This document shows, in pieces, positions 1 through 51,940 of a stretch of 51,940 nucleotides of DNA (within the stretch, counting starts at the first letter, position 1; every line of letters begins with the position of its first letter). Origin of the DNA: Escherichia phage MLP1. A model generated the notes under the pieces. The model saw nothing but the letters and a program-made list of their open reading frames with translations. It did no database searches and was not told the DNA's origin. The stretch lies in the sequence record NC_079176. One strand, given 5' to 3'. The position numbers and the translations under genes are program-made.

Positions 1-666
1 GCTGCTGCTGCCAGCTTAGCACAGGAAGCCACCATTGATGTGGTAACTGTAGAAGGCTTACAATCTCTGCTTACATCACCGGAAGGTGAAGCTGCTGTGA
101 TGAAGCGTTTCAAACTGATGAAGCTGGCTAAAAGCATTTACAACGTCTTAATTCTCGATAACACTGAGAAGTATGATACCAAGTCAATTGCACTATCTGG
201 TGTGAAGGATTTGATTTGGGAATATTTGAAGATAGTTGCTGCCGCAGTTGGTATTCCGGCTACACGTTTCCTTTCTGCATCTCCAGACGGTATGAATGCT
301 ACGGGCGAATCTGACCTCGTAAACTATATCGACTTGTTGACTGGCTTGCAGACTTCTGTGTTCGACCCTCGTTTAGATGTGGTAGACAAGATTGTCCAAG
401 CGCACTTTGGCATTGAAGAATATGACTATGAATGGTTAGATATCTTCCCTGAATCCAACGTTGAGAAAGCGAAGCGAGCTAAAGATTTGGCGTTCGCTAT
501 TGACCTACTGGTTAACAACGGAACTATTACCACACAAGTTGCAAACGAAGTCATGTTCCATTCGGGCGTGTTCGGAACTTGTGACCTCGGTAAGCCAAAT
601 CCTAAACCTCCTAACATCCAAAAGGGTAACGCAAGTGAAGCAAAGCCAAAACCTGGTTCAGCTTAA
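1..666 (+). CDS. virion protein, C-terminal fragment (possibly portal); 5' end outside window
   Basis: Frame open from base 1 with no start codon in window, stop TAA 664-666; sits directly upstream of scaffold and capsid genes; no diagnostic motif recognised. Confidence 0.4.
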   Translation, partial: AAAASLAQEATIDVVTVEGLQSLLTSPEGEAAVMKRFKLMKLAKSIYNVLILDNTEKYDTKSIALSGVKDLIWEYLKIVAAAVGIPATRFLSASPDGMNATGESDLVNYIDLLTGLQTSVFDPRLDVVDKIVQAHFGIEEYDYEWLDIFPESNVEKAKRAKDLAFAIDLLVNNGTITTQVANEVMFHSGVFGTCDLGKPNPKPPNIQKGNASEAKPKPGSA

Positions 667-748
667 CGACGAAGATACCGTGAATGAAGTAGTTTTGTTA
701 ACCGACAAGGCTACTCTAACGACCCGTCGTTTACGTGACTCTGGCGAA

Positions 749-1699
749 ATGATTGCAGAATGCACCATCGCTCGTACTGGCATTATGCTGTACAAAGCGA
801 AAGAACTTGGTGAGATTGCAAAACATCTGGACCCAGAATCTATTTGCCGTGTTCGCACCAAGCCGGAAGTATTATTTGATGAAGCAACCATTGAAGGTTG
901 TCGCTCAATTCCGGTTACTATCGGCCATCCAAAAGATGACGTTAACACGAAGAACAACAAAGAACTCCAGAAAGGGTTCATCGAAGGTCGTCCAGTTGCA
1001 GACGGTTCTTTCTTGGCTGCATCAATCGTTTTGAATGACGAGCAAGCCATCCGATTAGTTGATTCTGGCGTTGACCAAATCTCCCTGGGCCATAATGCCG
1101 AACTGGCTGTTGCAGAAGATGCTGATGCAGACTTCGACAAAGTTCGTATTATCCCCAACCATGCTGCAATTGTTGTTCGTGGTCGTGCTCAGACTACTCG
1201 CATTGGCGACTCTGGTGAAGAGATTTCCATTGTTGACAAAGCAACCTTTGATGTTGTTGAAGCAGAGCGTGATGCAGCATTGGATAAAGTTTCCACTCTG
1301 GAACAGAAGCTCGCTGATGCAGAAACTGCACGCCTATCCGATGAAGCCATTCAGGCTGAGGTAGACAAGCGTGTTGTTGCTCGTACAGCATTGCTCATTG
1401 ACGTTGCCCGTTTGGGTGATGAATTTTCCAAGCTTGATTTCTCTGGCAAGACTGATGCAGAAGTTAAGTTGGCTGTTGTTAATAAGTTGCATGACAAGGA
1501 CTTCGGTGAGAAGAGTGAAGATTACATCTCCGCTCGTTTCGATGCGGCACTTGAAGATTGTGATTCCATTACTTTGGGCGATGCCCTGAACCAATCTATG
1601 CAATTCACTGCTAAGAAAGATTCAGAAGCTCGTAAGCCTAAAGTTTCTATTTCCGAAGAAGCTAACAAACGTCGTTTAGAACGCTTCAACTCTTTATAA
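749..1699 (+). CDS. putative head scaffolding / prohead-maturation protein
   Basis: Between portal-like and capsid genes; C-terminal half acidic and helical (EAERDAALDKVSTLEQKLADAETARL); start uncertain (ATG 749, alternatives GTG 680 or TTG 695). Confidence 0.4.
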   Translation: MIAECTIARTGIMLYKAKELGEIAKHLDPESICRVRTKPEVLFDEATIEGCRSIPVTIGHPKDDVNTKNNKELQKGFIEGRPVADGSFLAASIVLNDEQAIRLVDSGVDQISLGHNAELAVAEDADADFDKVRIIPNHAAIVVRGRAQTTRIGDSGEEISIVDKATFDVVEAERDAALDKVSTLEQKLADAETARLSDEAIQAEVDKRVVARTALLIDVARLGDEFSKLDFSGKTDAEVKLAVVNKLHDKDFGEKSEDYISARFDAALEDCDSITLGDALNQSMQFTAKKDSEARKPKVSISEEANKRRLERFNSL

Positions 1700-1708
1700 G
1701 GTAAGACA

Positions 1709-2182
1709 ATGCCAAAGCAAGATTGGTCTATTAATACTGGTGCAGCATATGCGGGTGAGCAATATGGCCTGGCTACCACTAACTCTCAGCGACTGACTTT
1801 CAATGCTGAAACTGAAATGGCTAACTTTGGTTTAGCTGTTGTTCAGGGTACTGCTTCTAATCAGGTTAAGCCTGGTATTGGTGTCGACGGCACTGTTCTG
1901 GGCATTACTATGCGCCAGATTAACATCGAATCTGCAACTCGTCCTGGTGACGGTACTGTTGCAATCAAAGCTGGCTGGCCTCTGGGCGTTATGCTGTCTG
2001 GCCCAATCATGGTCAAACTGGTCACTGCAATCACTGATAAGAACATTGGTGTGTCTGCCACTGGTCAATTTGGTGGTGTTGGTGCTGGTTATACTGCCGC
2101 TACCAACCTGACTGCACTTCGCTACCCTGCTGCTGCTGGTGATGTTGTTCCGGTCATGATTAACGTAGTCCCAAAGTCGTAA
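1709..2182 (+). CDS. capsid-associated (decoration-like) protein, zero-frame product
   Basis: 157-aa ORF with AAGGT ribosome-binding site, immediately upstream of major capsid gene; ends at TAA 2180-2182 just after a slippery heptamer. Confidence 0.5.
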   Translation: MPKQDWSINTGAAYAGEQYGLATTNSQRLTFNAETEMANFGLAVVQGTASNQVKPGIGVDGTVLGITMRQINIESATRPGDGTVAIKAGWPLGVMLSGPIMVKLVTAITDKNIGVSATGQFGGVGAGYTAATNLTALRYPAAAGDVVPVMINVVPKS

Positions 2183-2475
2183 CGCCACCTCCAGCACCGA
2201 CCGTTACTGCGGTAGCGGCGGCTGTGACTGCTGATGCTTCAACTACGGATGCTACCGTAACTGTTGATAAACTGTTTACGTTTGCAAACTCTGTTGCTAG
2301 CGACTACAACTTCACTGTTGACCCAGCGGTCGCCGGAGTAACTGTGGCGGCTAATGGTACTATAACTGTTGCAACTGCAACGATTGGTACTGCGACTTCT
2401 GCAACAATCAAAGCAACTCATAAGACTGCTCCTGGTGTAACTGCTACTAAAGCAATCACCATTACGCACCCTTAA
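2170..2475 (+). CDS. Ig-like C-terminal extension reached by -1 frameshift from the 1709 ORF
   Basis: Heptamer C CCA AAG at 2170-2176 in zero frame; -1 frame opens at 2164 right after its own TAA 2161-2163 and encodes a Pro-rich linker (VVTPPPAPTVTA) then a Thr/Val-rich beta-type domain to TAA 2473-2475. Confidence 0.5.
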   Translation, partial: PKVVTPPPAPTVTAVAAAVTADASTTDATVTVDKLFTFANSVASDYNFTVDPAVAGVTVAANGTITVATATIGTATSATIKATHKTAPGVTATKAITITHP

Positions 2476-2519
2476 GTTTAATTGGCGTAGAATAATCTGC
2501 GCCTAATGGAATAAATTTA

Positions 2520-3527
2520 ATGCCAAAGATGATTAAACTGGCCGACGGTTCTGAATTTGAACTGAATGATGCCATCACCCGTATCCAGGACTCTGGCACC
2601 GTTGTTTTGAATGACGACGACGCAGTGTTCTTTCAACGTCAGCTTGAGTTCATTGAAGCTCAAACTTACGACACCCTGTATCCTGAACTGGAAGCTCGTG
2701 CTGCTTTCGGTGTTGATACTACTGGCGGCGCTGGTGTTAACACGCTGACCTACCGTTCATACAACCATGTTGGTAAAGCTCAGGTAATCAACGCCCGTGC
2801 AACCGACCTGCCGAAGTCTAGCATTTCTGGCAAAGAATACAGCGTAACTGTTAAATCAGTTGGTACTGCATTCGATTACGACATTGACGAAGTAGCATCT
2901 GCTGCTGTAACTGGTCTGCCGCTGGAAACTCGTAAAGCAAACGCTGCTATCCGAGGTTACGAGCAGTATGTTAACTCTGCTGCATGGTACGGCGACCAGG
3001 CTAACGGCTTCGTTGGCTTCTTCGAAAACCCAGACATTACCAAAGCAACTGTTGCTCAGGGTGCTGGCGCTTCTACTAAGTGGGTCGAGAAGACTCCGAC
3101 CGAAGTTATTGCCGACCTGACTGCTGCTGTGTCTGCAATGTATGCCTCTACTCTGAAAATCATGCGCCCTGATGAAATCTGGATGCCTGTTGAGCATGAG
3201 CAGTACATCTTCAACACCGCACGTTCTGAACAGTCTGATAAGACGATTGGTCAGTTCTTCATTGCCAACAACCAGTTCATCAACTCCCGTGACAAAATCA
3301 AGGGTCTGAACGCAATCAAAGGTCACGGCGATGCTGGTTCTGATTGCTTCGTAGTTGTTTGCCGCAATGCAATGGGCAACCGTACTTTCCGTCTGCGTGA
3401 GCCCCTGCCGCTGACCTGGCAACCAGTGCAGCTTCATGGCCTGATTTATGAAGTACCTGGCCGTGGTCGTTTCGCTGGCTTCCAAACGATGTATCCGGCA
3501 GCAATCTCTATCAACTCCGGCATCTAA
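2520..3527 (+). CDS. major capsid protein (putative)
   Basis: 335-aa ORF in capsid position after scaffold/decoration genes; host-like high-expression codon choice; followed by a stable hairpin. Confidence 0.65.
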   Translation: MPKMIKLADGSEFELNDAITRIQDSGTVVLNDDDAVFFQRQLEFIEAQTYDTLYPELEARAAFGVDTTGGAGVNTLTYRSYNHVGKAQVINARATDLPKSSISGKEYSVTVKSVGTAFDYDIDEVASAAVTGLPLETRKANAAIRGYEQYVNSAAWYGDQANGFVGFFENPDITKATVAQGAGASTKWVEKTPTEVIADLTAAVSAMYASTLKIMRPDEIWMPVEHEQYIFNTARSEQSDKTIGQFFIANNQFINSRDKIKGLNAIKGHGDAGSDCFVVVCRNAMGNRTFRLREPLPLTWQPVQLHGLIYEVPGRGRFAGFQTMYPAAISINSGI

Positions 3528-3534
3528 CAAAACA

Positions 3535-3554
3535 GGGCGGGACTATTCTCGCCC
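3535..3554 (+). other. stem-loop after capsid gene (8-bp GC-rich stem, loop CTAT); no U-tract
   Basis: GGGCGGGA/TCTCGCCC pairing read directly; may be an RNA stability or processing element rather than a terminator. Confidence 0.3.
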
Positions 3555-3574
3555 ACAACTTAAGAGAAATAGTA

Positions 3575-4015
3575 ATGCAGATTAAGAACAACGAATCCCG
3601 CAACCTTCAATTCTTCTTCTATAAGAAAGGGAAGTCTGGCAAATCTGAACTGGACTTTATTCATGTTCCTGGCGGCGCAACTGTAGAAATCGACGACGAA
3701 GTTTACAAGTCCCTTACAGAATCCACTACGGAAGTTGAAGAGCTGCGCGAAGAAGTGGTTCAGCTTGATGACGAGAATATCGGTGCTTCTGTTAAGACTG
3801 GTAAAGAAGCTCTGGTCATCAAGGAGTATTACAGCACTGGTAAAACTCGTAAAGTCAACCTGGTTAAAGAAGCAATCAAAGCTGGCTCTCTTTCCATTGT
3901 TGAACGCGTGAAAGTTGGTATGCCTGATATTGATGCTATCCTTGTTAAGAACGGGGTTGACGTCAAGGGTATGCCAGAAGATGTTAAACTGGCTCTCTAC
4001 GATAAGTTGGCATAA
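3575..4015 (+). CDS. hypothetical virion protein (head completion/connector region)
   Basis: 146-aa ORF between capsid and tail genes; start overlaps nothing, next gene starts on its stop (TAATG). Confidence 0.3.
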   Translation: MQIKNNESRNLQFFFYKKGKSGKSELDFIHVPGGATVEIDDEVYKSLTESTTEVEELREEVVQLDDENIGASVKTGKEALVIKEYYSTGKTRKVNLVKEAIKAGSLSIVERVKVGMPDIDAILVKNGVDVKGMPEDVKLALYDKLA

Positions 4016-4404
4016 TGATTACACTGACCGATTTGGTGAAACGTTATCCGGCTATGGCTGACATGACCCAAGGACGTTTTGATATCTTAGTTGAAGATGC
4101 AAAACTTGTAATGGGCACAATCGAATCGCGTTGGTGTGGGTTTTATGACCCAGCTATGGCATCACTTGTCGCGCATTGGTCTTCAACAATTGACGACATA
4201 ATGCCTGGTGATGCCGCAATGCCAGCTATGCCCGTAAGTCGTACCGATGTGGACGATGTACAGGTAGAGTTCAGCGACCGAATCGTTTCGACTATTCCAT
4301 ATATCGAAGCTGATTTCATGTCAACTGTGTACGGTCAACGTTATTTGCAATGGCGGCGCATGGCATTTGCTGGGCCGAGGGTAAGTCCTGGGTTCCAGTT
4401 TTGA
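4015..4404 (+). CDS. hypothetical virion protein (head-tail joining region)
   Basis: 129-aa ORF, position only. Confidence 0.3.
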   Translation: MITLTDLVKRYPAMADMTQGRFDILVEDAKLVMGTIESRWCGFYDPAMASLVAHWSSTIDDIMPGDAAMPAMPVSRTDVDDVQVEFSDRIVSTIPYIEADFMSTVYGQRYLQWRRMAFAGPRVSPGFQF

Positions 4405-4766
4405 TTAATCAACGCTTAGCTTTCAACAAATACACAACCACGGGTCGTCCTACTCTTGCAGTATACATAGAAGGTCATTACGACAATCTTAATAATTGGG
4501 TGGAAGACTCTTGGGAACCTCCGAAGAAGTTCCGCTGTACTCCTATTGCATATGGTGACAGGGATTCGGGTGTAGCTGGTCAACAGCTTAAAGCAACGGA
4601 TGTTGGTGAGCGTCAACCATCATTCATGAAGATTCATAGTCGTACTGAGATGCCGATGAAATCAATCATCACTGTTTACGGCATTCAGTATAAAGTCATA
4701 GCAATAAACGATTATGAAGATGCCGGATTCTTCTCTGTAATTGCCGCTCGTGTATTGGAGAAGTGA
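4401..4766 (+). CDS. hypothetical virion protein (neck region)
   Basis: Frame open from ATG 4350; TTG 4401 overlaps upstream stop (tTGA) and is the start chosen here; ends TGA 4764-4766. Confidence 0.3.
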   Translation: MINQRLAFNKYTTTGRPTLAVYIEGHYDNLNNWVEDSWEPPKKFRCTPIAYGDRDSGVAGQQLKATDVGERQPSFMKIHSRTEMPMKSIITVYGIQYKVIAINDYEDAGFFSVIAARVLEK

Positions 4767-5281
4767 TGGATATTCGACTCGAAGAACTACAGTCCATGAA
4801 AGAGATTGTAGATGTGTGTGTAGGTATTCCAAAGTTTACCTACAACATGCAAATCAATGCTCCCAGACCCCATGGGGAGTATGCCGCAATCAAATGTTTA
4901 TCAAGCACCAACCCAGGCTTTGACGAGAACAGGATAGTAACCATTGATGGTGAAGAAATGTTCCGTACTCGTGGTGTTCGTATTCTGACATTTGCAATAT
5001 TGTTTTCTCGTGAGGGTGATGAATTTATCAAGTTTGATAATTCGTTTTACCGTCCCGATGTTCAAGCCAAATTGAAGCAGGAGAAGTTTGCTGCTCTTGG
5101 TAAAGAACCTTTAAATCTTGCCACCATACAAATGGAAACCAATTGGGAAGTTCGCCAAGCGGTTAAAATGCAATTCAATATCATTCGTGAAGATTTGAGT
5201 CCTATCGGAGTCATGTCTGGCGCACATGTTGGTGGCAACTTCTATGATGGTAATACACTTATCACAACCAAAAAGGTTTAA
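4766..5281 (+). CDS. putative tail completion / sheath-terminator protein
   Basis: ATG 4766 overlaps upstream stop; lies immediately before sheath gene. Confidence 0.3.
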   Translation: MDIRLEELQSMKEIVDVCVGIPKFTYNMQINAPRPHGEYAAIKCLSSTNPGFDENRIVTIDGEEMFRTRGVRILTFAILFSREGDEFIKFDNSFYRPDVQAKLKQEKFAALGKEPLNLATIQMETNWEVRQAVKMQFNIIREDLSPIGVMSGAHVGGNFYDGNTLITTKKV

Positions 5282-5283
5282 TA

Positions 5284-6732
5284 ATGTCAATCCCAATTTC
5301 TGACTTAGTTCAGGTTGATATCGCAATCTCCCCGAACGCCATTGCGACTGATGGTTTTGGGCCGTTGCTCTTCCTGAGCAAAGAGTTTGTACCAACCGTT
5401 GATGTATATCCGGTTCGCTCGTATACCAGTTTGAAAGAAGTTCTCGCAGACTTCCCTGGTGGTGAGATTGCTAAAGCTGCTACCTCTTGGTACTCGCAGA
5501 AGCCAACTCCGAAGACTTTCCTGGTCGGTGCTATCAAGTATGATACTCTGACTCCAGCAACTCCTGCCACTGTTACTGCTGCAACTGCTGCTGTACTGGC
5601 AACGATTAAGCTGGAAACTGCTGCAACCTTGCAACTAAGTGCTAGCGGTGTTCAGTACGTTACTGACCCGATTGATTTCTCTTCTGCTGCCGACTTCGAC
5701 GAAGTTGCAAATTTGGTAACTACTGCACTGTCTTCTGTTGGCGCTGGTGTGACTGTTACTCAGGAAGCTGGTAAGTTTAAACTGACTACCTCTGCAACTG
5801 GCGCTAACGCAACTATCAGCAACGTTGGTGGTAAAGTTGGTGAAGTGTTGAAGCTGCAATCTTCTGACAGTGCAGTTATTGTTGCTGGTAAGAACGAGCT
5901 ATCTATCTCTTCCGACTTGTCTAATATTGCAGATGCTCCATTCAACTTCTTCTATGTAGGCCTTGACCGCCAGTATCGTGGCAAAACCTCTCCAGTAGAC
6001 AACCAAATGTCTGTGGCGAAGTGGTGTGAAGCATCTAGCAAAGTATTTGGCTGGGGTGATAACGACAAGAACATTCTTATCAACGGCACTGATAACAGCT
6101 TCCGTCGTGCTAAGAACCAGAACCTGCGTAACACTCTGTGTGTTTACGATGCTTCTGCGAATGGTGATGAATATCCGGAAATTTCTATCCTGGGTCGTGC
6201 ATCAACTGTCAACTTTAACGTTGCAAACTCTGTTCTTATTCTGGCATACAAGAAAGGTCCAGGTATCTCCACTGCTGACCTGTCTTCTGGTCAGGTAAGC
6301 GCACTGCTTTCTTGTGGTGGTAACGCATTCATTTCTGTTGCTGGCAACGTAATGTTCTACAACGGTCGTATGGCTGATGGCACATGGTTCGACTCCGTAC
6401 AGGGTGTTGAATGGCTGACTCAGAAAGTTCGACTGAACGTGTTCAACTTGTTCTACACCTCCAATACTAAGATTCCTTGGACGGACACTGGTGTAGCAAT
6501 GGTTAACCAGCAAGTAACCCTGGCGCTTGAACTCGCTAAGACTAACGGCCTCATTGCCCCTGGCTATGATAACGAAGGTGTCTTCTATCCAGAAGGCTAC
6601 AAAGTTATTTCTACTCCGTTAGAACTCTTGCAGTCGCAGAAGGGTGAACGTATTTGGGAAGGTACTTCCTTTATTGCTATCGGTTCCGGTGCAATCCAGG
6701 GTGCTGTAATCTCTGGCAACTTCATTCAGTAA
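5284..6732 (+). CDS. tail sheath protein (putative)
   Basis: 482-aa ORF followed by a 151-aa tube-sized ORF, a chaperone pair with frameshift and a tape-measure-like gene: the canonical contractile-tail order. Confidence 0.55.
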   Translation: MSIPISDLVQVDIAISPNAIATDGFGPLLFLSKEFVPTVDVYPVRSYTSLKEVLADFPGGEIAKAATSWYSQKPTPKTFLVGAIKYDTLTPATPATVTAATAAVLATIKLETAATLQLSASGVQYVTDPIDFSSAADFDEVANLVTTALSSVGAGVTVTQEAGKFKLTTSATGANATISNVGGKVGEVLKLQSSDSAVIVAGKNELSISSDLSNIADAPFNFFYVGLDRQYRGKTSPVDNQMSVAKWCEASSKVFGWGDNDKNILINGTDNSFRRAKNQNLRNTLCVYDASANGDEYPEISILGRASTVNFNVANSVLILAYKKGPGISTADLSSGQVSALLSCGGNAFISVAGNVMFYNGRMADGTWFDSVQGVEWLTQKVRLNVFNLFYTSNTKIPWTDTGVAMVNQQVTLALELAKTNGLIAPGYDNEGVFYPEGYKVISTPLELLQSQKGERIWEGTSFIAIGSGAIQGAVISGNFIQ

Positions 6733-6741
6733 GGGTGAACA

Positions 6742-7197
6742 GTGAAGCAATATTCGTTTTATAATACAGACCTCCTGATTGACGGTGCTCGTGTAGACGG
6801 TTTTCAGGCAGGGCAATCTGTAATTACGGCACGCTACAACGTGCCACAGCATGTTCCTGTTATGGATGCTTACGGCAAACTTGCTGTAGCAACCACTGCT
6901 GACCAGTCTGGGATTATCACTTTCCCACTGCTGCAAACGGCAGATTGGAACGAAATCCTCTACCAACGTGCACAGCTTTCTCGTGCAACTGGTTTGTCTG
7001 GTAACAAATCCCTCTGGGAACCTTTGCAGTTGCAGTTGGTTGACAAGATGGGTGATGTTCTGGTTAACGGTGTCAATGGTGCAATTCTGCAACAGCCAGC
7101 AATCGTTCGTGGTGTAACTTTCACTTCGAATATGTGGGCTGTGTTTGTAGAACGCCTTACCATCGTAACTGGCCAGTATCCAGAAATCGGCGTCTAA
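6742..7197 (+). CDS. tail tube protein (putative)
   Basis: 151-aa ORF directly after sheath; GTG start with AAGGGTGA ribosome-binding site. Confidence 0.5.
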   Translation: MKQYSFYNTDLLIDGARVDGFQAGQSVITARYNVPQHVPVMDAYGKLAVATTADQSGIITFPLLQTADWNEILYQRAQLSRATGLSGNKSLWEPLQLQLVDKMGDVLVNGVNGAILQQPAIVRGVTFTSNMWAVFVERLTIVTGQYPEIGV

Positions 7198-7213
7198 TAT
7201 AAGGTAAAAGAGA

Positions 7214-7672
7214 ATGGCTTGTGAACTTCGCCAACGCGAGTTGCAAGCCGACTCTGGTGATATAGTCTTGGTTGGTACACGACAACTCGGTGCCAGCCAG
7301 GCTCTTGACCTCCAGGTCGAGCTTGTTCAGAAACTCGGTATTTCGATATTCCCATTCGTTGAGAATAAATACAACTTTGCAGATATTATTCATTTGATGC
7401 AGCAAGGTGGAACTCATACGGAAGTAACAGAATTAATTAAACGTGTAGTGTGCATGGCAACCATTGATGGTGTCGAAGTTAATCCACGCACTATGCAGAT
7501 GAAGTACAACGGCAATCTAATGCTTATGCACCATGTGTTTGCATTTGTTCTTGAATCGAACTTCCTTGATTTTTTCAAGCAAGGGCTCGAACTCAACGAA
7601 CGCAGACAGTTGGAGGCGGTGGAAGCATCCAAAATGGCCGAGCAGAAGAATTCGAGTCCGGAAACGATTTAA
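7214..7672 (+). CDS. tail assembly chaperone (short form)
   Basis: Acidic 152-aa ORF between tube and tape-measure genes; contains slippery site T TTT TTC. Confidence 0.55.
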   Translation: MACELRQRELQADSGDIVLVGTRQLGASQALDLQVELVQKLGISIFPFVENKYNFADIIHLMQQGGTHTEVTELIKRVVCMATIDGVEVNPRTMQMKYNGNLMLMHHVFAFVLESNFLDFFKQGLELNERRQLEAVEASKMAEQKNSSPETI

Positions 7673-7848
7673 CTCAGAAGTTCCCGGAAATAAAATACTT
7701 CCTGCACCGTCCTGTAATAGAGGACAGTTCTCTCTGTTCTCTTAAAGAACTCTCGGACGGAACCTACTCTATTATGGATTTGTTAACTTTCCACGCAATA
7801 CTTGATTTGCGTAATGAACTAAAACCTAAAGAAGAAGACAATGGCTAA
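7570..7848 (+). CDS. tail assembly chaperone -1 frameshift extension (long form)
   Basis: -1 frame has TGA at 7567-7569 then stays open from the heptamer at 7570-7576 to TAA 7846-7848, overlapping the tape-measure start at 7841. Confidence 0.5.
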   Translation, partial: FFQARARTQRTQTVGGGGSIQNGRAEEFESGNDLTQKFPEIKYFLHRPVIEDSSLCSLKELSDGTYSIMDLLTFHAILDLRNELKPKEEDNG

Positions 7849-10800
7849 GAACTTAAAAGATTTAATGAAGCTATCCGAGGCCGAGCTAATCGGCATGGGT
7901 GCTCAATATGGTCTGTCCTTCAATCCCGGTATGCGCAAACGAGATATGGCTCAGCAACTTGAATCAAGTGCTGCGTCAGGTTGGATGGAAACAAATTCAC
8001 AGCTTTTGGGCGAACCAGATTCCCAAATGTACGAGGAGGAATCCTCTTACGGGACTTCTGATATGATTTCAGATGCAGCACACGTAGCACAGATGATTTC
8101 TGGTGCTGGGCTGACTGAAACATTCCATGCTGCAATGAACGGACCAGGACACCATGTAGAAGCAGTTCACGCATACATGGAACAACTTGGTGTATCCACT
8201 GATGATGTTTGGATGCACATGCCTAAAGCCAACCCCAACAAGTCGGAAGGACATTGGGGAATGCTTAATTCGTACATGCGAGATACTCTTGCAGGTCATC
8301 AAGATATTATGCCTGAACTTGCCGGACATTATACCGGCAATATCATGGATGAATATTCCACAAACCGTGGAGATATTGCCAAGTCGTTTGGTTATCTTGC
8401 CCACATGTATGTTGACCGTGAACAGTACGACAACCCAGACCGCTATGCACGAGATGTTTATCGTGTAGCCAAACGTTTAGAATCAGAATTGCCGCAAAAC
8501 TTCCGAGAAGTTGCTGCCGTATCTGCAATGAATGTAGGAAATAAGTCGGGGCCAAAACTTTCATACATGGATTCATTGCCTCAACTTGGTTCTGAATCTG
8601 TTGTTGGGGATATTCTACATCCTCGACAACCTCTTAACGCATCTGGTCTTCCGATGGGTTCGTTTGGTGGAGGCATTAAGGCTGAATATTCCCTATCTGC
8701 ATCCTTGTCTGGTTCTCCAGGTTGGTCTGATGTAAGCAAGACACTCTACCAAGATGTTTCTGGCGTAGTTAAATCTGCGGCAAAAGTTTATTCTGGTGGT
8801 GCTGAAAGAGGGATGAATGCGTATCGCACTCAATCTTCTGACAGGGATTTGATTCTGGACTCCGCCTCTCGTTATGCAGACATTGCAGACGTTCGTTCTG
8901 GGTACGATAACCTTAAGAAAGATATTGGCGATGACCCTCGTTACTCTGGTTCATCTATTCGTGGCGTTCTTGAGAATGCTCACCAATATAATGAAGCAGA
9001 AGTTTCTCGAACATTTGACCCTGCCGAACGTTTAAGAAATACTGGACCTACTGAACTTAGTACATCCAGTGAGTTTACGGCAAATTTAAATGAACCGACA
9101 AGTTGGAACTCTGCAAGAGATAGAAGAGAGTCTATTGCTATTGCAAATCTCGATAGTGCTAGCGTTGGACAGCATAGTTCGGTTAAGTACCATGATGCGC
9201 TCGAGCAAGGTACGCAGGAGTGGCTTGATTTTCGTAAGCAGTATGATATTACTGGCTCTACTATTGGTGATTATTTGGGCCACAACCCCGCAACCAATAA
9301 TAGCCCAATACATACAATGGGCGAAAAGATTGGCCTCACAGTAAGAAAGGATTCGCCACGAGCGCGTGAGAACTTTGAGCGTGGACATAGATTAGAGGCG
9401 TGGGCGAGGCCCAGGGTAGGTGAACGGTATGGGATTGAGATAACTGAAACTGGTGCAATCACAAACGACAACTACCCTGGCATGATGTACTCGCCGGATG
9501 GGTTAATTGGTGATGATGCTTTGTGGGAACATAAAGCTCCAAATAACTTTAAAGATTTGGAAACAACTCCAAACTACATGGACCAGATGCAACTTGGTAT
9601 GCATTTGAGTGGTCGTAGTCGCACACTGTTTACCCAAACTGTTGGTGAAGAATCTAGAAGTCAGTGGGTTGAAGCCGACCCAACGTGGTTTGAACGTAAC
9701 AAGAACAAGATTGAATCCTCTCAAGCACGTATGAATGCTGGCCGCGAGTTTATGGAAAGCTCCGACCTTGATGGCAAAGACCTTGTTAATGAAACCCGCA
9801 AAGTTATGTCCGGTGATGGGATTTGGGGCTATCAGACTCGTGACCACAGGGAAGGTGAGGGATACACTGCTGGCAAGCGCGGGATGGCTAAATTCAGTGC
9901 CACTGCTGGTACAGCCGATGACCCATTCATAGGCAACCGTACCAGTGCCGGAGTTGGCGAAGCTACAGCCTCTGCCGTAGGCTCTGACAGCACGACTGGC
10001 AATGACCTGATGGCAGTATCTGTCAAGAAAGGTATCCTCGCTGCTCAGGAAGAAAACAAGCTGCGTGGACAAGATGCTGACTTTGGTGGCGATGGTGGTC
10101 GTGGCGGTGGTGGTGGCTTCTGGGATACCTTCGATGCAAGCAGTTACGGCATTGGTGGAGGCGGTTCCGGTGGCGGTGGTCGTGGTGGTTGGAATGTTGG
10201 TGGCAGCTTCTCAGATGACTTCGGTCGTGCTGGTGGTGCATTGGCTGCTGGCGTAGCTGGTGGCAGCATAGGCTCACTATCCAATGGTGCAATGAATGCC
10301 CTCATGATGACCCCGTGGGGACGTGTGGCGGGTATGGCTATCGGTGCTACCCAGATTGGTAACGAGGCGCTCGAAGGTCTGAACGATTTCTACGGAAACT
10401 CTTTAGACGCTGGTGTCAATAACCCTAATGAATATTCTTCCATGTCACAGGGCTTGGAGATGTTAGGGCTTAATCAGCAACAAGCTGGCCGACTCAATCG
10501 AACCACACATAGTGCCTATAACACCCTCCTGAATGGCGACCCTAGCGGCGCTGTCAACATCGTTCAGGGAACCCGTGGTCTTATCACCATTGGCGACATT
10601 CGTGCGGCACAGGGCGACCCTGTAGCCTTAGCGCGGGTAATGCGTGAACGTGGTCAGGAGCGGGGCTGGAGTCAGGCTCGCATCGCTGGTGCTATGGAGA
10701 TGGCAGGACTGGATGGCATGGCTCGCGCCTATGACCGTACAGATTACAGCGTGAACGAGGCTCAGGAGAACGTAAGCCGTGGTGCCAACTCACAGTATGC

Positions 10801-11536
10801 CGATGGTATTGCACAGCTAGGAATAGCGCAGACGGAGCGTGCTGGGGTGCTGCCAGGATACGCAGTCCCGCAAGCTGCAATATCCTACGGGAGTTCATTT
10901 ATCGAAGCAGGTGGAGATGCGGCCAGAGTAGCGCGTACAGCGTCAAATGGTTTAGCTGATACTACCAGAACGGTATATGACTTTATCGCAGGAGAAGAGT
11001 CAGGAAACCGCGATTTGAACGCAGATGGTTCGGTGGTTACATCTCCGACTGGTGCCAAAGGTCGTATGCAGGTTCTTGATTCAACTTCCCGTGACCCAGG
11101 ATTCGGCGTTAAACCTGCCCGTGATAACTCACTGGAAGAGCGTGCTCGCGTTGGTCGTGACTACTATGATGCAATGCTCAAGCGTTACAATGGTGACGCT
11201 GAGAAGGCTATGGCGGCGTATACGGATGGTGCTGGAACTGTTGATGATGCTATCAACAATCACGGAACTGACTGGCTCAATGCTGTTCCTCTACAGGCAC
11301 AGAACCGCGTCAAGAAGTACCGCGAATGGGCTTCTCAAGGTGATTCTATTGCAGAAGGTGCAACTGGCTTCACCAGAAACGGACTGTCCTACGGGCAGAC
11401 ACAGGCCACTGTGGTTAACGTTGAAGTCAAAGCTACCGTAAACAATAAGCAAGCGTCTGCAACCGTGTCAACTCCGAACGGTCAAACTGTTACCCAAACA
11501 ATCAACATGGGTAATGGTGCAATGGAACGTAGATAA
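7841..11536 (+). CDS. tape-measure-like virion protein with internal lambda-exonuclease/YqaJ-like domain, Gly-rich segment and C-terminal lytic transglycosylase domain
   Basis: 1231 aa, between chaperone and baseplate genes. Near aa 450-580: EQGTQEW..R..YDITGS, SPDGL..D..WEHKAP, YMDQMQLGM (compare lambda Exo EQGDDAW..ITAS, SPDGL..LELKCP, YMAQVQYSM). aa 745-790 GGDGGRGGGGG repeats. aa 1050-1130: AGEESG, GAKGRMQV, AAYTDGAG (transglycosylase-like). Confidence 0.6.
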   Translation: MAKNLKDLMKLSEAELIGMGAQYGLSFNPGMRKRDMAQQLESSAASGWMETNSQLLGEPDSQMYEEESSYGTSDMISDAAHVAQMISGAGLTETFHAAMNGPGHHVEAVHAYMEQLGVSTDDVWMHMPKANPNKSEGHWGMLNSYMRDTLAGHQDIMPELAGHYTGNIMDEYSTNRGDIAKSFGYLAHMYVDREQYDNPDRYARDVYRVAKRLESELPQNFREVAAVSAMNVGNKSGPKLSYMDSLPQLGSESVVGDILHPRQPLNASGLPMGSFGGGIKAEYSLSASLSGSPGWSDVSKTLYQDVSGVVKSAAKVYSGGAERGMNAYRTQSSDRDLILDSASRYADIADVRSGYDNLKKDIGDDPRYSGSSIRGVLENAHQYNEAEVSRTFDPAERLRNTGPTELSTSSEFTANLNEPTSWNSARDRRESIAIANLDSASVGQHSSVKYHDALEQGTQEWLDFRKQYDITGSTIGDYLGHNPATNNSPIHTMGEKIGLTVRKDSPRARENFERGHRLEAWARPRVGERYGIEITETGAITNDNYPGMMYSPDGLIGDDALWEHKAPNNFKDLETTPNYMDQMQLGMHLSGRSRTLFTQTVGEESRSQWVEADPTWFERNKNKIESSQARMNAGREFMESSDLDGKDLVNETRKVMSGDGIWGYQTRDHREGEGYTAGKRGMAKFSATAGTADDPFIGNRTSAGVGEATASAVGSDSTTGNDLMAVSVKKGILAAQEENKLRGQDADFGGDGGRGGGGGFWDTFDASSYGIGGGGSGGGGRGGWNVGGSFSDDFGRAGGALAAGVAGGSIGSLSNGAMNALMMTPWGRVAGMAIGATQIGNEALEGLNDFYGNSLDAGVNNPNEYSSMSQGLEMLGLNQQQAGRLNRTTHSAYNTLLNGDPSGAVNIVQGTRGLITIGDIRAAQGDPVALARVMRERGQERGWSQARIAGAMEMAGLDGMARAYDRTDYSVNEAQENVSRGANSQYADGIAQLGIAQTERAGVLPGYAVPQAAISYGSSFIEAGGDAARVARTASNGLADTTRTVYDFIAGEESGNRDLNADGSVVTSPTGAKGRMQVLDSTSRDPGFGVKPARDNSLEERARVGRDYYDAMLKRYNGDAEKAMAAYTDGAGTVDDAINNHGTDWLNAVPLQAQNRVKKYREWASQGDSIAEGATGFTRNGLSYGQTQATVVNVEVKATVNNKQASATVSTPNGQTVTQTINMGNGAMERR

Positions 11537-11542
11537 GAAAGT

Positions 11543-11570
11543 GCCGGGATTCTTCTCGGCATTCTTCTTT
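11543..11570 (+). terminator. intrinsic terminator-like hairpin with U-rich tail
   Basis: GCCGGGA/TCTCGGC stem (one G-U), loop TTCT, then ATTCTTCTTT; directly after the tape-measure stop. Confidence 0.45.
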
Positions 11571-11611
11571 AACATTATTTGAATATGTATTAATTTCAAT
11601 AGGTGTATAAC

Positions 11612-12709
11612 ATGCCGTGGATGCGTGGTATAGAGATAGTTGTCTCAAGAAAGGATGACCCAGAAGCCAAGTCTGTGTTTAAAGCGCACAAGATTGATTT
11701 CACCATCCGGTCAACTGTTGGTTGGCCAGCAGATACTGCCGATATTACTCTATACAACCTGGGCGTCGATGAAGTTAAATTCCTTCAAGACAAGTCTTAT
11801 GGTGATATGTATATTGAAATTCGTGCAGGGTACTATGAAGACGAGCGTATTGTTAATGCTGGTCACAACAAGTATCAAAGCCCAAGTCAGATGAATTCGG
11901 AAGTAAGGATTGAGATTGGCCAAGTCCTGCCAACAATCTTCTCTGGCATCGTAACAAACGCAGTTGGATTCAGACGTCCTCCAGAACACGTAACACAATT
12001 GTTTTGTATCTCCAAAGCCTATGGTGCATCTACTGAATTTACTCAGATGAAAGATATTCCAAATGGCGCAACTTTGGAAGATGCCATTCGTTCTATGTGT
12101 GCGGATTATGGCTTCTCCACCATTTCATCTTTTGGTGTTGAAGAGTCTGTATTCAAAACTCAATTGAAGTTAGGTCGGGTATTTCATGACACATTCTTGG
12201 AAGAATTCCGAACCTTGCTTGGAGAATATAATTTACTATTCTCTGTAACCACTGGTGAGATTCAAATCTTTCCAGATACCTACGGCAATAAAGATGCTGT
12301 AGACAGAATGTCAAAAGACCGTGAACCAATCAAGCTGGATGCCAACCAGGTTATTGGGAACCCCATTGCTGGCATTGCAACATACTCATTGAATACATTT
12401 CTGAATGCCAGTTATCAGCCAGGGATGATTCTGGATGTATCTCCTTTGCTGGGAGAACAGTTGCTGGCGAATGGTGTTACTTCGGTAACTGGAAAGGGTG
12501 TTGTTCTTAACACAGACCAAAGCGTGTTCCGTTGGGCGATGGAAGATAAATACTTCATCACAGAAGTTGTCCACCATGGCTCAACCCATGAAACTGTTTT
12601 CCAAACAACCATCACTGCAATGCTTGGTGGCAATACTGCAATGGGCGGTAAAGAAGCGGCTTGGCAGCAAGCCTACTTAAACAGTGGAATGGCTATGGAG
12701 TCTTTCTAA
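11612..12709 (+). CDS. tail/baseplate protein (first gene after tape measure)
   Basis: ATG 11612 with AGGTG ribosome-binding site; position only. Confidence 0.3.
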   Translation: MPWMRGIEIVVSRKDDPEAKSVFKAHKIDFTIRSTVGWPADTADITLYNLGVDEVKFLQDKSYGDMYIEIRAGYYEDERIVNAGHNKYQSPSQMNSEVRIEIGQVLPTIFSGIVTNAVGFRRPPEHVTQLFCISKAYGASTEFTQMKDIPNGATLEDAIRSMCADYGFSTISSFGVEESVFKTQLKLGRVFHDTFLEEFRTLLGEYNLLFSVTTGEIQIFPDTYGNKDAVDRMSKDREPIKLDANQVIGNPIAGIATYSLNTFLNASYQPGMILDVSPLLGEQLLANGVTSVTGKGVVLNTDQSVFRWAMEDKYFITEVVHHGSTHETVFQTTITAMLGGNTAMGGKEAAWQQAYLNSGMAMESF

Positions 12710-13611
12710 TGGCATTAATTGATACAAGTCTTATCGGGGATGGATTGTCATCCCTGTCAAAAGCATTTAGCTACGGACATAATCCATCTGTAATCATGTG
12801 GTCAAATGGCCCATCGGTACAGAAAGAAGATGAAGGATTGTTTGGTAAAGCCTTTGGTGGCATTGCCAAGACAATGGAATCTCTTGTTATGTCTTCGGTT
12901 CCAGAGAGCTTCAACTCCTTCAAGTTTGATGCGATGGTTAGTGAAGAGCACGATGCTCAATCAATCGTTACCAAGTTCCCTGTAAGTTCGGGCTTCATGG
13001 TTAGTGACCACATCATCAAACAGAACCGAATCTTGAAGCTGACTGCTGTTGCAACAAACATGCAGAACGCCGCAATGTGGACTGCTTCTGTTCAGGGTTT
13101 ATCTGTTGCCACTGGTGCAATCTTTAACAACCCAATCATCCCAATCATTGGTGCTGCTGCTGGCGCTGTTGCTTCTGCATTTGAAACAAGCAACCGAATC
13201 CAGTCCACCTATGATTTGTTCAACAACTTCCGTTCTACCGGAACCAAACTATACATCTCCACCATCATTGGGCCTTATTTGAATTGCGTAGTAACAGGCA
13301 TTCGAACCAAGACCGACAAGATGACTTCTGCAATCCTGGCTGTTGAAATCACACTGGAAGAGTTGCAAGTTATCGGTGAAGATGTTCTGGCAAGCGAAGC
13401 CCGTAAAGCAATGCAGTCCATGACAGACTATTCCGAGTTTGGGAATATTGCTCAAAGTGCTGGAATAGGTGCTCTCGGTGGTGCTGGCATATCTCTCCCA
13501 GGTCTGGGTGCAGTTGGTGCTACGGCAGTGAGTCAGCTTGGTACGTTGAAAGATAAACTTGCCAAACTTGAATCTCCACTGTCCTCGGTTAAAGGAAGGC
13601 TGTTCAAATGA
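12709..13611 (+). CDS. baseplate hub-like protein
   Basis: ATG overlaps upstream stop (TAATG); Gly/Ala-rich hydrophobic C-terminal segments; position only. Confidence 0.3.
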   Translation: MALIDTSLIGDGLSSLSKAFSYGHNPSVIMWSNGPSVQKEDEGLFGKAFGGIAKTMESLVMSSVPESFNSFKFDAMVSEEHDAQSIVTKFPVSSGFMVSDHIIKQNRILKLTAVATNMQNAAMWTASVQGLSVATGAIFNNPIIPIIGAAAGAVASAFETSNRIQSTYDLFNNFRSTGTKLYISTIIGPYLNCVVTGIRTKTDKMTSAILAVEITLEELQVIGEDVLASEARKAMQSMTDYSEFGNIAQSAGIGALGGAGISLPGLGAVGATAVSQLGTLKDKLAKLESPLSSVKGRLFK

Positions 13612-13970
13612 CAGAACAACAAGCACTGCAAGAAATATTATCACTACTCCCACCAGGATATGTGAAGACTGTTCCATATGATATCTCAAAGGATGTATCT
13701 TTTGAGTTCCGTGGCATCACAGTCAAAATGTCTGCATTGTATTTAAACGAGTATTTGAACTGTTATATGTTTGACCTTGCTTGGGGTTCATCCGAAAAGA
13801 TTTATGGAATCCCTATTCGTGGTGGTATTGATATTCTTAAACAATACAGTACACCACTGCCGAACATGTACGTTACGAATACTGTAAGCCCAGGAGAAGA
13901 GGTTTACACTTGGCGACAAATGTTCCTCTTCATCGTAGATGCGAGTGTACTTGAACGTGGCGAGTCATAA
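13608..13970 (+). CDS. small baseplate-associated protein
   Basis: ATGA overlap with upstream gene; position only. Confidence 0.3.
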   Translation: MTEQQALQEILSLLPPGYVKTVPYDISKDVSFEFRGITVKMSALYLNEYLNCYMFDLAWGSSEKIYGIPIRGGIDILKQYSTPLPNMYVTNTVSPGEEVYTWRQMFLFIVDASVLERGES

Positions 13971-14730
13971 CAACGATGTAAAGTCTGCAACTGTTAACAC
14001 AGGATACCCAGGCCATATTTACAACTTCGATGCTGTATCTCAAACATGTGAGGTACAGCTTGCAATCGAAAACCTATTCACAGGCTACACCAATGCCTAC
14101 ACCCTGGAGAAGAAGAAGCGGCTCAGGAATGTTCCCGTACAATTCATTCAGGGTGGTGGCTGGAGTTTAACGCATCCAGTCCCAGATGGTACTCCTTGCT
14201 ATGTTCATTTTGCCCAACGTGGAATCGAACATTGGCTGGCAGAGAATAAAGATTCTGCTGGCATGGTTGGTGGAAGACCTGCCCCAGCATTCAGTCAGTT
14301 GTTCTCTCACAACTCTGCTGTGTGCATTATCGGGACACAACCAATTCCAGGTGCAATACCAGGATTTAATGCAGGAGTTACTGAACTCCGAAATGCAAGT
14401 CGTGACCAGCGTCTGACCCTTCATGGTGACGGAAAGGTAGAACTTATCACTGGTGCTGCAAAGATTACAATCACGAAAGATTCGGAGATAGTAATTGAAG
14501 CGACAGAAAAAGCGTCTGTTATCTCGCCGCAAATCCTTTTGGATGGGGACACTACAGTTACCAAATCACTCACAGTCCTCGGTGGAATGTCAGTGTCAGG
14601 TGGTAGTGGTGGAACGATGGCAATCACAGGCGACATGGTTCAACAAGGTACGTTCACCATTAACGGAGTTACGGTTAACGAACACACCCACACTAACCCA
14701 GAGGGCGGCGATGTAGGGCCGATGAAATAA
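13939..14730 (+). CDS. baseplate central spike (P2 gpV / Mu gp45-like)
   Basis: C-terminal HTHTNPEGG motif resembling the metal-binding apex of spike proteins; position before gp25-like and J-like genes. Confidence 0.5.
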   Translation: MRVYLNVASHNNDVKSATVNTGYPGHIYNFDAVSQTCEVQLAIENLFTGYTNAYTLEKKKRLRNVPVQFIQGGGWSLTHPVPDGTPCYVHFAQRGIEHWLAENKDSAGMVGGRPAPAFSQLFSHNSAVCIIGTQPIPGAIPGFNAGVTELRNASRDQRLTLHGDGKVELITGAAKITITKDSEIVIEATEKASVISPQILLDGDTTVTKSLTVLGGMSVSGGSGGTMAITGDMVQQGTFTINGVTVNEHTHTNPEGGDVGPMK

Positions 14731-15101
14731 TGGCTGGAAACTTACTACTAGATTCTAACCACGATATTATTATTGGTCGTGGTGCAACCAGGGTTGGTGG
14801 TGTAGAAGAAGTTGCTCAAATAGTTAAGTGCAGATTACTGACGGTGTTCGGAGAATGGAAACATGACCCGTCCGCTGGTCTTCCTTGGTTTGAGGGAATC
14901 TTCACTAAGACTGTTCGAACTGCTGACATTGAAGCAGCTATTGCCAACGTCATTCGAAGCACTCCTGGTGTTCAACAACTTATCTCTATAAATATTGATG
15001 CTGATTTCCGTGAGCGTGAAGTAGGAATTTCATTCATTGCTATCTCCGATTATGGGAATCTTGAGGATTACTTAACATGGCAACAATCCAGTACGGCGTG
15101 A
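14730..15101 (+). CDS. baseplate wedge protein (gp25 / P2 gpW-like)
   Basis: 123-aa ORF between spike and J-like genes, the conserved order. Confidence 0.45.
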   Translation: MAGNLLLDSNHDIIIGRGATRVGGVEEVAQIVKCRLLTVFGEWKHDPSAGLPWFEGIFTKTVRTADIEAAIANVIRSTPGVQQLISINIDADFREREVGISFIAISDYGNLEDYLTWQQSSTA

Positions 15102-16231
15102 CTGAAAACGGGTTCGTACAGAAGCCTGTTCAGGAAATCGTGTCGCACATTAATAGCAGATTCCTTAGCGTATTTGGTGCCAACTTCGACATTAGTCCGG
15201 AAGGTCCAGATGGTCAGGTTATAGGAATCATATCAGAAGAAATTTCCAAGTGTTGGCAACAGGCTGAAATGGTGTTCAATGCCTATCGTCCTGGTGCAAT
15301 GCAGAAGATTGGTCTGGACAACATCTGTGAACTAACCTTCACCAAACGACTGGTCAACTGGCCTTCTCGTGTTGGTGTTCGTTGTGCTGGTCAGGCTGGC
15401 ACTCTTGTCCCTGCTGGCTCTATTGTCAGTGATGGAACAATGGATTTCGAAACACAGTATGATTGCGTCATTCCAGGAACTGTTACGGCAGTGGCAACTG
15501 AGACTGGCGAGTATTATATTGCTGCCGACACTGTTAATAAAATCAATACACCAGTCGCAGGTTGGGAATCAGTTAACAACCCAGAGATTGGACAAACAGG
15601 TGTAGATTATGAGTCTGACCCAGCACTTCGTACTCGCCGTGACAGAACTACTGCGCACAGCGGCTCGGCCTTTGTTGAAGCTATTTACGCTGCACTCGCT
15701 GACCTTAATCTATCTTACCTTCGTATTCGTGATAATGATACCGGCGCTCCTATTGGGACTCAGCCTTCGGGTACAGTCTTTGTTGTCGTAGAGGGTGGAA
15801 CAGAAGACGAAATTGCTCGTCGAATATATTCAACCAAAACTGGTGGTGTTCCTACTCACGGGACCACATCTGTGTCTATTTATGACAGTAAAGGTTATCC
15901 GCACGAAGTTAAGTTCAGCCGCCCAGAAGATGCAACCATTTATGTAACTGGTACATTCAAGCGTCGTCCTGGTTCTAACATTAGTTCCAACGATGCTGCA
16001 CGCCAGTTGCAAACGGCTATGATGGATTATATCAACTCACTGAATCCAGGCGATTCTGTTATCTGGTCAGAGTGTTTCAAGCCTATCATGGATGCCACTA
16101 ATGGTGTTCAGGTTGATTCATTGTTCATTGGTACTTCTGCAAGTCCTGCTGGCATTGCCACAATCGAACTGGATATTGATAAGAAGGCAGAGGCCACAAC
16201 TGCATCTGTAATTTTCACTGAAACACCATAA
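15077..16231 (+). CDS. baseplate J-like protein
   Basis: 384-aa ORF in P2 J / Mu gp47 position; GAGGA ribosome-binding site. Confidence 0.55.
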   Translation: MATIQYGVTENGFVQKPVQEIVSHINSRFLSVFGANFDISPEGPDGQVIGIISEEISKCWQQAEMVFNAYRPGAMQKIGLDNICELTFTKRLVNWPSRVGVRCAGQAGTLVPAGSIVSDGTMDFETQYDCVIPGTVTAVATETGEYYIAADTVNKINTPVAGWESVNNPEIGQTGVDYESDPALRTRRDRTTAHSGSAFVEAIYAALADLNLSYLRIRDNDTGAPIGTQPSGTVFVVVEGGTEDEIARRIYSTKTGGVPTHGTTSVSIYDSKGYPHEVKFSRPEDATIYVTGTFKRRPGSNISSNDAARQLQTAMMDYINSLNPGDSVIWSECFKPIMDATNGVQVDSLFIGTSASPAGIATIELDIDKKAEATTASVIFTETP

Positions 16232-16239
16232 GGTTAATC

Positions 16240-16884
16240 ATGGCTGGTAAATCTGGTTTAGATATGCTGCTAATGCAGTATAGTGATTCTCCAAACTTAC
16301 GGGCATACATCCAGATTTTCCTGGACGAGTTAAAGCTCGTTCAAGATGCTCAAGAAGAGTCTGTTAAATATCGATACCTTGCTGATTCATTCGGCGTCAT
16401 GGTTGATGATATTGCATATCTCATTGGTGCCAGCCGTACTATCTATGGTGCTGCACCACTTGGGTACTTCGGCTTCTATTCTGACCCAAGTGCATTCCCT
16501 GCTGGAGATGACAATAATCCTGGCGTTGGTGGTGTCTTGAAGTCAGATGGTGACCGAGACTCTGGCGACTTTGTTCGTACCGACACTCAGCTTAAAGATG
16601 CGATACGTGCTCGTATTCGTAAGATTGTCGGAAGATGTACAATCGAAGAACTGATTGTTTATGTAGACCTTGTTCTTGGTCGTAATTTGAATCTTGAGAT
16701 TGTTGAAGGATTCCAAACACTACACTACCAAGTGCATAACACATTGTCAGTTGCTGAGAAAGTCTTGCTGGCCTACATGCTGCCAGACTTTAAACCTGTT
16801 GGCATCTCCATAACCCTTGCAGACAATGGTGGTGCTATTGACCTTCCATATGTTTCTAGAGTTTATCCACCGGAGAACCAATGA
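16240..16884 (+). CDS. baseplate/tail protein (P2 gpI / Mu gp48-like)
   Basis: 214-aa ORF after J-like gene, before tail fibres. Confidence 0.4.
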   Translation: MAGKSGLDMLLMQYSDSPNLRAYIQIFLDELKLVQDAQEESVKYRYLADSFGVMVDDIAYLIGASRTIYGAAPLGYFGFYSDPSAFPAGDDNNPGVGGVLKSDGDRDSGDFVRTDTQLKDAIRARIRKIVGRCTIEELIVYVDLVLGRNLNLEIVEGFQTLHYQVHNTLSVAEKVLLAYMLPDFKPVGISITLADNGGAIDLPYVSRVYPPENQ

Positions 16885-18080
16885 CAAATCGTTTGAATTA
16901 CCCAGAGTATTGGGCGCAGGATGGCGAAGCACTTGACCCCGACTTGGACACAACTGCACCATCCTATATTCCAAACCGATACGAAGATGTTGGTTGGGAA
17001 GCTGAAAAGCCCCCAGAACAGTGGCAAAACTTCTTAACTCAAATCACTGATGTTAAGATTCGAGAGATGTTGCTTGGTGGAATACTGCAATGGTGCGATA
17101 CCGTAACATACTCGCTTGGCGCTTTTGCATTAGTTGATGGTAAGATTTATCAGAAGCGGGAAGAGATTCCTGGAAACATAAGTCCCCCAACTTCTGGAAG
17201 TGGGTGGCAGGAAGTTCTTGAAACTAACCTTGTTCAGTATAATACCAAGGTTCAATATCTCAAGAACATGTTCAATGCCCACATGGCAGAACAGAACCCG
17301 CACAAAGATACTGTTGACACAATTGTTGATGGAACATACCTTCAAGATTATGTGTACGACAGGTTCGCCAGTGACGAACGAGTTACAACAATCCCGTATC
17401 ACATCTCCAGAACTGGTGCATCTGTTCACAGGGTAACTCCAGAACAACTTGGAACACTTCCAACATCTGGCGGAACTTTCACAGGGCCAATAACTTTCAT
17501 TGAAGAGGCATATGCTGGCAGTGGTGTTTCCCAATATGCACATCGAAATGATTCAACTGGCGTATTCGAACTGGTTAATGGAACTACTGCAATCGGTGTG
17601 GATAGTGGTGGGCATGCGTGGTTCATCAACTCTGCTGGCGCTTTTGAAATCATCACAGAAGCAAACTACAACAGCTTCAACATTAAGTATGGTAATCAGT
17701 TTGCACTTCCTGTGCCAATGCTCCGTGCCAACTTCCATGAAGATATTAATGATGCAGAGTCTGTTGGTTTGTGGACTGTTGAGACAACCATTGACCCAGA
17801 GTTTTGGTATGGTGGATTTAACATCTCCAACAATGGGTTGAAATTCTTTGGGCCGATTCTGAATATACCGACTACTGTGGTTGTTGTGGCTACTACCGAT
17901 GAAGTTGACGTGGTCATGCGAACTGCCAATGGAGATTCTTTCAACTTTCCTGACGGACTTGATTTGAAAGACTACATTGATAATAACTTATTTGCAGATA
18001 AGACTGTTATGGCTCTAAGATTCTTTGCCGTATATCCAAGACTTTCTGCTAACCAAATCTCTATGCTTGCGAGACGATAA
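16881..18080 (+). CDS. tail fibre protein
   Basis: Shares motif NPH..(T/V)..Q(L/A)G..P..GGT(F/Y)(T/S)GP(I/V)TF with the next gene, so the two are paralogues. Confidence 0.5.
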   Translation: MTNRLNYPEYWAQDGEALDPDLDTTAPSYIPNRYEDVGWEAEKPPEQWQNFLTQITDVKIREMLLGGILQWCDTVTYSLGAFALVDGKIYQKREEIPGNISPPTSGSGWQEVLETNLVQYNTKVQYLKNMFNAHMAEQNPHKDTVDTIVDGTYLQDYVYDRFASDERVTTIPYHISRTGASVHRVTPEQLGTLPTSGGTFTGPITFIEEAYAGSGVSQYAHRNDSTGVFELVNGTTAIGVDSGGHAWFINSAGAFEIITEANYNSFNIKYGNQFALPVPMLRANFHEDINDAESVGLWTVETTIDPEFWYGGFNISNNGLKFFGPILNIPTTVVVVATTDEVDVVMRTANGDSFNFPDGLDLKDYIDNNLFADKTVMALRFFAVYPRLSANQISMLARR

Positions 18081-19471
18081 TGTTAAGACCAAAACTTAAT
18101 AGAGTCTGGACTTCGAACAATGCCAACTTACGGCGTGACCCTGGGGATGCTAAGTATCTTCAAGGGTGGATTGCAGAAATCCCAACCTTCCAGGTTCTTA
18201 ACTATTTGCAGTATAAGGTTGACACTACTCTTCTGGCATTAGCTGAACGTGGTGTCTTCGAATGGGGAACTGATGTTCAGTACGGACTTGGTTCCCTTGT
18301 GTGGGACGATGCAACTCGAACTGTTTATGTTGCAACTGTTGGTTCCCCCAGTCGTACTCTTCGCCCTAGTCAGAACTTAGGGCAGTGGGCTGCAAGTGCG
18401 ATTCAAGTATCTCGTTATGACTACGACGATATTGTTAGTAAGATTTCTGCACACATTGCAGATGTTACTTCTAACCCACACAGACTAACAGCCAACATGA
18501 TTGGTGCATACAACAAAGCACAAATCGATTCGTTGATTGCTCAATATAATGCCCTTGTTGCGAGTCATGCCAACGACCGAAACAATCCCCATCAAGTAAC
18601 TGCTGCTCAGGCAGGTGCTGTACCTATCATTGGCGGCACTTATTCCGGACCTGTTACATTCCAGCAAGGTATGTTGTTTGATGCAAGTGGAACCACAAAG
18701 CTGTCATTCGGTCCTGCTGGCTTCTATATGCAGTCTGGTGATACACGTATTGGTCTGGATGCCAGTGGTGTTCCAGTTGTTGGCAAGGCTTCAACAAACA
18801 CCAACTCTCGAATCATTACTGATGCAACATTTGCAGAAGTTAAGGCTCGTGAAGAACCAAAGTATGCTGTACCAGAACCAAACTTCTGCCAGCATTTGAT
18901 TGGTGACTTCAACATCTACTACGGAAAGGGTGCAATTAACGCCCCCGATAGCTTGTACTTCAACAATGCTTACGGTGGTGCTTTGTATCGACCTGCTGGT
19001 CAAGATAATCTGGATGTGATGTATGAAGGTGTTGGATATGGTTTTATGGACTGCACAATCTGTGTAGACATTCTATCTAATACACCTCGTGCACCGAGCA
19101 GTGATGATTCTGTTGGTGTATTCTTTTCCTTAAATGGGTTGAATAACGAGAACATAGATTTCTATTTGCAGAACAAAGGGCAGCTTAATATTAACCGAAA
19201 TGCCTCTGGAGCTAGTGATTGGATTTACTATAATCTTCCTGCCCAGGTGAATCGTTGGTATCGTATTGTTGCAACTCTTAGCACAACCACTGGTCTTGAG
19301 ATTTATGTTGATGGTGTTCGTGTAGCCTCTGATACTTCTCAGAATGCTGCTGCTGCATGTGTCGGAAGATACCCACAGATTCACTATCGCCCAACATCAA
19401 GAAACTATGCGGTTCGTAACTTCCGAGTTTGGGATTTCAAGATGACACCAAACCAAGTGTCTACTTTATAA
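18080..19471 (+). CDS. tail fibre protein with C-terminal lectin/jelly-roll-like domain
   Basis: NNPHQVTAAQAGA...GGTYSGPVTF motif; C-terminal 200 aa look beta-rich. Confidence 0.5.
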   Translation: MLRPKLNRVWTSNNANLRRDPGDAKYLQGWIAEIPTFQVLNYLQYKVDTTLLALAERGVFEWGTDVQYGLGSLVWDDATRTVYVATVGSPSRTLRPSQNLGQWAASAIQVSRYDYDDIVSKISAHIADVTSNPHRLTANMIGAYNKAQIDSLIAQYNALVASHANDRNNPHQVTAAQAGAVPIIGGTYSGPVTFQQGMLFDASGTTKLSFGPAGFYMQSGDTRIGLDASGVPVVGKASTNTNSRIITDATFAEVKAREEPKYAVPEPNFCQHLIGDFNIYYGKGAINAPDSLYFNNAYGGALYRPAGQDNLDVMYEGVGYGFMDCTICVDILSNTPRAPSSDDSVGVFFSLNGLNNENIDFYLQNKGQLNINRNASGASDWIYYNLPAQVNRWYRIVATLSTTTGLEIYVDGVRVASDTSQNAAAACVGRYPQIHYRPTSRNYAVRNFRVWDFKMTPNQVSTL

Positions 19472-19480
19472 GGTAATGTA

Positions 19481-20833
19481 ATGGCTAAAGGTTGGTCATT
19501 TGGCGGCTTAGTTGCCGCCTTAAAGTCTGCTGCATTCTTAAATGCAGGTACTGCTCGTGGTGAGGTAATCACTGTTGGACAAAAGAATGCCCAGATTCCA
19601 ACCACAGCATTTGTAAGAAACTTCAACTTCAATACATACACTTTTGTAAATGGTGAAGTTCTCTACGTTGAGATGAACTCTGCTGTCAACGTTCCTCCAG
19701 AGTTGCAGAGGTGGGACTTATCTTCTGTAAGTGGTGCATATGTAATCATTACGGTTCTTGGTATATCTGATAACAGTAATGCGTCAATCTTGGTAACACA
19801 TGGTCAGGCAGCACGGCCTCCGATTATGTATTACTCTCAAGGCGTATCTGGCAGCAGGGCGTACACAGCACATGCTGTAATGACTTGTAAGAGTGCCTCA
19901 AACATGAACATTAATTTGCTTACAGGTGCCTCGGATGTTGGAATCTACTACCAAGAGTCTGATAGCGTAGCTGGTTCTGCTGGTGGTTATCCGGCAGCAA
20001 TGGCTGGTACTTTGGAAGTTCTTCCTGCGGCACATAATGTTCAGCAACGTTATACATCAATTTACGGTAACGTCTGGGTTCGAAGTCGTACACTGGATGC
20101 CTCCCAGAATTGGGCCAACTGGAGGGAGCTTGCGCGAGTTAACCAGCGTGACCGCACCACAGAAGTTGCTGCAATAGAGTTGTATAATAACACTCCGTTT
20201 ATCGACTTCCACTATGCAAACTCTGGTTTGGATTTTACTGCACGTCTTATCGCAGAGGGCTACAACCAACTTAAGTTACTTGGTACTGGTCAGGACTTTA
20301 AGCTTGATTTGCTTGGGCAGTATCGTGGCATAACTTGGGGTCGTGGTTGGGGTCAGGAGGCAGACGGCAACGTTCCTTATGGTGTATACAGTTGTCAAGT
20401 TGCACCAGACTCCTGGGTTCCTCTCGCAACGCTGAACACAATCACAACTGGACATGGATATGGCTCTTGGATTTCTTTCGGCGCTTACTCCAGAACAGCA
20501 AACTTCTCAAGTCCTGTAATCTCACGCCGAAGTGATGATGGAGCAGTGCACAACTGGTTATTCGGTCTTGATGGCAACATTGACTATACTGGTGCTGGTG
20601 GTCCTTTCCGATTTGCACGAGAGAATTGGGTTAACTCCTCATTCATGAGCGATATTCGTTTAGCATCCTACCAAGAAACTGCTGCATGGCGTGGTCCTGG
20701 CTACCGCGATGAATCTGGTTGGGTTCTTACAGCATCTTATAACACAACTTCTGATGAATTTATTGACTACGTTGGCCGTCGTAAATTGCAGAAATACATG
20801 AATGGAACATGGTATGACAGTTATTCTGTGTAA
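19481..20833 (+). CDS. tail fibre / receptor-binding protein (putative)
   Basis: 450-aa Gly/Ser/Tyr/Trp-rich ORF at end of tail module. Confidence 0.4.
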   Translation: MAKGWSFGGLVAALKSAAFLNAGTARGEVITVGQKNAQIPTTAFVRNFNFNTYTFVNGEVLYVEMNSAVNVPPELQRWDLSSVSGAYVIITVLGISDNSNASILVTHGQAARPPIMYYSQGVSGSRAYTAHAVMTCKSASNMNINLLTGASDVGIYYQESDSVAGSAGGYPAAMAGTLEVLPAAHNVQQRYTSIYGNVWVRSRTLDASQNWANWRELARVNQRDRTTEVAAIELYNNTPFIDFHYANSGLDFTARLIAEGYNQLKLLGTGQDFKLDLLGQYRGITWGRGWGQEADGNVPYGVYSCQVAPDSWVPLATLNTITTGHGYGSWISFGAYSRTANFSSPVISRRSDDGAVHNWLFGLDGNIDYTGAGGPFRFARENWVNSSFMSDIRLASYQETAAWRGPGYRDESGWVLTASYNTTSDEFIDYVGRRKLQKYMNGTWYDSYSV

Positions 20834-21344
20834 GTATGAGGGGTTTGTTGAGAACACAAACCTGACTGAAAACCAGCAAGTGCTCAAGGATGAGCACAAG
20901 ATTCTCTTCGGATGTGATAAGAGTGGAACATGCTGGTATAAGATTCGCAAATCTTTAAAAGATGGTACGGCCAAAGTTGTCTACGAAAATGATGGCTCTA
21001 TCCGACACATTGACTTTGGTCCTGGTGACACTGTGGCCACACCGCTTGGTGGGAACATAGTTGAATTGGATGCGCTGCCAGAAGGTGTCGCAGAAGAAAT
21101 GCACTTCTGGAAGTTTGATGGTAAGAAGTTTGTACCTCATACCGAGAACCGCATGCTGTTCAACAAGTTCCGTCAGGGTAAAGTAATCTCCCGTTTATCA
21201 GAACAGATTGCTCTGCTTGATAGTGTGTTTGAATTGAAGATGCAAGAGAAGGGTGATGAAGAGGCTCTTCTTGATTTGAAGAAGAAGCGCATTCTTGTAT
21301 CTCGAATGGACTTAACTAAAACAATCGACTGGAAAGAATTCTAA
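20814..21344 (+). CDS. putative tail fibre assembly protein
   Basis: About 176-aa ORF immediately after the distal fibre gene; start ambiguous (ATG 20802 or 20814). Confidence 0.3.
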   Translation: MTVILCKYEGFVENTNLTENQQVLKDEHKILFGCDKSGTCWYKIRKSLKDGTAKVVYENDGSIRHIDFGPGDTVATPLGGNIVELDALPEGVAEEMHFWKFDGKKFVPHTENRMLFNKFRQGKVISRLSEQIALLDSVFELKMQEKGDEEALLDLKKKRILVSRMDLTKTIDWKEF

Positions 21345-21685
21345 TGGATAGACAAACTTTCCAAATGGTTTGGGAAGCAATGCACCAGTATGGAGTTCTT
21401 CATGGACTCCTAGCTGGATTGACTGCACTCATTCGTGGGGCGTACGAAAAGGAAGGCTTGCTGAAAGCTATTCTTGATGCCCTACTTTGTGTAGTCATTG
21501 GTACGTTTGTTTTCTCCCTACCTGGCTTCGTGGACATATTCAAAGATGAACCGCGCTATGCCACAATCGCTGCAATGGTGATTGGTTTGATTGGGGCTAA
21601 CCTAATCATTACCACAATTCGAGATTGCTTCACTGCTGCAATCAAACAACTCAACCCACTCAATTGGTTTAAGAAGGCCAAATAA
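21344..21685 (+). CDS. holin (three predicted transmembrane segments, lambda S-like layout)
   Basis: Hydrophobic stretches VLHGLLAGLTALI, LLCVVIGTFVFSL, ATIAAMVIGLIGANLIITTI; IRGAYEKEG...LDALLC resembles lambda S LRGRYNGG...IDATMC; directly upstream of a hydrolase. Confidence 0.6.
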   Translation: MDRQTFQMVWEAMHQYGVLHGLLAGLTALIRGAYEKEGLLKAILDALLCVVIGTFVFSLPGFVDIFKDEPRYATIAAMVIGLIGANLIITTIRDCFTAAIKQLNPLNWFKKAK

Positions 21686-21700
21686 TGCAAACAAGGAACT

Positions 21701-22261
21701 ATGATGCCCTCAGCACAAGTTCTTGCATTTCTGTTGGTGAGTCTGTTTCACGCAAATGTCCCAGCTTCGGCTGGGGCAGTGAACGCCACTATTACAGAAT
21801 TTGCAAGTCAATCCTATTTAAATGGAAGTCTGAAACTATCTTCTTCACAACGCAAAGAGCTAGAATGCTATACTAAAGTAATTTGGTTTGAAGCTCGTGG
21901 AGAAAGCAAACATGGAAAGATTCTGGTAGCTAATGTCGTCCGTAATCGAATCAAATTCGGGAAGCCATTCGCTAACACCGTTTGCGATGTAGTTTATCAA
22001 CGCAACCAGTTTGCTTGGACAAGAGAAGTAAAGAAGAAGAATGCTCAATGGAAGAACATAGTTAAAACAAATTGGAAGACTGAATCAAAACAGGTTTGGG
22101 ACGCCATGAATGTGGCAATTAGCTTCGCACTGTTGGATGCCCCAGATGTAACCGATGCCACTCACTTCTGCACAGCTACAGAGAAATGCAATTTCAAAAG
22201 GGTTGTTGGAAGAGGAACCTACGGTGGACACAAATTTTATAAGTATTTAGGAAATAAATAA
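21701..22261 (+). CDS. SleB-type cell wall hydrolase with N-terminal signal sequence
   Basis: WFEARGE...VANVVRNR...NQFAW matches the conserved core of the SleB/Hydrolase_2 family; N-terminus [24 protein letters not shown] is signal-like. Confidence 0.55.
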
Positions 22262-22263
22262 TA

Positions 22264-23382
22264 ATGGCTTACACTACCTTTTCACAAACCAAGAATAACC
22301 AACTATTAGAACCAATGTTCTTTGGTCAGAACGTCAACGTTGCTCGCTATGACCAACAGAAGTATGGCATATTCGAGAAGTTGATTGAGAAACAATTGTC
22401 ATTCTTCTGGCGACCGGAAGAGGTAGATGTTTCACAGGACCGTATTGATTATCAGAAGCTCCCACCAAATGAGCAGCACATTTTCACCAGTAATTTGCGC
22501 TATCAAATCCTTCTGGACTCCATTCAGGGACGTGGACCTAACACAGTTTTGCTACCAATCGTTAGCATTCCTGAGCTAGAAACTTGGATTGAAACTTGGT
22601 CTTTCTCTGAGACTATCCATTCACGTTCTTACACCCACATCATTCGTAATATTGTTACAGACCCAAGCATTATCTTTGATGAAATCGTAACTAACGAACA
22701 CATCAAAGCACGAGCAATTGGCATCTCCCAATATTATGACGAACTTCAACAACTCACTGCATTATGGCAGTTGTTCGGAGAAGGGAACCATGCTGGTCAT
22801 GAAATTAGTCTGCGAGAGTTGAAGAAGAAGCTCTATCTGTGCCTCATGTCCATCAATGCACTGGAAGCAATTCGATTCTATGTCAGCTTTGCTTGCTCAT
22901 TTGCCTTCGCTGAACGTAAGCTAATGGAAGGAAATGCCAAGATTATTCGACTGATTGCACGAGATGAAGCACTACATTTGACCGGAACTCAGCACATGTT
23001 GAATATTCTGGCGAGTGGTAAAGATGACCCAGAAATGGGCGAAATTGCTCAAGAATGTCGTGAAGAATGCCAGAAATTGTTCGAAGATGCTGCTCAACAG
23101 GAGAAAGATTGGGCTGATTATCTGTTCAAAGATGGCTCCATGATTGGCTTAAACAAGCAAATTCTGTGCGGATATGTGGAATATATTACGAATATTCGTA
23201 TGCAAGCGGTTGGATTAGATGCTCCATTCAAAGGTGCAACTAACCCGATTCCATGGATTAACGCATGGTTGAATTCGGATGCTGTACAGGTTGCTCCACA
23301 GGAAACGGAGATTAGTTCATACCTGGTCGGGCAAATTGACTCCGAAGTTGATACCAATGCGCTCAGTGGATTCGAGTTGTAA
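22264..23382 (+). CDS. nrdB: ribonucleotide reductase class Ia small (beta) subunit
   Basis: Near-colinear with E. coli NrdB from [11 protein letters not shown] to the C-terminal R1-binding tail; radical Tyr context RSYTHII and iron ligands ([16 protein letters not shown]) present. Confidence 0.9.
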
Positions 23383-23440
23383 CGATTAAATGGGAGAAGA
23401 GATTCGATGCGTTAGCGTCGTTTCTCTTTGAGCTAGAATA

Positions 23441-23468
23441 AAATAAGTAAGTTTTCAATATTACTTAT
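23441..23468 (+). other. perfect 9-bp-stem hairpin (AATAAGTAA/TTACTTATT)
   Basis: Read directly; 10-nt loop; lies in the gap between nrdB and the RNAP gene. Confidence 0.3.
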
Positions 23469-23537
23469 TCCCAATATTGCTACAATATTTAAAGTAGTAT
23501 TAGGAATGCGTAAAGTTCAAAACCAAGTGGTACATGG

Positions 23538-23591
23538 TCGGTCAACTGTATCTGGACATGGATTCGTTCACAATCGGTCAGCTGTATCTAG
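23538..23591 (+). repeat. direct repeat pair TCGGTCARCTGTATCTRG, spacing 36 bp
   Basis: Copies at 23538-23555 and 23574-23591; palindrome TGTTCGAACA at 23600-23609. Confidence 0.5.
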
Positions 23592-23678
23592 CCGGAATTT
23601 GTTCGAACAGTGGTCCGGCTATGTTATAAAAATTTTTATATAATTTTTTTTTTAATTTTAAATATTGTTACGGAATTA

Positions 23679-23730
23679 ATGAGACTCGAATTGTTTCAAT
23701 ATTAACGAGACTCAATCTGTGACAATATTA
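23679..23730 (+). repeat. tandem imperfect 26-bp direct repeat (about 20/26 identical)
   Basis: atgagactcgaattgtttcaatatta / acgagactcaatctgtgacaatatta, back to back. Confidence 0.5.
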
Positions 23731-23899
23731 TAATTTTATTTTTGGGCCAGCGGGGAGGGGGAAGTTGTGACATTATTATTTTAAAATTTTTATCTCCGAG
23801 GAGGGGAAGCCCAACGTCCTATCGGACTTAAATACGGTCCCTACCCCCAACTTTTTCCTGTAGCCTATCGGCTTTCAAACAACACCAAGTTAGGTAGTG

Positions 23900-23921
23900 G
23901 GTCAAGGTCAAGGTCAAAGTC
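23900..23921 (+). repeat. (GGTCAA)x3 tandem hexamer
   Basis: ggtcaaggtcaaggtcaaagtc read directly. Confidence 0.5.
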
Positions 23922-23955
23922 TCCGTGCTGTGCTAACAATGGCACAGGTTTGTGA

Positions 23956-23972
23956 TATTAGTTGGACGTGAA
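23956..23972 (+). promoter_or_regulatory. copy of recurrent 17-bp motif (tATTAGTTGGAcGTGAA), candidate phage promoter
   Basis: Member of an 8-copy family with consensus CATTAGTTGGATGTGAA, all in + orientation; 67 bp upstream of RNAP start. Confidence 0.4.
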
Positions 23973-24038
23973 TTGTGTAATGGCTACGCTATTATAATCC
24001 GTTTCATTCAAATCATACACAATCTTGGAGACTTACAA

Positions 24039-25979
24039 ATGACTACTATCACTACTCAAACTATCAAATCTGTTGTTCCTGCTATCACTGCTCTGGTATA
24101 CCGTGCCAAAGAGAAGCAGAACTACATGGTTCCACAGACTTGTGCTATTGCTGCCTTAGCCATATTCAAGATGATGACGTCTTTCACGCGTGATGACGTT
24201 ATTCCTGCTATCTCGATGGTTGAACTGGCTTCTGCTTCCATTGCTGATGCCAACCGTTACAACAACGACTTAAAGTCAATGCACTATGTTGACCCAGCTA
24301 TCAACCTCATTGGTTTGGCTAAACACTTCGGTTTCATCACCATGAACGAAGACAAATCGTTCCAGATGACTGATGCGTGGGTTGAACTGGTTACAACCAA
24401 AGATACCTCAGTTCCATTCACTGAGCGGGTAACAACTGAATCTCGTCGTAAGCCTTTCGTTAAGGGTGGCAAAGTTAAGCCATCCAAGACTCTGAAAGCT
24501 GCAATCGAATTCCTGCAAGATACTGAATATCACGTTGATGCAACAATGGTTAAGGTTATCTCTTCCATGTTAGAACAACGTACATTTGGTGGCTTACAGA
24601 TGCCAGAAGCAATCCAGACTGAACTCCATGTTTGGAACAATGCTGTAGCAATGGTTGGTCAGGACACTCTGTTCTCTGACTACTTTGCTGATAACCGTGG
24701 TCGTTTATATCACGTAGCATGTGCTGGTCCTAACCCACAATCATCTGACTTTGCTCGTTGCCTGTATTCCCACAATGTTGAGAACACTGTGAGCAAGTTT
24801 AATGCTGATGGTTCAACAACTCTGGCATACAACATGTTCATGCTTGAGCTGGAAGATATTGCTGGTGGAGACTGGACTTCTGCAAAACGTTTAACTTATG
24901 TTGCACAGAATCCTGCTGGTTCTTTGGCTCGTATGCTGAACATGCCTAAAGGTGAGCGTCCTTCCAAGCCATTCACTTATGTTCGTCTGGCTCTGGATTG
25001 GTTCAAGTTTGAGACTACAGGTGAGTGTGATTCTCGTGTAGGCTTTGGCTTAGATGCTAAATGTTCTGGTACTCAATACTTGGCATTCATTGCTGGTAAC
25101 ATGGAGATGGCTCGTGCAACAGGTCTGGTTGATTCTGAGACTAAAGCATCTGACCCATACCAGTTATCTCTTCGTGAACTGTTGAAGTTATTAGACCGTT
25201 CTTCAATGAAACCATCCGCTGAAATTATGGATGAATTCTTGAATCCGAAAGCTGGTCGTAAGTTTATCAAGACTCCATACATGGCTATTCAATATGGTGG
25301 TGGTAAAGCAGCATTAACTGGTTCTTCTGACTTCATTGCATACATGACAGAAGCTCTCCAGATTCCTATGGAGAAAGCTGATGCATTTGCTGAACTGTGT
25401 GTTGAAGCAATTCATAACGCATTGGGTGCTAAGATTAACATGTTCATTGAGAAAGCTGCTGATGCTGCATACAACCGTTGTGTTGAACTCAACAAAGAGT
25501 ACATCACATATAAGCACACTGATGGTCAAGTTGTAATGAAGCCTTGCTTCCCATCTCGTGATGTTTGTGATGCATTCAGCATTCGTGTTGACTCTCAAAC
25601 TCGTGTCATCTTTGGTCAGATTCAGGAAGAGAAACCTTGGACCATTCGTGAGTCCAATCCGACTAAAGAAGAATTCAAACGTACCTTCGTTGTTAACTAC
25701 ATTCAAGGTATTGACGCATTGGTTGCTCGTACTGTTGCAGTCAAAGCTAAAGAAGCTGGTCTTCGTGGCTTTACTTCAATTCACGACTGTTTCCGTTGCT
25801 GCTTAGCTGATGCTCCACTCATGATGGAAGTAATTCGTTCTGCTTATATTGAAATCTTTGTTAATAATAATCAGTTTGAATCTCTATCTAAGCAACTTGG
25901 TGGCATCAACATGTACCATGAGAACATCGTAACAGAAGAGCTTCTGATGAGCGAACACGCTTACTACTTCTGTCAATAA
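24039..25979 (+). CDS. single-subunit T7-type DNA-dependent RNA polymerase, compact form
   Basis: DAKCSGTQY (T7 motif A DGSCSGIQHF), RKFIKTPYMAIQYGGG (motif B), FTSIHDCF (motif C, T7 IHDSFG); ATG 24039 has GGAG ribosome-binding site; ORF track's upstream start at 23952 has none. Confidence 0.85.
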   Translation: MTTITTQTIKSVVPAITALVYRAKEKQNYMVPQTCAIAALAIFKMMTSFTRDDVIPAISMVELASASIADANRYNNDLKSMHYVDPAINLIGLAKHFGFITMNEDKSFQMTDAWVELVTTKDTSVPFTERVTTESRRKPFVKGGKVKPSKTLKAAIEFLQDTEYHVDATMVKVISSMLEQRTFGGLQMPEAIQTELHVWNNAVAMVGQDTLFSDYFADNRGRLYHVACAGPNPQSSDFARCLYSHNVENTVSKFNADGSTTLAYNMFMLELEDIAGGDWTSAKRLTYVAQNPAGSLARMLNMPKGERPSKPFTYVRLALDWFKFETTGECDSRVGFGLDAKCSGTQYLAFIAGNMEMARATGLVDSETKASDPYQLSLRELLKLLDRSSMKPSAEIMDEFLNPKAGRKFIKTPYMAIQYGGGKAALTGSSDFIAYMTEALQIPMEKADAFAELCVEAIHNALGAKINMFIEKAADAAYNRCVELNKEYITYKHTDGQVVMKPCFPSRDVCDAFSIRVDSQTRVIFGQIQEEKPWTIRESNPTKEEFKRTFVVNYIQGIDALVARTVAVKAKEAGLRGFTSIHDCFRCCLADAPLMMEVIRSAYIEIFVNNNQFESLSKQLGGINMYHENIVTEELLMSEHAYYFCQ

Positions 25980-26020
25980 CATTAATTGGTCAAGGATGAC
26001 CACAAACTTGGAGACTTAAA

Positions 26021-26119
26021 ATGAATACTCAACAAATCAAACAAATCGAAAATTGTTTCAATCCTCACCACACTTGCAGCATGATTGATTTATCTCGTCC
26101 TACAGTGGGGGGAGACTAA
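26021..26119 (+). CDS. small ORF (32 aa), hypothetical
   Basis: Initiation region CTTGGAGACTTAAAATG is near-identical to the RNAP one (CTTGGAGACTTACAAATG). Confidence 0.3.
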   Translation: MNTQQIKQIENCFNPHHTCSMIDLSRPTVGGD

Positions 26120-26227
26120 AGACTTCTTAGAATTGTTGTCAGAATATAAACAAGAGTCGCATGTATTATTGCACGCATTCTTGCATAATTCTGGATATTT
26201 CGATACAGAGATACCGTTCTGATATTT

Positions 26228-26250
26228 GGGAGCTTCGGCTCCCTTTTCTT
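26228..26250 (+). terminator. intrinsic terminator (GGGAGC-UUCG-GCUCCC then UUUUCUU)
   Basis: Perfect 6-bp GC stem, UUCG tetraloop, T-run; read directly. Confidence 0.55.
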
Positions 26251-26275
26251 GTTTCAACTAGTCTTAAGGTTGTAG

Positions 26276-26292
26276 CATTAGTTGCATGTGAA
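26276..26292 (+). promoter_or_regulatory. 17-bp motif copy CATTAGTTGcATGTGAA
   Basis: 24 bp upstream of ATG 26316. Confidence 0.4.
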
Positions 26293-26315
26293 TAACAAAC
26301 AATTTGGAGAATATC

Positions 26316-26480
26316 ATGTTCACAGTTCATTATCAAATAGTCGGCAAGTTTGAGAATTACGAAGAGTGCAATACATTAGCTGAAGCTCGTGCATTTGCTG
26401 CATCTTTAAAAGATACGGTATATGTTGATATTGTAGATGGTGATAAAGAGTATCCACTTGTAGCACCTGCATTACACTGA
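26316..26480 (+). CDS. small hypothetical protein (54 aa)
   Basis: GGAG ribosome-binding site 7 nt upstream; preceded by motif copy. Confidence 0.4.
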   Translation: MFTVHYQIVGKFENYEECNTLAEARAFAASLKDTVYVDIVDGDKEYPLVAPALH

Positions 26481-26531
26481 TTCCCAATATTCGAGCAATA
26501 TTACTGCATGTAGTATTGCTCCGATATTCGA

Positions 26532-26548
26532 CATTAGTTGGATGTGAA
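26532..26548 (+). promoter_or_regulatory. 17-bp motif copy CATTAGTTGGATGTGAA (consensus)
   Basis: Exact consensus. Confidence 0.4.
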
Positions 26549-27412
26549 GTAACAGAATACGGAGAAGTATTCCGCATGTCATGTTGAAATCATTCTAGAA
26601 ACATTTCAGCATGTCAACTAAACACACAGTGTTGTAATGATGTGGCAATCATTGAACTCCCTGTCTTTGGCCAGACAAAGTTCCAGCAACCATGTGTGAA
26701 GTAGGAATATTATTCGAAACTGTTCTTCAACCCAAGCATGTTCACTTGTTTCCAATTGAGCTTCATCTCCTATTATCAAGGCCCACCCACAAGCCGGGAG
26801 ATAACTTTGGCAAGACTGGAACTTTTGGACATGCTTCTTTCTTTCAATCAGAATTCGAAAGAAGAGAAGAGGTCGGACAATATGGCAACAGAGCATCGAG
26901 ATTAGTCTCGTAGCCGCCCCGATTTTGAGCAACAAATATTGTGGCAATATTGTCATAGTATGGCATGTAAATATTGCTACAAATTAGCATGTTAGAATGT
27001 GGCAGAATTGTTAGAGGACTAATCACCTCGAAGATACAATTGTCTACCAATCCGGCATGTTAATTTTGTAACAGTATTTGTGCCAATTTCGCATGTAATA
27101 AATGTATCAATATTCACCCAATATTCTTGCAACCCGCATGAATACTGGCTTCCAGCCAAGCGAAGGCTTTATCATCGCATGTAAATATTGTGACAATATT
27201 GGGATAAAACCCTTTATTTATTTCTGTAGTTTTTGTATTAAATGGTCGGTTTTCCGTACCTGTTGCGCCACTTCTTGATGTGCCAAATACATTCAAGGTG
27301 GGAGTAAACCTGTAATTAATGATGCATGTTTGATTGTGACTAAATTCGTCTATTTGGCAGATGAATTGGTTGCAATTAAGCATGTCCATTTATCATTAGT
27401 TGCATGTGAATA

Positions 27413-27429
27413 AGACCAAATCTCTGTAA
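27413..27429 (+). promoter_or_regulatory. 17-bp motif copy CATTAGTTGcATGTGAA
   Basis: Read directly. Confidence 0.4.
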
Positions 27430-27698
27430 ATTCTGCTGAAATTGTGTGACAGATTTTAGAGAGATTATGTCTCCAAGCTAATCATTGTAGTTTTCGGCAC
27501 TTAATGTGTCACATATATAGCCTGTGAAAAACGTGTGGTTTATTGCTGGATTGCAACGCGCCCACCAGACTAGGAAGTCCATGATGGCGGCACACACAGG
27601 AATACTATATAACTCCCTGATTCTTTAAGGTGGATTAAGGTAATACAAGACCTCCACAATCGTTATGACGGGAGTTTTCTTTTAACTTAGGAGAATAA

Positions 27699-27950
27699 AT
27701 GGATACCATCAACAAACGTGCAAAATTTGCTGACCTGTCAGAAGGTCAAATCTTCACTTACAATTCTATCAAATGTATTAAGGTGGAAGGTGAGTGTGGT
27801 TTATACAACACTGTAAGATTTCATGACTCAAGCCGTGCATGTAAACTTAAAGACAGTGATGTTGTTGAAATTGAAATCGAATTAGAGCCAGATGGTTCAA
27901 ATGATGAAATCATTCTGCGTAAAACTGTTGGATACACTAAAGGATTCTGA
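27699..27950 (+). CDS. hypothetical early protein
   Basis: Strong ribosome-binding site TTAGGAGAATAAATG. Confidence 0.45.
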   Translation: MDTINKRAKFADLSEGQIFTYNSIKCIKVEGECGLYNTVRFHDSSRACKLKDSDVVEIEIELEPDGSNDEIILRKTVGYTKGF

Positions 27951-27951
27951 A

Positions 27952-28194
27952 ATGAATTATGCACTATATCAATATATCAATCGTGATGGTGTTGTTTCTC
28001 ATGCTTTGGTTAATACTAAAACCAGAGCAATAATGTTGGCAGACTTAATGTCTGGTGCATCAATTTACGAAAACAAGCTGGTGTGGAAGAATGCAGCGTA
28101 TCCTGAATACGTTTGGCAAGCAATCCAGAATGACAAACATCACAAAGTTGTGGCAACTGCCGCACATCCAGATTTCCTGAAAGTAAGAGGTTAA
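27952..28194 (+). CDS. hypothetical early protein
   Basis: ATG immediately after upstream stop; track start 27892 overlaps upstream gene. Confidence 0.4.
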   Translation: MNYALYQYINRDGVVSHALVNTKTRAIMLADLMSGASIYENKLVWKNAAYPEYVWQAIQNDKHHKVVATAAHPDFLKVRG

Positions 28195-28195
28195 C

Positions 28196-28384
28196 ATGGA
28201 CTTCATCGTCTACTTTAAGTTAAATGGTGTAGAGCAAAGTTTGTACTTCAATTCTTTACTTCGTTTGCAACAGTGGGCGGAGAAGTTTGTTGGTTATGAC
28301 TTTGATTACATCAACGCATGTACACCTGATGAACATGAGGAAATTGTGTTCAGTTCATTAAATCAGATTCTGGAGGCAAAATGA
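28196..28384 (+). CDS. hypothetical early protein
   Basis: 62-aa ORF, tight packing. Confidence 0.4.
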   Translation: MDFIVYFKLNGVEQSLYFNSLLRLQQWAEKFVGYDFDYINACTPDEHEEIVFSSLNQILEAK

Positions 28385-28554
28385 ACGACCAGCAATTCAA
28401 CACATTAATGCAGCAGATTAATCATCAAGAACTGATGAATGCCATCGAAGGCAAGAAGCCCGTCGAACGTAAATATCGTAAAATTGATAATTATATGCCA
28501 ACAATCATTGCATGTGTTGGTGTTGCCCTTGTTCTCTACTTCCTGGTGAAATAA
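28381..28554 (+). CDS. small membrane protein (57 aa, C-terminal transmembrane helix)
   Basis: ATGA overlap with upstream stop; IIACVGVALVLYFLV hydrophobic tail; below the ORF-track length cutoff. Confidence 0.35.
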   Translation: MNDQQFNTLMQQINHQELMNAIEGKKPVERKYRKIDNYMPTIIACVGVALVLYFLVK

Positions 28555-28641
28555 TGGATATCGTAAAGAAATTAGTATTCTGCATTTTAATGTTTCCTCT
28601 GGTGCTGCTCGTTATGGGCAGCTTCATGTACTTTAACTAAT
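28555..28641 (+). CDS. tiny hydrophobic peptide (28 aa)
   Basis: MDIVKKLVFCILMFPLVLLVMGSFMYFN; starts on upstream stop. Confidence 0.25.
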
Positions 28642-28656
28642 ACCTTAGGAGTTATT

Positions 28657-28920
28657 ATGGCTACCAAAACAGGCATGATGATTGTCCCAAGCCGTAATAA
28701 CTCTTTAAGCGGCTTTACACCGTATCGCATCTATCGTGTAATCTCAGGGACTGGCGAAGCGAATCTTTCAGAAGTTGCTTTGAAGCTAGGCAGGATGGTC
28801 CACTCCGACATTTCCTGTAACGTGCTCGACGATGAGGGAAAGATACGATTTGTTACAATGGATTTCTTCCGTGAATTTAAATTAGAATCTGAATTAGGAG
28901 TTTTGTACCATGAAATTTAA
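28657..28920 (+). CDS. hypothetical early protein
   Basis: 87-aa ORF with AGGAG ribosome-binding site. Confidence 0.4.
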   Translation: MATKTGMMIVPSRNNSLSGFTPYRIYRVISGTGEANLSEVALKLGRMVHSDISCNVLDDEGKIRFVTMDFFREFKLESELGVLYHEI

Positions 28921-29137
28921 ATGTGTTGCTTCCACCAAAGACTACGTTCCAGTTGGCCTAATCATCGAGGGTGAAGCTGTTTCACCTTTGGAATTTAAAG
29001 TTACCAAATCTGCTGAGGAGTTCTCTCCAGCATTTCGTAAAGGTGCTGTTGTTCCTATGAATGGTGCATTCTGGACATGGCAGCGTGACCATCGTGCAGA
29101 GTTTGCAGATATTTGTGGACAAGGTGTATTACAATGA
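28910..29137 (+). CDS. hypothetical early protein, paralogue A
   Basis: MKFKCVASTKDYVPVGLIIEGEAV resembles the next gene's N-terminus. Confidence 0.4.
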   Translation: MKFKCVASTKDYVPVGLIIEGEAVSPLEFKVTKSAEEFSPAFRKGAVVPMNGAFWTWQRDHRAEFADICGQGVLQ

Positions 29138-29364
29138 CAAAGTTTAAATGTGTAAAATCGTCTTCTTCATCTGAATACGCTCCGAAAGTTGGAGATGTGA
29201 TTGAAGGAGAACTAATCCACATACAGAGAAAACATGGAATAGACTCTCGAATAGTTATTTCGAATGTTGGAGACCGAATAGCTGTAAATGGAAGACCTTA
29301 TTGGAGCATTGGTGAAAAAGTTCCGCTAAAAGGTAGCATCTGGATTTGGAAAGAAGTCAAATAA
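29134..29364 (+). CDS. hypothetical early protein, paralogue B
   Basis: MTKFKCVKSSSSSEYAPKVGDVIEGELI; ATGA overlap; AAGGTG ribosome-binding site. Confidence 0.4.
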   Translation: MTKFKCVKSSSSSEYAPKVGDVIEGELIHIQRKHGIDSRIVISNVGDRIAVNGRPYWSIGEKVPLKGSIWIWKEVK

Positions 29365-29427
29365 TTTCCTCAACCATTCTTATAATGAGAGTGGTTGCTG
29401 AATATTATTAATTAACTTGGAGCATTT

Positions 29428-29715
29428 ATGAAACAACGTACTCGTTTACAACGTGACCCAGCCACAGGTCGCTTGTTGCCAGCATACTTGAAAGTTGGTG
29501 ACTTAGTTTACACTCGCGACTTTGCTTTTGATATTTGCCCAAGCAAAGTTTATGTAGTTCTTGCCACCAGCCTATCAAAGCCCAAAGTGCTGTTTGGTGC
29601 ACTTGAGCCAATTCAGTTGACCGGAACTCAATTTGTAATTAAAGATGAATCTGGTTGTAACCGTATCTTCAATCTCGAAGGTGGTTTGTCTAAATGGGAG
29701 AAAATTAAGCAATGA
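29428..29715 (+). CDS. hypothetical early protein
   Basis: 95-aa ORF with GGAG ribosome-binding site. Confidence 0.4.
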   Translation: MKQRTRLQRDPATGRLLPAYLKVGDLVYTRDFAFDICPSKVYVVLATSLSKPKVLFGALEPIQLTGTQFVIKDESGCNRIFNLEGGLSKWEKIKQ

Positions 29716-29999
29716 ACAAGAATTCGATTTTACGTTATGTTGGTGAAACCAATCACTACTTCACCAAAGGTAAGAAATACAAAGTCGTCGCTGGTCGTGG
29801 TGACGGTGTTCCCCGCAACAATGGTACACTCGGTGCGTATATTCAATCTCATTTGGGTTTTGTCGTTAATGATGATAACCTCAATTTATCTTATCGTACA
29901 TTCTCCAATTTGTGGGAGCTTGTGAAAGATTCTGGCGAAGTAAGCTGGTATAAGCCTGAATCAAATATGGACCCAATTCCTATTTCAAAGGTGATGTGA
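29712..29999 (+). CDS. hypothetical early protein
   Basis: ATGA overlap. Confidence 0.4.
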   Translation: MNKNSILRYVGETNHYFTKGKKYKVVAGRGDGVPRNNGTLGAYIQSHLGFVVNDDNLNLSYRTFSNLWELVKDSGEVSWYKPESNMDPIPISKVM

Positions 30000-30002
30000 G
30001 GA

Positions 30003-30107
30003 TTGAATATTAAATACCTAATACTGACACTTACTATTAGCGTTGCTATACTTACGATTGTTATAGGCTTTGCCAACCTGCTGCTATTACAAGCAGGAAT
30101 ATAAACT
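30003..30107 (+). CDS. possible tiny membrane peptide (34 aa, TTG start)
   Basis: Hydrophobic LILTLTISVAILTIVIGFANLLLL; non-ATG start, weak support. Confidence 0.2.
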
Positions 30108-30158
30108 GGCGCGTTAAATTAACAAGGAGCATTCATTGAGTGTTCCTGATTAATTCAA

Positions 30159-30175
30159 CATTAGTTGGATGTGAG
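30159..30175 (+). promoter_or_regulatory. 17-bp motif copy CATTAGTTGGATGTGAg
   Basis: 75 bp upstream of the SSB-tail gene. Confidence 0.4.
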
Positions 30176-30249
30176 AGAGACAAAGCTATTCCGTGGTTAG
30201 CAATGTCGCTGAAACTTAAACCGTAAATTAACTTAAGAGAATCTTAATC

Positions 30250-30627
30250 ATGGCACAATATTCAGACGTAAACACTGGCATCATCGGTTCCAATGGCTTC
30301 AAGAAAGACCCAAAACATCCTGACGTTCGTGGACGTATTAACGTTGACGGAATCTGGTATTGGGTGTCTGGTTGGAACAAGCAAGCCAATGGTAATGAAT
30401 TTACCTCGCTGGCACTCACCATCATGACTCAAGAACAGGTCGATGAAATGTTGCGTAAGCGTGAAGAGAAAGCTAAAGCCAAAGCTCAACCTCAAGCCGC
30501 AGCTCAACAGCACCAGCAAACTCAGCAACCTACTGCACAACAGCAAGCACCTGCCCAGCAACAGCCTCAGAGCAGTAACTATAATCCGAACGAGCCGAAA
30601 GACTTCGACGACGATATTCCATTCTAA
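30250..30627 (+). CDS. small protein with the host SSB C-terminal tail (ends DFDDDIPF)
   Basis: Last 8 residues match the E. coli SSB C-terminal tip; preceded by a Gln/Ala/Pro-rich low-complexity linker and a 70-aa Trp/Gly-rich N-terminal domain. Confidence 0.6.
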   Translation: MAQYSDVNTGIIGSNGFKKDPKHPDVRGRINVDGIWYWVSGWNKQANGNEFTSLALTIMTQEQVDEMLRKREEKAKAKAQPQAAAQQHQQTQQPTAQQQAPAQQQPQSSNYNPNEPKDFDDDIPF

Positions 30628-30640
30628 TTGGAGATGCCCT

Positions 30641-30760
30641 ATGAAAATTTTATGTTTTATAGGGCTACATAATTGGGAGATTTCTCATACAAACGATTAT
30701 GTAACCTTTTGGGTGTGTAAGCACTGTTCAGTAATGCGTGAGGAATATCATGGCAATTAG
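30641..30760 (+). CDS. small Cys/His-containing protein (39 aa)
   Basis: LCF..H..H....CKHC; below ORF-track cutoff. Confidence 0.25.
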   Translation: MKILCFIGLHNWEISHTNDYVTFWVCKHCSVMREEYHGN

Positions 30761-31655
30761 TGTTATCGAAATACCTGCAAATTTGGTCAAAACTGGCGAT
30801 GTTGTATTTCATGATGGCAGAGGGTATCCGATTGTCCACATCAACAGACTTAGTGATGTAGTTCAGCTACAACACTCTGGCGGATTCTTTAATTTTGAGT
30901 TGGGCCGTATAGTCAGAATATTAGACAAACGTCCCACTACAGAATCTTTTACAAAGCCTACCACAACCCGTGCAGTATTGGCGCATGAAGTACGACCTGG
31001 GAACATCTTATCTTACGGAATCAGATTCTTTGAGATAAAGGAAGTTAAAGACCTTGGGGAAATACCTGAAAATGTGGTTCGATTAACCCATGTAACAGGA
31101 TACTTTGACTTTTCACCCAACCGCATAGTCCACATTGTTAATACGCCACCAGCACAGGAAACTCCTACGGTGAAGTTCGATACTCAGATAAAGCCAGTAT
31201 TCCTTCCATATGAGGAAGCAGTGAAACCATTCTCAGATGAAGAGGATGTTAAAGGTGCTGATGTGGAAGTTGGTGATGTTATCTGGTTTAAGGGTAATTG
31301 GGCAACTGTTACAAATGTGTACAAGCACCCAAACTCACCATACAATAAAGTCAATATCGAACACGGCGACGTAAAAGGTTTGCAAGTACGTCTGGTATTA
31401 ACTGGAACTTATTCAAGAAAGGTAAGAGCAGTAATGGAAACTTTAAATATCCAAAATGCAATCGAAGCACAACGTATTCTTCTGCAAAAGCTAGAGCAAA
31501 TGCTTGACTTACAGCAACTTGCACCAACAGCAGATGGCAAGATTGCAATCGGCAACTGTAACATTCGCGTGGACAAGGCATCAATCGTTAAAGCCGCACG
31601 GGATGAAATGAAAGTTGCCGCAAGCAAATCCGCAGAGCTTATTAAGAAGCTGTAA
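30750..31655 (+). CDS. hypothetical protein (about 301 aa)
   Basis: ATG 30750 with GAGGAA ribosome-binding site; track start is GTG 30738. Confidence 0.45.
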   Translation: MAISVIEIPANLVKTGDVVFHDGRGYPIVHINRLSDVVQLQHSGGFFNFELGRIVRILDKRPTTESFTKPTTTRAVLAHEVRPGNILSYGIRFFEIKEVKDLGEIPENVVRLTHVTGYFDFSPNRIVHIVNTPPAQETPTVKFDTQIKPVFLPYEEAVKPFSDEEDVKGADVEVGDVIWFKGNWATVTNVYKHPNSPYNKVNIEHGDVKGLQVRLVLTGTYSRKVRAVMETLNIQNAIEAQRILLQKLEQMLDLQQLAPTADGKIAIGNCNIRVDKASIVKAARDEMKVAASKSAELIKKL

Positions 31656-31699
31656 TTAACAGAGGTCATTCCACTTCGAGTGGCCTCGATTAATTATTA

Positions 31700-31709
31700 G
31701 GGGGGGGGG
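31700..31709 (+). repeat. poly-G tract (G10) in the Shine-Dalgarno position of the next gene
   Basis: Counted directly; 4 nt upstream of ATG 31714. Confidence 0.6.
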
Positions 31710-31713
31710 AATT

Positions 31714-31935
31714 ATGGCAAGTTATTATGCGACAATGCTTACACGAGATTTGAAAGGTGAGTTGAGCGATGCTTGTGGTAGCTTTGGAAATATAGCTATC
31801 GACGGAAGACTGACTTTGCAAAATGCTATTTCAGTTGCTAGAGAAAGTCTTTCAAAAGAGAGTGGATACGAGGGATTTAAAATAGAACTCTTATCCAGAC
31901 CTTGGGCATATAGAAATCCACTTGTAACGAAGTAG
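31714..31935 (+). CDS. hypothetical protein
   Basis: 73-aa ORF. Confidence 0.35.
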   Translation: MASYYATMLTRDLKGELSDACGSFGNIAIDGRLTLQNAISVARESLSKESGYEGFKIELLSRPWAYRNPLVTK

Positions 31936-31937
31936 TC

Positions 31938-32288
31938 ATGAAAACTTTATACATTGCACTAACAATTTTGTTTGGAGTATTCGCATTCAAATCAGAAGCA
32001 TCTGTTCGCAGCTTCCAGTGTGGCGGGTACAAAATGTCCGTTGAAACAATTACAATGAGCCAGCCGCTCATTGCAACAATTTCTTTGCACGAAGGTACTT
32101 GGATTGAGATTCCAGATAACGGAAACCCCAACCCAATGTCAACAGTGTTTTACAATACACAGAGCAGTAAGCTGGCCTTAGTTGGTGTTGACGCTGAGGA
32201 ACGTTTGGTGCTGCAGATTTACCGTGACATTGACTTCTTTCATGCCAAATTTCCATTGTTATCAACCTATTGTAAGGAAGTTAAATGA
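31938..32288 (+). CDS. secreted/periplasmic hypothetical protein
   Basis: N-terminal signal-like MKTLYIALTILFGVFAFKSEASV. Confidence 0.4.
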   Translation: MKTLYIALTILFGVFAFKSEASVRSFQCGGYKMSVETITMSQPLIATISLHEGTWIEIPDNGNPNPMSTVFYNTQSSKLALVGVDAEERLVLQIYRDIDFFHAKFPLLSTYCKEVK

Positions 32289-32518
32289 CGTCATCCGAAT
32301 TTACCATTGATGGGGTTCAATACCTGCTGGAATCCAATTGCGAGTATCGCCATTGGGCAGTAATTCACGACCGAGTTGTAAAATACTTGGAACGTGTGGG
32401 GAAGGAAACTGCTAAACCTATGTTGTTTGAGGCAACAGTTATTGGAACAACCTCAATCAATAAGGAGTTAGTATCCTTCAAATTAACCATTCACCCTAGT
32501 GGGAATAGCTTTCAATGA
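32285..32518 (+). CDS. hypothetical protein
   Basis: ATGA overlap. Confidence 0.35.
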   Translation: MTSSEFTIDGVQYLLESNCEYRHWAVIHDRVVKYLERVGKETAKPMLFEATVIGTTSINKELVSFKLTIHPSGNSFQ

Positions 32519-32790
32519 TTTCAATTGACCAAGTTCCAGTTGAGTTGAGTAAGGCAAAAGGTAAGTTGGACAATGCCAAATCCGACTTGTCGACCTTTGA
32601 TTTAAATGCTCCAGCCGATAAAGTTAAAGTTTTCATCGACTGTATTGACGGATGGGTGCTTATTGAGCATGGAGTCCTTCGAGCATTACTTGTTGATGAA
32701 GTTGCCAAGGCTCAGAAAGCATTTGATGAACTTGATAACCTCAACACACTGTTAAACAATACTTTAAACGATGCGTTAAAGGGTAAATAA
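32515..32790 (+). CDS. hypothetical protein
   Basis: ATGA overlap; helical and charged. Confidence 0.35.
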   Translation: MISIDQVPVELSKAKGKLDNAKSDLSTFDLNAPADKVKVFIDCIDGWVLIEHGVLRALLVDEVAKAQKAFDELDNLNTLLNNTLNDALKGK

Positions 32791-33185
32791 TGAATGTTAA
32801 GCTCGGTCAACGTTCTTTAGACCGACTTAAGGGAGTAAATCCTTCATTAGTTGCAGTTTTCAAACGGGCATGTGAAACCATGCCTTTTGATGTAACTGTT
32901 TTGGAAGGTTTACGCTCTTATGAACGTCAACAAGAACTGTTAAAGCAGGGTGCAACCAAAGTTTCTGTTAGCCGACACATGTCAGGCAACGCTTTGGACA
33001 TTGCACCATATCCAATTGACTGGAATGACCTTGAACGATTCCAAATTGTGGCTGAACACATGTTCAAAGCCGCAGAAGAGCTTGGAATTACTATTCGTTG
33101 GGGTGGAACATGGGAACGTTCATTCACTAAGCCAGTGAAATGGGCTAAATTCCTTGACGCACCTCATTTCGAACTTCCAGCATAA
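32790..33185 (+). CDS. peptidase M15 endolysin (L-alanyl-D-glutamate peptidase, T5-type)
   Basis: SRHMSGNALDIAPYPIDWNDLERF and GITIRWGGTW align with T5 endolysin GDAIDFAPYINGKIDWNDLEAF and GIKLRFGADW. Confidence 0.7.
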   Translation: MNVKLGQRSLDRLKGVNPSLVAVFKRACETMPFDVTVLEGLRSYERQQELLKQGATKVSVSRHMSGNALDIAPYPIDWNDLERFQIVAEHMFKAAEELGITIRWGGTWERSFTKPVKWAKFLDAPHFELPA

Positions 33186-33205
33186 CTTCATCAATGGAGC
33201 ATCCG

Positions 33206-33484
33206 ATGGAATATCAGGAAATACCGAAAGAATTAGAGCGTATGCAGGAGCGTACGTCTCGTGCAGAGGCAGAACTCCACCAACATTTGTCAAATCATGT
33301 GCAAGATTCCCGTAGTCTGAGACACGAAATTGAGGTTGGCAGATGCTGCTATCTAGTAACATATGAAGAGAAGACCGCCATCCTGGACATACTAGTAAAG
33401 GGCGGGAAAGGGCGAATCGAACAGCTCAAAATCCTTAATATGGAACTTCAAGGTATGTGGGAGAAACTCAATGCAAAACGATAA
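33206..33484 (+). CDS. hypothetical protein
   Basis: ATG 33206 has GGAG ribosome-binding site (track start 33194 lacks one). Confidence 0.35.
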   Translation: MEYQEIPKELERMQERTSRAEAELHQHLSNHVQDSRSLRHEIEVGRCCYLVTYEEKTAILDILVKGGKGRIEQLKILNMELQGMWEKLNAKR

Positions 33485-34019
33485 CATTACTAAAGCAGTG
33501 GAACAACTTAAGTCCTGGCGTAGAGATGAAACATTATTGGTTCGTTTCTACACAGGCGAAACTAATTCTGAATTTGAAGATGCGTGGATTGATGGTCTGG
33601 CATGGCGGCTCTATGACTTCAACATGTCAGAATATTTGCACGAAGAATATGGCATCGAGTACCCAGAAACAGGGACTTATGACATTCTCGAATCAAACGA
33701 AGAAGATGTTACAGAAATTTGCTTTGTTGATGGACTGTTCAGCATTCGCAGATATGACAAGTTCAACGAACTGCTTACTGACACTGACTTGGATATAATT
33801 CTTGCTGCATTCCGTAGCGATGAAATTGACATTTTCACTGTTGACGACTTGAACGACATGTTCATCACACGTTGCGACTCAATTGCAGACTATTTCAAGC
33901 AAAGTGAAGCACTGGATATTCCAGACCGCCTTGCACCATACATTGATTGGGAAGCAATTGTGAAAGACTTCGGCAGTGACTACATCTTCTCCGAAGGAGT
34001 ATTGTTCTTAAATGTGTGA
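33471..34019 (+). CDS. ardA: ArdA-like antirestriction protein (acidic DNA mimic), tentative
   Basis: Strongly acidic 182-aa protein; C-terminal YIDWEAIVKDFGSDYIFSEGVLF resembles the ArdA C-terminal block as recalled from memory. Confidence 0.45.
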   Translation: MQNDNITKAVEQLKSWRRDETLLVRFYTGETNSEFEDAWIDGLAWRLYDFNMSEYLHEEYGIEYPETGTYDILESNEEDVTEICFVDGLFSIRRYDKFNELLTDTDLDIILAAFRSDEIDIFTVDDLNDMFITRCDSIADYFKQSEALDIPDRLAPYIDWEAIVKDFGSDYIFSEGVLFLNV

Positions 34020-34248
34020 TTTAAATATTAACTCGGTCAAGCCAGAAGATATTCTCTTCCACCAGCCACGCGGCCACTACTATCGAATCCTGTTTGCTAC
34101 AAAGATTAAAACTCACTGCGGTCAGTGGGTAGATGGTTTTGCTTACCAGGAAGTTAAGAAGTATGGAAATCATACTTTCTTTGGTGTTGATTCGATAATT
34201 TATTCAAGACCAAAGGAACTGTTTGACTCAGATTGGAAAACACTATAG
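34012..34248 (+). CDS. hypothetical protein
   Basis: 78-aa ORF overlapping upstream stop. Confidence 0.35.
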   Translation: MCDLNINSVKPEDILFHQPRGHYYRILFATKIKTHCGQWVDGFAYQEVKKYGNHTFFGVDSIIYSRPKELFDSDWKTL

Positions 34249-34318
34249 TTCCAGGCGGGTTTCTTCGAAGTGCCAAGCGGGTTTTGTACTCGCATTGGCC
34301 TTCGGCTTTAGTCTGAAA

Positions 34319-34334
34319 CATTAGTGGGATTTGA
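34319..34334 (+). promoter_or_regulatory. diverged 17-bp motif copy (CATTAGTgGGATtTGA)
   Basis: Shares TCTGAAACATTAGT upstream context with the 34463 copy. Confidence 0.3.
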
Positions 34335-34462
34335 TTCTGACCTCTTAGGGAAGAAAGGCATTATACACCTATCGCCAAATGGGTGTCAAGAACTTTCTTC
34401 ATTTATTTTAATTTATTCTTATTATTATTCTTTTTGTTTGGAATATTGGAATAATTCTGAAA

Positions 34463-34479
34463 CATTAGTTGGAATTGAA
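34463..34479 (+). promoter_or_regulatory. 17-bp motif copy CATTAGTTGGAaTTGAA
   Basis: Lies in an 860-bp ORF-poor gap, about 630 nt upstream of the next gene. Confidence 0.35.
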
Positions 34480-35112
34480 GAAACAACATCATGTAAGCAA
34501 ATTGACTTCGTGTAGAAATCTACACTGGATTACAGGTTCGATGCCTGTGGGAAGTTAGTTTGCTTTCAGATGGAATGTTTCCATCAAATACACTTATCTT
34601 TTAACATAGGCCAAAGGGCCAGAATACTTCTTCGCAGAAGCTATCCACTTGTTATAGGTCAATGTATTGGGATGAATTGGTACTGAATAAGCAAGCTGTT
34701 AGGGCTGAATAATTAGAGGGTTATGCCTCATGCTTATGTTAGTCATTCGAAAATAGGTTTGTGCCACAAGCCGCTGGTGCTCCGAGAAAGTCGGACAAAC
34801 AGGGCTTAGAGTGGCATATTCCACACAAAACCGAGCCACCAGCTACGCCAACGCTGGGATTTGGGTGAATGTATTGGGGGAGGATTATAAAGCCTCTGTG
34901 GACTGTATGTGAATCCTAAGCACCAGTTGCCGAAGGGCTACAGGACGCACCCTAACGGGAATAATCCTCCACCAATGCAGTTATCCAGAATTGACACAAA
35001 CGGTAGGCAGCGGCCCGATTTTCGGCCTTCCTGCGCTACTCTGTGGCCTGTTTCATGGCCAAAAGATGAGAAGAGAAGTCACAAACACTGAATCGAAAAT
35101 TGGAGAGTTCCT

Positions 35113-35433
35113 ATGATTCGCAAGCATTCTGCTAAAGTTTTGACATTAAGAAATGTATTAACGTCCGTTCTAAGTGGGGAAGGTGAGGAAGAAACAATCC
35201 ACTTCGTCCTTGTTGGTGGACTTTGGTACTACAACGGCACCAACGACTTTACAGTAGGAATTTCGGAGAAAGATGGGTTCTGGAAGCACACTTTCAAAGA
35301 CATACTCGAAAGCAGTGCTAAATACACACTTGGGGAAGTTAAGAAATACTTCTACCTCGGGCCAAACAAGTCCATGCAAATTGCAACTCGCGAGTGGACA
35401 ACTAACCAAGAAGTTTACGGAGTCCCATTTTGA
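35113..35433 (+). CDS. hypothetical protein
   Basis: GGAG ribosome-binding site. Confidence 0.4.
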   Translation: MIRKHSAKVLTLRNVLTSVLSGEGEEETIHFVLVGGLWYYNGTNDFTVGISEKDGFWKHTFKDILESSAKYTLGEVKKYFYLGPNKSMQIATREWTTNQEVYGVPF

Positions 35434-35720
35434 ACTTACAAGACAAATCCAAAGAAGAGTTGATTGAGATTATCCAGAAAGAGCACGAACTCGCTGGCAT
35501 CACAATTAACTTTGAACTCCAGGCAATGCAAGCTGTTGCTTTGGGTCATGGCCTAATGGCTACACTCATTCATGCCAAGAATGTGTTAGGCGTTAACGAC
35601 GAAAAATACCAAATTCTGGAGAAAGCTGCGCAAGAGCGGATTTCGCAGTGCTTGGTTACATTAGTTGATTTGGGAATCGACGCAGAAACTGCGAACAAAC
35701 GTATCCTACAAGGCCACTAA
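35430..35720 (+). CDS. hypothetical protein (TTG start overlapping upstream stop)
   Basis: tTGA overlap, same coupling pattern as at 4401. Confidence 0.3.
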   Translation: MNLQDKSKEELIEIIQKEHELAGITINFELQAMQAVALGHGLMATLIHAKNVLGVNDEKYQILEKAAQERISQCLVTLVDLGIDAETANKRILQGH

Positions 35721-35721
35721 A

Positions 35722-36396
35722 ATGTCTTATCATGATGATGACAAAGAGATTGCACTATCAACGTGCAAGCAATGGCTCAATGATAATGATGCCGTCTATC
35801 TTGCCAAGGAAGATGTTATCATTATGTGGGTCCATTTTAATCCAGAATCGAAGCGCGGTGAGTGGCAACGTTACAAGATGAAAGAGGCTTGTCGCATAAT
35901 TAAAGCCACACGCGCTGGCTTCTCTGCTATGAAATATATCAAGCCAGAGATGCTGATGCTTGCTGCACAGGAAGAAGAACGTGCATATAAGCAAGCTGTT
36001 AAATCCCGTTCAACTGTTCCTCCAGAGTTCTTTAATTTGGAGCGCGCTGGTCACTTCAACAATTTAGAAATGTTGACACTGTGCCTGTTGCAAGAATTAG
36101 TTGGAAGAGGACAAAACATTGAAGCTGTTTGCCTTGGGGAACTCATGAAAGAGTTGTTCTTGACAAAGGGCTTTGCTGTACCAAACCGAACTTTACGCTG
36201 GAAATTGTTGCGAGCAGTCGCGCAAGAAGCTGGTGTAGTTGTTCGTGACAGAACCAACCGACTTACCATTACGGGAGTTGGGCGTTTTGTAGCAATCCAG
36301 ATTGAGGGTTATGACGAATCAATCATCACTGAACTCACTGTCGCTGAGACAAAGGATTTGGTAATCAAAACAATCGAACGATTCAATATGTATTGA
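35722..36396 (+). CDS. hypothetical protein (224 aa)
   Basis: ATG directly after upstream stop; track start 35665 overlaps upstream gene. Confidence 0.4.
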   Translation: MSYHDDDKEIALSTCKQWLNDNDAVYLAKEDVIIMWVHFNPESKRGEWQRYKMKEACRIIKATRAGFSAMKYIKPEMLMLAAQEEERAYKQAVKSRSTVPPEFFNLERAGHFNNLEMLTLCLLQELVGRGQNIEAVCLGELMKELFLTKGFAVPNRTLRWKLLRAVAQEAGVVVRDRTNRLTITGVGRFVAIQIEGYDESIITELTVAETKDLVIKTIERFNMY

Positions 36397-36426
36397 GTCG
36401 TTTGTTAAATCAGAGCAGTCCTGACA

Positions 36427-36443
36427 CATTAATTGGATGTGAA
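36427..36443 (+). promoter_or_regulatory. 17-bp motif copy CATTAaTTGGATGTGAA
   Basis: 78 bp upstream of ATG 36521. Confidence 0.4.
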
Positions 36444-36520
36444 AAGAGAAAGGCTCTTTAATTTTATCTACAGTCACGTCACCGTGGCGTGCAAAACTAT
36501 TTAATATAAGGTATATACAA

Positions 36521-36859
36521 ATGGCTAAGATTGTAACCGTAACTCAGTACGAAGCTAACGATGGTTCCCTGTTCCTGAGCGAAGCTGAGTGTAACGCACA
36601 CGATTTTAAACTGGAAAACGGCGCTAAAATTGATGCTGCTGTTGAAGCGTTCGCAAACACCAACAAACTGATTGACCGTTCTCGCTCAATGCAGACCAAT
36701 ACCGCTGCTGCATTCCTGGCATTCTATCTGCCGTGGGTTGAAGCCGGTTGTCCGGAAGTTGAACGTGTTGCGTTCGACACCGTGAAAGAAGTTAAGGTCG
36801 AAGAAGAAGCTGCTGTTGCAGTAGCAGAAGCTGCTGTTGAAGAAGCTCCGGTATTCTAA
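36521..36859 (+). CDS. abundant-looking small protein with acidic C-terminal tail ending in Phe
   Basis: Codon choice like highly expressed E. coli genes (CTG, CGT, GAA, ACC); C-terminus VEEEAAVAVAEAAVEEAPVF; motif plus AAGGT ribosome-binding site upstream. Confidence 0.5.
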   Translation: MAKIVTVTQYEANDGSLFLSEAECNAHDFKLENGAKIDAAVEAFANTNKLIDRSRSMQTNTAAAFLAFYLPWVEAGCPEVERVAFDTVKEVKVEEEAAVAVAEAAVEEAPVF

Positions 36860-37724
36860 ATCGATCTGGCGTGCACTGGAAGTTGTCCGGTGCTGCCTTG
36901 AACCCATTCCCAAGAGTGAGTGGGCTTCAATGAGCATTCTTGTGATTAGAGTTGGGAGGTAGGCCGATGCCCAATCTCGTGGCCCCGACAAGAGTGTTCA
37001 TTGAAGTAGTTTTCTGAGTCTTACGACGGGCCTAAACTGCCTGAAGTTATTGCGACTGTTTTATTCATTTAAAATAAATGCAAACGATTCTGAAATGCGA
37101 GTTGCAGCTTAATTAAATTTAAGTTCTCTCCGTGGTCTTCCAATCCCATGTAACCAAATTTGGCGCATTGTGGCTTCGAGATGTGATTAATAAATCGGAG
37201 CAATAATTAATTTGTATTCTGCGATGTAATGCAGACTTAAGTCCCTCAGTGCGCGTAGGGATGTGACAGAGTACAAACTTAATTATGCAGTTGGATATTT
37301 CCGGAGGACGGACGAGCACACTGGAATGTCTTCAATTGGTTTAGTGTGAGAAGCTATGCCAATGTGGAACGTAACTCCTTGAGGAAGTGCTCCTTTGGAT
37401 TTCCCTCCACACAGGAATCTCAAGCCTGTGGCAGCGACTTCGAAGCTGCACTGTATAACCTAATTCGCCCTAAAGTGAATTGCCCTGAGTATGGAAATAA
37501 ACTGCTCTAACCAATGGTTTCCACAACGGTGGAATAAATTAGGTTGCCTGTTGGTACTTGGGTTCAACACCTGCTTGCACTCGCAAAGTAGTGCCTCGTA
37601 CCTGAGATGAAGTGAGTCGGGACCATCAATCCACGGCAGGCCGAAGATACCAAACAGGCGGCTCACTGATTCTACAAGCCTCGCAGTTCGGGAAAACCTG
37701 CGTTACCAAAACCCACCAAATTTT

Positions 37725-37817
37725 GGACGAGTAGCTCAGAAGGTCTGCTCCAGAGCTTAGTCAGGTAGAGCAATCTGTTCGACAGATGTGTCGTTGGTTC
37801 GAACCCAACCTCGTCCA
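37725..37817 (+). tRNA. tRNA-like gene with insertion; isotype undetermined
   Basis: Perfect 7-bp acceptor pairing GGACGAG/CTCGTCC, canonical T-arm GTTGG-TTCGAAC-CCAAC, UA at positions 8-9, D-arm TAGCTCAG...GGTAGAGC split by about 22 nt; candidate anticodon stem ATCTG/CAGAT encloses only 5 nt. Confidence 0.45.
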
Positions 37818-37843
37818 CCCTTAACAACAAACATGGAGTCCTC

Positions 37844-37984
37844 ATGGATTTTGATGCACTTGATAACTTAGACTTCGGTGCTGCCGAAGAGGCAATTGAA
37901 GAACTTAAGAAGAAGCAGGACGAAGAAGCAATCGTTCCTGGTGCTGGTGATAACGACTGCTCAAGTGGTGCGTGTGCCATCTAA
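37844..37984 (+). CDS. small acidic peptide (46 aa), hypothetical
   Basis: GGAG 5 nt upstream of ATG; below ORF-track cutoff. Confidence 0.3.
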   Translation: MDFDALDNLDFGAAEEAIEELKKKQDEEAIVPGAGDNDCSSGACAI

Positions 37985-37992
37985 GGTGATTC

Positions 37993-38229
37993 ATGCAACA
38001 GCTTAAGGCAATATTTCTTGGCGTCTTGACTGCATTGGGAATTCTATTTGCAGTGTTCCTCAAAGGCAGAAGCTCAGGCAAAGCCGAGGAGCGTCAGGAA
38101 GCCAAAGAGAAGCAATTCGATTCGTTAAAAGAATCTATCGAGATTAAATCGCATGTTCAGAAAGAAGTGTCTAGCAGTTCTGATAGCAATGTCGATAGTG
38201 AGTTGCTCTCAAAGTGGGTTCGTAAGTGA
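37993..38229 (+). CDS. i-spanin (Rz-like) candidate
   Basis: N-terminal transmembrane segment AIFLGVLTALGILFAVFL then charged helical region; overlapped by a lipoprotein ORF. Confidence 0.5.
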   Translation: MQQLKAIFLGVLTALGILFAVFLKGRSSGKAEERQEAKEKQFDSLKESIEIKSHVQKEVSSSSDSNVDSELLSKWVRK

Positions 38230-38365
38230 TTACTGCTTGATTGCACAACCAATCTATTTGGATGTTGCAGAAGTGAAAGTTTTGTCGCGCGAAACCAAAA
38301 CCCAGATTTTAGTCCACAATGAAACGTGGGCACAAAAGTGTTCTAACTTACCCGACAGTGAGTGA
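38153..38365 (+). CDS. o-spanin (Rz1-like outer-membrane lipoprotein) candidate
   Basis: Signal peptide with lipobox-like IVSC; starts inside the i-spanin gene in another frame. Confidence 0.5.
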   Translation: MFRKKCLAVLIAMSIVSCSQSGFVSDYCLIAQPIYLDVAEVKVLSRETKTQILVHNETWAQKCSNLPDSE

Positions 38366-39215
38366 ACAAATGCTCGCCATCGCATAAACAACATTTGGCA
38401 GTCCGGTACGGGACTTTAAATACACGTATATTATAGTCGAGGGAGTGTGCGACTTTAAATAACGAGACTCTAGCTACTTGTAGCATAGTAGGTGTAATTC
38501 CTGCAATTGCTCTGGGCATAACAATTGAAATTGCTGCCTCCGAGGACGGAAGCCCCGTATTGAATGCGTGAAATTCAGGTAGTCACTTCCTAGAACAGTG
38601 GCCGGGAACAGACCTAGACAAAAGTGCTTGAGAACGTTAGCTCTGTCTTGCCAGCATTAATGGCACGTTGGCCGCGTAAAGGCCACAGCGTCTGACCAAC
38701 GTATCGGCCACCAAATTCAATGGATTCGTAGAGTTAATGAAACCTGCACGATGGGATAGGGATGAAGCATCCGAGGCCGACTGTGTAATTGTGAACGCGG
38801 AGTTCACCGAATCCACCATTTTCCAAACAGTTATGCCTCTGTTCAAAAGGCTCAAGTTAGCGTCTGGCATACCGTAGCGATACGGCTCAGTTGCGCTGAT
38901 TGTGATGTGTCGAAAGAAAGTTCAGGCTTTCATTTGAGCTACTCCTCTTCTCGAAGTTAGCTGGATTCAAAATCCAGACTATGTTCCTATTCACATGAAA
39001 TATGCAAGCCAGGGTTCTTAATATCTGACATAGGTATTAAGCGGGTTTATACTTTTCCCCGATGGTCCCCATAAACAAGGCTGATTCACTTGGGCGGTTC
39101 GAATCAAATTTAATAAGTGTCTTGGCCGCAGTGGAAACACCATTTAAGCCAATATATTGTAATGTTCGTAATAGTCCACGTCAGGGCACTTACTTAAATT
39201 TAACTGGAGAGAAAC

Positions 39216-39437
39216 ATGAAAACTGCTGAAATTGCCGAAGAGATTTACAAGGCCGTAATAGCCAACCAAATTACCAGTGAAGTCCTGCACCTGAATCTTG
39301 AAGAAGTTCGCAATGCCTTTGGTGGTTTTGCAATCTTGTCAATAGAAGCTGCGGAAGCACTAACAAACACGTACAATCAGCGCGAATATGAAAAGCGTTC
39401 TGTACTAAATGCGTCGCTACAGGCGTCATTAAAATAA
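39216..39437 (+). CDS. hypothetical protein
   Basis: GGAGAG ribosome-binding site. Confidence 0.4.
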   Translation: MKTAEIAEEIYKAVIANQITSEVLHLNLEEVRNAFGGFAILSIEAAEALTNTYNQREYEKRSVLNASLQASLK

Positions 39438-39494
39438 TACCATTGTTATGGTGCGGAGCTAATTAATCTCCCACCATATGAACCGGAGAGCAAA

Positions 39495-40145
39495 ATGTTT
39501 ACTGTCACACTCGTTGACCACATGGGCAGCGACCTAACAACTGTTAATGCTGCGCGAGTTTCTTACGGTGCAGAGTCTCACGAAATGTCGCTGCGTGACG
39601 AGAAGTTGATTGAATTTCTTGCCAAGCATAAACACATTACGCCGTTCCGTCATGCACAAGTAACTCTTCGTTGCAAAGCTCCAATCTTCATTGCACGTCA
39701 GCTTGGCAAACACCAAACTGGCTTTAGTTGGAATGAAGTAAGCCGTCGCTACAAAGATGGTGAAGCAATCGAAATCGAATTCTTCATTCCAGATACTGTG
39801 TTTGGTCGTCCTGAAAAGTTGATGACTCAATCTGCACAACCATTGCCACAAGATTTTGCTGATGACATTAAATATCGTATGGAAAGCCATAACAAGGCTT
39901 GCATCGCAGAATATGAAACGTTACTTGGTTTGGGGATTGCTCCAGAGCAAGCTCGCATGGTGTTGCCACAATCCATGATGACTGAATGGGTTTGGACTGG
40001 CTCTCTTTATGGCTGGGCATCTATGTATAATCAACGTTCCCACAAACATGCACAGTATGAAGTTCGCTTGTTTGCGGAAGAAGTGAGTAAAATTATGTCA
40101 GAACTATTTCCGGTTTGCTGGAAGGCTCTGACCAACCAGGAATAA
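39495..40145 (+). CDS. thyX: flavin-dependent thymidylate synthase
   Basis: ThyX signature RHAQVTLRCKAPIFIARQLGKHQTGFSWNEVSRRY. Confidence 0.85.
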   Translation: MFTVTLVDHMGSDLTTVNAARVSYGAESHEMSLRDEKLIEFLAKHKHITPFRHAQVTLRCKAPIFIARQLGKHQTGFSWNEVSRRYKDGEAIEIEFFIPDTVFGRPEKLMTQSAQPLPQDFADDIKYRMESHNKACIAEYETLLGLGIAPEQARMVLPQSMMTEWVWTGSLYGWASMYNQRSHKHAQYEVRLFAEEVSKIMSELFPVCWKALTNQE

Positions 40146-40150
40146 TATAA

Positions 40151-41914
40151 ATGAACGTCAAGCAATGTGTTGCCAAGATTAAGCACGATGTACCAGACTG
40201 TAAATCCACATCTGGCAAGTCTTTACAGGTTTGGTTGAATGTCGATGAAGCTGGTAATAAGAACTTCTCTGGTTACTGCTTTGCCTGTGGCGTTCTCGTT
40301 CCGAATCCGTATGGCAATAATCCGGAGAATATTCCGGAAATCAAAGTCAAGACTCCAGAAGAAATTCAGGAAGAAATTGACGAAGTAACCTCATGCCCTC
40401 CATTTGATTTAGACCATCGCAGTATTGAACCAGAATTCTGGAAAGCTGCTGGTGTTCGTCTACTCTATTCAGAGTTTGATGGTAAGACTCCAAATGCTTT
40501 GGCACATGGATATACCAAGAATGGCAAACTTGTTCGCTGGAAGATTAAACTTCTGAACAAGAAAGTTATGTGGTCTGTTGGCGATACTCAAGGCAACGAC
40601 CCATACAACTGGATGGCTGCAAAAGCTATTGGCGGTAAGACACTGTTCATCACAGAAGGTGAAGAAGACTGTATCGCATTGCGTCAAATCCTCAAAACTA
40701 TGAACCGTGGTGGTGCATATGAAGATTTGGATTTTGCTGTAATTAGTTTGAGTGATGGGAGCGATTCCGTACACAAATGTTTGTCACCAGTTGCAGAAGA
40801 AATCAAGCAACGTTGGGAACAGGTTGTTATCGTATTTGATGATGATGAGCCTGGTCGTAAAGCTGCAAAGGAAGCATGTCGTTTGCTGCCTGGTGCAATG
40901 ATTGCCACACTCCCTGCCAATGATGCCAACGACTGTTTGAAACGTGGCTTGCTGAAAGCTACTCAGTCTGCTGTTGTGTTCCGTGCTGCTCGTCCTCTGC
41001 CCACAGCTCTTGTAGATAAAGAACTCCTTCTGGAGGAACTTGATGACGAAGTTGAACAGGGTGTAGATTATCCTTGGACTAAGTTAACCGATTTAATGTT
41101 TGGTCAGCGTCGTGCCGAAGTTATCTCAATCGGTGGTGCAGAAGGCGGGGGTAAGACTACACTATCTCGACAGATTGTGCATCACAATATCATTCAGCAT
41201 GATTGGGGAGTGTTTACTGCATACATGGAGGAAACTCCTGCGGAAACATTACGCCGTATGGCTGGCCTCAATGACAACTTGCCGTATTGGGAACCTGCGT
41301 TTACTCGTGAAGACCCTCGATACGATGAAGCGAAGTTCCGTCAAACTGCTGCGAAGATGCTTCATAACATGGAGATTTGGGACCGCAAGCAAGCCGGAGA
41401 AGACCCATATGAAACTTGGGATGGGTTAAAGACGATTCTTCGTCAGATTGGTCCAGACATTGATATGTTTGTTCTTGATAACTTAACCTACTTATCAGAA
41501 GGGATTTCTGCCTCAGAGAAGAACGACTTCTTAGGCAAGCTGTATGCAGACATTACTAAGCTGGCAGACCAATACCAGTTCCATGTCAATATCTTGTCGC
41601 ACCTTAACCCTGTGGCAAAAGGCCAGCGACCTCATGAAGATGGTGGACGAATCAAGAAGTCAGACTTTACTGGCTCTCGTGCTGCTGCTAAATATTCTCA
41701 TGGTATGTTTGGCTTTGAGCGTAATAGTCAGGCAGTAGACCCAAACTGCTCAATCATTCGTTCCATCAAAGCTCGTAAGAGCGGTAAGACAGAAGGCTTC
41801 AAGACGTACTATGACTCAGACTCCGGTCGAATCATTCAACGTTCTTGGGACGACTCCCTGTTCGAAACCAAAGAGATTGTTCAACTTACTAAGAAGAACG
41901 GTCCACATCAATAA
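40151..41914 (+). CDS. DNA primase-helicase (T7 gp4-like)
   Basis: N-terminal zinc-ribbon cysteines (CKSTSG, YCFACG), central primase-like region, Walker A GGAEGGGKTTLS in the DnaB-like C-terminal half. Confidence 0.8.
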   Translation: MNVKQCVAKIKHDVPDCKSTSGKSLQVWLNVDEAGNKNFSGYCFACGVLVPNPYGNNPENIPEIKVKTPEEIQEEIDEVTSCPPFDLDHRSIEPEFWKAAGVRLLYSEFDGKTPNALAHGYTKNGKLVRWKIKLLNKKVMWSVGDTQGNDPYNWMAAKAIGGKTLFITEGEEDCIALRQILKTMNRGGAYEDLDFAVISLSDGSDSVHKCLSPVAEEIKQRWEQVVIVFDDDEPGRKAAKEACRLLPGAMIATLPANDANDCLKRGLLKATQSAVVFRAARPLPTALVDKELLLEELDDEVEQGVDYPWTKLTDLMFGQRRAEVISIGGAEGGGKTTLSRQIVHHNIIQHDWGVFTAYMEETPAETLRRMAGLNDNLPYWEPAFTREDPRYDEAKFRQTAAKMLHNMEIWDRKQAGEDPYETWDGLKTILRQIGPDIDMFVLDNLTYLSEGISASEKNDFLGKLYADITKLADQYQFHVNILSHLNPVAKGQRPHEDGGRIKKSDFTGSRAAAKYSHGMFGFERNSQAVDPNCSIIRSIKARKSGKTEGFKTYYDSDSGRIIQRSWDDSLFETKEIVQLTKKNGPHQ

Positions 41915-41980
41915 CAGAGCTTCTACGCTGCATGGTTCGCCCACCAGCGTAGACCTCACCAAATCCATTGGAGCCATACT

Positions 41981-43915
41981 GTGTTGTATCCTTGGGAAAG
42001 AATGTATGCCAGCGACATTGAAACAACTGGTCTGTTGGAGCAAATGCGTAAGCAAGCTGCCCCACGTCTTCACAACATTGGGCACATTGATGTTCAAACT
42101 CGTGAAGAAGTCGTAACAGAATGGACTGACCGTAAATCCATTCAAGCATTCCTGGACTCAGGTCCAACATTAATTATGCACAACGGCGCAACCTTTGACT
42201 TTGAAGCATTGAAGTTCTTGGGTTACGACGTTTCAAAATGTACACTAATTGATACTTTGTTTATCAGTTGGTATCTGCAACCTCGTCGTGTTAAGCACGG
42301 CTTAGAAGGTTATGGAGAAGAGTTTGGTGTGCCGAAACCAGTCATTGATGATTGGGAAAATCAAACTCAGGAAGAATATAACCATCGTGTGATGGAAGAC
42401 TGTAAGATTCAGTTGAAGCTGTGGGAACAGCAATATATTCAACTCCTTAAGATTTATAAAACTCCTGGCGAAGTTAGACGTTTTATTGAATACCTTATGA
42501 CCAAAGCTCGTCAACAAGTTATTCAACAACGTACTCGCTGGAAGCTGAACATTGAGAAAGCATTGGCATTTAAGGCCAAACTTGAACCAATGATTAAAGA
42601 GAAGACGGATGCGTTGGAAGCATCAATGCCCCGTGTTCCCGAATATGTCATCAAGTCGCGCCCTGCCAAATGCCACAAGTTAAATGGACAGTTGTCCTCA
42701 ACTGGTATGAAGTGGAAAGCTGTCTGTGATGCAAACGGTTTGGACTGGAAAGACCCAGACTTGCACATTAAGGTGCTCAAGGGTTACAAAGAACCTAACG
42801 CTGGTTCACACGTACAAATCAAAGACTGGTTATTTGGCCTTGGTTGGGTTCCAGAAACCTTTAAGTTTGACCGTAACAAAGAGACGGGCGAGACTCGCCA
42901 GATTCCTCAAATCACGGTTAAGGATGAAGATGGCAATCCTGAAATCTGTCCGAGCTTGCATAAGCTGGCAGAAAGAAACCCCGAATCTGGTATTCAACAT
43001 CTTATTGGGTTGGGCGTGTATAAACACCGTCTGTCTGTTGTTAACGGTTTCCTTCGCGACGTCGATGAAGATGGATTCCTTACTGCGCGATGCGGTGGCC
43101 TTACCAATACTCTACGTCTTAAACACCGCGAACTTGTTAACCTCCCTTCTATTCGTGTATTTGGCGGTGAAGAACTCCGTTCATTGCTGGAAGCGTTTCG
43201 TGAAGACTACGAACAGCTAGGCTCTGACTTGTGTTCACTGGAAGACCGTTGTAAACACCACTTCCAATGGATGTATGACCCTGAATATGTTAAGAAGCAG
43301 TTGGCACCAGACTATGATGCCCACCTTGCAATCGGCGTAATCGGTGGATTCATCACTGAGAAAGAATCTCAGGACCATAAGGATGGAATACAGAAATGTA
43401 AGCAACGTCCAATGTTTAAGACCACTAACTATGCTTGCCAGTATGGTGCTGGTATTCCAACTGTTGCTCGTTCTGCTGACTGTGACCAATCAACGGCTGC
43501 ACGTCTGCATAAAGCATATTGGGACCTGAACTGGTCAATCAAAGAGATTGCTGCTAACACTAAAGTCATCACAGTTGATGGCCAGATGTGGCAACAGAAT
43601 CCAGTAAACAAATTCTGGTATTCTCTGCGTACAGAGAAAGACCGCTTCTCAACATTGTGTCAGGGTACTGGTGCATATGTGTTTGATATCTGGTGTAACA
43701 ACATCATTGCAATTTGTAACGAACGTTGGGGTTGCGACCCTCTGTTGTCCGGACAATTCCATGATGAATTGATTCTGCAAGTTAAGAAAGGTTTCCGTGA
43801 TTTGTGGACGGACTTGCTTAATGAGGCAATGGAACGTACCAACAAAGAACTTAAACTTAACCGTGATTGTGCATGTGATGTGCAGTTCGGTGATAACTAC
43901 GCGGAGATTCACTAA
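41981..43915 (+). CDS. DNA polymerase, family A, with 3'-5' exonuclease domain
   Basis: Exo I DIETTGL; motif B FKTTNYACQYGAG; motif C QFHDELIL; start may be ATG 42002. Confidence 0.85.
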   Translation: MLYPWERMYASDIETTGLLEQMRKQAAPRLHNIGHIDVQTREEVVTEWTDRKSIQAFLDSGPTLIMHNGATFDFEALKFLGYDVSKCTLIDTLFISWYLQPRRVKHGLEGYGEEFGVPKPVIDDWENQTQEEYNHRVMEDCKIQLKLWEQQYIQLLKIYKTPGEVRRFIEYLMTKARQQVIQQRTRWKLNIEKALAFKAKLEPMIKEKTDALEASMPRVPEYVIKSRPAKCHKLNGQLSSTGMKWKAVCDANGLDWKDPDLHIKVLKGYKEPNAGSHVQIKDWLFGLGWVPETFKFDRNKETGETRQIPQITVKDEDGNPEICPSLHKLAERNPESGIQHLIGLGVYKHRLSVVNGFLRDVDEDGFLTARCGGLTNTLRLKHRELVNLPSIRVFGGEELRSLLEAFREDYEQLGSDLCSLEDRCKHHFQWMYDPEYVKKQLAPDYDAHLAIGVIGGFITEKESQDHKDGIQKCKQRPMFKTTNYACQYGAGIPTVARSADCDQSTAARLHKAYWDLNWSIKEIAANTKVITVDGQMWQQNPVNKFWYSLRTEKDRFSTLCQGTGAYVFDIWCNNIIAICNERWGCDPLLSGQFHDELILQVKKGFRDLWTDLLNEAMERTNKELKLNRDCACDVQFGDNYAEIH

Positions 43916-44160
43916 TGCGTGTTTTAGCTCTATACGACAAACAACAGATGGAACTTCATCAAGCGGCTGGAGATATTCCGGCCACAGAATTGGCGGTGTC
44001 TGCAATTGAGATGCACGCCTCGGCATTATTTGGAAGTGATTATCAGGGCGATATTACCTATGAAGGTGCCCTGAAAGCATTAAAGGAATCGAAAGATTTC
44101 GCAGTAACACAATCTATCCTGTCCGACCTGGACATTGACTCTCACATTATTGAAATTTAA
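43915..44160 (+). CDS. small acidic hypothetical protein
   Basis: ATG overlaps polymerase stop; Asp/Glu-rich. Confidence 0.4.
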   Translation: MRVLALYDKQQMELHQAAGDIPATELAVSAIEMHASALFGSDYQGDITYEGALKALKESKDFAVTQSILSDLDIDSHIIEI

Positions 44161-44171
44161 AGGTACTCAAA

Positions 44172-45035
44172 ATGGCATTTGCTGCTCCTACTCTGGCCTC
44201 GAACAAGACTCCTTCTGCTGCACCATTACTGGAAGCGGGTGGTTATCCTGCTCGTGTCTGCCGTATTATCGACCTGGGCTTACAGCCAGGCTCTGCTAAA
44301 TATCCAAACCCATCTCTGAAACTTCTGGTCACTTTCGAGCTGCTCGACGAGTACATGAAAGAAGTTGATGGCAATGGTGCTATGGTCATGGTCCAAGACC
44401 CGGACGAAGATGACGGCGTAATGATGGCGAAGAATCTTGAAGACAAGCCGCGTTGGTTTGACTTTGAGTTTACCTACAACGCTGACGGCTTCATGGGTGA
44501 CAACTCTCACATCTACAAATTCGCTAAAGCGATTGATGCGCTGGAAGTTAAACAGAATCTGGAACAAGGTATTCAGGGCCACCCTGCTAAGAACCTGCCA
44601 GATTGGTTGACCGAGCCTCTGGTTGTTGGCATTGTTCAGTATACCAAGCAGTCTGGCAAGAATGCTGGTCAGGTTGCAAACAAGGTTGCTACCTTCTCCC
44701 CAATGAAGTCTAAAGAGAAGAAAGAGGCCAAAGCTCTGGTTAACCCGACTGTGTTCTTCGACATGTCTGAGCCAGACCTAGAAGTGTTCAACAAGCTGCC
44801 TGGTGGCGATTCTCCTTACGCAATCAAGAACCGCATTACTGGCGGTGTTGACTTCTACAAAACCAAACTGTCTGTCCTGTTGGGCGGCAAACCTGCTGAT
44901 GATTCTGTTCCGAATCAGGCTTCTGATGAAGAGGTTGATGCAGCAATGAAGGCTGAACTGGAAGCTCAGGCTGCTGCAAAAGCACAGCGTGAAGCGGAAG
45001 GTGGTGCTGCTGGCGGCACTGGAATGCCGTTCTGA
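44172..45035 (+). CDS. abundant-looking replication-module protein, possibly ssDNA-binding
   Basis: Host-like optimal codons; Ala/Glu-rich C-terminal region ending GTGMPF; sits between polymerase and exonuclease; no diagnostic motif. Confidence 0.3.
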   Translation: MAFAAPTLASNKTPSAAPLLEAGGYPARVCRIIDLGLQPGSAKYPNPSLKLLVTFELLDEYMKEVDGNGAMVMVQDPDEDDGVMMAKNLEDKPRWFDFEFTYNADGFMGDNSHIYKFAKAIDALEVKQNLEQGIQGHPAKNLPDWLTEPLVVGIVQYTKQSGKNAGQVANKVATFSPMKSKEKKEAKALVNPTVFFDMSEPDLEVFNKLPGGDSPYAIKNRITGGVDFYKTKLSVLLGGKPADDSVPNQASDEEVDAAMKAELEAQAAAKAQREAEGGAAGGTGMPF

Positions 45036-45045
45036 TTATGTAATT

Positions 45046-45069
45046 GGCTCCTTCGGGAGCCTTTAATTT
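45046..45069 (+). terminator. terminator-like hairpin (GGCUCC-UUCG-GGAGCC then UUUAAUUU)
   Basis: Same UUCG-tetraloop architecture as the 26228 hairpin. Confidence 0.4.
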
Positions 45070-45082
45070 GGAGCTTACCAAA

Positions 45083-46105
45083 GTGAGTAAGAAACGAGTA
45101 TTGTTGCTGGTAGACGGCGACATGGTTGCATTCAGCCACTGTGCTGCTGAAGAGTACGGCAAAGACCCCGAAGATATTAACTTTGCTAAGATTCAAATGT
45201 CGATGGATTCTAAAATGGAATTCCTCGCCAAACGTGCTGGTGCTACGGAAGTAATTACTTTCATCTCCCCATCCAAAACAATGCGTAACGAATTTGCTCC
45301 TGACTACAAGGGCAACCGTGAGGGCGTATGGCGTCCAGAAAACCTTAAGAATGCGAAAGCACATCTCATGGTTGCATGGAACGGAATGTGGATGAAGGGT
45401 CTGGAAGCAGATGACCTTCTGGCTGTTTTCGCTCGCCATGAATACGAAGCAACAATGGGCAAACGAAATGAGATTAAGAGCCTCACGCGTATTGGTCCAT
45501 GCACACATGATGAAGTTTGGATTGCGTCGCTTGACAAAGACTTGCGCCAAATCGGACAATTCGGTGACACTGGTCCAGTAATCAAACATTACCAATGGGA
45601 GCGTGAATCTCAGGGTATTGGTGAGAAGATTGTAATCCCGAAGGATTATGGTGAACTCAAACTAATTATCAAAGACAACGGTAAATCTAAGAAGAAAGAA
45701 GTTAAAGGCTGTGGCCCTAAATTCTTCTTGCATCAACTCCTTATTGGCGACTCAACGGATAACGTTATGGGTTGCGGTGTGTTGGAAGAGAAGATTTACA
45801 AGACTGGTGCTAAGGCTGGAGAAACATACTTCCGTCGAAGTGGTGTCGGTGCTGTCGAATCTTTCGAACTTTTGGATAAGACCACTACTTATGCAGAAGG
45901 TTTGAAGAAAGTTATTGGTGCATTTATCATGCGATTCGGTGACGGTTGGGAAGAAGAGCTTCTCAAAGTTGGTCGTCTTGTGTACATGCACCATCAAATT
46001 GATGATGGGAATCTTGTTCGCTTGTGGCACTACAAAGGTGTCATTGACCGATTCCATCTTAAAGAGAACCGTATAATCCCTCATGCAGAGTATCTCCAGA
46101 AATAA
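45083..46105 (+). CDS. 5'-3' exonuclease / flap endonuclease
   Basis: N-terminal KKRVLLLVDGDMVAFS typical of the 5' nuclease family; GTG 45083 with GGAG ribosome-binding site, downstream of the hairpin. Confidence 0.7.
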   Translation: MSKKRVLLLVDGDMVAFSHCAAEEYGKDPEDINFAKIQMSMDSKMEFLAKRAGATEVITFISPSKTMRNEFAPDYKGNREGVWRPENLKNAKAHLMVAWNGMWMKGLEADDLLAVFARHEYEATMGKRNEIKSLTRIGPCTHDEVWIASLDKDLRQIGQFGDTGPVIKHYQWERESQGIGEKIVIPKDYGELKLIIKDNGKSKKKEVKGCGPKFFLHQLLIGDSTDNVMGCGVLEEKIYKTGAKAGETYFRRSGVGAVESFELLDKTTTYAEGLKKVIGAFIMRFGDGWEEELLKVGRLVYMHHQIDDGNLVRLWHYKGVIDRFHLKENRIIPHAEYLQK

Positions 46106-46116
46106 TTGGAGTTGAA

Positions 46117-46641
46117 ATGGCTTACGGTTATTGCGGTACGGAAGCCAAGTTTGTTTCTTGGCTCCAGTCTGCTATTCGCAGTGTTTGGTCTAAACATCCA
46201 AGCAAGCTATCTCTTATCCAGGCTCGACGTGTGGCATTGAAAGTTGGTACATCCAATAAACCAATATTCCACATTCAGTGTTATCACTGTAAGAAACTGT
46301 ATAAGTTGAAAGAGATTGAAGTGAACCACAAGAAACAGGTTGGAGGACTTCTTAAGTTAGAAGACCTTCACCGTTTTGTGGACAACCTTTTATTGGTTCA
46401 GCCAGAAGATTTGGAACTGCTGTGTCATGATTGTCATGGCATCATCACATACATGGAACGATATGGAGTATCTCGACGAGATGCAGTCATAGAGAAGAAG
46501 TGTATCGCCTTTGCCAAATTGAAGGATGACGAGCAAATTGCCAAGTGCAAACTCGCCAAGATTGACCCAATCCCTAAAACCAAAATCGGACGTAAGAATG
46601 CTGTCCGAGAATACTTGAGACTGAATCTTAATGACTATTAA
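46117..46641 (+). CDS. HNH endonuclease (putative homing endonuclease)
   Basis: CYHCKK...EVNHKK...LCHDCH. Confidence 0.7.
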   Translation: MAYGYCGTEAKFVSWLQSAIRSVWSKHPSKLSLIQARRVALKVGTSNKPIFHIQCYHCKKLYKLKEIEVNHKKQVGGLLKLEDLHRFVDNLLLVQPEDLELLCHDCHGIITYMERYGVSRRDAVIEKKCIAFAKLKDDEQIAKCKLAKIDPIPKTKIGRKNAVREYLRLNLNDY

Positions 46642-47386
46642 GCTTCTCGATGATGGTACAAAATATACGAAGGCCCATGCTCATGATTGGGAAGACCCAG
46701 AATGTCAAATCAAAGGACGCTGCGAACTCTTCATCAAGATTGACGGAATTCGAGCTATCCGTAATAAAGCAGGTGGTGTCTGGAGTCGTAATTCCAAACC
46801 CTTACCTCATTTATCGCACCTGGAGTTCAGAGATGCTGAGATATTCCGTAATAGTTGGAATGAGACTTCTAGCATCCTCGGTCGTATTGACCCGCCTACG
46901 GTCGCACTAACCCAAGAAAACGTGTATGAGCTTAGTGATGGTGCTGTTGACCCACGCTTGTACATCGGCTGGTGCAAAGACCCAAGCAATGAAAACCTTA
47001 AGGCATTGATGGATAAATATCTGGCGCTTGGTCATGAAGGTATTATCGTCCGCGATGCAAAAGGTAAGTGGTGGAAGATTGTACCATACAAATACGCCGA
47101 TGTGAAGATTACTGGTATGAAAGAAGGTACTGGTGCTCTCAAAGGTATGTGTGGCTCTATCTCCTCTAACTACGGCAGTGCTGGCTCAATGGTGAAAGAT
47201 TGTCTGGCAGACCACGGTATTCCAGAATCAAACACTGCAATCCGCAAGTGGCTGTGGGAACATCGTAACGAGCTAGTTGGTTCGATTATGCAAGTTCGAT
47301 ATCGTGAGAAGACAGAGGCTGGTAAATTCCGCTTCCCTTCTTTGGTTCGCCTTCGCACAGATAAGAGCGAGGAAAGTTTTGATTAA
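46631..47386 (+). CDS. ATP-dependent DNA ligase (minimal type)
   Basis: Adenylation motif I KIDGIR. Confidence 0.65.
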   Translation: MTIKLLDDGTKYTKAHAHDWEDPECQIKGRCELFIKIDGIRAIRNKAGGVWSRNSKPLPHLSHLEFRDAEIFRNSWNETSSILGRIDPPTVALTQENVYELSDGAVDPRLYIGWCKDPSNENLKALMDKYLALGHEGIIVRDAKGKWWKIVPYKYADVKITGMKEGTGALKGMCGSISSNYGSAGSMVKDCLADHGIPESNTAIRKWLWEHRNELVGSIMQVRYREKTEAGKFRFPSLVRLRTDKSEESFD

Positions 47387-48005
47387 GCGTTTAGCTGTCA
47401 TTCTTAATGGCCCACCTGGCTGTGGTAAAGATACAATTGCCAACAAGATAGTTGCTGCCGAGGAACTTTTCTTTCTCGGTAAGCGCCGATTCACTAAACA
47501 CCAGTTTAAGGATGCCCTGTATGAGCATACTGCCAAACACTTTCAAGTCGATGTGGACAAGTTTATCCACTATGCTTCGGACCGTGACCTCAAAGACTCT
47601 ATCTCCCTTGCAGGTCTTGGTGGCAGAACACCTCGTCAAGCTCTTATTCACGCTAGTGAAGACATCTATAAACCTCGCTACGGACAAGACTACTTCGGTA
47701 AGGTTGAAGCTGCTCGTGTTGAAGAACTCACGGGGCGTATGGGTGGCGTTATTAATGTCATTTATCCCGATGGCGGTTTTGGCGATGAAGTCGTTGCCAT
47801 TGAGTCTGCTTATGATTTTGTCATCATTGTTCGTTTGCATCGTGATGGTTTTGATTTCACGGGCGATTCTCGCAGATACATCAACCTCCCAAACACACCT
47901 ACCCGCGTAACAGTGGATGAACATCTAATTGATGGTAAGGTGGATGATTACGTATTCAAAGTGTTCAACTGGATTGAACGCATAACTTATCAAGTAGAGA
48001 AATAA
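47379..48005 (+). CDS. deoxynucleoside monophosphate kinase (T4 gp1-like)
   Basis: P-loop LNGPPGCGKDT (compare T4 gp1 GVKRSGKDT); TTG start with GAGGAAAG ribosome-binding site. Confidence 0.55.
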   Translation: MIKRLAVILNGPPGCGKDTIANKIVAAEELFFLGKRRFTKHQFKDALYEHTAKHFQVDVDKFIHYASDRDLKDSISLAGLGGRTPRQALIHASEDIYKPRYGQDYFGKVEAARVEELTGRMGGVINVIYPDGGFGDEVVAIESAYDFVIIVRLHRDGFDFTGDSRRYINLPNTPTRVTVDEHLIDGKVDDYVFKVFNWIERITYQVEK

Positions 48006-48007
48006 CC

Positions 48008-48460
48008 ATGTCTTGTATGACCCAAGTTGTTGCAGTTAAACGAGTACACCCTAATGCGAAATTACCTGTGTATGCTACAGCTGGCGCTGCTGCTGCTGAT
48101 GTTTGTACTGTATCCGATACCACTGTTGTTATCAATCCCGGCTCTTCTGTTGTTGTCGATACTGGCCTCCAGTTCGAAGTACCAATTGGGTACGAACTCA
48201 AAGTGTATAGCCGTTCTGGTCACGGCTTTAAGTCTGGTATTCGCCTTGCAAACTGCACAGGCATTCTGGATTCCGACTATCGCGGTAATCTTATGGTTAA
48301 GCTGCACAACGACTCGGACACAGCCTTTGTTATTCAGCCGGGCGAACGTGTTTGTCAAGTGCAAGTTAGTAAAGCTACTCAACACCATTTCGTTGAAGTT
48401 GACCACTTAAATTCCACTGTTCGTGGTGAAGGCGGGTTTGGTTCAACTGGACGAGTTTAG
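48008..48460 (+). CDS. dut: dUTP diphosphatase
   Basis: AGAAAADV, SRSGHGFKSGIRLANCTGILDSDYRG, GERVCQ, RGEGGFGSTG. Confidence 0.85.
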   Translation: MSCMTQVVAVKRVHPNAKLPVYATAGAAAADVCTVSDTTVVINPGSSVVVDTGLQFEVPIGYELKVYSRSGHGFKSGIRLANCTGILDSDYRGNLMVKLHNDSDTAFVIQPGERVCQVQVSKATQHHFVEVDHLNSTVRGEGGFGSTGRV

Positions 48461-48489
48461 TAATTAGTAACTAATTGGAACCTATCTGA

Positions 48490-48816
48490 ATGAAACTGTC
48501 CTCACCTGTTGTAAATAATCGCAAAGTCAAGTTTGCATATTTGAAATCCACCGTCACTTCAACTGGCGGTGGTACTTATCTCACCCGTGCACTTGCAACG
48601 CGCAATGAAACAGGTGCGGATGTTATCGTTTTCATGCTTCCTCGTGGTGAAAATACAATCAAGAACGTCGAACGTATCAAGCGTGGGCGCGAAGATTTAA
48701 TGTCGGCTGTAAAGCCGCTGATACTGCCATTTAAGATTGTGGTGGTTGTTGGTTCTACCCAACAATATCTTGAAGATTTCTTTAAAGATATGGATTGGAG
48801 CGATATTAAATATTAA
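48490..48816 (+). CDS. hypothetical protein
   Basis: 108-aa ORF upstream of terminase. Confidence 0.35.
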   Translation: MKLSSPVVNNRKVKFAYLKSTVTSTGGGTYLTRALATRNETGADVIVFMLPRGENTIKNVERIKRGREDLMSAVKPLILPFKIVVVVGSTQQYLEDFFKDMDWSDIKY

Positions 48817-48831
48817 GCGGCACGCATAATA

Positions 48832-48860
48832 GGGAGGCTATCCGGCCTCCTATCTTATTC
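48832..48860 (+). terminator. terminator-like hairpin (GGAGGC/GCCUCC) with U-rich tail
   Basis: Read directly after the 48816 stop. Confidence 0.35.
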
Positions 48861-48870
48861 GGAGTCGCTT

Positions 48871-49056
48871 ATGCGCACAATTCAATGTAGTAACTGTCAT
48901 TACGAAGTGGCAGAGGATGATTTCATCACTCAGCAATGTCCTATCTGTGATTCATTCATGCCACTAAATCGGCTGATTTTAAAAGCTGATTCTAGTTTGG
49001 GCAACATCATTCGCATCAATCCCGTGCAAACTCAGCCATTAGTGGATTGTGATTAA
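48871..49056 (+). CDS. small zinc-ribbon protein
   Basis: CSNCHYEV...CPICDSF. Confidence 0.4.
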   Translation: MRTIQCSNCHYEVAEDDFITQQCPICDSFMPLNRLILKADSSLGNIIRINPVQTQPLVDCD

Positions 49057-49075
49057 AACCAAAGAGAACGAATCA

Positions 49076-51094
49076 ATGTCAAAGACTGATGACCTCGGGC
49101 CGGAGTTTAATGATACAGTAGCCTCGTATCTTGCCAAACACTACGGTGACGTATTAAAAGTCTCAAGAGAAAGATTCTGCATTCTATCTTTGCCATTGCT
49201 CCGTCGATATATTTCAGAAAATACTGCAATAGTTGACAGCTATGAAGAACAAATTCAAGCAGAGTTAGAAGGCCAGGGTCTGGAAAACGATGCTGTATTG
49301 CGTTCCGTTTTCCGAGCACAACTTGAGCGCCTTCGCTCTGGCGATAAGAAAGATTCAACTGCGTATGCCGACGAGTTGAAGAAAGGAATCCAAGCTGGTG
49401 TATCGGACCGTGTAGCTGGTTCGACTTTAGAAGAGCCAACTTCTGAACACGACAATACACAAGAGCTTGTTGATAAAATCCTTTATGACCCACACAACGT
49501 TGACCCATCTGTAATCCCAGCCAAGGTTGCAGAACAAGTCCGTAAAGTTTTGATGAAGAGTTTTGAAGCCTTCGGTAAATGGCAGTTCCATATTCAAATG
49601 GGATTCCCATTCCAATCTCAAGACTTTCACGATGTAATATTCAAAGTAGGGCAGAAAGTTGTTGACGGTGAGATTGACCGACTAATTGTCACCATTCCAC
49701 CACGACATTCTAAGACTCAGCTTATGAGTATTGCCTTGCCACTGTATTCATTTTGCCACAATGAATCGAGCCACAACATTATCACCTCCTATGCAGAAGA
49801 CGTTGTATTGGAATCTAGTGGTTACATCCGTGCAGTAATGCTGGACCCACTGTTCCAACGTATATTCCCGAAGGTGAGAATCGACCCTAACAAACGTTCT
49901 CTTGAACGCTGGGGTACGACCAAAGCTGGAGTTATGCACGCAGTACCGACTGGTGGTAAACTGACTGGTAAAGGTGCTGGACTTCTTGTTGCAAACTATT
50001 CCGGCAGCTTTGTGGTGGATGACGTTATCAAACCAAAAGACGCCTACTCTGACACAGTTCGAGCAGAAATCAACGACCGATTTGATAACACATTTATGTC
50101 CCGTCTTGCCAATGATGGGTGCATAACCGATTCTCGTGGAAACCAAATTAAGTGTTCTCGTACTCCAATGGTTATCATCATGCAGCGAGTTCATGACCAA
50201 GATTTAGTTGGTTATATACTCCGTGGTGGTTCCTCTGACAAATACCATTATCTCAACATCCCAGCGATTATTGAGAAAGGTGTTGGCAGTGCTCAGTGGT
50301 ACGACAAATTAATTAAGAAGCAGAACTACACTCATGCTATCCCTATTCTCTATGATTTGAACAGGAAAGAAGAGAAGTCTGCATTGTGGCCTTCACGTAA
50401 GAGTTTAGAATCTCTGGAGGCAATGAAAGAGTCCAACCCATACACATACAATTCACAGTATGCTGGCGACCCGTCTGCTCAAGGCCATGGCCTTGTTAAA
50501 GAAGACTGGTGGCAAGAGTATGAGCCAGACGCTTTCGACAGAAGTCGCATAGTTAGAAGTTTCATTACCGCTGACACGGCATCAACTGCCAAGTCTTATT
50601 CTGACTATTCGGTCCTTAAGCATTGGGGCGTGACTAAAGAGCGTGATGTATATTGTTTAGATATCATGCTTGGCAAGTTTGAAACTCCAGAACTCAAGAC
50701 TGCTATCATCGACTTCTGGAACAAATGCAACAAGTTGGATTTGAAATCTGTGGGCTGCATTCCTCGTGCTTTGTACATGGAAGATAAGTCTGCTGGACAG
50801 TTCTTGAACCAACAATTTATTAGAGATGGGAGTGTCCGAGTTTTACCACTGCCTCGTGATGGCATTAACGGTAATGACAAGGTAACTCGATTCCTTAACG
50901 CAATCCCATATTTCTCCCAAAAGAGGATATTCTTCCCTGCTGGTCATGAACACATTGACCACGTTAGACGTGAAATACTTGGATTCACTTCTTTGGGTAG
51001 TGGTACTGGACACGACGATTGTGTCGATAACGTTTCAGATATGGTTGCAATCGAATTCTCCGGCCCAAGTGCCAACTACTCGGCATGGATGTAA
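49076..51094 (+). CDS. terminase large subunit
   Basis: Walker A-like TIPPRHSKT and C-terminal nuclease-type ITADTASTAKSYSDYSV; long N-terminal extension. Confidence 0.7.
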   Translation: MSKTDDLGPEFNDTVASYLAKHYGDVLKVSRERFCILSLPLLRRYISENTAIVDSYEEQIQAELEGQGLENDAVLRSVFRAQLERLRSGDKKDSTAYADELKKGIQAGVSDRVAGSTLEEPTSEHDNTQELVDKILYDPHNVDPSVIPAKVAEQVRKVLMKSFEAFGKWQFHIQMGFPFQSQDFHDVIFKVGQKVVDGEIDRLIVTIPPRHSKTQLMSIALPLYSFCHNESSHNIITSYAEDVVLESSGYIRAVMLDPLFQRIFPKVRIDPNKRSLERWGTTKAGVMHAVPTGGKLTGKGAGLLVANYSGSFVVDDVIKPKDAYSDTVRAEINDRFDNTFMSRLANDGCITDSRGNQIKCSRTPMVIIMQRVHDQDLVGYILRGGSSDKYHYLNIPAIIEKGVGSAQWYDKLIKKQNYTHAIPILYDLNRKEEKSALWPSRKSLESLEAMKESNPYTYNSQYAGDPSAQGHGLVKEDWWQEYEPDAFDRSRIVRSFITADTASTAKSYSDYSVLKHWGVTKERDVYCLDIMLGKFETPELKTAIIDFWNKCNKLDLKSVGCIPRALYMEDKSAGQFLNQQFIRDGSVRVLPLPRDGINGNDKVTRFLNAIPYFSQKRIFFPAGHEHIDHVRREILGFTSLGSGTGHDDCVDNVSDMVAIEFSGPSANYSAWM

Positions 51095-51095
51095 T

Positions 51096-51308
51096 ATGGC
51101 GGTAATCACTCGATTAGATGCCCGCTCACGCAAGAACAACTCCCTCCAGATTCAAGATTTGGAAGGGAACATTCTGTGTGTGATTGAGGCAGTTTCTACC
51201 ACAGAGAGTGACTGTGTTAAGTTAAAGCACGAGTCAAATCTGCGACTCCACACCTCCGACAACATTCAAATTGTTAAAGGTAATGGAACTGTTCTAAGGA
51301 AGAAATAA
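51096..51308 (+). CDS. hypothetical protein (70 aa)
   Basis: ATG 2 nt after terminase stop. Confidence 0.35.
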   Translation: MAVITRLDARSRKNNSLQIQDLEGNILCVIEAVSTTESDCVKLKHESNLRLHTSDNIQIVKGNGTVLRKK

Positions 51309-51940
51309 TGACTTCCAAAAAGAAAAACAATCTCTCTGTTAAAGTTGCAGATGGGTTAGAAAACCTTGTAACGGGGTTGGGCGGTCAGGCAGATAAGTCT
51401 ACTTTTAACCAGTGGTCTTTCTCCAATAAGAACGCGAACTATCGCGAACTAATGAACCGCTTCCGTGAGGATTGGGTATCGCAGAAAGTGTGTACCGTTA
51501 TTCCTCAAGACATGACGCGTAAGTGGCGACATATTGATAGTGAAGAAGGGCGCAAAGCTGATAAGAAACTTCGTATCCGCAAACTGTTCCGTGAAGCATA
51601 TCAATGGGCCAGACTGTATGGGACTTCATTTGTATTACTCGACCTGAAAGGGACGGGTAAACTTGATACACCATTGCGTCTGGATAACTTGAAGACTGGA
51701 TGTATTAAATCCATGAGAGTTATTGACCGCTCACGTTTATTTGCCGCAGGAACTATGGTGCTGGACCCTCTAAGTCCTCACTATGGTTTGCCAGAATATT
51801 ACACTCTGGCAGGGTATCCCGGCTATATCCATTACACTCGTTTCCTTCGGTTCGAGGGTACTGAACTTCCACTGTTCGAATTCCAACGTAACATGTGGTA
51901 CTCTGATTCGGTACTTATTCCACTGCTGAAAACGATTGAC
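51307..51940 (+). CDS. virion protein, N-terminal fragment (possibly portal); runs off window end
   Basis: ATG overlaps upstream stop (TAATG); frame open for 211 codons to the last base; position after terminase. Confidence 0.4.

What the first reader, a model, noticed from the sequence alone, without database searches (positions are those of the whole stretch)
21344..38365. Lysis functions split across three loci, with two different wall hydrolases
Holin plus SleB-type hydrolase lie at 21.3-22.3 kb, a T5-type M15 peptidase at 32.8 kb inside the early region, and the overlapping spanin pair at 38.0-38.4 kb. Two unrelated hydrolases, one with a signal sequence, suggest one may act at entry or be regulated separately.
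Basis: partly seen in the sequence, partly recalled or inferred. Interest (0 to 1): 0.4.

Follow-up and report, generated by a model that had tools for sequence, protein, structure and literature searches.

The report
Ordinary split lysis genes, two hydrolases
This phage really does scatter its cell-bursting genes over three places and carries two different wall-cutting enzymes, but its published relatives have the same layout and it resembles phage T5, so it is ordinary, not new.

Summary
They hold a lambda-S-type holin (21344-21685), a SleB-type Hydrolase_2 enzyme with an N-terminal export signal (21701-22261), a T5-type M15 L-Ala-D-Glu peptidase with no signal (32790-33185), and an overlapping i-/o-spanin pair (37993-38229, 38153-38365).

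The window is a near-complete Carltongylesvirus genome (Chaseviridae), about 93% identical to Escherichia virus TH33. The same genes at the same places are already annotated in phiEcoM-GJ1, ST32, EcoM1, 4HA13 and Y2.

Both hydrolases keep their catalytic residues and are under purifying selection. They lie in different predicted transcription units and would reach the wall by different routes: Sec export for one, holin holes for the other. So "regulated separately" is supported.

"Acts at entry" is not supported. The tape-measure-like tail protein already carries an SLT transglycosylase domain. A Sec-exported enzyme cannot be packaged into virions. Neither hydrolase appears in the 4HA13 virion proteome list.

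The pairing recurs elsewhere. Nefertitivirinae have Hydrolase_2 next to a Peptidase_M15_3 gene in one cassette. T5 and Certrevirus CB7 have the same three-locus split. How the two enzymes divide the work has not been tested.

In passing I found an unannotated, conserved structured RNA with a tmRNA-like tag frame upstream of the spanins.

The parts
21344..21685 (+). Holin of the lambda S family (class I type), 113 aa
   Evidence: Pfam Phage_holin_3_1, 37.4 bits (cut-off 23.8), and phrog_126, E 2.8e-19. Two strong TMDs at aa 39-57 and 74-92, plus a weaker hydrophobic stretch at about aa 16-33 that I read by eye. Only 62% identical to GJ1/EcoM1 but 69% to Erwinia Y2.
21701..22261 (+). SleB-type (Hydrolase_2) cell-wall hydrolase, 186 aa. 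The predicted Sec signal peptide is aa 1-24 (nt 21701-21772), with cleavage after A-S-A. The catalytic domain is about aa 67-180.
   Evidence: Pfam Hydrolase_2, 58.3 bits. The model's fold matches SleB 4FET/4F55. E64 is invariant. C56 and C95 are invariant in 39 homologues and are both lost together in pAh6.2TG. The hydrophobic core has a median of 11 residues in the 39 homologues. dN/dS is 0.19-0.22.
32790..33185 (+). T5-type M15 (Peptidase_M15_4) L-alanyl-D-glutamate peptidase, 131 aa, with no signal sequence
   Evidence: Pfam and PHROG matches. PDB sequence hits to EndoT5 2MXZ, 8Q2G and ChiX 5OPZ. The Zn ligands and the catalytic Asp align with T5 lys. dN/dS is 0.07-0.15. No hydrophobic segment was found.
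37993..38229 (+). i-spanin, 78 aa, with an N-terminal TMD at aa 4-22
   Evidence: phrog_1026 'Rz-like spanin', E 4e-20. TMD. 91-92% identical to GJ1 gp31 and the EcoM1 spanin.
38153..38365 (+). o-spanin, 70 aa, with a lipoprotein signal and lipobox I-V-S-C (Cys18). It starts inside the i-spanin gene in the +1 frame.
   Evidence: phrog_1275, E 2.3e-18. The sequence was read. A 97% identical ORF is present but unannotated in GJ1 and EcoM1. phiEcoM-GJ1 is listed among two-component spanins in PMC6139136.
11036..11266 (+). SLT lytic-transglycosylase domain (aa 1066-1142) of the 1231-aa tape-measure-like virion protein (7841-11536). This is the likely entry lysin.
Evidence: Pfam SLT, 29.3 bits (cut-off 21.3).
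30158..30174 (+). Phage promoter motif ACATTAGTTGGATGTGA heading the unit that holds SSB, the M15 peptidase and the anti-restriction gene. The next copies are at 34318 and 34462.
   Evidence: 9 matches, all on the + strand, against 0.27 expected. PWM scan. These correspond to the 'putative phage promoters' annotated in NC_010106.
36426..36442 (+). Phage promoter motif heading the unit that runs through the non-coding RNA region, the tRNA-like gene and the spanins
23405..23420 (+). Terminator-like hairpin after RNR-beta. It closes the late block that ends holin, then SleB-type enzyme, then RNR-beta.

Best explanation
This is the standard lysis equipment of the Cleopatravirinae (Chaseviridae): a holin-timed system with two endolysins plus a two-component spanin. 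It is spread along a one-directional, T7-style transcription programme.

Proposed sequence of events:
1. Entry. The SLT domain of the tape-measure-like virion protein cuts the wall locally. This is inferred from the domain.
2. Middle phase. Phage-RNAP promoters drive the unit carrying SSB, the M15 peptidase and the anti-restriction gene. The M15 L-Ala-D-Glu peptidase has no export signal, so it accumulates harmlessly in the cytoplasm, as EndoT5 does. The spanins, made from the next unit, insert into the inner and outer membranes.
3. Late phase. At the far end of the late block the S-type holin accumulates in the inner membrane. The SleB-type enzyme, probably a lytic transglycosylase, is exported by Sec. 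Its signal peptide is probably cleaved after A22-S23-A24, and it probably forms a C56-C95 disulfide in the periplasm.
4. Trigger. Holin triggering collapses the membrane potential and releases the M15 peptidase. Glycan strands and stem peptides are then cut together, and the spanins fuse the two membranes.

What is shown: gene identities, intact catalytic motifs, purifying selection, signal-peptide-like N-termini, conserved synteny, promoter motif positions, and recurrence of the enzyme pair in other phage families.

What is inferred: timing, export, signal cleavage, the disulfide, and which enzyme contributes most to lysis.
For: Identities and motifs.

Purifying selection on both enzymes: dN/dS is 0.19-0.22 for the SleB-type gene and 0.07-0.15 for M15.

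Conserved synteny: the same genes in the same order occur in GJ1, EcoM1, 4HA13 and Y2.

Sister subfamily: a Hydrolase_2 gene and a Peptidase_M15_3 gene sit next to each other. In pAh6.2TG and VPs20 they lie immediately downstream of small membrane-protein genes at the end of the late block (Spp001 was only checked for the adjacent pair).

Parallel in T5:
- holin T5.041 and M15 lys T5.040 lie together;
- the spanins T5.044/045 lie 2 kb away;
- the SleB-like gene T5.083 lies 22 kb away, and its product has a textbook signal peptide, MKAALLLVAALTFSFSSQA|SH.

The same three-locus split is described for Klebsiella T5-like phage KPP105 (PMC12136712) and for Certrevirus CB7, where the SleB-like protein has a signal peptide and was toxic when expressed in E. 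coli (PMC7344957).

Signal peptide rather than SAR domain:
- a conserved P-A-S-x-G follows the core.

Promoter and terminator layout.

Phage Tiny, of the same genus, shows no rounding of cells at 20-40 min, only lysis at 60 min (PMC13340011). This fits M15 being sequestered until holin triggering.
Against: - I found no expression data, deletion mutant or enzymology for any Chaseviridae lysis gene in the searches I ran, so timing and the division of labour are inferred.
- The n-region of the window's signal peptide (MMPSAQ) has no positive charge, which is unusual for an efficient Sec signal.
- Other authors call the orthologue a 'SAR endolysin' (PMC6989608; DE15 annotation).
- If the secreted enzyme were freely active it should lyse cells before the holin fires, so some restraint must exist, and none was identified.
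- The M15 enzymes of the two subfamilies belong to different Pfam families (M15_4 and M15_3) and tblastn does not link them. The family-wide pairing could therefore be convergence rather than inheritance.
Confidence: 0.6

Rival explanations
1. The SleB-type enzyme next to the holin is the only true endolysin, whether secreted or a SAR-type membrane-tethered form. The M15 peptidase, expressed in the middle phase, would have a non-lytic job. It could be a T7 gp3.5-like regulator of the phage RNA polymerase, or a cytoplasmic hydrolase of L-Ala-D-Glu-containing wall precursors that shuts down host wall synthesis.
For: - Gene position: the M15 gene lies among host-takeover and replication genes in a phage with a T7-type RNAP. 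In T7 the amidase gene 3.5 also sits in the class II region, away from the holin and spanins (established knowledge).
- PMC6989608 describes only 'holin-SAR endolysin' as the lysis module of the group.
- CB7's SleB-like protein was toxic on its own in E. coli.
Against: - The M15 protein keeps every catalytic and Zn-binding residue of EndoT5, a bona fide endolysin.
- T5 lys is likewise expressed from the early region and still serves lysis (established knowledge).
- T7 lysozyme has a different fold (Amidase_2).
- No evidence of RNAP binding can be drawn from sequence.
- In Nefertitivirinae an M15-clan peptidase sits inside the terminal lysis cassette.
Confidence: 0.2
2. The two enzymes are redundant alternatives. 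Either one suffices for lysis, and carrying both protects against host or physiological variation in the wall, such as O-acetylation, altered cross-linking or stationary-phase murein. This would widen host range.
For: - Close relatives of this phage are recorded on Escherichia, Yersinia and Shigella (a 'Staphylococcus' host label also appears).
- Phages that carry a Hydrolase_2 enzyme pair it with different second enzymes: M15_4, M15_3, or T4-type lysozyme in Phapecoctavirus.
Against: Both genes are kept under purifying selection in every Cleopatravirinae genome examined, and none was seen with only one of them. Persistent co-retention argues for non-identical roles. No experiment was found.
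Confidence: 0.25
3. One reading: one of the two hydrolases is a virion-associated enzyme that opens the wall at DNA entry.
For: Two unrelated hydrolases are present, and one of them (M15) is expressed apart from the lysis cassette. No direct evidence was found.
Against: - The tape-measure-like virion protein already has an SLT domain (GJ1 gp62 note).
- The SleB-type enzyme has an export signal and so leaves the cytoplasm, where virions assemble.
- Neither enzyme appears among the 15 proteins with at least 50% coverage in CsCl-purified 4HA13 virions, although contaminating SSB does.
- Neither gene lies in the structural module.
Confidence: 0.05

Closest known systems
Lysis genes of phiEcoM-GJ1 (gp73 holin, gp74 and gp21 'endolysins', gp31 spanin) and of ST32, EcoM1, 4HA13 and Erwinia phage Y2
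   Same: Same genes, same order and same three loci. The M15 enzyme is 97% identical to GJ1 gp21, the SleB-type enzyme is 76% identical to gp74, and the spanins are 91-97% identical.
   Different: The holin is unusually divergent: 62% identical to GJ1 but 69% to Y2. The o-spanin ORF is not annotated in GJ1 or EcoM1. The signal peptide of the window's clade has no basic residue.
Phage T5 lysis genes: holin T5.041 with EndoT5 lys T5.040, spanins T5.044/045, and the SleB-like T5.083
   Same: The same two enzyme families are present: M15_4 at about 37-50% identity and Hydrolase_2 at about 35-42% identity to T5-like phages. The SleB-like protein is secreted, the lysis genes are also in three loci, and the M15 enzyme lacks a signal.
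   Different: The partnership is reversed. In T5 the holin sits next to the M15 enzyme and the SleB-like gene is remote. Here the holin sits next to the SleB-type enzyme and M15 is remote. The T5 holin belongs to a different family, with a single TMD and 218 aa.
Nefertitivirinae (Aeromonas pAh6.2TG, Vibrio VPs20, Shewanella Spp001) terminal lysis cassette
   Same: A Hydrolase_2 enzyme with an N-terminal hydrophobic signal and the conserved Cys pair (except in pAh6.2TG), plus an M15-clan metallopeptidase, at the end of the late block just before the RNAP gene.
   Different: The two enzymes are adjacent rather than split. The peptidase is Peptidase_M15_3, not M15_4, and is not detectably homologous by tblastn. 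The membrane proteins of the cassette are different.
Certrevirus CB7 / Vequintavirinae lysis genes (PMC7344957)
   Same: A SleB-like hydrolase with a signal peptide next to a small candidate holin, a T5-type M15 peptidase elsewhere in the genome, and the spanin pair at a third locus.
   Different: This is an unrelated large myovirus. The candidate holin is class II (65 aa), and only some members of the genus carry the M15 enzyme.
Phage T7 lysis genes (3.5 amidase, 17.5 holin, 18.5/18.7 spanins); from established knowledge, not tested here
   Same: A single-subunit RNAP phage with one-directional transcription, whose wall hydrolase is made in the middle class far from the holin and spanins.
   Different: T7 has one hydrolase of a different fold, which also inhibits the RNAP. 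Its spanins are late genes near the holin.
Secreted (signal-peptide) endolysins such as Lys44 of Oenococcus phage fOg44, and SAR endolysins such as P1 Lyz; from memory
   Same: The endolysin is exported by the Sec system before the holin fires, and the holin serves to activate rather than to release it.
   Different: The N-terminus here looks like a short cleavable signal, not a 20-residue Gly/Ala-rich SAR anchor. A second, cytoplasmic endolysin is also present.

Membership tests
SleB/CwlJ-type cell-wall hydrolase (Pfam Hydrolase_2) | Profile match above the curated cut-off | tested here: met
   58.3 bits against 27, aa 67-180 covering profile positions 1-100 of 100
SleB/CwlJ-type cell-wall hydrolase (Pfam Hydrolase_2) | Catalytic glutamate in the E-[AS]-R-G-E motif | tested here: met
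   E64-A-R-G-E68. E64, G67 and E68 are invariant in 39 homologues, and the motif aligns with YGESRGE of B. cereus SleB 4F55.
SleB/CwlJ-type cell-wall hydrolase (Pfam Hydrolase_2) | Fold of the SleB catalytic domain | tested here: met
   AlphaFold model with pLDDT 88.1. Foldseek gives 4FET_A and 4F55 as the top hits, with probability 1.00 and target-normalised TM 0.70-0.74. The next hit has E greater than 2.
SleB/CwlJ-type cell-wall hydrolase (Pfam Hydrolase_2) | Lytic transglycosylase activity on peptidoglycan | not testable with these tools
   Needs muropeptide analysis of digested sacculi.
EndoT5-type M15 L-alanyl-D-glutamate peptidase (Peptidase_M15_4) | Profile and sequence match to characterised members | tested here: met
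   Pfam 36.8 bits against 25. phrog_465, E 2.6e-55. EndoT5 2MXZ, E 8.5e-20; 8Q2G, E 4.2e-24. The GJ1 orthologue is aligned with EndoT5 in PMC10487532.
EndoT5-type M15 L-alanyl-D-glutamate peptidase (Peptidase_M15_4) | Zn ligands H-x6-D and C-terminal H, plus the catalytic Asp (D-x-x-H) | tested here: met
   SRHMSGNALD and DAPHFE align with T5 SKHITGDAID and DGGHVE.
EndoT5-type M15 L-alanyl-D-glutamate peptidase (Peptidase_M15_4) | Cytoplasmic, holin-dependent (no signal or TMD) | tested here: met
   No hydrophobic segment in the 131 aa. Holin dependence itself cannot be tested here.
Lambda S-type class I holin | Profile match; three TMDs; dual-start motif | tested here: inconclusive
   Pfam Phage_holin_3_1, 37.4 bits against 23.8. 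Two strong TMDs and one weaker hydrophobic stretch read by eye. Met1 and Met8 with Arg3 between them could give a holin/antiholin pair, but this is not shown.
Two-component spanin, overlapped architecture | i-spanin with an N-terminal TMD; o-spanin with a lipobox Cys; o-spanin gene starting inside the i-spanin gene in another frame | tested here: met
   TMD at aa 4-22. Lipobox I-V-S-C18 after an R-K-K n-region. A 77-nt overlap in the +1 frame. PHROG E values of 4e-20 and 2e-18.
SAR (signal-anchor-release) endolysin | N-terminal TMD of about 18-22 residues, weakly hydrophobic and Gly/Ala/Ser-rich, with no signal-peptidase site | tested here: not met
   The core is 10 residues (80% V/L/I/F/M/W) in the window, with a median of 11 in 39 homologues. 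A conserved P-A-S-[AV]-G follows it. Y2 has MRKFFLLILLLMAVPASA|G. No SignalP-type predictor was available, so cleavage is inferred.
Virion-associated (entry) peptidoglycan hydrolase | Encoded in or fused to structural genes; present in purified virions | tested here: not met
   Neither gene is in the structural module. Neither protein is in 4HA13 Table S2. The SLT domain of the tape-measure-like protein does fit this role.

The most novel reading that the evidence does not exclude
The secreted SleB-type transglycosylase and the cytoplasmic stem-peptide peptidase could be obligate, sequential partners rather than redundant enzymes. On this reading the SleB-type enzyme waits latent in the periplasm. 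Bacillus SleB acts only on cortex glycan that has lost its peptide stems, and the phage enzyme might likewise become effective only once the holin releases the M15 peptidase and the stems are trimmed.

This would explain three things:
- why a Hydrolase_2 enzyme is accompanied by an M15-clan peptidase in Cleopatravirinae, Nefertitivirinae, T5-like phages and some Certrevirus;
- why T5 can carry its SleB-like gene in the early region without premature lysis;
- why both genes are retained everywhere.
Probability: 0.15. Interest if true: 0.55.

Novelty: already known. Interest (0 to 1): 0.22.

Why it matters
As a genome feature it matters little. The layout is the family norm and is already annotated.

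The open part is functional. At least three unrelated groups of Gram-negative phages combine a Sec-exported SleB-type enzyme with a signal-less second endolysin. In the papers I could search, nobody has tested what restrains the exported enzyme or how the two divide the work. An answer would bear on how lysis timing is kept tight when an endolysin bypasses the holin, and on choosing enzyme pairs for antibacterial use.

The by-product may deserve more attention than the finding itself. It is an unannotated, covariation-supported structured RNA carrying a tmRNA-type tag frame, in a virulent coliphage family.

Tried and rejected
- SAR endolysin reading (used by PMC6989608 and the DE15 annotation). 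Rejected as less likely, because the hydrophobic core is short and strongly hydrophobic and an A-x-A site is conserved.
- Entry-enzyme reading. Rejected.
- Pantoea phage PA1 endolysin paper (PMC11538084). Despite its 'Chaseviridae' label it concerns a 217-aa lysozyme-like enzyme related to FelixO1-type phages, so it is irrelevant.
- The original phiEcoM-GJ1 paper (PMC2223254) is not held. I read no RNA-seq or expression-timing data for any Chaseviridae and ran no search specifically for it. The only Chaseviridae virion proteome I read was 4HA13's, and the ST32 paper has none.
- T7 gp3.5 analogy for the M15 enzyme. Kept only as a low-probability rival, since nothing in the sequence supports RNAP binding.
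- The Cys56-Cys95 distance in the model could not be measured, because coordinates are not exposed. The disulfide rests on co-conservation and co-loss only.
- For the tmRNA-like element:
  - ARAGORN at default thresholds finds nothing;
  - ARAGORN at -ps80 calls a permuted tmRNA with the right tag, but that threshold gives about 13 false calls per shuffled genome, so I discarded it as evidence;
  - Rfam hits are far below the gathering scores.
- The full overlap between the 691 records with Hydrolase_2 hits and the 1325 records with M15_4 hits could not be computed, because only 60 rows are listed per search.

Full report
WHAT THE WINDOW IS

The 51,940-base window is a near-complete genome of a phiEcoM-GJ1-like myovirus (Chaseviridae, Cleopatravirinae, Carltongylesvirus). 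The 18-kb stretch named in the finding is 93% identical over 92% of its length to Escherichia viruses TH33 and TH28. It is 87-90% identical to Bp10, EcoM1 and phiEcoM-GJ1.

All substantial ORFs lie on the + strand. The order along the window is:
- structural genes, 461-21344;
- holin, SleB-type hydrolase and RNR-beta, 21344-23382;
- a T7-type RNA polymerase, about 24039-25979;
- small early/middle genes, 27.7-37 kb;
- a long non-coding stretch with a tRNA-like gene;
- the spanins;
- replication genes and the large terminase subunit, 39.5-51.1 kb.

In relatives with mapped ends (4HA13, Mangalitsa, Myduc), the physical genome starts just upstream of the RNAP gene. The holin and SleB-type genes are therefore at the right end of the physical genome.

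CHECKING THE OBSERVATION

The 113-aa product of 21344-21685 matches Pfam Phage_holin_3_1 (lambda S family) above its cut-off, and also phrog_126. It has two strong TMDs and a weaker hydrophobic stretch near the N-terminus that I read by eye.

The 186-aa product of 21701-22261 matches Pfam Hydrolase_2 at 58 bits. A confident AlphaFold model (pLDDT 88) has the SleB catalytic domains 4FET and 4F55 as its only real structural matches. The catalytic glutamate motif E64-A-R-G-E68 is conserved (E64, G67 and E68 invariant) in 39 homologues.

The 131-aa product of 32790-33185 matches Peptidase_M15_4 and phrog_465, and the solved EndoT5, 8Q2G and ChiX structures. It keeps the H-x6-D and D-x-x-H zinc and catalytic motifs. 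It has no hydrophobic segment.

The ORFs 37993-38229 and 38153-38365 match the two 'Rz-like spanin' PHROGs. The first has an N-terminal TMD. The second has a lipoprotein signal ending I-V-S-C, and it starts 77 nt before the end of the first, in the +1 frame.

IS EITHER ENZYME DECAYED?

No. Nei-Gojobori dN/dS against GJ1, EcoM1, 4HA13 and Y2 is 0.19-0.22 for the SleB-type gene and 0.07-0.15 for the M15 gene. Expression was not measured.

THE SIGNAL SEQUENCE

The N-terminus [24 protein letters not shown]|GAV has a 10-residue, strongly hydrophobic core followed by Pro and an A-S-A site.

Across 39 homologues the sequence of this region varies, but its pattern does not. The core has a median of 11 residues, followed by P-A-S-[AV]-G or a similar run of small residues. 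Erwinia phage Y2 has the textbook form MRKFFLLILLLMAVPASA|G. The T5 homologue T5.083 has MKAALLLVAALTFSFSSQA|SH.

This is the anatomy of a cleavable Sec signal peptide. It does not look like a SAR anchor of about 20 Gly/Ala-rich residues, although two sources label the orthologue a SAR endolysin.

Two cysteines, C56 and C95, are invariant in the 39 homologues. They are present in T5.083, VPs20 and Spp001. Both are absent together in pAh6.2TG, and both are absent from Bacillus SleB. This fits a periplasmic disulfide, but that is an inference.

One oddity is that the window's clade has no basic residue in the n-region of the signal.

TRANSCRIPTION CONTEXT

A 17-nt motif, ACATTAGTTGGATGTGA, occurs nine times, always on the + strand. 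The copies are at 23955, 26275, 26531, 27393, 30158, 34318, 34462, 36426 and, more weakly, 44023. Only 0.27 matches are expected by chance. A PWM scan adds weak copies at 49036, just before the terminase gene, and at 11572, after the tape-measure gene. These coincide with the 'putative phage promoters' annotated in NC_010106.

- The M15 gene lies in the unit that starts at 30158, together with SSB and an ArdA-like anti-restriction gene.
- The spanins lie downstream of the 36426 copy.
- The holin and the SleB-type gene are the second- and third-to-last genes of the late block. They are followed by RNR-beta and a terminator-like hairpin at 23405.

Separate regulation of the two hydrolases is therefore well supported by anatomy, though not measured.

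THE ENTRY HYPOTHESIS

This hypothesis is disfavoured, for four reasons.
- The 1231-aa tape-measure-like protein (7841-11536) carries an SLT transglycosylase domain at aa 1066-1142. The GJ1 record describes its orthologue as a probable T4 gp5 analogue.
- A Sec-exported protein cannot be packaged into virions in the cytoplasm.
- In the LC-MS/MS list for CsCl-purified 4HA13 virions, neither the M15 enzyme (YP_009884078) nor an endolysin appears, although SSB does. That list holds only proteins with at least 50% coverage, so this evidence is weak.
- Cells infected by phage Tiny, of the same genus, keep their shape at 20 and 40 min and lyse at 60 min.

COMPARATIVE PICTURE

This is the most informative part of the analysis.

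Within Cleopatravirinae the three-locus layout is conserved in GJ1, EcoM1, 4HA13 and Y2, down to about 44-59% protein identity in Y2.

In the sister subfamily Nefertitivirinae, a Hydrolase_2 protein and a Peptidase_M15_3 protein are encoded side by side at the end of the late block. In Aeromonas pAh6.2TG and Vibrio VPs20 they lie right after two small membrane-protein genes; Shewanella Spp001 was checked only for the adjacent pair. So the pairing of a SleB-type enzyme with an M15-clan peptidase is family-wide, and the split is specific to one subfamily. However, the peptidases belong to different Pfam families, and tblastn does not connect them. Replacement or convergence therefore cannot be excluded.

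Outside the family, the nearest homologues of both enzymes are in T5-like phages. T5 itself has the mirror-image arrangement:
- holin T5.041 and M15 lys T5.040 lie together;
- the spanins lie 2 kb away;
- the secreted SleB-like gene T5.083 lies 22 kb away, behind its own promoter.

A T5-like Klebsiella phage paper lists the same three loci. The Certrevirus CB7 paper describes a signal-peptide SleB-like enzyme next to a candidate holin, a T5-type peptidase elsewhere and the spanins at a third site. It mentions, as data not shown, that the SleB-like protein was toxic in E. coli. Phapecoctavirus pairs Hydrolase_2 with a T4-type lysozyme. From established knowledge, T7 also separates its wall hydrolase (gene 3.5) from its holin and spanins. 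Scattered lysis genes and a second wall hydrolase are thus common in virulent coliphages.

MOST LIKELY MECHANISM

I propose a holin-timed system with two endolysins.
- The M15 peptidase builds up in the cytoplasm from the middle phase and needs the holin's holes to reach the wall.
- The SleB-type enzyme is made last and crosses the membrane by Sec.
- The spanins, already in place, finish the outer membrane.

What keeps the exported enzyme quiet until triggering is unknown. Candidates are:
- late and limited synthesis;
- dependence on membrane depolarisation, as reported for secreted and SAR endolysins (from memory);
- the conserved stretch of about 40 residues between the signal and the catalytic domain;
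- a need for peptide-trimmed glycan produced by the M15 enzyme. This last is the novel reading, to which I give about 15%.

The rivals are that M15 has a non-lytic role, that the two enzymes are simply redundant, or that one is an entry enzyme. Each is listed with its evidence.

VERDICT ON THE FINDING

The feature is already annotated in published relatives and paralleled in T5, so novelty is 'already known' and interest is low.

BY-PRODUCT: A tmRNA-LIKE STRUCTURED RNA

The 860-nt non-coding stretch upstream of the spanins (36860-37720) is about 94-100% identical between the window, GJ1 and EcoM1, although the flanking genes differ far more. It contains the frame GCA AAC GAT TCT GAA ATG CGA GTT GCA GCT TAA, which reads ANDSEMRVAA*. 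The E. coli tmRNA tag is ANDENYALAA (from memory).

- The pattern occurs once in the window and in none of 100 shuffles.
- It occurs once at the syntenic site in EcoM1, 4HA13, GJ1 and Y2.
- It occurs in ten Chaseviridae-sized IMG/VR contigs.
- All differences within the E. coli group are synonymous third-position changes. The Erwinia/Pantoea group has ANDNEMRAAA.

Upstream, every lineage examined except GJ1 (whose 3' arm has a C-to-U change keeping a G.U pair) keeps a hairpin CCCAUUC-loop-GAGUGGG, whose third pair is G.U and whose loop ranges from 7 to 43 nt. In the Erwinia group the 5' arm is followed by CUUCUGGAUGAUUCGAAU, which resembles the 5' end of tmRNA. This is the order expected of a circularly permuted tmRNA gene.

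Downstream, two helices show compensatory changes. Eight pairs have changes on both sides, a count reached by 1 of 500 shuffles. 96.7% of cells are paired, against at most 61.5% when the partner columns are slid.

Against a bona fide tmRNA:
- I saw no canonical T arm;
- the CCA end is not conserved;
- ARAGORN at default thresholds and Rfam at gathering scores find nothing;
- the weak Rfam hits (E 0.04-0.06) and ARAGORN's relaxed call are not evidence on their own;
- blastn against E. coli ssrA finds nothing.

I leave it as a real, unannotated structured RNA with a tmRNA-type tag frame and unresolved function.

Noticed in passing
window 36870-37260 (tag frame 37080-37112; hairpin 36903-36924): An unannotated, highly conserved structured RNA carries a tmRNA-like tag frame, ANDSEMRVAA* (ANDNEMRAAA in the Erwinia/Pantoea relatives).

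- It is present once, at the syntenic site, in every Cleopatravirinae genome checked and in 10 IMG/VR contigs.
- Codon differences within the E. coli group are all synonymous.
- Upstream there is a conserved hairpin, CCCAUUC-variable loop-GAGUGGG, with G.U as the third pair, in the order expected of a permuted tmRNA gene.
- Downstream, helices show compensatory changes (8 pairs).
- It is not detected by ARAGORN or Rfam at normal thresholds, I saw no clear T arm, and its function is open.
   Followed up: partly
window 37724-37815: A tRNA-Arg(UCG)-like gene with an insertion of about 22 nt between the acceptor stem and the D arm.

- ARAGORN at default settings misses it.
- Rfam tRNA scores 25.6 bits, below the gathering score of 29.
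- With introns allowed, ARAGORN calls it tRNA-Thr.
- In GJ1, ARAGORN calls the orthologue tRNA-Leu, while the record says 'tRNA-Arg, may contain an intron'.
   Followed up: partly
window 7841-11536 (aa 460-592): The 1231-aa tape-measure-like virion protein carries a YqaJ-like recombinase/exonuclease domain (Pfam PF09588, 43 bits) in its middle, in addition to the C-terminal SLT domain. This is an odd domain for a tail protein.
   Followed up: no
window 38366-39215: About 850 nt after the spanins have no convincing + strand ORF. A similar gap exists in EcoM1, GJ1 and 4HA13. Only meaningless weak Rfam hits were found. It could be more structured RNA or a replication origin.
   Followed up: no
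window 31938-32288: A 116-aa protein in the same unit as the M15 peptidase has a clear signal peptide (MKTLYIALTILFGVFAFKSEA|SV). It is the orthologue of GJ1 gp18, and its function is unknown. It is a secreted middle-phase protein, possibly for superinfection exclusion or envelope modification.
   Followed up: no
window 21344-21685 versus flanks: Mosaicism at the holin. The holin is 62% identical to GJ1 and EcoM1 but 69% to Erwinia phage Y2. The adjacent RNR-beta is 98% identical to GJ1 and the SleB-type enzyme is 76% identical. Synonymous sites in the holin are saturated.
   Followed up: partly
window 37844-37984: A 46-aa, very acidic ORF (MDFDALDNLDFGAAEEAIEELKKKQDEEAIVPGAGDNDCSSGACAI) ends 9 nt before the i-spanin start. 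It is 98% conserved in GJ1 and EcoM1 and has no family match. It may belong to the spanin unit.
   Followed up: no
window 23955, 26275, 26531, 27393, 30158, 34318, 34462, 36426 (weak: 44023, 49036, 11572): The phage-specific promoter motif ACATTAGTTGGATGTGA occurs on the + strand only, with 9 copies against 0.27 expected. Strong copies are confined to the early/middle region. The late block has only degenerate copies.
   Followed up: yes
search results for the window's close relatives: One close relative (91% nucleotide identity over this region, 99% RNAP identity) is deposited as 'Staphylococcus phage Pel53' with host Staphylococcus hyicus. That host is implausible for a phage with Gram-negative spanins and an E. 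coli-type genome, so the host label is probably wrong.
   Followed up: no

Follow-up and report, generated by a model that had tools for sequence, protein, structure and literature searches.

The class Ia ribonucleotide reductase (RNR) of E. coli is the best-understood radical-transfer system. Its genes lie in the order nrdA-nrdB-yfaE, NrdA being the large (alpha, R1) and NrdB the small (beta, R2) subunit. Phages with complete class Ia RNRs (T4 NrdA/NrdB and the jumbo-phage nrdAB) carry both subunits, for which a role in dNTP supply is presumed. Dwivedi et al. (2013) found that nearly all phages with a class Ia enzyme have nrdA together with nrdB and that two have nrdB alone (PMC3653736). These two, contained in their Table S1 of 128 RNR-carrying phages, are phiEcoM-GJ1 (GJ1 below) and Campylobacter phage CPt10, the nrdA of CPt10 being an interrupted pseudogene, and the function of such incomplete RNR sets was left undecided (PMC3653736). 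Small subunits alone are also known from eukaryotic viruses: most chordopoxviruses have only R2, and the vaccinia R2, F4, joins cellular R1 in functional hybrid complexes, which the virus requires to replicate efficiently (PMC2900304).

The nrdB-only state in phages is thus real, rare and already published (2013), and annotation of the gene dates back to the GJ1 genome. Orthologues of GJ1 gp75 in other members of the genus Carltongylesvirus (ST32 ORF79, flopper_26, Mangalitsa gp81 and PYps3T ORF084) are the same gene at the same position, and in ST32 nrdB was noted as the last ORF (PMC6266442). A literature search found no experimental or functional study of NrdB in any member of the genus. 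What is new here is that the capture of the gene is old and that the gene is strongly constrained.

The nrdB gene and its genomic setting

The window (the whole stretch of DNA analysed, 51,940 nucleotides) is the genome of a phiEcoM-GJ1-like myophage (Chaseviridae, Cleopatravirinae, Carltongylesvirus) and belongs, as a further isolate or contig, to the GJ1/TH24/PYps clade. Its NrdB shares 90–99.5% aa identity (85–97% nt identity) with the orthologues named above, and its tail has LSGFEL where relatives have LGGFEL. The features of the region are:

11570..11589, + strand: closest match on the 5' side of nrdB to the GJ1 phage-promoter motif, equivalent to GJ1 'promoter 9' (position-weight scan)
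21344..21685, + strand: holin (PF05106; GJ1 gp73)
21701..22261, + strand: endolysin (cell-wall hydrolase), directly upstream of nrdB (PF07486; GJ1 gp74)
22249..22254, + strand: ribosome-binding site of nrdB, AGGAAA, 9 nt 5' of the ATG and within the end of the endolysin gene (read from the sequence)
22264..23382, + strand: nrdB, class Ia ribonucleotide reductase beta (R2) subunit, complete, 372 aa (PF00268, R2 structures, alignment)
22780..22800 (approximate, derived from residue numbers), + strand: surface beta-hairpin, trimmed in the phages, corresponding to E. coli residues ~173–186 (alignments)
23275..23379, + strand: C-terminal tail, E. coli residues 341–375, including E350 and Y356, which inserts into NrdA (alignment, alpha-contact tables)
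23396..23429, + strand: terminator-like hairpin, 14 nt 3' of the nrdB stop codon (RNA fold, terminator scan)
23827, no strand: approximate left boundary of the direct terminal repeat of ~3.2 kb (blastn mapping of the Mangalitsa repeat)
23952..25979, + strand: single-subunit T7-like RNA polymerase (PF00940; GJ1 gp01)

The deduced protein matched PF00268 (Ribonuc_red_sm) with 170.8 bits against a cut-off (gathering score) of 33.6, over profile positions 7–281 of 281, and a phmmer search of the PDB aligned its residues 1–372 with residues 1–376 of E. coli R2 (E = 1.6e-205). Global alignment with E. coli NrdB (PDB 1RIB, 1MXR, 6W4X, 7AI8) gave 301 identical positions of 376 (80%) and one gap of 4 residues. 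An earlier note on this DNA, made from the sequence alone, had described the ORF as host-like and nearly colinear with E. coli NrdB, with the radical tyrosine, the iron ligands and the C-terminal tail retained, and the alignment bears this out. The six metal ligands (D84, E115, H118, E204, E238 and H241), the radical-bearing Y122 and the hydrophobic pocket around it (F208, F212 and I234), and the radical-transfer residues W48, D237, E52, E350 and Y356 are conserved in the window NrdB and in 10 phage homologues drawn from both clades of the genus. Inactivating substitutions in the metal site, which the note had regarded as decisive against its reading, are absent (6 of 6 ligands identical). These residues point to a catalytically competent beta subunit with a diferric centre, in which a tyrosyl radical would form.

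The identity check proposed in that note also supports a host-like nrdB, the 80% aa identity to E. coli NrdB exceeding that to any phage NrdB outside the genus (at most 76%): the nearest phage NrdBs from outside the Chaseviridae are about 76% identical, and those of the T4 type about 52%. The surface hairpin has lost 4 residues in the clade of the window and 10 in the ST32/flopper clade. At positions invariant in 13 bacterial sequences (Enterobacterales, Pasteurellaceae and Vibrio), 14 substitutions were found, including N131T, N343A and D369A, and close to I297, a contact residue, the phage protein also has D302Q and Q306G.

The gene order is tail fibre genes, holin, endolysin, and then nrdB, whose ATG start codon follows the endolysin stop codon (22259–22261) after 2 nt. 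The same ribosome-binding motif, AGGAAAT, was given for the nrdB homologue of ST32 (PMC6266442). A scan with a position-weight matrix derived from the 9 annotated GJ1 promoters revealed no phage promoter of this type in the 10.7 kb between 11570–11589 and nrdB, and a sigma-70 scan for a promoter of nrdB's own gave 6 hits, all weak 9/12 matches, vs 10.2 in shuffled sequence. No promoter specific to nrdB could be recognised, and this candidate was dropped. On the 3' side, the hairpin at 23396–23429 has a folding energy of −20.8 kcal/mol (z = −3.45; 0 of 200 shuffles as stable), its inner stem was also picked up by the terminator scan, and its sequence is identical in relatives of both clades. 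Judged from its sequence, this hairpin likely ends the late transcription unit. Judging by its position, nrdB would close the late structural/lysis transcription unit and be expressed late.

A direct terminal repeat of about 3.1–3.2 kb, including the RNA polymerase gene, is annotated in Mangalitsa and 4HA13, and terminal repeats were demonstrated experimentally for PYps23T (PMC8762354). Since the repeat starts near 23827 in the window, the unique region ends, on the right side of the genome, with nrdB, some 450 bp short of the right terminal repeat; the repeat boundary was placed by blastn, at 73% identity, of the PhageTerm repeat annotated in Mangalitsa and is therefore approximate. The RNA polymerase within the repeat probably starts at the ATG at 24039. 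The order holin, endolysin, nrdB, terminal repeat/RNA polymerase is common to the window and the Carltongylesvirus orthologues.

The nrdB ORF matched 44 phage records at 85–97% nt identity, from phages of E. coli, Shigella or Yersinia with genomes of 51–56 kb. At the protein level, at least 90% identity was found in 44 records for NrdB and likewise in 44 for the RNA polymerase, and the remaining 63 Chaseviridae records are more distant (RNA polymerase 33–77%). Every sequenced member of Carltongylesvirus has nrdB in the same place, behind holin and endolysin, where it closes the unique region, and the order holin-endolysin-nrdB-RNA polymerase is also present on two metagenomic contigs. At the syntenic site of Faunusvirus and Loessnervirus, holin and endolysin are followed by the region upstream of the RNA polymerase gene, with no nrdB; Pahsextavirus and Yushanvirus have no nrdB-sized gene upstream of the RNA polymerase gene; and neither annotation nor tblastn revealed NrdB or NrdA in the E. 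coli phage Sabourvirus 4HA13, whose genome is complete. Since homology with the sister genera stops at the end of the endolysin gene and resumes near window position 23654, nrdB is a genus-specific insertion of about 1.1–1.4 kb.

A small subunit without a phage-encoded partner

The canonical nrdAB(-yfaE) layout is absent: unlike the E. coli gene, the phage nrdB has no nrdA or yfaE next to it and lies between the endolysin gene and the terminator-like hairpin. A tblastn search of the whole window with E. coli NrdA yielded only noise (best E 0.73, over 17 residues), and no RNR-large, ATP-cone or NrdD domain was detected in the scanned ORFs of 399 aa or more. The 17 ORFs of at least 300 aa in the window are structural, replication or packaging genes. 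A divergent large subunit or one of another class was rejected on the empty tblastn search and the domain scan of ORFs of 399 aa or more. Helper proteins were likewise missing; the best YfaE match by tblastn over the whole window had an E of 1.7, and no ORF on either strand carries a thioredoxin- or glutaredoxin-type C[GPA][PYHF]C motif. In the curated annotation of the relative GJ1, gp75 (nrdB) is the sole RNR gene, with no nrdA.

The earlier note had called this nrdB an orphan without an nrdA partner and had allowed that an nrdA might lie in roughly 1 kb outside the window. The first statement agrees with our searches, and the proviso came out negative. The window is a circular permutation colinear with GJ1, its last base (51940) corresponding to GJ1 30376 and its first to GJ1 30395, both within the portal gene, and is essentially the whole genome. 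Since the two ends adjoin within 18 bp in GJ1 coordinates, the uncovered part has no room for an nrdA of 2.3 kb, and a large-subunit gene hidden in a missing 1 kb was ruled out. Having R2 and lacking R1, the window and its annotated relatives are R2-only viral genomes. We conclude that the ORF at 22264–23382 is an intact class Ia NrdB that is maintained by selection (see below) and has no phage-encoded partner.

That the phage beta pairs instead with an unrecognised phage-encoded catalytic partner, for which the many hypothetical early genes might offer room, has a probability close to nil: every ORF of at least 550 aa is assigned (tape-measure-like protein, RNA polymerase, primase/helicase, DNA polymerase and terminase), the NrdA search was empty, and the tail matches the NrdA-binding sequence of E. 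coli.

Age of the capture and selective constraint

In each of 5,426 E. coli genomes, nrdB fell into the 60–80% bracket of nt identity to the phage gene, with 72% as the best value, and the synonymous divergence (dS) from E. coli nrdB is saturated. Plasmid records were also matched: the 12 listed with a full-length nrdB match are chromosome-sized or very large 'plasmid' records of 130 kb to 4.9 Mb, and about 700 further ones showed partial matches only. In a search of 5.8 billion proteins, solely clusters of the phage clade were found at 90–99% identity among the matches listed, which also included bacterial NrdBs at 76–80% identity (Escherichia, Proteus, Pantoea, Xenorhabdus, Hafnia, Pasteurellaceae and Vibrio). 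The closest bacterial NrdB, among the sampled sequences and the matches listed, is about 80–81% identical.

The composition of the gene is that of the phage. Its GC content is 42.6% and its GC3 42.4%, vs a GC3 of 64.5% for E. coli nrdB and of 40.5 ± 4.0% for 46 phage ORFs, against which nrdB has a z of 0.47. In RSCU, nrdB correlates at 0.66 with the other genes of the phage, inside the range that these show (0.49–0.93), and at 0.26 with E. coli nrdB.

The NrdBs of Enterobacterales and Pasteurellaceae are 84–95% identical to each other, whereas the phage protein is 77–82% identical to all of them. A neighbour-joining tree placed the phage clade (bootstrap 100%) outside the group of Enterobacterales and Pasteurellaceae (99%), but the exact position of the phage clade is unreliable, given its long branch and the susceptibility of neighbour joining to long-branch attraction; in raw identity the phage NrdB is slightly closest to Escherichia (81–82% vs 77–78%). 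Within the genus, nrdB occurs as a 372-aa form (GJ1/TH/PYps, including the window) and a 366-aa form (ST32/flopper/Mangalitsa). The dS between the two forms is 0.69–0.86, and therefore nrdB is older than the split of the genus. The gene was acquired long ago by an ancestor of Carltongylesvirus, presumably from a gammaproteobacterial nrdAB operon that was probably enterobacterial. The earlier note had proposed a recent capture from a host. Capture from a host agrees with the host-like protein and with an insertion lacking in the sister genera, but "recent" has to be given up in view of the 72% nt identity, the saturated dS, the presence of the gene in the ancestor of the genus, the place of the phage clade outside Enterobacterales and Pasteurellaceae in the neighbour-joining tree and the lack of a closer bacterial NrdB among the matches listed. 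The comparison of codon usage and GC content suggested in that note likewise speaks against a recent event, nrdB resembling the phage genes and not E. coli.

The dN/dS of nrdB is 0.015–0.04 within clades and 0.06–0.08 between them (dS up to 0.86). In the same phages, compared between clades, nrdB has a dN of about 0.05, the endolysin one of 0.17 and the holin one of 0.34. GJ1 is a mosaic, its nrdB belonging to the window's clade and its holin and endolysin to the other; the neighbouring lysis genes have been shuffled by recombination and nrdB has been retained. The nrdB gene is under strong purifying selection.

These data bear on the view that nrdB is a recently captured host gene carried as a neutral passenger. 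Its host-like product (80% identity) and its location, a module boundary at the end of the genome that is empty in the sister genera, would fit such a view. It is nevertheless refuted by the low nt identity and saturated dS relative to E. coli, the phage-like GC3 and codon usage, the lack of a bacterial donor above about 81% identity in the 5.8 billion proteins (among the matches listed), and the occurrence of the gene in the two deep clades of Carltongylesvirus, at a dS of up to 0.86 and a dN/dS of at most 0.08.

Proposed docking on host NrdA and possible roles

To compare the subunit interface, the list of alpha-contacting residues was taken from the 2.6 Å cryo-EM structure of the active E. 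coli alpha2beta2 complex (PMC11551348, Tables S9–S11). The phage NrdB is identical to E. coli NrdB at 24 of 27 side-chain contacts, 5 of 5 backbone contacts and 11 of 13 water-bridged contacts; in all, 40 of the 45 alpha-contacting residues (89%) are the same, vs 81% overall. The exceptions among direct contacts are i) N131T and ii) N343A, both at positions invariant in the 13 bacterial sequences, and iii) D368N, found in 3 of 4 phage sequences compared. Over residues 340–375 the tail is identical to that of E. coli at 30 of 36 positions, its alpha-contacting residues being unchanged apart from N343A and D368N. D369, invariant in the bacteria and Ala in the phages, is not among the listed alpha contacts. 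This pattern fits selection for continued docking on enterobacterial NrdA, with some lineage-specific tuning, and most likely the phage beta uses the host NrdA, as the earlier note had presumed. With N131T, N343A, D368N and D369A, its affinity for the host alpha subunit could differ from that of the host beta.

We therefore consider a catalytic class Ia beta subunit, captured long ago and pairing with host NrdA to make a chimeric reductase, to be the best explanation, with a probability of roughly 0.7. According to this explanation, nrdB would have entered the genome at the right-hand limit of the unique region and then been kept by selection. Since the phage is without an alpha subunit, its beta2 would have to dock on host NrdA (alpha2), which it may do through the conserved C-terminal tail. 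The radical would be delivered along Y122-W48-Y356 to Y731-Y730-C439 of alpha, and the resulting phage-host chimera may sustain or raise dNTP synthesis during infection, beside the other nucleotide-metabolism enzymes encoded by the phage (thymidylate synthase, dUTPase and dNMP kinase). As a class Ia beta cannot work without O2, any effect would be expected under aerobic conditions only. Both the binding to host NrdA and the benefit to replication are deduced from sequence data and should be read as predictions. The 3' end of a late unit is an odd place for a replication-supporting enzyme and counts against this explanation. The sister genera are without nrdB, and one of them, Sabourvirus, shares the host species, so that any benefit is not essential for such phages.

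A different role for the same contacts would be non-catalytic or antagonistic, the phage beta binding host NrdA or forming heterodimers with host NrdB and so sequestering or re-regulating the enzyme without supplying a radical. Conservation of the tail and interface is compatible with such a role, as are the lineage-specific changes at the otherwise invariant contacts N131 and N343 and at the tail position D369. A pure binder, however, needs none of the iron ligands, Y122, W48, D237, E52, E350 or Y356, all of which are invariant in 10 of 10 phage sequences; a radical-dead R2 of vaccinia virus is dominant negative for viral growth (PMC2900304); and a lytic phage with a 53-kb genome needs dNTPs. 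This role is accordingly very unlikely.

Another variant retains the catalytic function and adds altered regulation. Here the phage beta2 would displace or out-compete the host beta2 on NrdA, and the lineage-specific changes (the hairpin, N131T, N343A, D368N, D369A, D302Q and Q306G) would alter subunit affinity or allow the chimera to escape, or weaken, dATP feedback through the inactive alpha4beta4 ring. The dATP-bound ring relies on a small interface in which I297 of beta packs against I47 of alpha (PMC11447812). Such regulatory change is conceivable, since the alpha-beta contact of the ring covers only about 525 Å2 and can be abolished by single substitutions (PMC11447812), and since the hairpin is trimmed by 4–10 residues and D302Q and Q306G lie near I297. 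Against it, I297, which fills the cone-domain pocket, and N300, which contacts I47 of alpha, are both kept, so that escape from the ring through loss of a key contact is unsupported. Enrichment of phage-specific substitutions at alpha contacts was also sought and gave no signal (2 of 14, about 1.2 expected). We regard this variant as unlikely; if it were true, a gene of 1.1 kb would suffice to re-programme the host reductase, and the phage enzyme would match, in a bacterial virus, the poxvirus F4-host R1 enzyme and add a regulatory twist to it.

The chimeric phage-host reductase favoured here would follow the same logic as that of the chordopoxviruses with R2 only, such as vaccinia virus with F4, which likewise encode a small subunit alone with a host-type R1-binding tail. 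The chordopoxviruses are eukaryotic viruses and the acquisitions were independent; the hybrid complex of vaccinia virus and the need for it in replication have been shown by experiment, and the phage complex is a prediction. If the phage beta works on host NrdA, the gene would give a small lytic phage a minimal means of boosting its dNTP supply and would be the first bacterial-virus parallel to the hybrid enzyme of poxvirus R2 and host R1. In addition, a natural beta variant 80% identical to the E. coli protein, if selected for the E. coli alpha subunit, could be used to probe subunit affinity and dATP regulation.

Mosaicism of the lysis genes and nrdB

The lysis cassette (window positions 21344–22261) is mosaic relative to nrdB (22264–23382, + strand). 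The holin and endolysin of the window share 62% and 76% identity, respectively, with their counterparts in the annotated relative phiEcoM-GJ1 (GJ1) and in the Carltongylesvirus phages flopper and Mangalitsa, and the NrdB proteins of the window and GJ1 are 98% identical. The low identity of the lysis proteins, taken together with the near identity of NrdB, places a recombination breakpoint at or near the endolysin/nrdB junction.

Two database entries related to this gene are worth noting. PP952070.1 ('Staphylococcus phage Pel53') belongs to Carltongylesvirus, although it is labelled as a Staphylococcus hyicus phage; its NrdB and RNA polymerase share 99.2% and 99.0% identity with those of the window, and its gene order is the same. 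Since all other members of the genus infect E. coli, Shigella or Yersinia, this host label is probably wrong. The second, P0004, is an 'NrdB' of 494 aa encoded on an NCBI contig, in which an internal segment occurs in three tandem copies, each ending in PVSYTHLDVYKRQ, the peptide that the Nextera transposase adapter encodes. This protein therefore seems to be a product of chimeric assembly rather than a true NrdB variant.

Region between nrdB and the RNA polymerase gene

The following features were located in this region:
23506–23643, 45-aa ORF, 'hypothetical' in the annotation of relatives
23538–23553 and 23574–23589, two copies of TCGGTCA(A/G)CTGTATCT, 36 bp apart
23953–23972, fair match to the motif of phage RNA polymerase promoters

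Both repeat copies lie in the conserved stretch from nrdB to the terminal repeat and overlap the 45-aa ORF. In alignments, TH24 (another Carltongylesvirus phage) has a single copy, and a metagenome contig carries an extra segment inserted between the copies. The pair may serve as a signal for packaging or for a repeat boundary.

The promoter-like match, just 5' of the RNA polymerase gene, scored 18.4 on a scale on which annotated sites score 20–29. It overlaps the mechanically assigned GTG start of that gene (23952), the likely true start being the ATG at 24039. In GJ1, the only promoter annotated in this region is a sigma-70 promoter.

A possible insertion in a polymerase gene and an unusual domain in a tail protein

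Two further coding regions are of interest:
MN136198.2, 20431–20868, HNH endonuclease ORF between two DNA polymerase pieces
Window 7841–11536, 1231-aa tape-measure-like protein (GJ1 gp62)

The DNA polymerase gene of Sabourvirus 4HA13 (MN136198.2), a phage of a sister genus, is annotated as two joined pieces (18904–21493). Because the gene is joined around the HNH ORF, an intron or intein-like insertion is suggested. GJ1 has free-standing HNH genes, which flank its polymerase and primase genes. The tape-measure-like protein contains a C-terminal SLT transglycosylase domain, which is expected there, and a YqaJ-like viral recombinase/exonuclease domain (residues 460–592, E = 5.9e-11), which is unusual in a tail protein.

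Plasmid records matching nrdB

In a plasmid collection, 738 'plasmid' records matched the phage nrdB at 60–80% nucleotide identity, mainly from Klebsiella (351) and Escherichia (171). Of these records, 713 were predicted to be non-mobilizable, and most matches covered <80% of the gene. The 12 full-length matches listed were in chromosome-sized or very large 'plasmid' records (130 kb to 4.9 Mb). The partial matches, which are numerous, may represent phage-plasmids carrying their own RNR genes.

What the first reader, a model, noticed from the sequence alone, without database searches (positions are those of the whole stretch)
23383..24038. Repeat-rich, AT-rich 650-bp gap upstream of the RNAP gene
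Contains a perfect 9-bp hairpin, two 18-bp direct repeats 36 bp apart, a tandem 26-bp repeat, a T10 run, (GGTCAA)x3, a duplicated CCTATCGG element and a TATAAT hexamer at 23993-23998. This looks like an early control region, a packaging site or an origin.
Basis: seen in the sequence. Interest (0 to 1): 0.45.

Follow-up and report, generated by a model that had tools for sequence, protein, structure and literature searches.

The report
Chasevirus genome-end and RNAP leader region
This 656-bp gap is the conserved non-coding region where the linear genome of phiEcoM-GJ1-like (Chaseviridae) phages has its left end, just upstream of the phage RNA polymerase gene; it is a real cis-acting region of a kind already known for this family.

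Summary
The window is a Carltongylesvirus (Chaseviridae), about 95% identical to Yersinia phage PYps23T. The gap lies between nrdB, the last late gene, and the single-subunit RNA polymerase (ATG at 24039).

In five relatives from four genera (4HA13, Mangalitsa, JL1, PM1, Y2), the left boundary of the 2.6-3.2 kb direct terminal repeat maps to CCTAT|CG|GAC|TTAAATACGGTCCC. That corresponds to window 23823-23828, inside the first CCTATCGG element. A matching TCGGAC at 26873-26878 marks the predicted right boundary, giving a repeat of about 3.05 kb. PYps23T's published ends instead map 140 bp further in, within a phage-promoter-like 16-mer at 23957-23972. I could not resolve this conflict.

The whole gap is conserved as DNA across genera:
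- an nrdB terminator hairpin;
- an AATATTG-N3-CAATATT palindrome;
- GGTCGGTCAACTGTA repeats;
- the most AT-rich 120 bp of the genome;
- 26-bp GAGACT units whose copy number varies from 2 to 4.

The 45-codon ORF is not protein-constrained. Rfam gave no match and the core shows no thermodynamic structure.

Packaging-end function is supported by homology. Early-promoter function rests on motifs only. Origin function is untested.

The parts
23396..23429 (+). Terminator-like hairpin directly after the nrdB stop codon (AGAGA..CGATGC-GTTA-GCGTCG..TCTCT), followed by a weak T-tract (TTTGAG)
   Evidence: RNA fold -18.9 kcal/mol, z = -4.7, 0 of 200 shuffles fold as well. Found by the terminator scan. 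Invariant in the 9 Carltongylesvirus genomes whose aligned sequence reaches this far.
23441..23470 (.). AT-rich 9-bp perfect hairpin (AATAAGTAA / TTACTTATT)
   Evidence: z = -3.9. Relatives carry a different but still self-complementary AT-rich sequence here. Function unknown.
23473..23489 (.). Operator-like palindrome AATATTG-CTA-CAATATT
   Evidence: The arms are conserved while the central 3 nt vary, in Carltongylesvirus, 4HA13, PM1, Faunus, Y2 and a metagenomic relative. The same architecture recurs at 26935-26952 and 27184-27201, just beyond the predicted right repeat boundary.
23506..23643 (+). 45-codon ORF, annotated 'hypothetical protein' in some relatives. Judged not to be a protein-coding gene.
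   Evidence: A 1-nt deletion after codon 4 in 5 of 13 relatives shifts the frame while the DNA stays conserved. The window peptide MRKVQNQVVHGRS... and the flopper peptide MRKVKTKWYMVGQ... are unrelated. TH24 and BSBP01 lack exactly one 36-nt repeat period. No PHROG match. The AGGA lies only 1 nt from the ATG.
23536..23589 (+). Two copies of the GGTCGGTCAACTGTA-type element, 36 bp apart
   Evidence: One or two copies of (G)TCGGTCAACTGT are conserved in every genus examined: 4HA13, PM1, Faunus, Y2 and mg21. Copy number varies from 1 to 3 within the genus.
23624..23743 (.). Most AT-rich 120 bp of the genome (83% AT), including the T10 run at 23644-23653
   Evidence: The T-run is conserved in all 13 genomes and in other genera.
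23664..23730 (+). Tandem 26-bp units (ATTGTTnCAATATTAAYGAGACTCRA) with GAGACT cores at 23681 and 23707. The last unit overlaps a sigma70-like pair: -35 TTAACG at 23702-23707 and -10 TATTAT at 23726-23731.
   Evidence: TRF. Copy number is 2 to 4 among 13 genomes with an invariant TTAATGAGACT core. GAGAYTC/GATTCGA repeats sit at the same place in the Erwinia phages Y2, Faunus and mg26. The promoter pair is predicted in 8-10 of 13 genomes and annotated as a putative host promoter in phiEcoM-GJ1.
23751..23796 (+). 46-nt lineage-specific tandem duplication of the segment just upstream of the terminus core
   Evidence: Present only in the window, EcoM1 and Bp10. Repeat families D3 and D13 have 46-48 nt spacing.
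23797..23875 (+). Terminus core:
- GA-rich tract, 23797-23809;
- mini-palindrome 1, GTCC-TATC-GGAC, 23816-23827;
- predicted left physical end, 23823-23828;
- invariant ATACGGTCCCT, 23832-23842;
- T-tract;
- mini-palindrome 2, AGCC-TATC-GGCT, 23862-23873.
   Evidence: Left repeat boundaries of 4HA13 and Mangalitsa (PhageTerm annotations) and of JL1, PM1 and Y2 (both repeat copies present in the record) all fall within CCTAT|CG|GAC|TT. Another IMG/VR genome record also starts there. This is the best-conserved non-coding DNA across genera. The palindrome arms change in a compensatory way: TCCC/GGGA in PM1 and Faunus, and a 7-bp stem in L090. The fifth pair of palindrome 2 is A:T, T:A, G:C or C:G in different lineages.
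23900..23921 (+). (GGTCAA)x3 array. The conserved part is GTCAAGGTCAA(A/C).
   Evidence: TRF. Two units are conserved in the genus and GTCAA(G/C)GTCAAC is conserved in 4HA13, PM1, Y2 and mg24. The third unit is specific to the window.
23928..23947 (+). 8-bp hairpin CTGTGCTAACAATGGCACAG, just upstream of the promoter-like motif
   Evidence: Terminator scan. Fold -11.1 kcal/mol, z = -1.7. The Mangalitsa/JL1/Bp10/2KOFFS clade has a different sequence that still forms a hairpin (AGCAC...GTGCT).
23957..23972 (+). Copy of the phage-promoter-like 16-mer ATTAGTTGGACGTGAA. PYps23T's published left genome end maps to 23966|23967, inside it.
   Evidence: 11 matches with up to 3 mismatches, all on the + strand, against 1.1 expected. 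About 9 are convincing, and all lie between 23957 and 36428. The motif is identical to phiEcoM-GJ1's annotated 'putative phage promoter 1'. The PYps23T repeat boundaries lie in two copies of it at the same phase.
23982..24006 (+). Conserved leader block GGCTACGC-N7-ATCCGTTTCA. The TATAAT hexamer (23993-23998) lies in its variable middle.
   Evidence: GGCTACGC and ATCCGTTTCA are near-invariant across genera. The middle 7 nt vary (TATTATA, AAGTCTA, CAACTTA, TAACTAA), so the TATAAT is not conserved. The block is unique in the window.
24026..24041 (+). Ribosome-binding site TGGAGA and the RNAP start codon (ATG 24039-24041)
   Evidence: The same TTGGAGACTTA context precedes the next gene at 26008.
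26840..26878 (+). Predicted right boundary of the terminal repeat, outside the finding's coordinates: an 8-bp hairpin CTTCTTTC...GAAAGAAG, a GA-rich tract, and TCGGAC at 26873-26878
   Evidence: Homologous to the right boundaries recorded for JL1 and Mangalitsa. 4HA13 and PM1 have theirs at the same relative position, about 40 nt upstream of the shared CCCGA(A/T)TTGAGC anchor. The block ending in TCGGA(G/C) is invariant in 14 Carltongylesvirus genomes and is followed by about 35 hypervariable nt.

Best explanation
**What it is.** The gap is the concatemer-junction and left-terminal region of a chasevirus genome. In replicating, head-to-tail DNA, the late operon ends at the nrdB terminator hairpin (23396-23429). 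The following 400 bp is conserved non-coding DNA with repeated protein-binding-type elements:
- the AATATTG-N3-CAATATT palindrome;
- GGTCGGTCAACTGTA repeats;
- an 83% AT tract;
- 26-bp GAGACT units.

These lead up to a roughly 80-bp core. There the packaging nuclease makes the cut that creates the left physical end, at or beside TCGGAC of the first CC-TATC-GG mini-palindrome (window 23823-23828).

**The terminal repeat.** A second TCGGA site with a similar context (hairpin, then a GA-rich tract) at 26873-26878 marks the right boundary. The virion DNA would therefore carry a direct terminal repeat of about 3.05 kb that contains the RNA polymerase gene.

**The leader.** The last 211 bp (23828-24038) form the first sequence of the packaged genome and the leader of the RNAP gene. 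They contain:
- the second mini-palindrome;
- a GTCAAGGTCAA element;
- a hairpin;
- one copy of the phage-promoter-like 16-mer, which would let the phage polymerase boost its own gene;
- a conserved GGCTACGC...ATCCGTTTCA block;
- the ribosome-binding site.

**Shown.** The homology, the conservation, the position of relatives' recorded ends, and the absence of coding or RNA-family signal.

**Inferred.**
- That this phage is cut at the same place as its relatives.
- That the upstream repeats are the recognition site for the terminase.
- That the sigma70-like pair at 23702-23731 drives the RNAP copy in the right-hand repeat.
For: **Identity and synteny.** The window is 95% identical to PYps23T and 86-96% to other Carltongylesvirus genomes across nrdB-gap-RNAP.

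**Family property.** The literature describes Chaseviridae genomes as linear, terminally redundant and non-permuted, with long terminal repeats of about 3 kbp (PMC12842549). Reported repeat lengths are 3234 bp in Mangalitsa by PhageTerm (PMC6753284) and 3120 bp in 4HA13 (PMC9699118).

**Mapped left ends in relatives.**
- 4HA13 and Mangalitsa...CCTATCGGAC|TTAAA(A)TACGG.
- JL1: ...CCTAT|CGGAC.
- PM1: ...CCTATCG|GGAG.
- Y2...CCTGTCG|GAC.
- All map to window 23823-23828.

**Right boundaries.** They are homologous among relatives and carry (T/C)CGGA. This is invariant in 14 genomes of the genus, with TCGGAC present in the window at 26873.

**Conservation of the core.** It is the best-conserved non-coding DNA across Escherichia, Erwinia, Pectobacterium and Aeromonas chaseviruses. 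The mini-palindrome arms show compensatory changes.

**Not a gene and not a structured RNA.**
- The ORF frame is not conserved.
- No PHROG match.
- No Rfam match above noise.
- No tRNA.
- The core's folding energy equals that of shuffles, z = 0.09.
Against: **No data from this phage.** No reads or virion DNA are available, so its ends are inferred only by homology.

**The closest relative disagrees.** PYps23T has published ends at a different place: 23966|23967 and 26542|26543 in window coordinates, giving a 2339-bp repeat. These came from ligation-PCR and restriction mapping (PMC8762354). My in-silico digests do not settle the matter:
- The reported NdeI fragment of about 4.8 kb fits the published model (4814) better than the TCGGAC model (5149).
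- The reported MbiI band of about 1.3 kb lies between the two predictions (1107 and 1442).

**Independence of the five determinations is imperfect.**
- 4HA13 was re-aligned to Mangalitsa before PhageTerm was run.
- The method used for JL1 is unknown.

**Some reports deny fixed ends.** phiEcoM-GJ1 was described as circularly permuted (cited). PhageTerm called the chasevirus Fifi44 'headful'.

**The hexamer alone is not specific.** TCGGAC occurs 13 times in the window against about 15 expected.

**No convincing host promoter downstream of 23828.** None was found there. How the left-hand RNAP copy would be transcribed by the host enzyme is therefore unexplained.
Confidence: 0.68

Rival explanations
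1. The genome ends lie at the phage-promoter-like 16-mers, as published for PYps23T. The left end would be at 23966|23967 (ATTAGTTGGA|CGTGAA) and the right end at 26542|26543 (ATTAGTTGGA|TGTGAA). The repeat in this window would then be about 2.58 kb, and end formation would be tied to promoter recognition. The CCTATCGG core would serve some other role.
For: - The PYps23T record carries an exact 2339-bp repeat whose two boundaries lie at the same phase of two copies of the 16-mer.
- The paper reports ligation-PCR sequencing and restriction evidence.
- The NdeI right-end fragment predicted by this model (4814 bp) matches the reported ~4.8 kb.
- Both motif copies are present in the window.
Against: - Five other chaseviruses, including two of the same genus (Mangalitsa, JL1), have ends at the TCGGAC site. 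In those genomes the 16-mer lies inside the repeat.
- A junction falling exactly inside a shared 16-mer is also what PCR template switching between the two copies would produce. This is my inference.
- The reported MbiI ~1.3 kb band does not match this model's 1107-bp right-end fragment.
Confidence: 0.14
2. The AT-rich, repeat-bearing part (about 23470-23745) is an origin of replication. Under this reading the repeated GAGACT units, the GGTCGGTCAACTGTA repeats and the CAATATTG palindromes bind an initiator. The 83% AT tract melts, and the strand-biased GGTC motifs act as T7-type primase sites. This does not exclude the terminus role of the core.
For: - It contains the most AT-rich 120 bp of the genome.
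- It contains tandem units whose copy number varies while the core stays invariant.
- GGTC occurs 8 times on the + strand and not at all on the - strand, the densest 656-bp stretch in the window. GGGTC and TGGTC are T7 gp4 primase recognition sequences (my own knowledge). The PYps23T relative's record annotates a helicase/primase.
Against: - No initiator protein is known in the family.
- A T7-type origin needs a phage promoter upstream of the AT-rich tract. The only motif copy in the gap lies 215 bp downstream of it.
- Cumulative GC skew rises monotonically through the gap with no inflection.
- The GGTC excess is largely explained by the two repeat families themselves.
Confidence: 0.22
3. The gap is mainly an array of host sigma70 early promoters, analogous to T7 A1-A3, that transcribe the RNAP gene. 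The 26-bp units would be overlapping promoters, each supplying a -35 whose matching -10 lies in the next unit. This does not exclude the terminus role.
For: - TTAACG/TTGACG-N18-TATTAT is predicted in 8-10 of 13 genomes, scoring 9-10 of 12.
- It is annotated as a putative host promoter in phiEcoM-GJ1.
- The RNAP gene must be read by the host enzyme first.
- The unit upstream gives TTAATG-N18-TATTAA.
Against: - The region holds fewer sigma70-like hits than shuffled sequence: 2 against a mean of 3.1.
- The -10 is weakened to TATTAA in flopper, 2KOFFS and JL1.
- These sites lie upstream of the mapped left end. They are therefore absent from the left-hand RNAP copy in virion DNA and could serve only the right-hand copy or concatemers.
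- In Y2 and mg26 the repeats are GATTCGA-type and have no promoter-like spacing.
Confidence: 0.3
4. The phage packages by a headful mechanism from a pac site, giving circularly permuted genomes. The gap would then be at most a pac site, with no fixed ends.
For: - phiEcoM-GJ1 was originally suggested to be circularly permuted, and the terminase clusters with T1-like headful enzymes (as summarised in PMC8762354).
- PhageTerm called Fifi44 headful.
Against: - Fixed ends and long repeats have been reported independently for Y2, PM1, PYps23T, Mangalitsa and 4HA13.
- The ICTV profile accepts fixed ends and long repeats as a property of the family.
Confidence: 0.06

Closest known systems
Long direct terminal repeats of Chaseviridae, as annotated in Escherichia phages Mangalitsa (MN045229) and vB_EcoM_4HA13 (MN136198) and present in the records of Erwinia phage Y2, Pectobacterium phage PM1 and Escherichia phage JL1
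   Same: - The same gene order: lysis genes (and nrdB where present), the gap, then RNAP.
- The same sequence at the left boundary (CCTATCGGAC|TTAAATACGGTCCC).
- A homologous right boundary about 3 kb downstream.
- The RNAP gene lies inside the repeat.
   Different: - The window is an assembly with the repeat collapsed, so its ends are not observed.
- It carries a 46-nt duplication just upstream of the core and a third GGTCAA unit.
- None of the papers I could read describes the cis elements at the boundaries.
Yersinia phage PYps23T terminal repeat (2339 bp; Hammerl et al. 2022, PMC8762354)
   Same: It is the closest sequenced relative (95%), and its ends also fall inside the homologous gap.
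   Different: Its published ends lie in two copies of the promoter-like 16-mer, 140 bp to the right of the site used by the other five phages. This gives a shorter repeat.
Bacteriophage T7 concatemer junction: terminal repeat flanked by the SRL/SRR short-repeat arrays, with phage promoters phiOL/phiOR near the ends and hairpin-primed duplication of the repeat (Dunn and Studier 1983; Chung, Nardone and Hinkle 1990; from my own knowledge, not checked here)
   Same: - T7-like RNAP and replication genes.
- Arrays of short repeats adjoining the repeat boundary.
- A phage-promoter-like motif about 130 bp inside the left end.
- Small inverted repeats at the cut sites.
   Different: - The repeat is about 3 kb rather than 160 bp and contains the RNAP gene.
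- The virion is a myovirus.
- The terminase is described as T1-like.
- There is no sequence similarity to the T7 junction.
- No experiments exist on the processing mechanism.
Short conserved 'bracket' sequences at the boundaries of long terminal repeats in staphylococcal Twort-like (Kayvirus) phages (Lobocka et al. 2012; from my own knowledge, not checked here)
   Same: A short sequence is shared by both boundaries of a kilobase-scale terminal repeat. Here that sequence is TCGGA(C/G), preceded by a GA-rich tract and a hairpin.
   Different: - The phage family and the sequence are unrelated.
- The shared element here is only 5-6 nt.
- Its role is inferred from the position of recorded ends only.

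Membership tests
Chaseviridae terminal-repeat left boundary (concatemer junction) | The genome is a chasevirus with the nrdB/lysis-gap-RNAP arrangement | tested here: met
   86-96% nucleotide identity to Carltongylesvirus records, with the same flanking genes.
Chaseviridae terminal-repeat left boundary (concatemer junction) | The sequence is homologous to the position of mapped or annotated left ends in relatives | tested here: met
   Five relatives in four genera end within CCTAT|CG|GAC|TT, equivalent to window 23823-23828. PYps23T differs, at 23966/67.
Chaseviridae terminal-repeat left boundary (concatemer junction) | A homologous right boundary lies 2.6-3.2 kb downstream | tested here: met
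   GAAAGAAGAGAAGAGGTCGGAC ends at 26878, 3051 bp from 23828. The block is invariant in 14 genomes of the genus.
Chaseviridae terminal-repeat left boundary (concatemer junction) | A physical DNA end and a twofold read coverage step at this position in this phage | not testable with these tools
   No reads or virion DNA are available. The window is a collapsed assembly.
Bacterial sigma70 promoter | -35 and -10 hexamers with 16-18 bp spacing, conserved in relatives | tested here: inconclusive
   - TTAACG-N18-TATTAT at 23702-23731 scores 9 of 12 and is present in 8-10 of 13 genomes.
- Hits in the region are no more frequent than in shuffles.
- The TATAAT at 23993 has no -35 and is not conserved across lineages.
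Bacterial sigma70 promoter | A transcription start site | not testable with these tools
   No RNA data.
T7-type single-subunit RNAP promoter | A 16-20 nt conserved sequence repeated in one orientation upstream of genes | tested here: met
   ATTAGTTGGAYGTGAA has 11 matches on the + strand against 1.1 expected. About nine are good copies, most lying between ORFs of the early and middle region. It equals the phiEcoM-GJ1 'putative phage promoter'.
T7-type single-subunit RNAP promoter | Initiation by the phage RNAP at the motif | not testable with these tools
   The ICTV profile states that chasevirus promoters have not been identified experimentally.
Iteron or T7-type replication origin | Repeated binding sites next to an AT-rich unwinding tract | tested here: met
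   26-bp tandem units, 36-bp-spaced repeats and an 83% AT tract. This shows the form only.
Iteron or T7-type replication origin | A phage promoter immediately upstream of the AT-rich tract (T7 primary-origin layout) | tested here: not met
   No copy of the 16-mer, allowing up to 3 mismatches, lies between 23383 and 23956.
Intrinsic terminator (after nrdB) | A stable GC-rich hairpin followed by a U-tract | tested here: inconclusive
   The hairpin is strong (-18.9 kcal/mol, z = -4.7). The tail is UUUCUCUUUGAG if the inner stem alone is taken, but only UUUGAG after the full stem.
Structured non-coding RNA | A match to a known family, or folding better than shuffles with covariation | tested here: not met
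   - Rfam best E-value is 3.5 and all hits are far below the gathering thresholds.
- The core 23790-23880 folds at z = 0.09 as RNA and -0.74 as DNA.
- Only the two 4-7 bp mini-palindromes show compensatory change.
Protein-coding gene (ORF 23506-23643) | Reading frame and peptide conserved among relatives | tested here: not met
   A frame-shifting 1-nt indel in 5 of 13 genomes gives unrelated peptides from conserved DNA. No PHROG match.

The most novel reading that the evidence does not exclude
Both boundaries of the roughly 3-kb terminal repeat carry the same undescribed signal: an inverted repeat, a GA-rich tract, and TCGGA(C/G) at the cut. The CC-TATC-GG mini-hairpins, the upstream GAGACT units and the AATATTG-N3-CAATATT palindromes that flank both boundaries would form the recognition apparatus. 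If so, chaseviruses would offer a sequence-defined and genetically tractable model for how long terminal repeats are measured and duplicated. A more exotic variant is that the PYps23T mapping is also correct. Ends could then form at phage-promoter motifs, linking transcription initiation to end formation.
Probability: 0.25. Interest if true: 0.5.

Novelty: new member of a known kind. Interest (0 to 1): 0.3.

Why it matters
**Practical value.** It tells annotators where this genome should be opened, at about 23828, and that about 3.05 kb including the RNAP gene is probably present twice in the virion. It also shows that the small 'hypothetical protein' called in this gap in several GenBank records is probably not a gene.

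**Scientific value.** The comparison exposes a conflict in the literature about where Carltongylesvirus genomes end (TCGGAC site versus promoter-like 16-mer). It also lists conserved cis elements at both repeat boundaries that I did not find described in the chasevirus papers I could read. How long terminal repeats are cut and duplicated is poorly understood for any phage, so these elements are reasonable targets for experiments. The finding itself, however, is an instance of a known feature of a known family.

Tried and rejected
1. **Structured RNA.** Rfam in permissive mode returned only noise. ARAGORN found no tRNA or tmRNA. The conserved core folds no better than shuffles as RNA or DNA. 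Rejected.

2. **Small protein gene at 23506-23643.** Rejected on frame non-conservation and the absence of any family match.

3. **Resolving the PYps23T conflict by in-silico MbiI and NdeI digests of the whole PYps23T genome under both end models.** The published approximate band sizes do not discriminate cleanly. NdeI favours the published ends and MbiI is ambiguous.

4. **Looking for further terminus-anchored records by BLAST of the core.** No additional annotated ends were found. SKA49 and TH53 start 88 nt upstream of the aligned segment (about 120 nt upstream of the predicted cut), probably an arbitrary start.

5. **A degenerate pattern scan of IMG/VR for the core.** It was too permissive, giving 120 or more mostly chance hits. 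After filtering it yielded only three new divergent instances: L039, L090/L107 and L111.

6. **A conserved sigma70 promoter between the predicted left end and the RNAP ATG.** None was convincing.

7. **GC-skew inflection as a sign of an origin.** None was seen.

8. **Source papers.** The original phiEcoM-GJ1 and Y2 papers are not in the held library. Their end-mapping methods are therefore known to me only second-hand.
Full report
**Context**

The window is a complete or nearly complete chasevirus genome with all long ORFs on the + strand. The stretch 22800-25000 is 95% identical to Yersinia phage PYps23T. It is 86-96% identical to other members of the genus Carltongylesvirus (Chaseviridae, Cleopatravirinae), the phiEcoM-GJ1 group. 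The gap 23383-24038 separates nrdB (22264-23382), the last gene of the late/lysis block, from the single-subunit RNA polymerase gene. The RNAP start codon is the ATG at 24039, not the upstream GTG that the ORF list gives. The GenBank record of phiEcoM-GJ1 was opened at the base equivalent to 23383. The gap has therefore long served as 'the beginning of the genome' by convention.

**Check of the observation**

The gap is exceptional within the genome:
- It contains the most AT-rich 120 bp, 83% AT at 23624-23743.
- It has the highest density of + strand GGTC, 8 copies with none on the other strand.
- It holds 5 of the 17 + strand CAATATT heptamers. Six more cluster around 26485-27195.

**Where the genome ends**

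The literature describes Chaseviridae genomes as linear, non-permuted and terminally redundant, with repeats of about 3 kb (PMC12842549).

I compared the recorded repeat boundaries of every relative for which they could be recovered. Mangalitsa (PhageTerm, 3234 bp) and 4HA13 (PhageTerm, 3120 bp) both begin at ...CCTATCGGAC|TTAAA(A)TACGGTCCC. Three records contain both copies of the repeat, so the boundaries can be read off directly:

| Phage | Repeat length | Left boundary |
|---|---|---|
| JL1 | 2995 bp | CCTAT\|CGGAC |
| PM1 | 2665 bp | CCTATCG\|GGAG |
| Y2 | 2608 bp | CCTGTCG\|GAC |

A further IMG/VR genome record starts at the homologous CGGGAG.

The right boundaries are also homologous to one another. 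In the window the corresponding sequence is GAAAGAAGAGAAGAGGTCGGAC, ending at 26878. The block that ends in TCGGA(G/C) is invariant in 14 genomes of the genus and is followed by about 35 hypervariable bases. Both boundaries thus share TCGGA(C/G), preceded by a purine-rich tract and an inverted repeat. The predicted repeat in this phage is about 3051 bp and includes the RNAP gene.

**The conflicting report**

PYps23T is the closest relative. It was reported to have a 2339-bp repeat on the basis of ligation-PCR and restriction digests (PMC8762354). In its record the two boundaries are ...ATTAGTTGGA|CGTGAA and ...ATTAGTTGGA|TGTGAA. These are the same phase of two copies of a 16-mer, equivalent to window 23966|23967 and 26542|26543.

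That 16-mer is the 'putative phage promoter' annotated in phiEcoM-GJ1. It occurs 11 times in the window, always on the + strand, against 1.1 expected. About nine copies are convincing, and all lie between 23957 and 36428.

I rebuilt the PYps23T genome and digested it in silico under both models:

| Enzyme | Published model | TCGGAC model | Reported in the paper |
|---|---|---|---|
| MbiI | new 4105 and 1107; 1372 shifts to 1232 | new 4105 and 1442 | about 4 kb and about 1.3 kb |
| NdeI | new 4814 | new 5149 | about 4.8 kb |

NdeI favours the published ends and MbiI is ambiguous. A junction that lies exactly inside a shared 16-mer is also what PCR template switching would give; that is my inference and is untested. 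I weight the five concordant phages more heavily, but the question is open. Either way, the left end lies inside the gap.

**Conservation and anatomy**

An alignment of 13 Carltongylesvirus gaps and comparisons with 4HA13, PM1, Y2, Faunus and metagenomic relatives show conserved non-coding DNA throughout the gap. From left to right:

1. **nrdB terminator-like hairpin** (-18.9 kcal/mol, z = -4.7).
2. **AT-rich hairpin.**
3. **Palindrome AATATTG-N3-CAATATT.** Its arms are conserved across genera while the middle varies. It recurs twice just beyond the right repeat boundary.
4. **GGTCGGTCAACTGTA.** One to three copies per genome, present in all genera.
5. **T-run and AT-rich tract.**
6. **26-bp units** with an invariant TTAAYGAGACT core. 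There are 2-4 copies in the genus, and GAGATTC/GATTCGA repeats sit at the same place in Erwinia phages.
7. **TTGTGNCAATATT, TTTTATTTTT and GGGCC**, then the terminus core.
8. **The leader**, after the cut. It contains the second mini-palindrome, GTCAAGGTCAA, and a hairpin that is kept with a different sequence in the Mangalitsa clade. These are followed by the 16-mer, the block GGCTACGC-N7-ATCCGTTTCA and the ribosome-binding site.

**The mini-palindromes**

They have the form NNCC-TATC-GGNN, with an invariant centre and arms that change in a compensatory way:
- GTCC/GGAC becomes (C)TCCC/GGGA(G) in PM1 and Faunus.
- One metagenomic relative has a 7-bp stem.
- The fifth pair of the second palindrome is A:T, T:A, G:C or C:G in different lineages, though it is mismatched in many genomes.

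This argues that self-complementarity matters, but the stems are too short to register thermodynamically.

**What it is not**

The 45-codon ORF (23506-23643) is annotated as a hypothetical protein in some relatives, but it is not under protein constraint. Five of 13 genomes have a 1-nt deletion after codon 4. The 'orthologous' peptides are therefore unrelated (MRKVQNQVVHGRS... versus MRKVKTKWYMVGQ...) while the DNA stays conserved. Two genomes lack exactly one 36-nt repeat period. There is no PHROG match. Rfam and ARAGORN find nothing.

**Promoters**

The best host-type candidate is TTAACG-N18-TATTAT at 23702-23731. It is the one annotated in phiEcoM-GJ1, where the -35 is TTGACG. It is predicted in 8-10 of 13 genomes. 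It lies upstream of the mapped left end. In virion DNA it can therefore serve only the right-hand copy of the RNAP gene, or concatemers.

Downstream of 23828 I found no convincing conserved sigma70 promoter. How the host enzyme first reaches the RNAP gene therefore remains unexplained. One possibility is that the right end enters the cell first, but nothing here tests this.

**Mechanism proposed**

The core (23797-23875) is the site where the packaging nuclease creates the left end. The matching TCGGA site at 26873-26878 gives the right end. The upstream repeated elements are the likeliest recognition sites for the terminase, by analogy with the short-repeat arrays next to the T7 terminal repeat (my own knowledge).

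- **Shown here:** the homology, the positions of relatives' recorded ends, the conservation, and the exclusion of coding and known-RNA explanations.
- **Inferred:** cleavage at this site in this phage, the role of the repeated units, and promoter function.
- **Non-exclusive alternatives:** an origin function for the AT-rich, repeat-bearing part, and an early-promoter array. I could not test either.

**Novelty**

Terminal repeats of chaseviruses, and the approximate position of the left end upstream of the RNAP gene, are already in the literature and in GenBank annotations. This window is a further member.

In the chasevirus papers I could read, I found no description of:
- the conserved core and its twin mini-palindromes;
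- the TCGGA signal shared by both boundaries;
- the flanking AATATTG-N3-CAATATT palindromes;
- the disagreement between PYps23T and the other phages.

I could not read the original phiEcoM-GJ1 and Y2 papers. Interest is modest.

Noticed in passing
window 23957, 26277, 26533, 27395, 30160, 34320, 34464, 36428 (and weaker copies at 36096, 44025, 50730): A phage-promoter-like motif (A/C)CATTAGTTG(G/C)ATGTGAA occurs only on the + strand and only in the early/middle region (23.9-36.4 kb). No good copy precedes the structural or late genes. The ICTV profile says chasevirus promoters are still unidentified, so this set is a ready candidate for testing.
   Followed up: partly
window 23473-23489, 26935-26952, 27184-27201: Three copies of a 17-18 bp operator-like palindrome, AATATTG-N3-CAATATT(G). 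One lies about 350 bp before the predicted left repeat boundary. The other two lie 57 and 306 bp after the predicted right boundary. The arms are conserved across genera while the central 3 nt vary, as expected of a binding site for a dimeric protein.
   Followed up: partly
window 26159-28510: GCATGT occurs 16 times on the + strand in this 2.4-kb early region, out of 24 in the whole 52 kb. It often appears as GCATGT(A/T)A(A/T)T(A/T)TTGT(G)AC, between very small ORFs. This looks like a second repeated regulatory motif of the early region.
   Followed up: no
window 26879-26917 and homologous positions in 14 relatives: Immediately after the invariant block that ends in TCGGA(G/C) lies a hypervariable segment of about 35 nt with at least three unrelated sequence versions. 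It is followed by the conserved CCCCGATTTTGAGCAACAAATATTGTGACAATATTG. The switch from conserved to variable sequence coincides with the predicted right end of the terminal repeat.
   Followed up: partly
loci of Mangalitsa (L007 211-384), 2KOFFS, Bp10 and JL1, relative to window 24031-24039: One clade of the genus has a 174-nt insertion between the leader and the RNAP ATG. It is annotated as an N-terminal extension of RNAP (MTNEEYRALAADGARLKEEGQGW...). It ends with a second TTGGAGACT ribosome-binding site and ATG, so it may be a separate small gene.
   Followed up: no
GenBank PP952070.1 (hits H3, H36, H94): 'Staphylococcus phage Pel53', listed with host Staphylococcus hyicus, is 94% identical to this Escherichia/Yersinia chasevirus across nrdB-gap-RNAP. 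The host assignment looks doubtful, perhaps a contaminant or a labelling error.
   Followed up: no
PMC11984208 (Fifi44) compared with PMC6753284, PMC9699118 and PMC8762354: Published packaging calls for this one family disagree: circularly permuted (phiEcoM-GJ1), headful (Fifi44) and long terminal repeats (Y2, PM1, PYps23T, Mangalitsa). The 4HA13 paper describes its genome as both 'circularly permutated' and carrying a 3120-bp terminal repeat.
   Followed up: partly
window 10084-10116: A TGG/GGT trinucleotide array (11 copies) lies inside the long 7841-11536 ORF, in the only 1-kb stretch of the window above 50% GC (54.9%).
   Followed up: no

What the first reader, a model, noticed from the sequence alone, without database searches (positions are those of the whole stretch)
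23956..36443. Eight copies of a 17-bp motif (consensus CATTAGTTGGATGTGAA), all in the early region
Copies at 23956, 26276, 26532, 27413, 30159, 34319, 34463 and 36427 share orientation and mostly sit 20-80 bp upstream of start codons. That fits a promoter family for the phage RNAP, but one copy precedes the RNAP gene itself, so host RNAP or another factor may be involved. No copy was seen in the structural or replication modules, which implies a second, unrecognised late-promoter class.
Basis: seen in the sequence. Interest (0 to 1): 0.5.

Follow-up and report, generated by a model that had tools for sequence, protein, structure and literature searches.

The report
Known phage RNA-polymerase promoter motif, rediscovered
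The repeated 17-base motif is real and is almost certainly the promoter read by this phage's own small T7-like RNA polymerase, but the same motif was already annotated as "putative phage promoter" in the closely related phage phiEcoM-GJ1, so it is an ordinary, still untested, feature.

Summary
The window is a whole genome of a phiEcoM-GJ1-like myophage (Chaseviridae, 87-93% identical to known isolates). CATTAGTTGGATGTGAA occurs 9 times at up to 3 mismatches, all on the + strand, against 0.33 expected. One reader coordinate is wrong: 27413 should be 27394. One copy was missed, at 44024.

GenBank EF460875 (GJ1) already annotates these sites as "putative phage promoter 1-9". No experimental test turned up, and the 2022 ICTV profile says the family's promoters are "not yet identified".

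Comparative evidence supports the promoter reading. The motif is the top de novo repeat in five further genera. It sits at the same gene junctions as the conserved island in diverged spacers. Its core persists in metagenomic relatives whose polymerase is only 42-55% identical, and it is absent where the polymerase is more distant.

The copy before the polymerase gene is conserved in all lineages. It lies inside the inferred 3-kb terminal repeat, so it most likely gives self-amplifying expression.

Degenerate but conserved copies exist before the terminase gene (49037) and the baseplate genes (11573). The inference of a separate late-promoter class is therefore not supported.

Verdict: real, already known, modest interest.

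The parts
23956..23972 (+). Motif copy TATTAGTTGGACGTGAA (2 mismatches), 66 nt upstream of the RNAP start codon and inside the inferred terminal repeat
   Evidence: Orthologous copies lie upstream of the RNAP gene in GJ1 (572), 4HA13 (123), PM1 (185) and PA_03 (173), with a degenerate copy in Y2. L010, L011 and L012 also have copies there. This copy is not annotated in GJ1.
24039..25979 (+). Single-subunit T7-like RNA polymerase gene (646 aa), the presumed reader of the motif
   Evidence: Pfam PF00940, E 1.3e-17. T7 RNAP motifs A and C align. AlphaFold model pLDDT 91.4. Foldseek hits T7 RNAP at E 2e-19, TM 0.58-0.62.
26228..26253 (+). Intrinsic terminator GGGAGCTTCGGCTCCC followed by a T-run, closing the RNAP operon 23 nt before the next motif copy
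   Evidence: sequence.
26276..26292 (+). Motif copy CATTAGTTGCATGTGAA (1 mismatch), 23 nt before the ATG of a 54-aa ORF
26532..26548 (+). Perfect consensus copy, equal to GJ1 'putative phage promoter 1', followed by a leader conserved across genera
27394..27410 (+).
30159..30175 (+). Motif copy (1 mismatch), 74 nt upstream of the SSB gene, equal to GJ1 'promoter 3'
   Evidence: An orthologous copy lies before the SSB gene in all six genera.
34319..34335 (+). Motif copy (3 mismatches), first of a tandem pair, equal to GJ1 'promoter 4'
34463..34479 (+). Motif copy (2 mismatches), second of the tandem pair, equal to GJ1 'promoter 5'
36427..36443 (+). Motif copy (1 mismatch), 77 nt before ORF 36521-36859, equal to GJ1 'promoter 7'
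   Evidence: Orthologous copies in all six genera.
44024..44040 (+).
   Evidence: Copies in GJ1 (21899) and 4HA13 (21701).
49037..49053 (+). Degenerate copy CATTAGTGGATTGTGAT, 22 nt before the terminase start and preceded by hairpin 48832-48851; candidate late promoter
   Evidence: Same junction in GJ1, 4HA13 and PA_03. Individually not significant.
11573..11589 (+). Degenerate copy CATTATTTGAATATGTA in the spacer between the tape-measure-like gene and the baseplate hub gene, directly after terminator hairpin 11540-11563; equal to GJ1 'promoter 9'
   Evidence: Orthologous copies in GJ1, 4HA13, PM1 and PA_03.
36095..36111 (+). AATTAGTTGGAAGAGGA inside ORF 35722-36396, equal to GJ1 'promoter 6'; doubtful, since its conservation may simply reflect the protein sequence
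23828..26870 (.). Inferred direct terminal repeat (collapsed to one copy in this assembly); it contains the RNAP gene and motif copies 23956, 26276 and 26532
   Evidence: Homology to the PhageTerm-annotated repeats of Mangalitsa (1-3234) and 4HA13 (1-3120), mapped by blastn. The RNAP gene matches twice in the Y2 and PM1 records.

Best explanation
The 17-mers are promoters for the phage's own 646-aa single-subunit (T7-type) RNA polymerase, encoded at 24039-25979. All steps below are inferred; none has been shown experimentally.

1. Host RNA polymerase first transcribes the polymerase gene, probably from sigma-70-type promoters just outside the terminal repeat.
2. That transcript stops at the hairpin terminator at 26228.
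3. The phage enzyme then binds the asymmetric box C-A-T-T-A-G-T-T-G-G-(N3)-T-G-A-A. It starts RNA synthesis at or just after the 3' end of the box, in a purine-rich stretch such as GAAACA or GTAACA. It transcribes rightward through blocks of co-oriented genes.
4. Near-consensus copies drive the early and middle (DNA-metabolism) blocks.
5. Off-consensus copies before the terminase gene (49037) and the baseplate genes (11573), together with read-through, serve the late genes.
6. The copy 66 nt upstream of the polymerase gene gives positive feedback. It is the only recognisable promoter in front of the left-end copy of that gene in the terminally repeated virion DNA.
For: Statistics: 9 co-oriented copies against 0.33 expected. 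The motif is the top de novo repeat family. Seven or eight of the nine copies are intergenic in a genome about 88% coding.

Cognate enzyme: the polymerase matches Pfam RNA_pol, shares T7 motifs A and C, and gives a confident model with a T7 RNAP fold. An invariant F-G beta-hairpin region lies where the T7 specificity loop lies.

Layout: hairpin terminators lie directly upstream of copies 26276 and 11573, and about 185 nt upstream of 49037.

Prior annotation: the same 20-mers are annotated 'putative phage promoter 1-9' in EF460875.

Conservation across genera:
- The motif is the top or a top de novo family in GJ1, 4HA13, PM1, Y2 and Proteus PA_03.
- It sits at the same gene junctions in these genomes.
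- Between-genus identity is 0.80 in the motif against 0.36-0.40 in the flanks. This includes positions 14-15 (0.93 and 1.0), which were not used to pick the sites.

Tracking of the polymerase clade:
- The TTAGTTGG...TG core persists in metagenomic relatives with 42-55% identical RNAP (L009-L012).
- It is absent from L013 and L014 and from the Nefertitivirinae (L007, L008), whose loop region differs.
- The exact 17-mer in 2.9 million viral contigs hits almost only contigs of 51-57 kb, several with the exact lengths of known Chaseviridae genomes.

Not a host promoter: no -10 element lies at a fixed distance downstream and the motif has no dyad symmetry (sequences).

From my own knowledge of the SP6 promoter (ATTTAGGTGACACTATAGAAG): an ungapped alignment shares TTAG-TG upstream and GAA at +1 to +3. 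That places the start just after the 17-mer.
Against: - No transcript 5' ends or in vitro transcription data exist in the searched literature.
- The base after the motif is T in four copies, which is unusual for a T7-type start.
- Consensus copies cluster in the early and middle region, while late copies are degenerate. This is the opposite of T7, where late promoters are the strongest.
- The sites for the conservation test were partly chosen by matching positions 1-9, which biases that half of the comparison.
- Covariation between the loop region and the 3' half of the motif is only qualitative.
Confidence: 0.8

Rival explanations
1. One reading: the motif is an early and middle promoter class only, and a second, unrecognised late-promoter class drives the replication and structural genes.
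For: Only two off-consensus copies (49037, 11573) serve about 26 kb of late genes. Late copies share deviations, such as A at position 10 and a 3' end of ...TGTA or ...TGAT.
Against: The de novo search finds no other intergenic repeat family; the remaining families are coding low-complexity repeats such as CTGCTGCTG. The late region has almost no intergenic space (gaps listed). All genes are co-oriented, so read-through is possible. The degenerate copies sit at conserved junctions directly after terminators.
Confidence: 0.08
2. The motif is a binding site for another protein, either a phage activator or a host factor, that redirects host RNA polymerase. This would resemble T4 MotA boxes and would not involve the phage polymerase.
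For: A copy precedes the RNAP gene itself. The motif contains a -35-like TTGGAT or TTGCAT. ICTV regards the true promoters as unidentified.
Against: No -10-like element lies at a fixed distance downstream of any copy (sequences). The motif has no dyad symmetry. Its 17-20 nt length and strict directionality match T7-type promoters. It tracks the RNAP clade across 42-100% identity and is lost where the RNAP loop region changes.
Confidence: 0.08
3. The motif has a non-transcriptional role, such as a replication, primase or packaging signal.
For: Three copies lie in the terminal repeat. A tandem pair (34319 and 34463) flanks an AT-rich stretch that could be an origin.
Against: Copies are spread over 20 kb and more. 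They lie directly upstream of ribosome-binding sites and after terminators, always on the coding strand. That distribution is typical of promoters, not of a single-site signal.
Confidence: 0.03

Closest known systems
'Putative phage promoter 1-9' of Escherichia phage phiEcoM-GJ1 (GenBank EF460875; Jamalludeen et al. 2008, AEM 74:516)
   Same: Same sequence family. The 20-mers annotated in GJ1 contain the 17-mer, and six of the eight reader copies, plus 44024, 11573 and 36095, are positional orthologues.
   Different: This genome has a strong extra copy at 26276, where GJ1 has a degenerate CATTAGTTGTTAATGAA. The copy upstream of the RNAP gene (GJ1 572) and the one before the terminase gene (GJ1 26984) are not annotated in GJ1. 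All remain computational predictions.
T7-group promoters (T7, T3, SP6, K11), the promoters of single-subunit phage RNA polymerases
   Same: A conserved, asymmetric box of about 17-23 nt on the coding strand, repeated 9-17 times per genome. It is read by a T7-fold polymerase that has a specificity-loop-like hairpin, and terminator-promoter pairs occur. From my own knowledge of those sequences, the ATTAG/TTTAG element at -16 to -12 and the GAA start resemble SP6 and K11.
   Different: - The polymerase is about 240 aa shorter than T7 RNAP, mostly in the N-terminal region.
- There is no TATA-like -4 to -1 block.
- The conserved half is the 5' half, while the 3' half varies between lineages.
- The best copies are in the early and middle region rather than the late region.
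- The host phage is a myovirus with a 3-kb terminal repeat that carries the polymerase gene.
T7 phiOL, a T7 RNAP promoter near the left genome end, upstream of the host-transcribed early region (Dunn and Studier 1983; cited from my own knowledge)
   Same: A phage-polymerase promoter placed upstream of the polymerase gene near the left end, which allows the phage enzyme to transcribe its own gene.
   Different: Here the copy lies 66 nt from the RNAP start codon, inside a long terminal repeat. It is conserved in all lineages, with two or three tandem copies in some (L011, L012).

Membership tests
phiEcoM-GJ1-type putative phage promoters (Carltongylesvirus / Cleopatravirinae) | Sequence matches the annotated GJ1 20-mers (..CATTAGTTGGATGTGAA) | tested here: met
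   GJ1 promoters 1-5 and 7-8 differ by 0-3 bases from the window copies.
phiEcoM-GJ1-type putative phage promoters (Carltongylesvirus / Cleopatravirinae) | Same genomic junctions as in relatives (after the RNAP gene, before the SSB gene, after the ArdA block, before the hub gene) | tested here: met
   orthologous sites in six genera.
Promoters of T7-type single-subunit RNA polymerases | A cognate single-subunit RNAP is encoded in the same genome | tested here: met
Promoters of T7-type single-subunit RNA polymerases | A conserved asymmetric motif of about 17-23 nt, repeated on the coding strand, intergenic and upstream of gene blocks | tested here: met
Promoters of T7-type single-subunit RNA polymerases | The motif changes together with the polymerase (specificity loop) among relatives | tested here: inconclusive
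   The core is kept wherever the loop strand reads SIRV, SIRL or AIRV, and is lost where it reads SLFL or SIRY. The 3' half and the following loop residues both vary. The comparison is qualitative, and no residue-to-base mapping was made.
Promoters of T7-type single-subunit RNA polymerases | Transcription initiates at a fixed position relative to the motif, by the phage enzyme alone and resistant to rifampicin | not testable with these tools
   No transcript data were found, and no paper in the library reports a test.
Sigma-70 host promoters | -35 and -10 hexamers separated by 16-18 nt | tested here: not met
   No -10 element lies 16-18 nt after the TTGGAT or TTGCAT in any copy. None of the motif copies appears in the sigma-70 scan.
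Activator-box middle promoters (T4 MotA type) | An activator box at about -30 plus a host -10 element at a fixed distance | tested here: not met
   The sequence downstream of the motif is purine-rich and lacks a conserved TAnnnT.

The most novel reading that the evidence does not exclude
The CATTAGTTGG box is the invariant upstream promoter element of a compact (about 640 aa) single-subunit RNA polymerase clade. That clade spans lytic Chaseviridae and integrase-carrying, prophage-like relatives down to about 42% polymerase identity, with a lineage-specific 3' half. In virion DNA the left-end copy of the polymerase gene has no host promoter. It is therefore switched on only by its own product through the conserved upstream copy, forming an autocatalytic loop built into a 3-kb terminal repeat. 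If so, this would be a polymerase-promoter system that differs from the T7 paradigm in architecture, and a candidate small orthogonal expression system.
Probability: 0.35. Interest if true: 0.45.

Novelty: already known. Interest (0 to 1): 0.25.

Why it matters
The motif itself has been annotated since 2007-2008, so finding it again adds little. The residual value is threefold.

1. The ICTV profile still lists Chaseviridae promoters as unidentified. The cross-genus and metagenomic conservation shown here gives a precise, cheap test: purified 646-aa polymerase on a CATTAGTTGGATGTGAA template.
2. The conserved copy in front of the polymerase gene, inside the terminal repeat, suggests self-amplifying polymerase expression that has not been annotated.
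3. A polymerase about 27% smaller than T7 RNAP, with a defined 17-nt promoter, could be useful as an orthogonal transcription tool.

Tried and rejected
- A brute-force all-against-all 18-mer comparison timed out. It was replaced by a shift-based search.
- The primary GJ1 paper (PMC2223254) and the Y2 paper (PMC3165370) are not held. What GJ1's authors proposed is therefore taken from the GenBank record only.
- A full-text search for the motif string returned only unrelated primer sequences.
- The 2025 NAR study that mined promoters of single-subunit polymerases does not cover this family.
- ARAGORN and Rfam at gathering thresholds found nothing in the window. An E-value scan gave only a sub-threshold tRNA-like hit.
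- Counts from the sigma-70 consensus scan are not above the shuffles in any region, so host promoters cannot be assigned statistically. The scan of the right end of 4HA13 found no strong + strand sigma-70 promoter. The 'host promoters just outside the repeat' step therefore rests on the GJ1 annotation and a 9-of-12 match.
- I considered the GCATGT elements as truncated promoter copies or as the true polymerase promoters. I rejected this as the main explanation because they cluster in one 1.2-kb non-coding stretch and do not precede genes.
- The copy at 36095 (GJ1 'P6') is not counted as a promoter, because its conservation can be explained by the protein it encodes.


Full report
**What the window is**

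A megablast of 23000-37000 finds 68 phage records. The best are 87-93% identical over 80-94% of the query: Escherichia phages TH24, EcoM1, Bp10 and phiEcoM-GJ1, and the Yersinia PYps phages. These are Chaseviridae of the genus Carltongylesvirus. The portal gene is split across the two ends of the window. The window is therefore a circularly permuted whole genome, and GJ1 position 1 corresponds to about 23384.

**The observation**

- CATTAGTTGGATGTGAA at up to 3 mismatches gives 9 hits, all on the + strand. The mean in 100 shuffles is 0.33 and the largest value is 2.
- Seven reader coordinates are exact. The copy given as 27413 is really at 27394. A ninth copy at 44024 was missed.
- An unsupervised 18-mer search allowing 3 mismatches recovers the same nine sites as the largest family in the genome.
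- A position weight matrix adds weaker + strand sites at 49037, 11573 and 36095.
- With a crude gene call (88% coding), seven or eight of the nine strong copies are intergenic. The rest have leaders of 140-600 nt.

**It is already annotated**

GenBank EF460875 (phiEcoM-GJ1) carries nine 'putative phage promoter' features plus one putative sigma-70 promoter upstream of the RNAP gene. Extracting them shows the same motif at orthologous places. GJ1 P1 equals 26532, P2 equals 27394, P3 equals 30159, and P4 and P5 equal 34319 and 34463. P6 equals 36095, P7 equals 36427, P8 equals 44024 and P9 equals 11573.

[quoted passage not shown] I found no experimental test. The primary paper is not held.

**The polymerase**

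- ORF 24039-25979 encodes 646 aa and matches Pfam RNA_pol.
- It aligns to T7 RNAP around motif A (LDAKCSGTQ against FDGSCSGIQ) and motif C (IHDCF against IHDSF).
- An AlphaFold model built on 56 homologues is confident (pLDDT 91.4). Foldseek gives T7 RNAP as the best match (E 2e-19, TM 0.58-0.62).
- The protein is about 240 aa shorter than T7 RNAP, mostly at the N-terminus.
- Residues about 505-540 form beta-hairpins with an invariant F-G just upstream of the segment that aligns to T7 776-841. This is where the T7 specificity loop lies.

**Comparative test**

I fetched one genome from each of five other Cleopatravirinae genera: 4HA13, PM1, Y2, Proteus PA_03 and GJ1. I also fetched two Nefertitivirinae.

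- The CATTAGTTGG family is the top or near-top de novo family in every Cleopatravirinae genome and is absent from the Nefertitivirinae.
- Copies sit at the same junctions: upstream of the RNAP gene, after the RNAP gene, before the SSB gene, before the orthologue of ORF 36521, in the spacer before the baseplate hub gene, and before the terminase gene.
- With sequences anchored on the motif, between-genus pairwise identity is 0.80 inside the 17-mer and 0.36-0.40 in the 40-nt flanks. Positions 14 and 15, which were not used to pick the sites, score 0.93 and 1.0. Positions 1-9 are biased by how the sites were chosen.

Metagenomic RNAP homologues gave loci with 41-55% identical enzymes.

- L010 has CATTAGTTGnnnATGGagaata six times.
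- L012 has CATTAGTTGGnnnTGRR.
- L011 has CATTAGTAGGnTTTGGA seven times.
- L009 has nnTTAGTTGGnnnTGAA.
- In each of these, copies lie both upstream and downstream of the RNAP gene.
- L013 and L014 (41% identity) lack the motif, and their loop strand reads SLFL instead of SIRV, SIRL or AIRV.

The core therefore follows the polymerase clade, and the 3' half varies with lineage. This covariation is qualitative only. The exact 17-mer occurs in just 13 stretches of 2.9 million viral contigs. Nearly all are on contigs of 51-57 kb, several with the exact lengths of known Chaseviridae genomes.

**Layout consistent with promoters**

- A strong hairpin terminator (26228, GGGAGCTTCGGCTCCC plus a T-run) closes the RNAP operon 23 nt before copy 26276.
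- Hairpin 11540-11563 directly precedes copy 11573.
- Hairpins at 45046 and 48832 punctuate the replication and late boundary.
- Nothing like a -10 element follows the motif at a fixed distance, and the motif is not a palindrome. Sigma-70 promoters and MotA-type promoters are therefore excluded.
- The sequence after the motif is purine-rich (GAAACA, GTAACA, AGAGAC).
- From my own knowledge of the SP6 promoter, an ungapped alignment shares TTAG-TG and GAA and places +1 just after the 17-mer. The true start is unknown.

**The copy before the polymerase gene**

This copy is conserved in GJ1, 4HA13, PM1 and PA_03 and is degenerate in Y2. It is also present in L009-L012, sometimes in two or three tandem copies.

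Mangalitsa and 4HA13 carry PhageTerm-annotated direct terminal repeats of 3234 and 3120 bp that include the RNAP gene. The RNAP gene matches twice in the Y2 and PM1 records. Mapping the repeat boundaries onto the window gives about 23828-26870.

The homologue of the sigma-70 promoter annotated in GJ1 (window 23702-23731, a 9-of-12 match) lies outside this repeat. In virion DNA the left-end RNAP gene would therefore have only the phage-type copy upstream. This suggests host-driven expression of the right-end copy followed by self-amplification. It is an inference, and the host promoters are weakly supported.

**Late genes**

Copy 44024 is in the replication module, 49037 precedes the terminase gene, and 11573 precedes the baseplate genes. 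The last two are conserved across genera. No other intergenic repeat family appears in the de novo search, and the late region has almost no spacers. Read-through from co-oriented upstream promoters plus these weaker copies is sufficient. A modified late specificity cannot be excluded.

**Verdict**

The motif is real and the promoter reading is well supported by comparison (confidence about 0.8).

The side observations are less well known than the finding itself. They are:
- the GCATGT array;
- the palindromes flanking the terminal repeat;
- a perfectly conserved antisense sigma-70 promoter;
- prophage-like relatives.

Noticed in passing
window 26159-27402 (+ strand): Fourteen of the genome's 24 + strand GCATGT hexamers lie in this 1.25-kb, largely non-coding stretch after the RNAP operon. 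The extended consensus is about GCATGTnAnnTTG..CAAtaTT. A same-orientation array of 9-17 copies sits at the same place in GJ1, 4HA13, PM1, Y2, PA_03, L009, L010 and L012, and is absent from the Nefertitivirinae. The array straddles the inferred right boundary of the terminal repeat. Its function is unknown; it could be an origin or primase-site array, a packaging or repeat-processing signal, or host promoters.
   Followed up: partly
window 23473-23777 and 26486-27200: Near-palindromes of the type AATATTG-N3-CAATATT (perfect at 27184: AATATTGTGACAATATT) cluster in two zones that flank the two boundaries of the inferred terminal repeat. The same element recurs in GJ1, 4HA13 and L009. It may be an operator for an early-promoter regulator, or a signal for terminase or repeat-boundary processing.
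   Followed up: partly
window 34389..34360 (minus strand): A perfect sigma-70 consensus promoter, TTGACA-N18-TATAAT with an extended -10 (TGTATAAT), points against all genes. It lies between the tandem phage-promoter copies 34319 and 34463, next to an AT-rich stretch (34390-34440). Both hexamers are perfectly conserved in GJ1, 4HA13 and PM1 while the spacer diverges, which is the signature of a functional host promoter. It may make an antisense RNA of about 230 nt (a minus-strand hairpin lies at 34127-34114), or it may activate an origin.
   Followed up: partly
window ~23828-26870: This is the inferred 3-kb direct terminal repeat, collapsed in this assembly. It contains the RNAP gene and three promoter copies. 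The left terminus lies at ...cctatcggac|TTAAATACGGTCCC. An inverted repeat, CTTCTTTCTTTC...GAAAGAAGAGAAG, sits at the right boundary.
   Followed up: partly
window 26549-26585: The leader after promoter 26532, GTAACAGAATACGGAGAAGTATTCCGCATGTCAT, contains a small hairpin and is conserved across four or five genera. The block GCATGTCAT is invariant in all six genomes. No ORF follows for more than 140 nt.
   Followed up: no
window 36860-39061 and 34516-35112: These are unusually long stretches without convincing ORFs, downstream of promoters 36427 and 34463. A sub-threshold tRNA-like hit lies at 37754-37809 (25.6 bits against a gathering score of 29), where GJ1 annotates a 'tRNA-Arg, may contain an intron'. 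ARAGORN finds no tRNA. A tRNA-like T-arm, ACAGGTTCGATGCCTGT, lies at about 34530.
   Followed up: partly
L012 (ena:ERZ27241861 k141_20933), L010, L009: Relatives with the same RNAP type, the same promoter core and the GCATGT array carry integrase genes. L012 is integrated next to bacterial T6SS (VipA/VipB) and chemoreceptor genes. Further homologues lie in the Hafnia, Lelliottia and Pseudomonas chromosomes (P0074, P0079, P0108). Temperate, prophage-like cousins of the strictly lytic Chaseviridae therefore exist.
   Followed up: no
L008 (Aeromonas phage pAh6-C) 19996, 20753, 21340, 25141; L007 (Vibrio phage VPs20) 2473, 3555, 5107, 20997: Nefertitivirinae lack the CATTAGTTGG motif but have their own repeats just after the RNAP gene. 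In pAh6-C this is a small hairpin, GGCTCTNCGAGCC followed by AAAG. In VPs20 it is CTCGCCCACTAGAATTTG. These are candidate promoters for their divergent RNAP.
   Followed up: no
window 31700-31709: A run of ten G lies in the spacer just before ORF 31714-31935, after hairpin 31662-31687. It may be a slippage-prone tract or an assembly artefact.
   Followed up: no
window 23928-23947: A hairpin, CTGTGCTAACAATGGCACAG, lies immediately upstream of the RNAP-proximal motif copy and is conserved in GJ1. It sits between the putative host promoter and the RNAP gene and may act as an attenuator.
   Followed up: no
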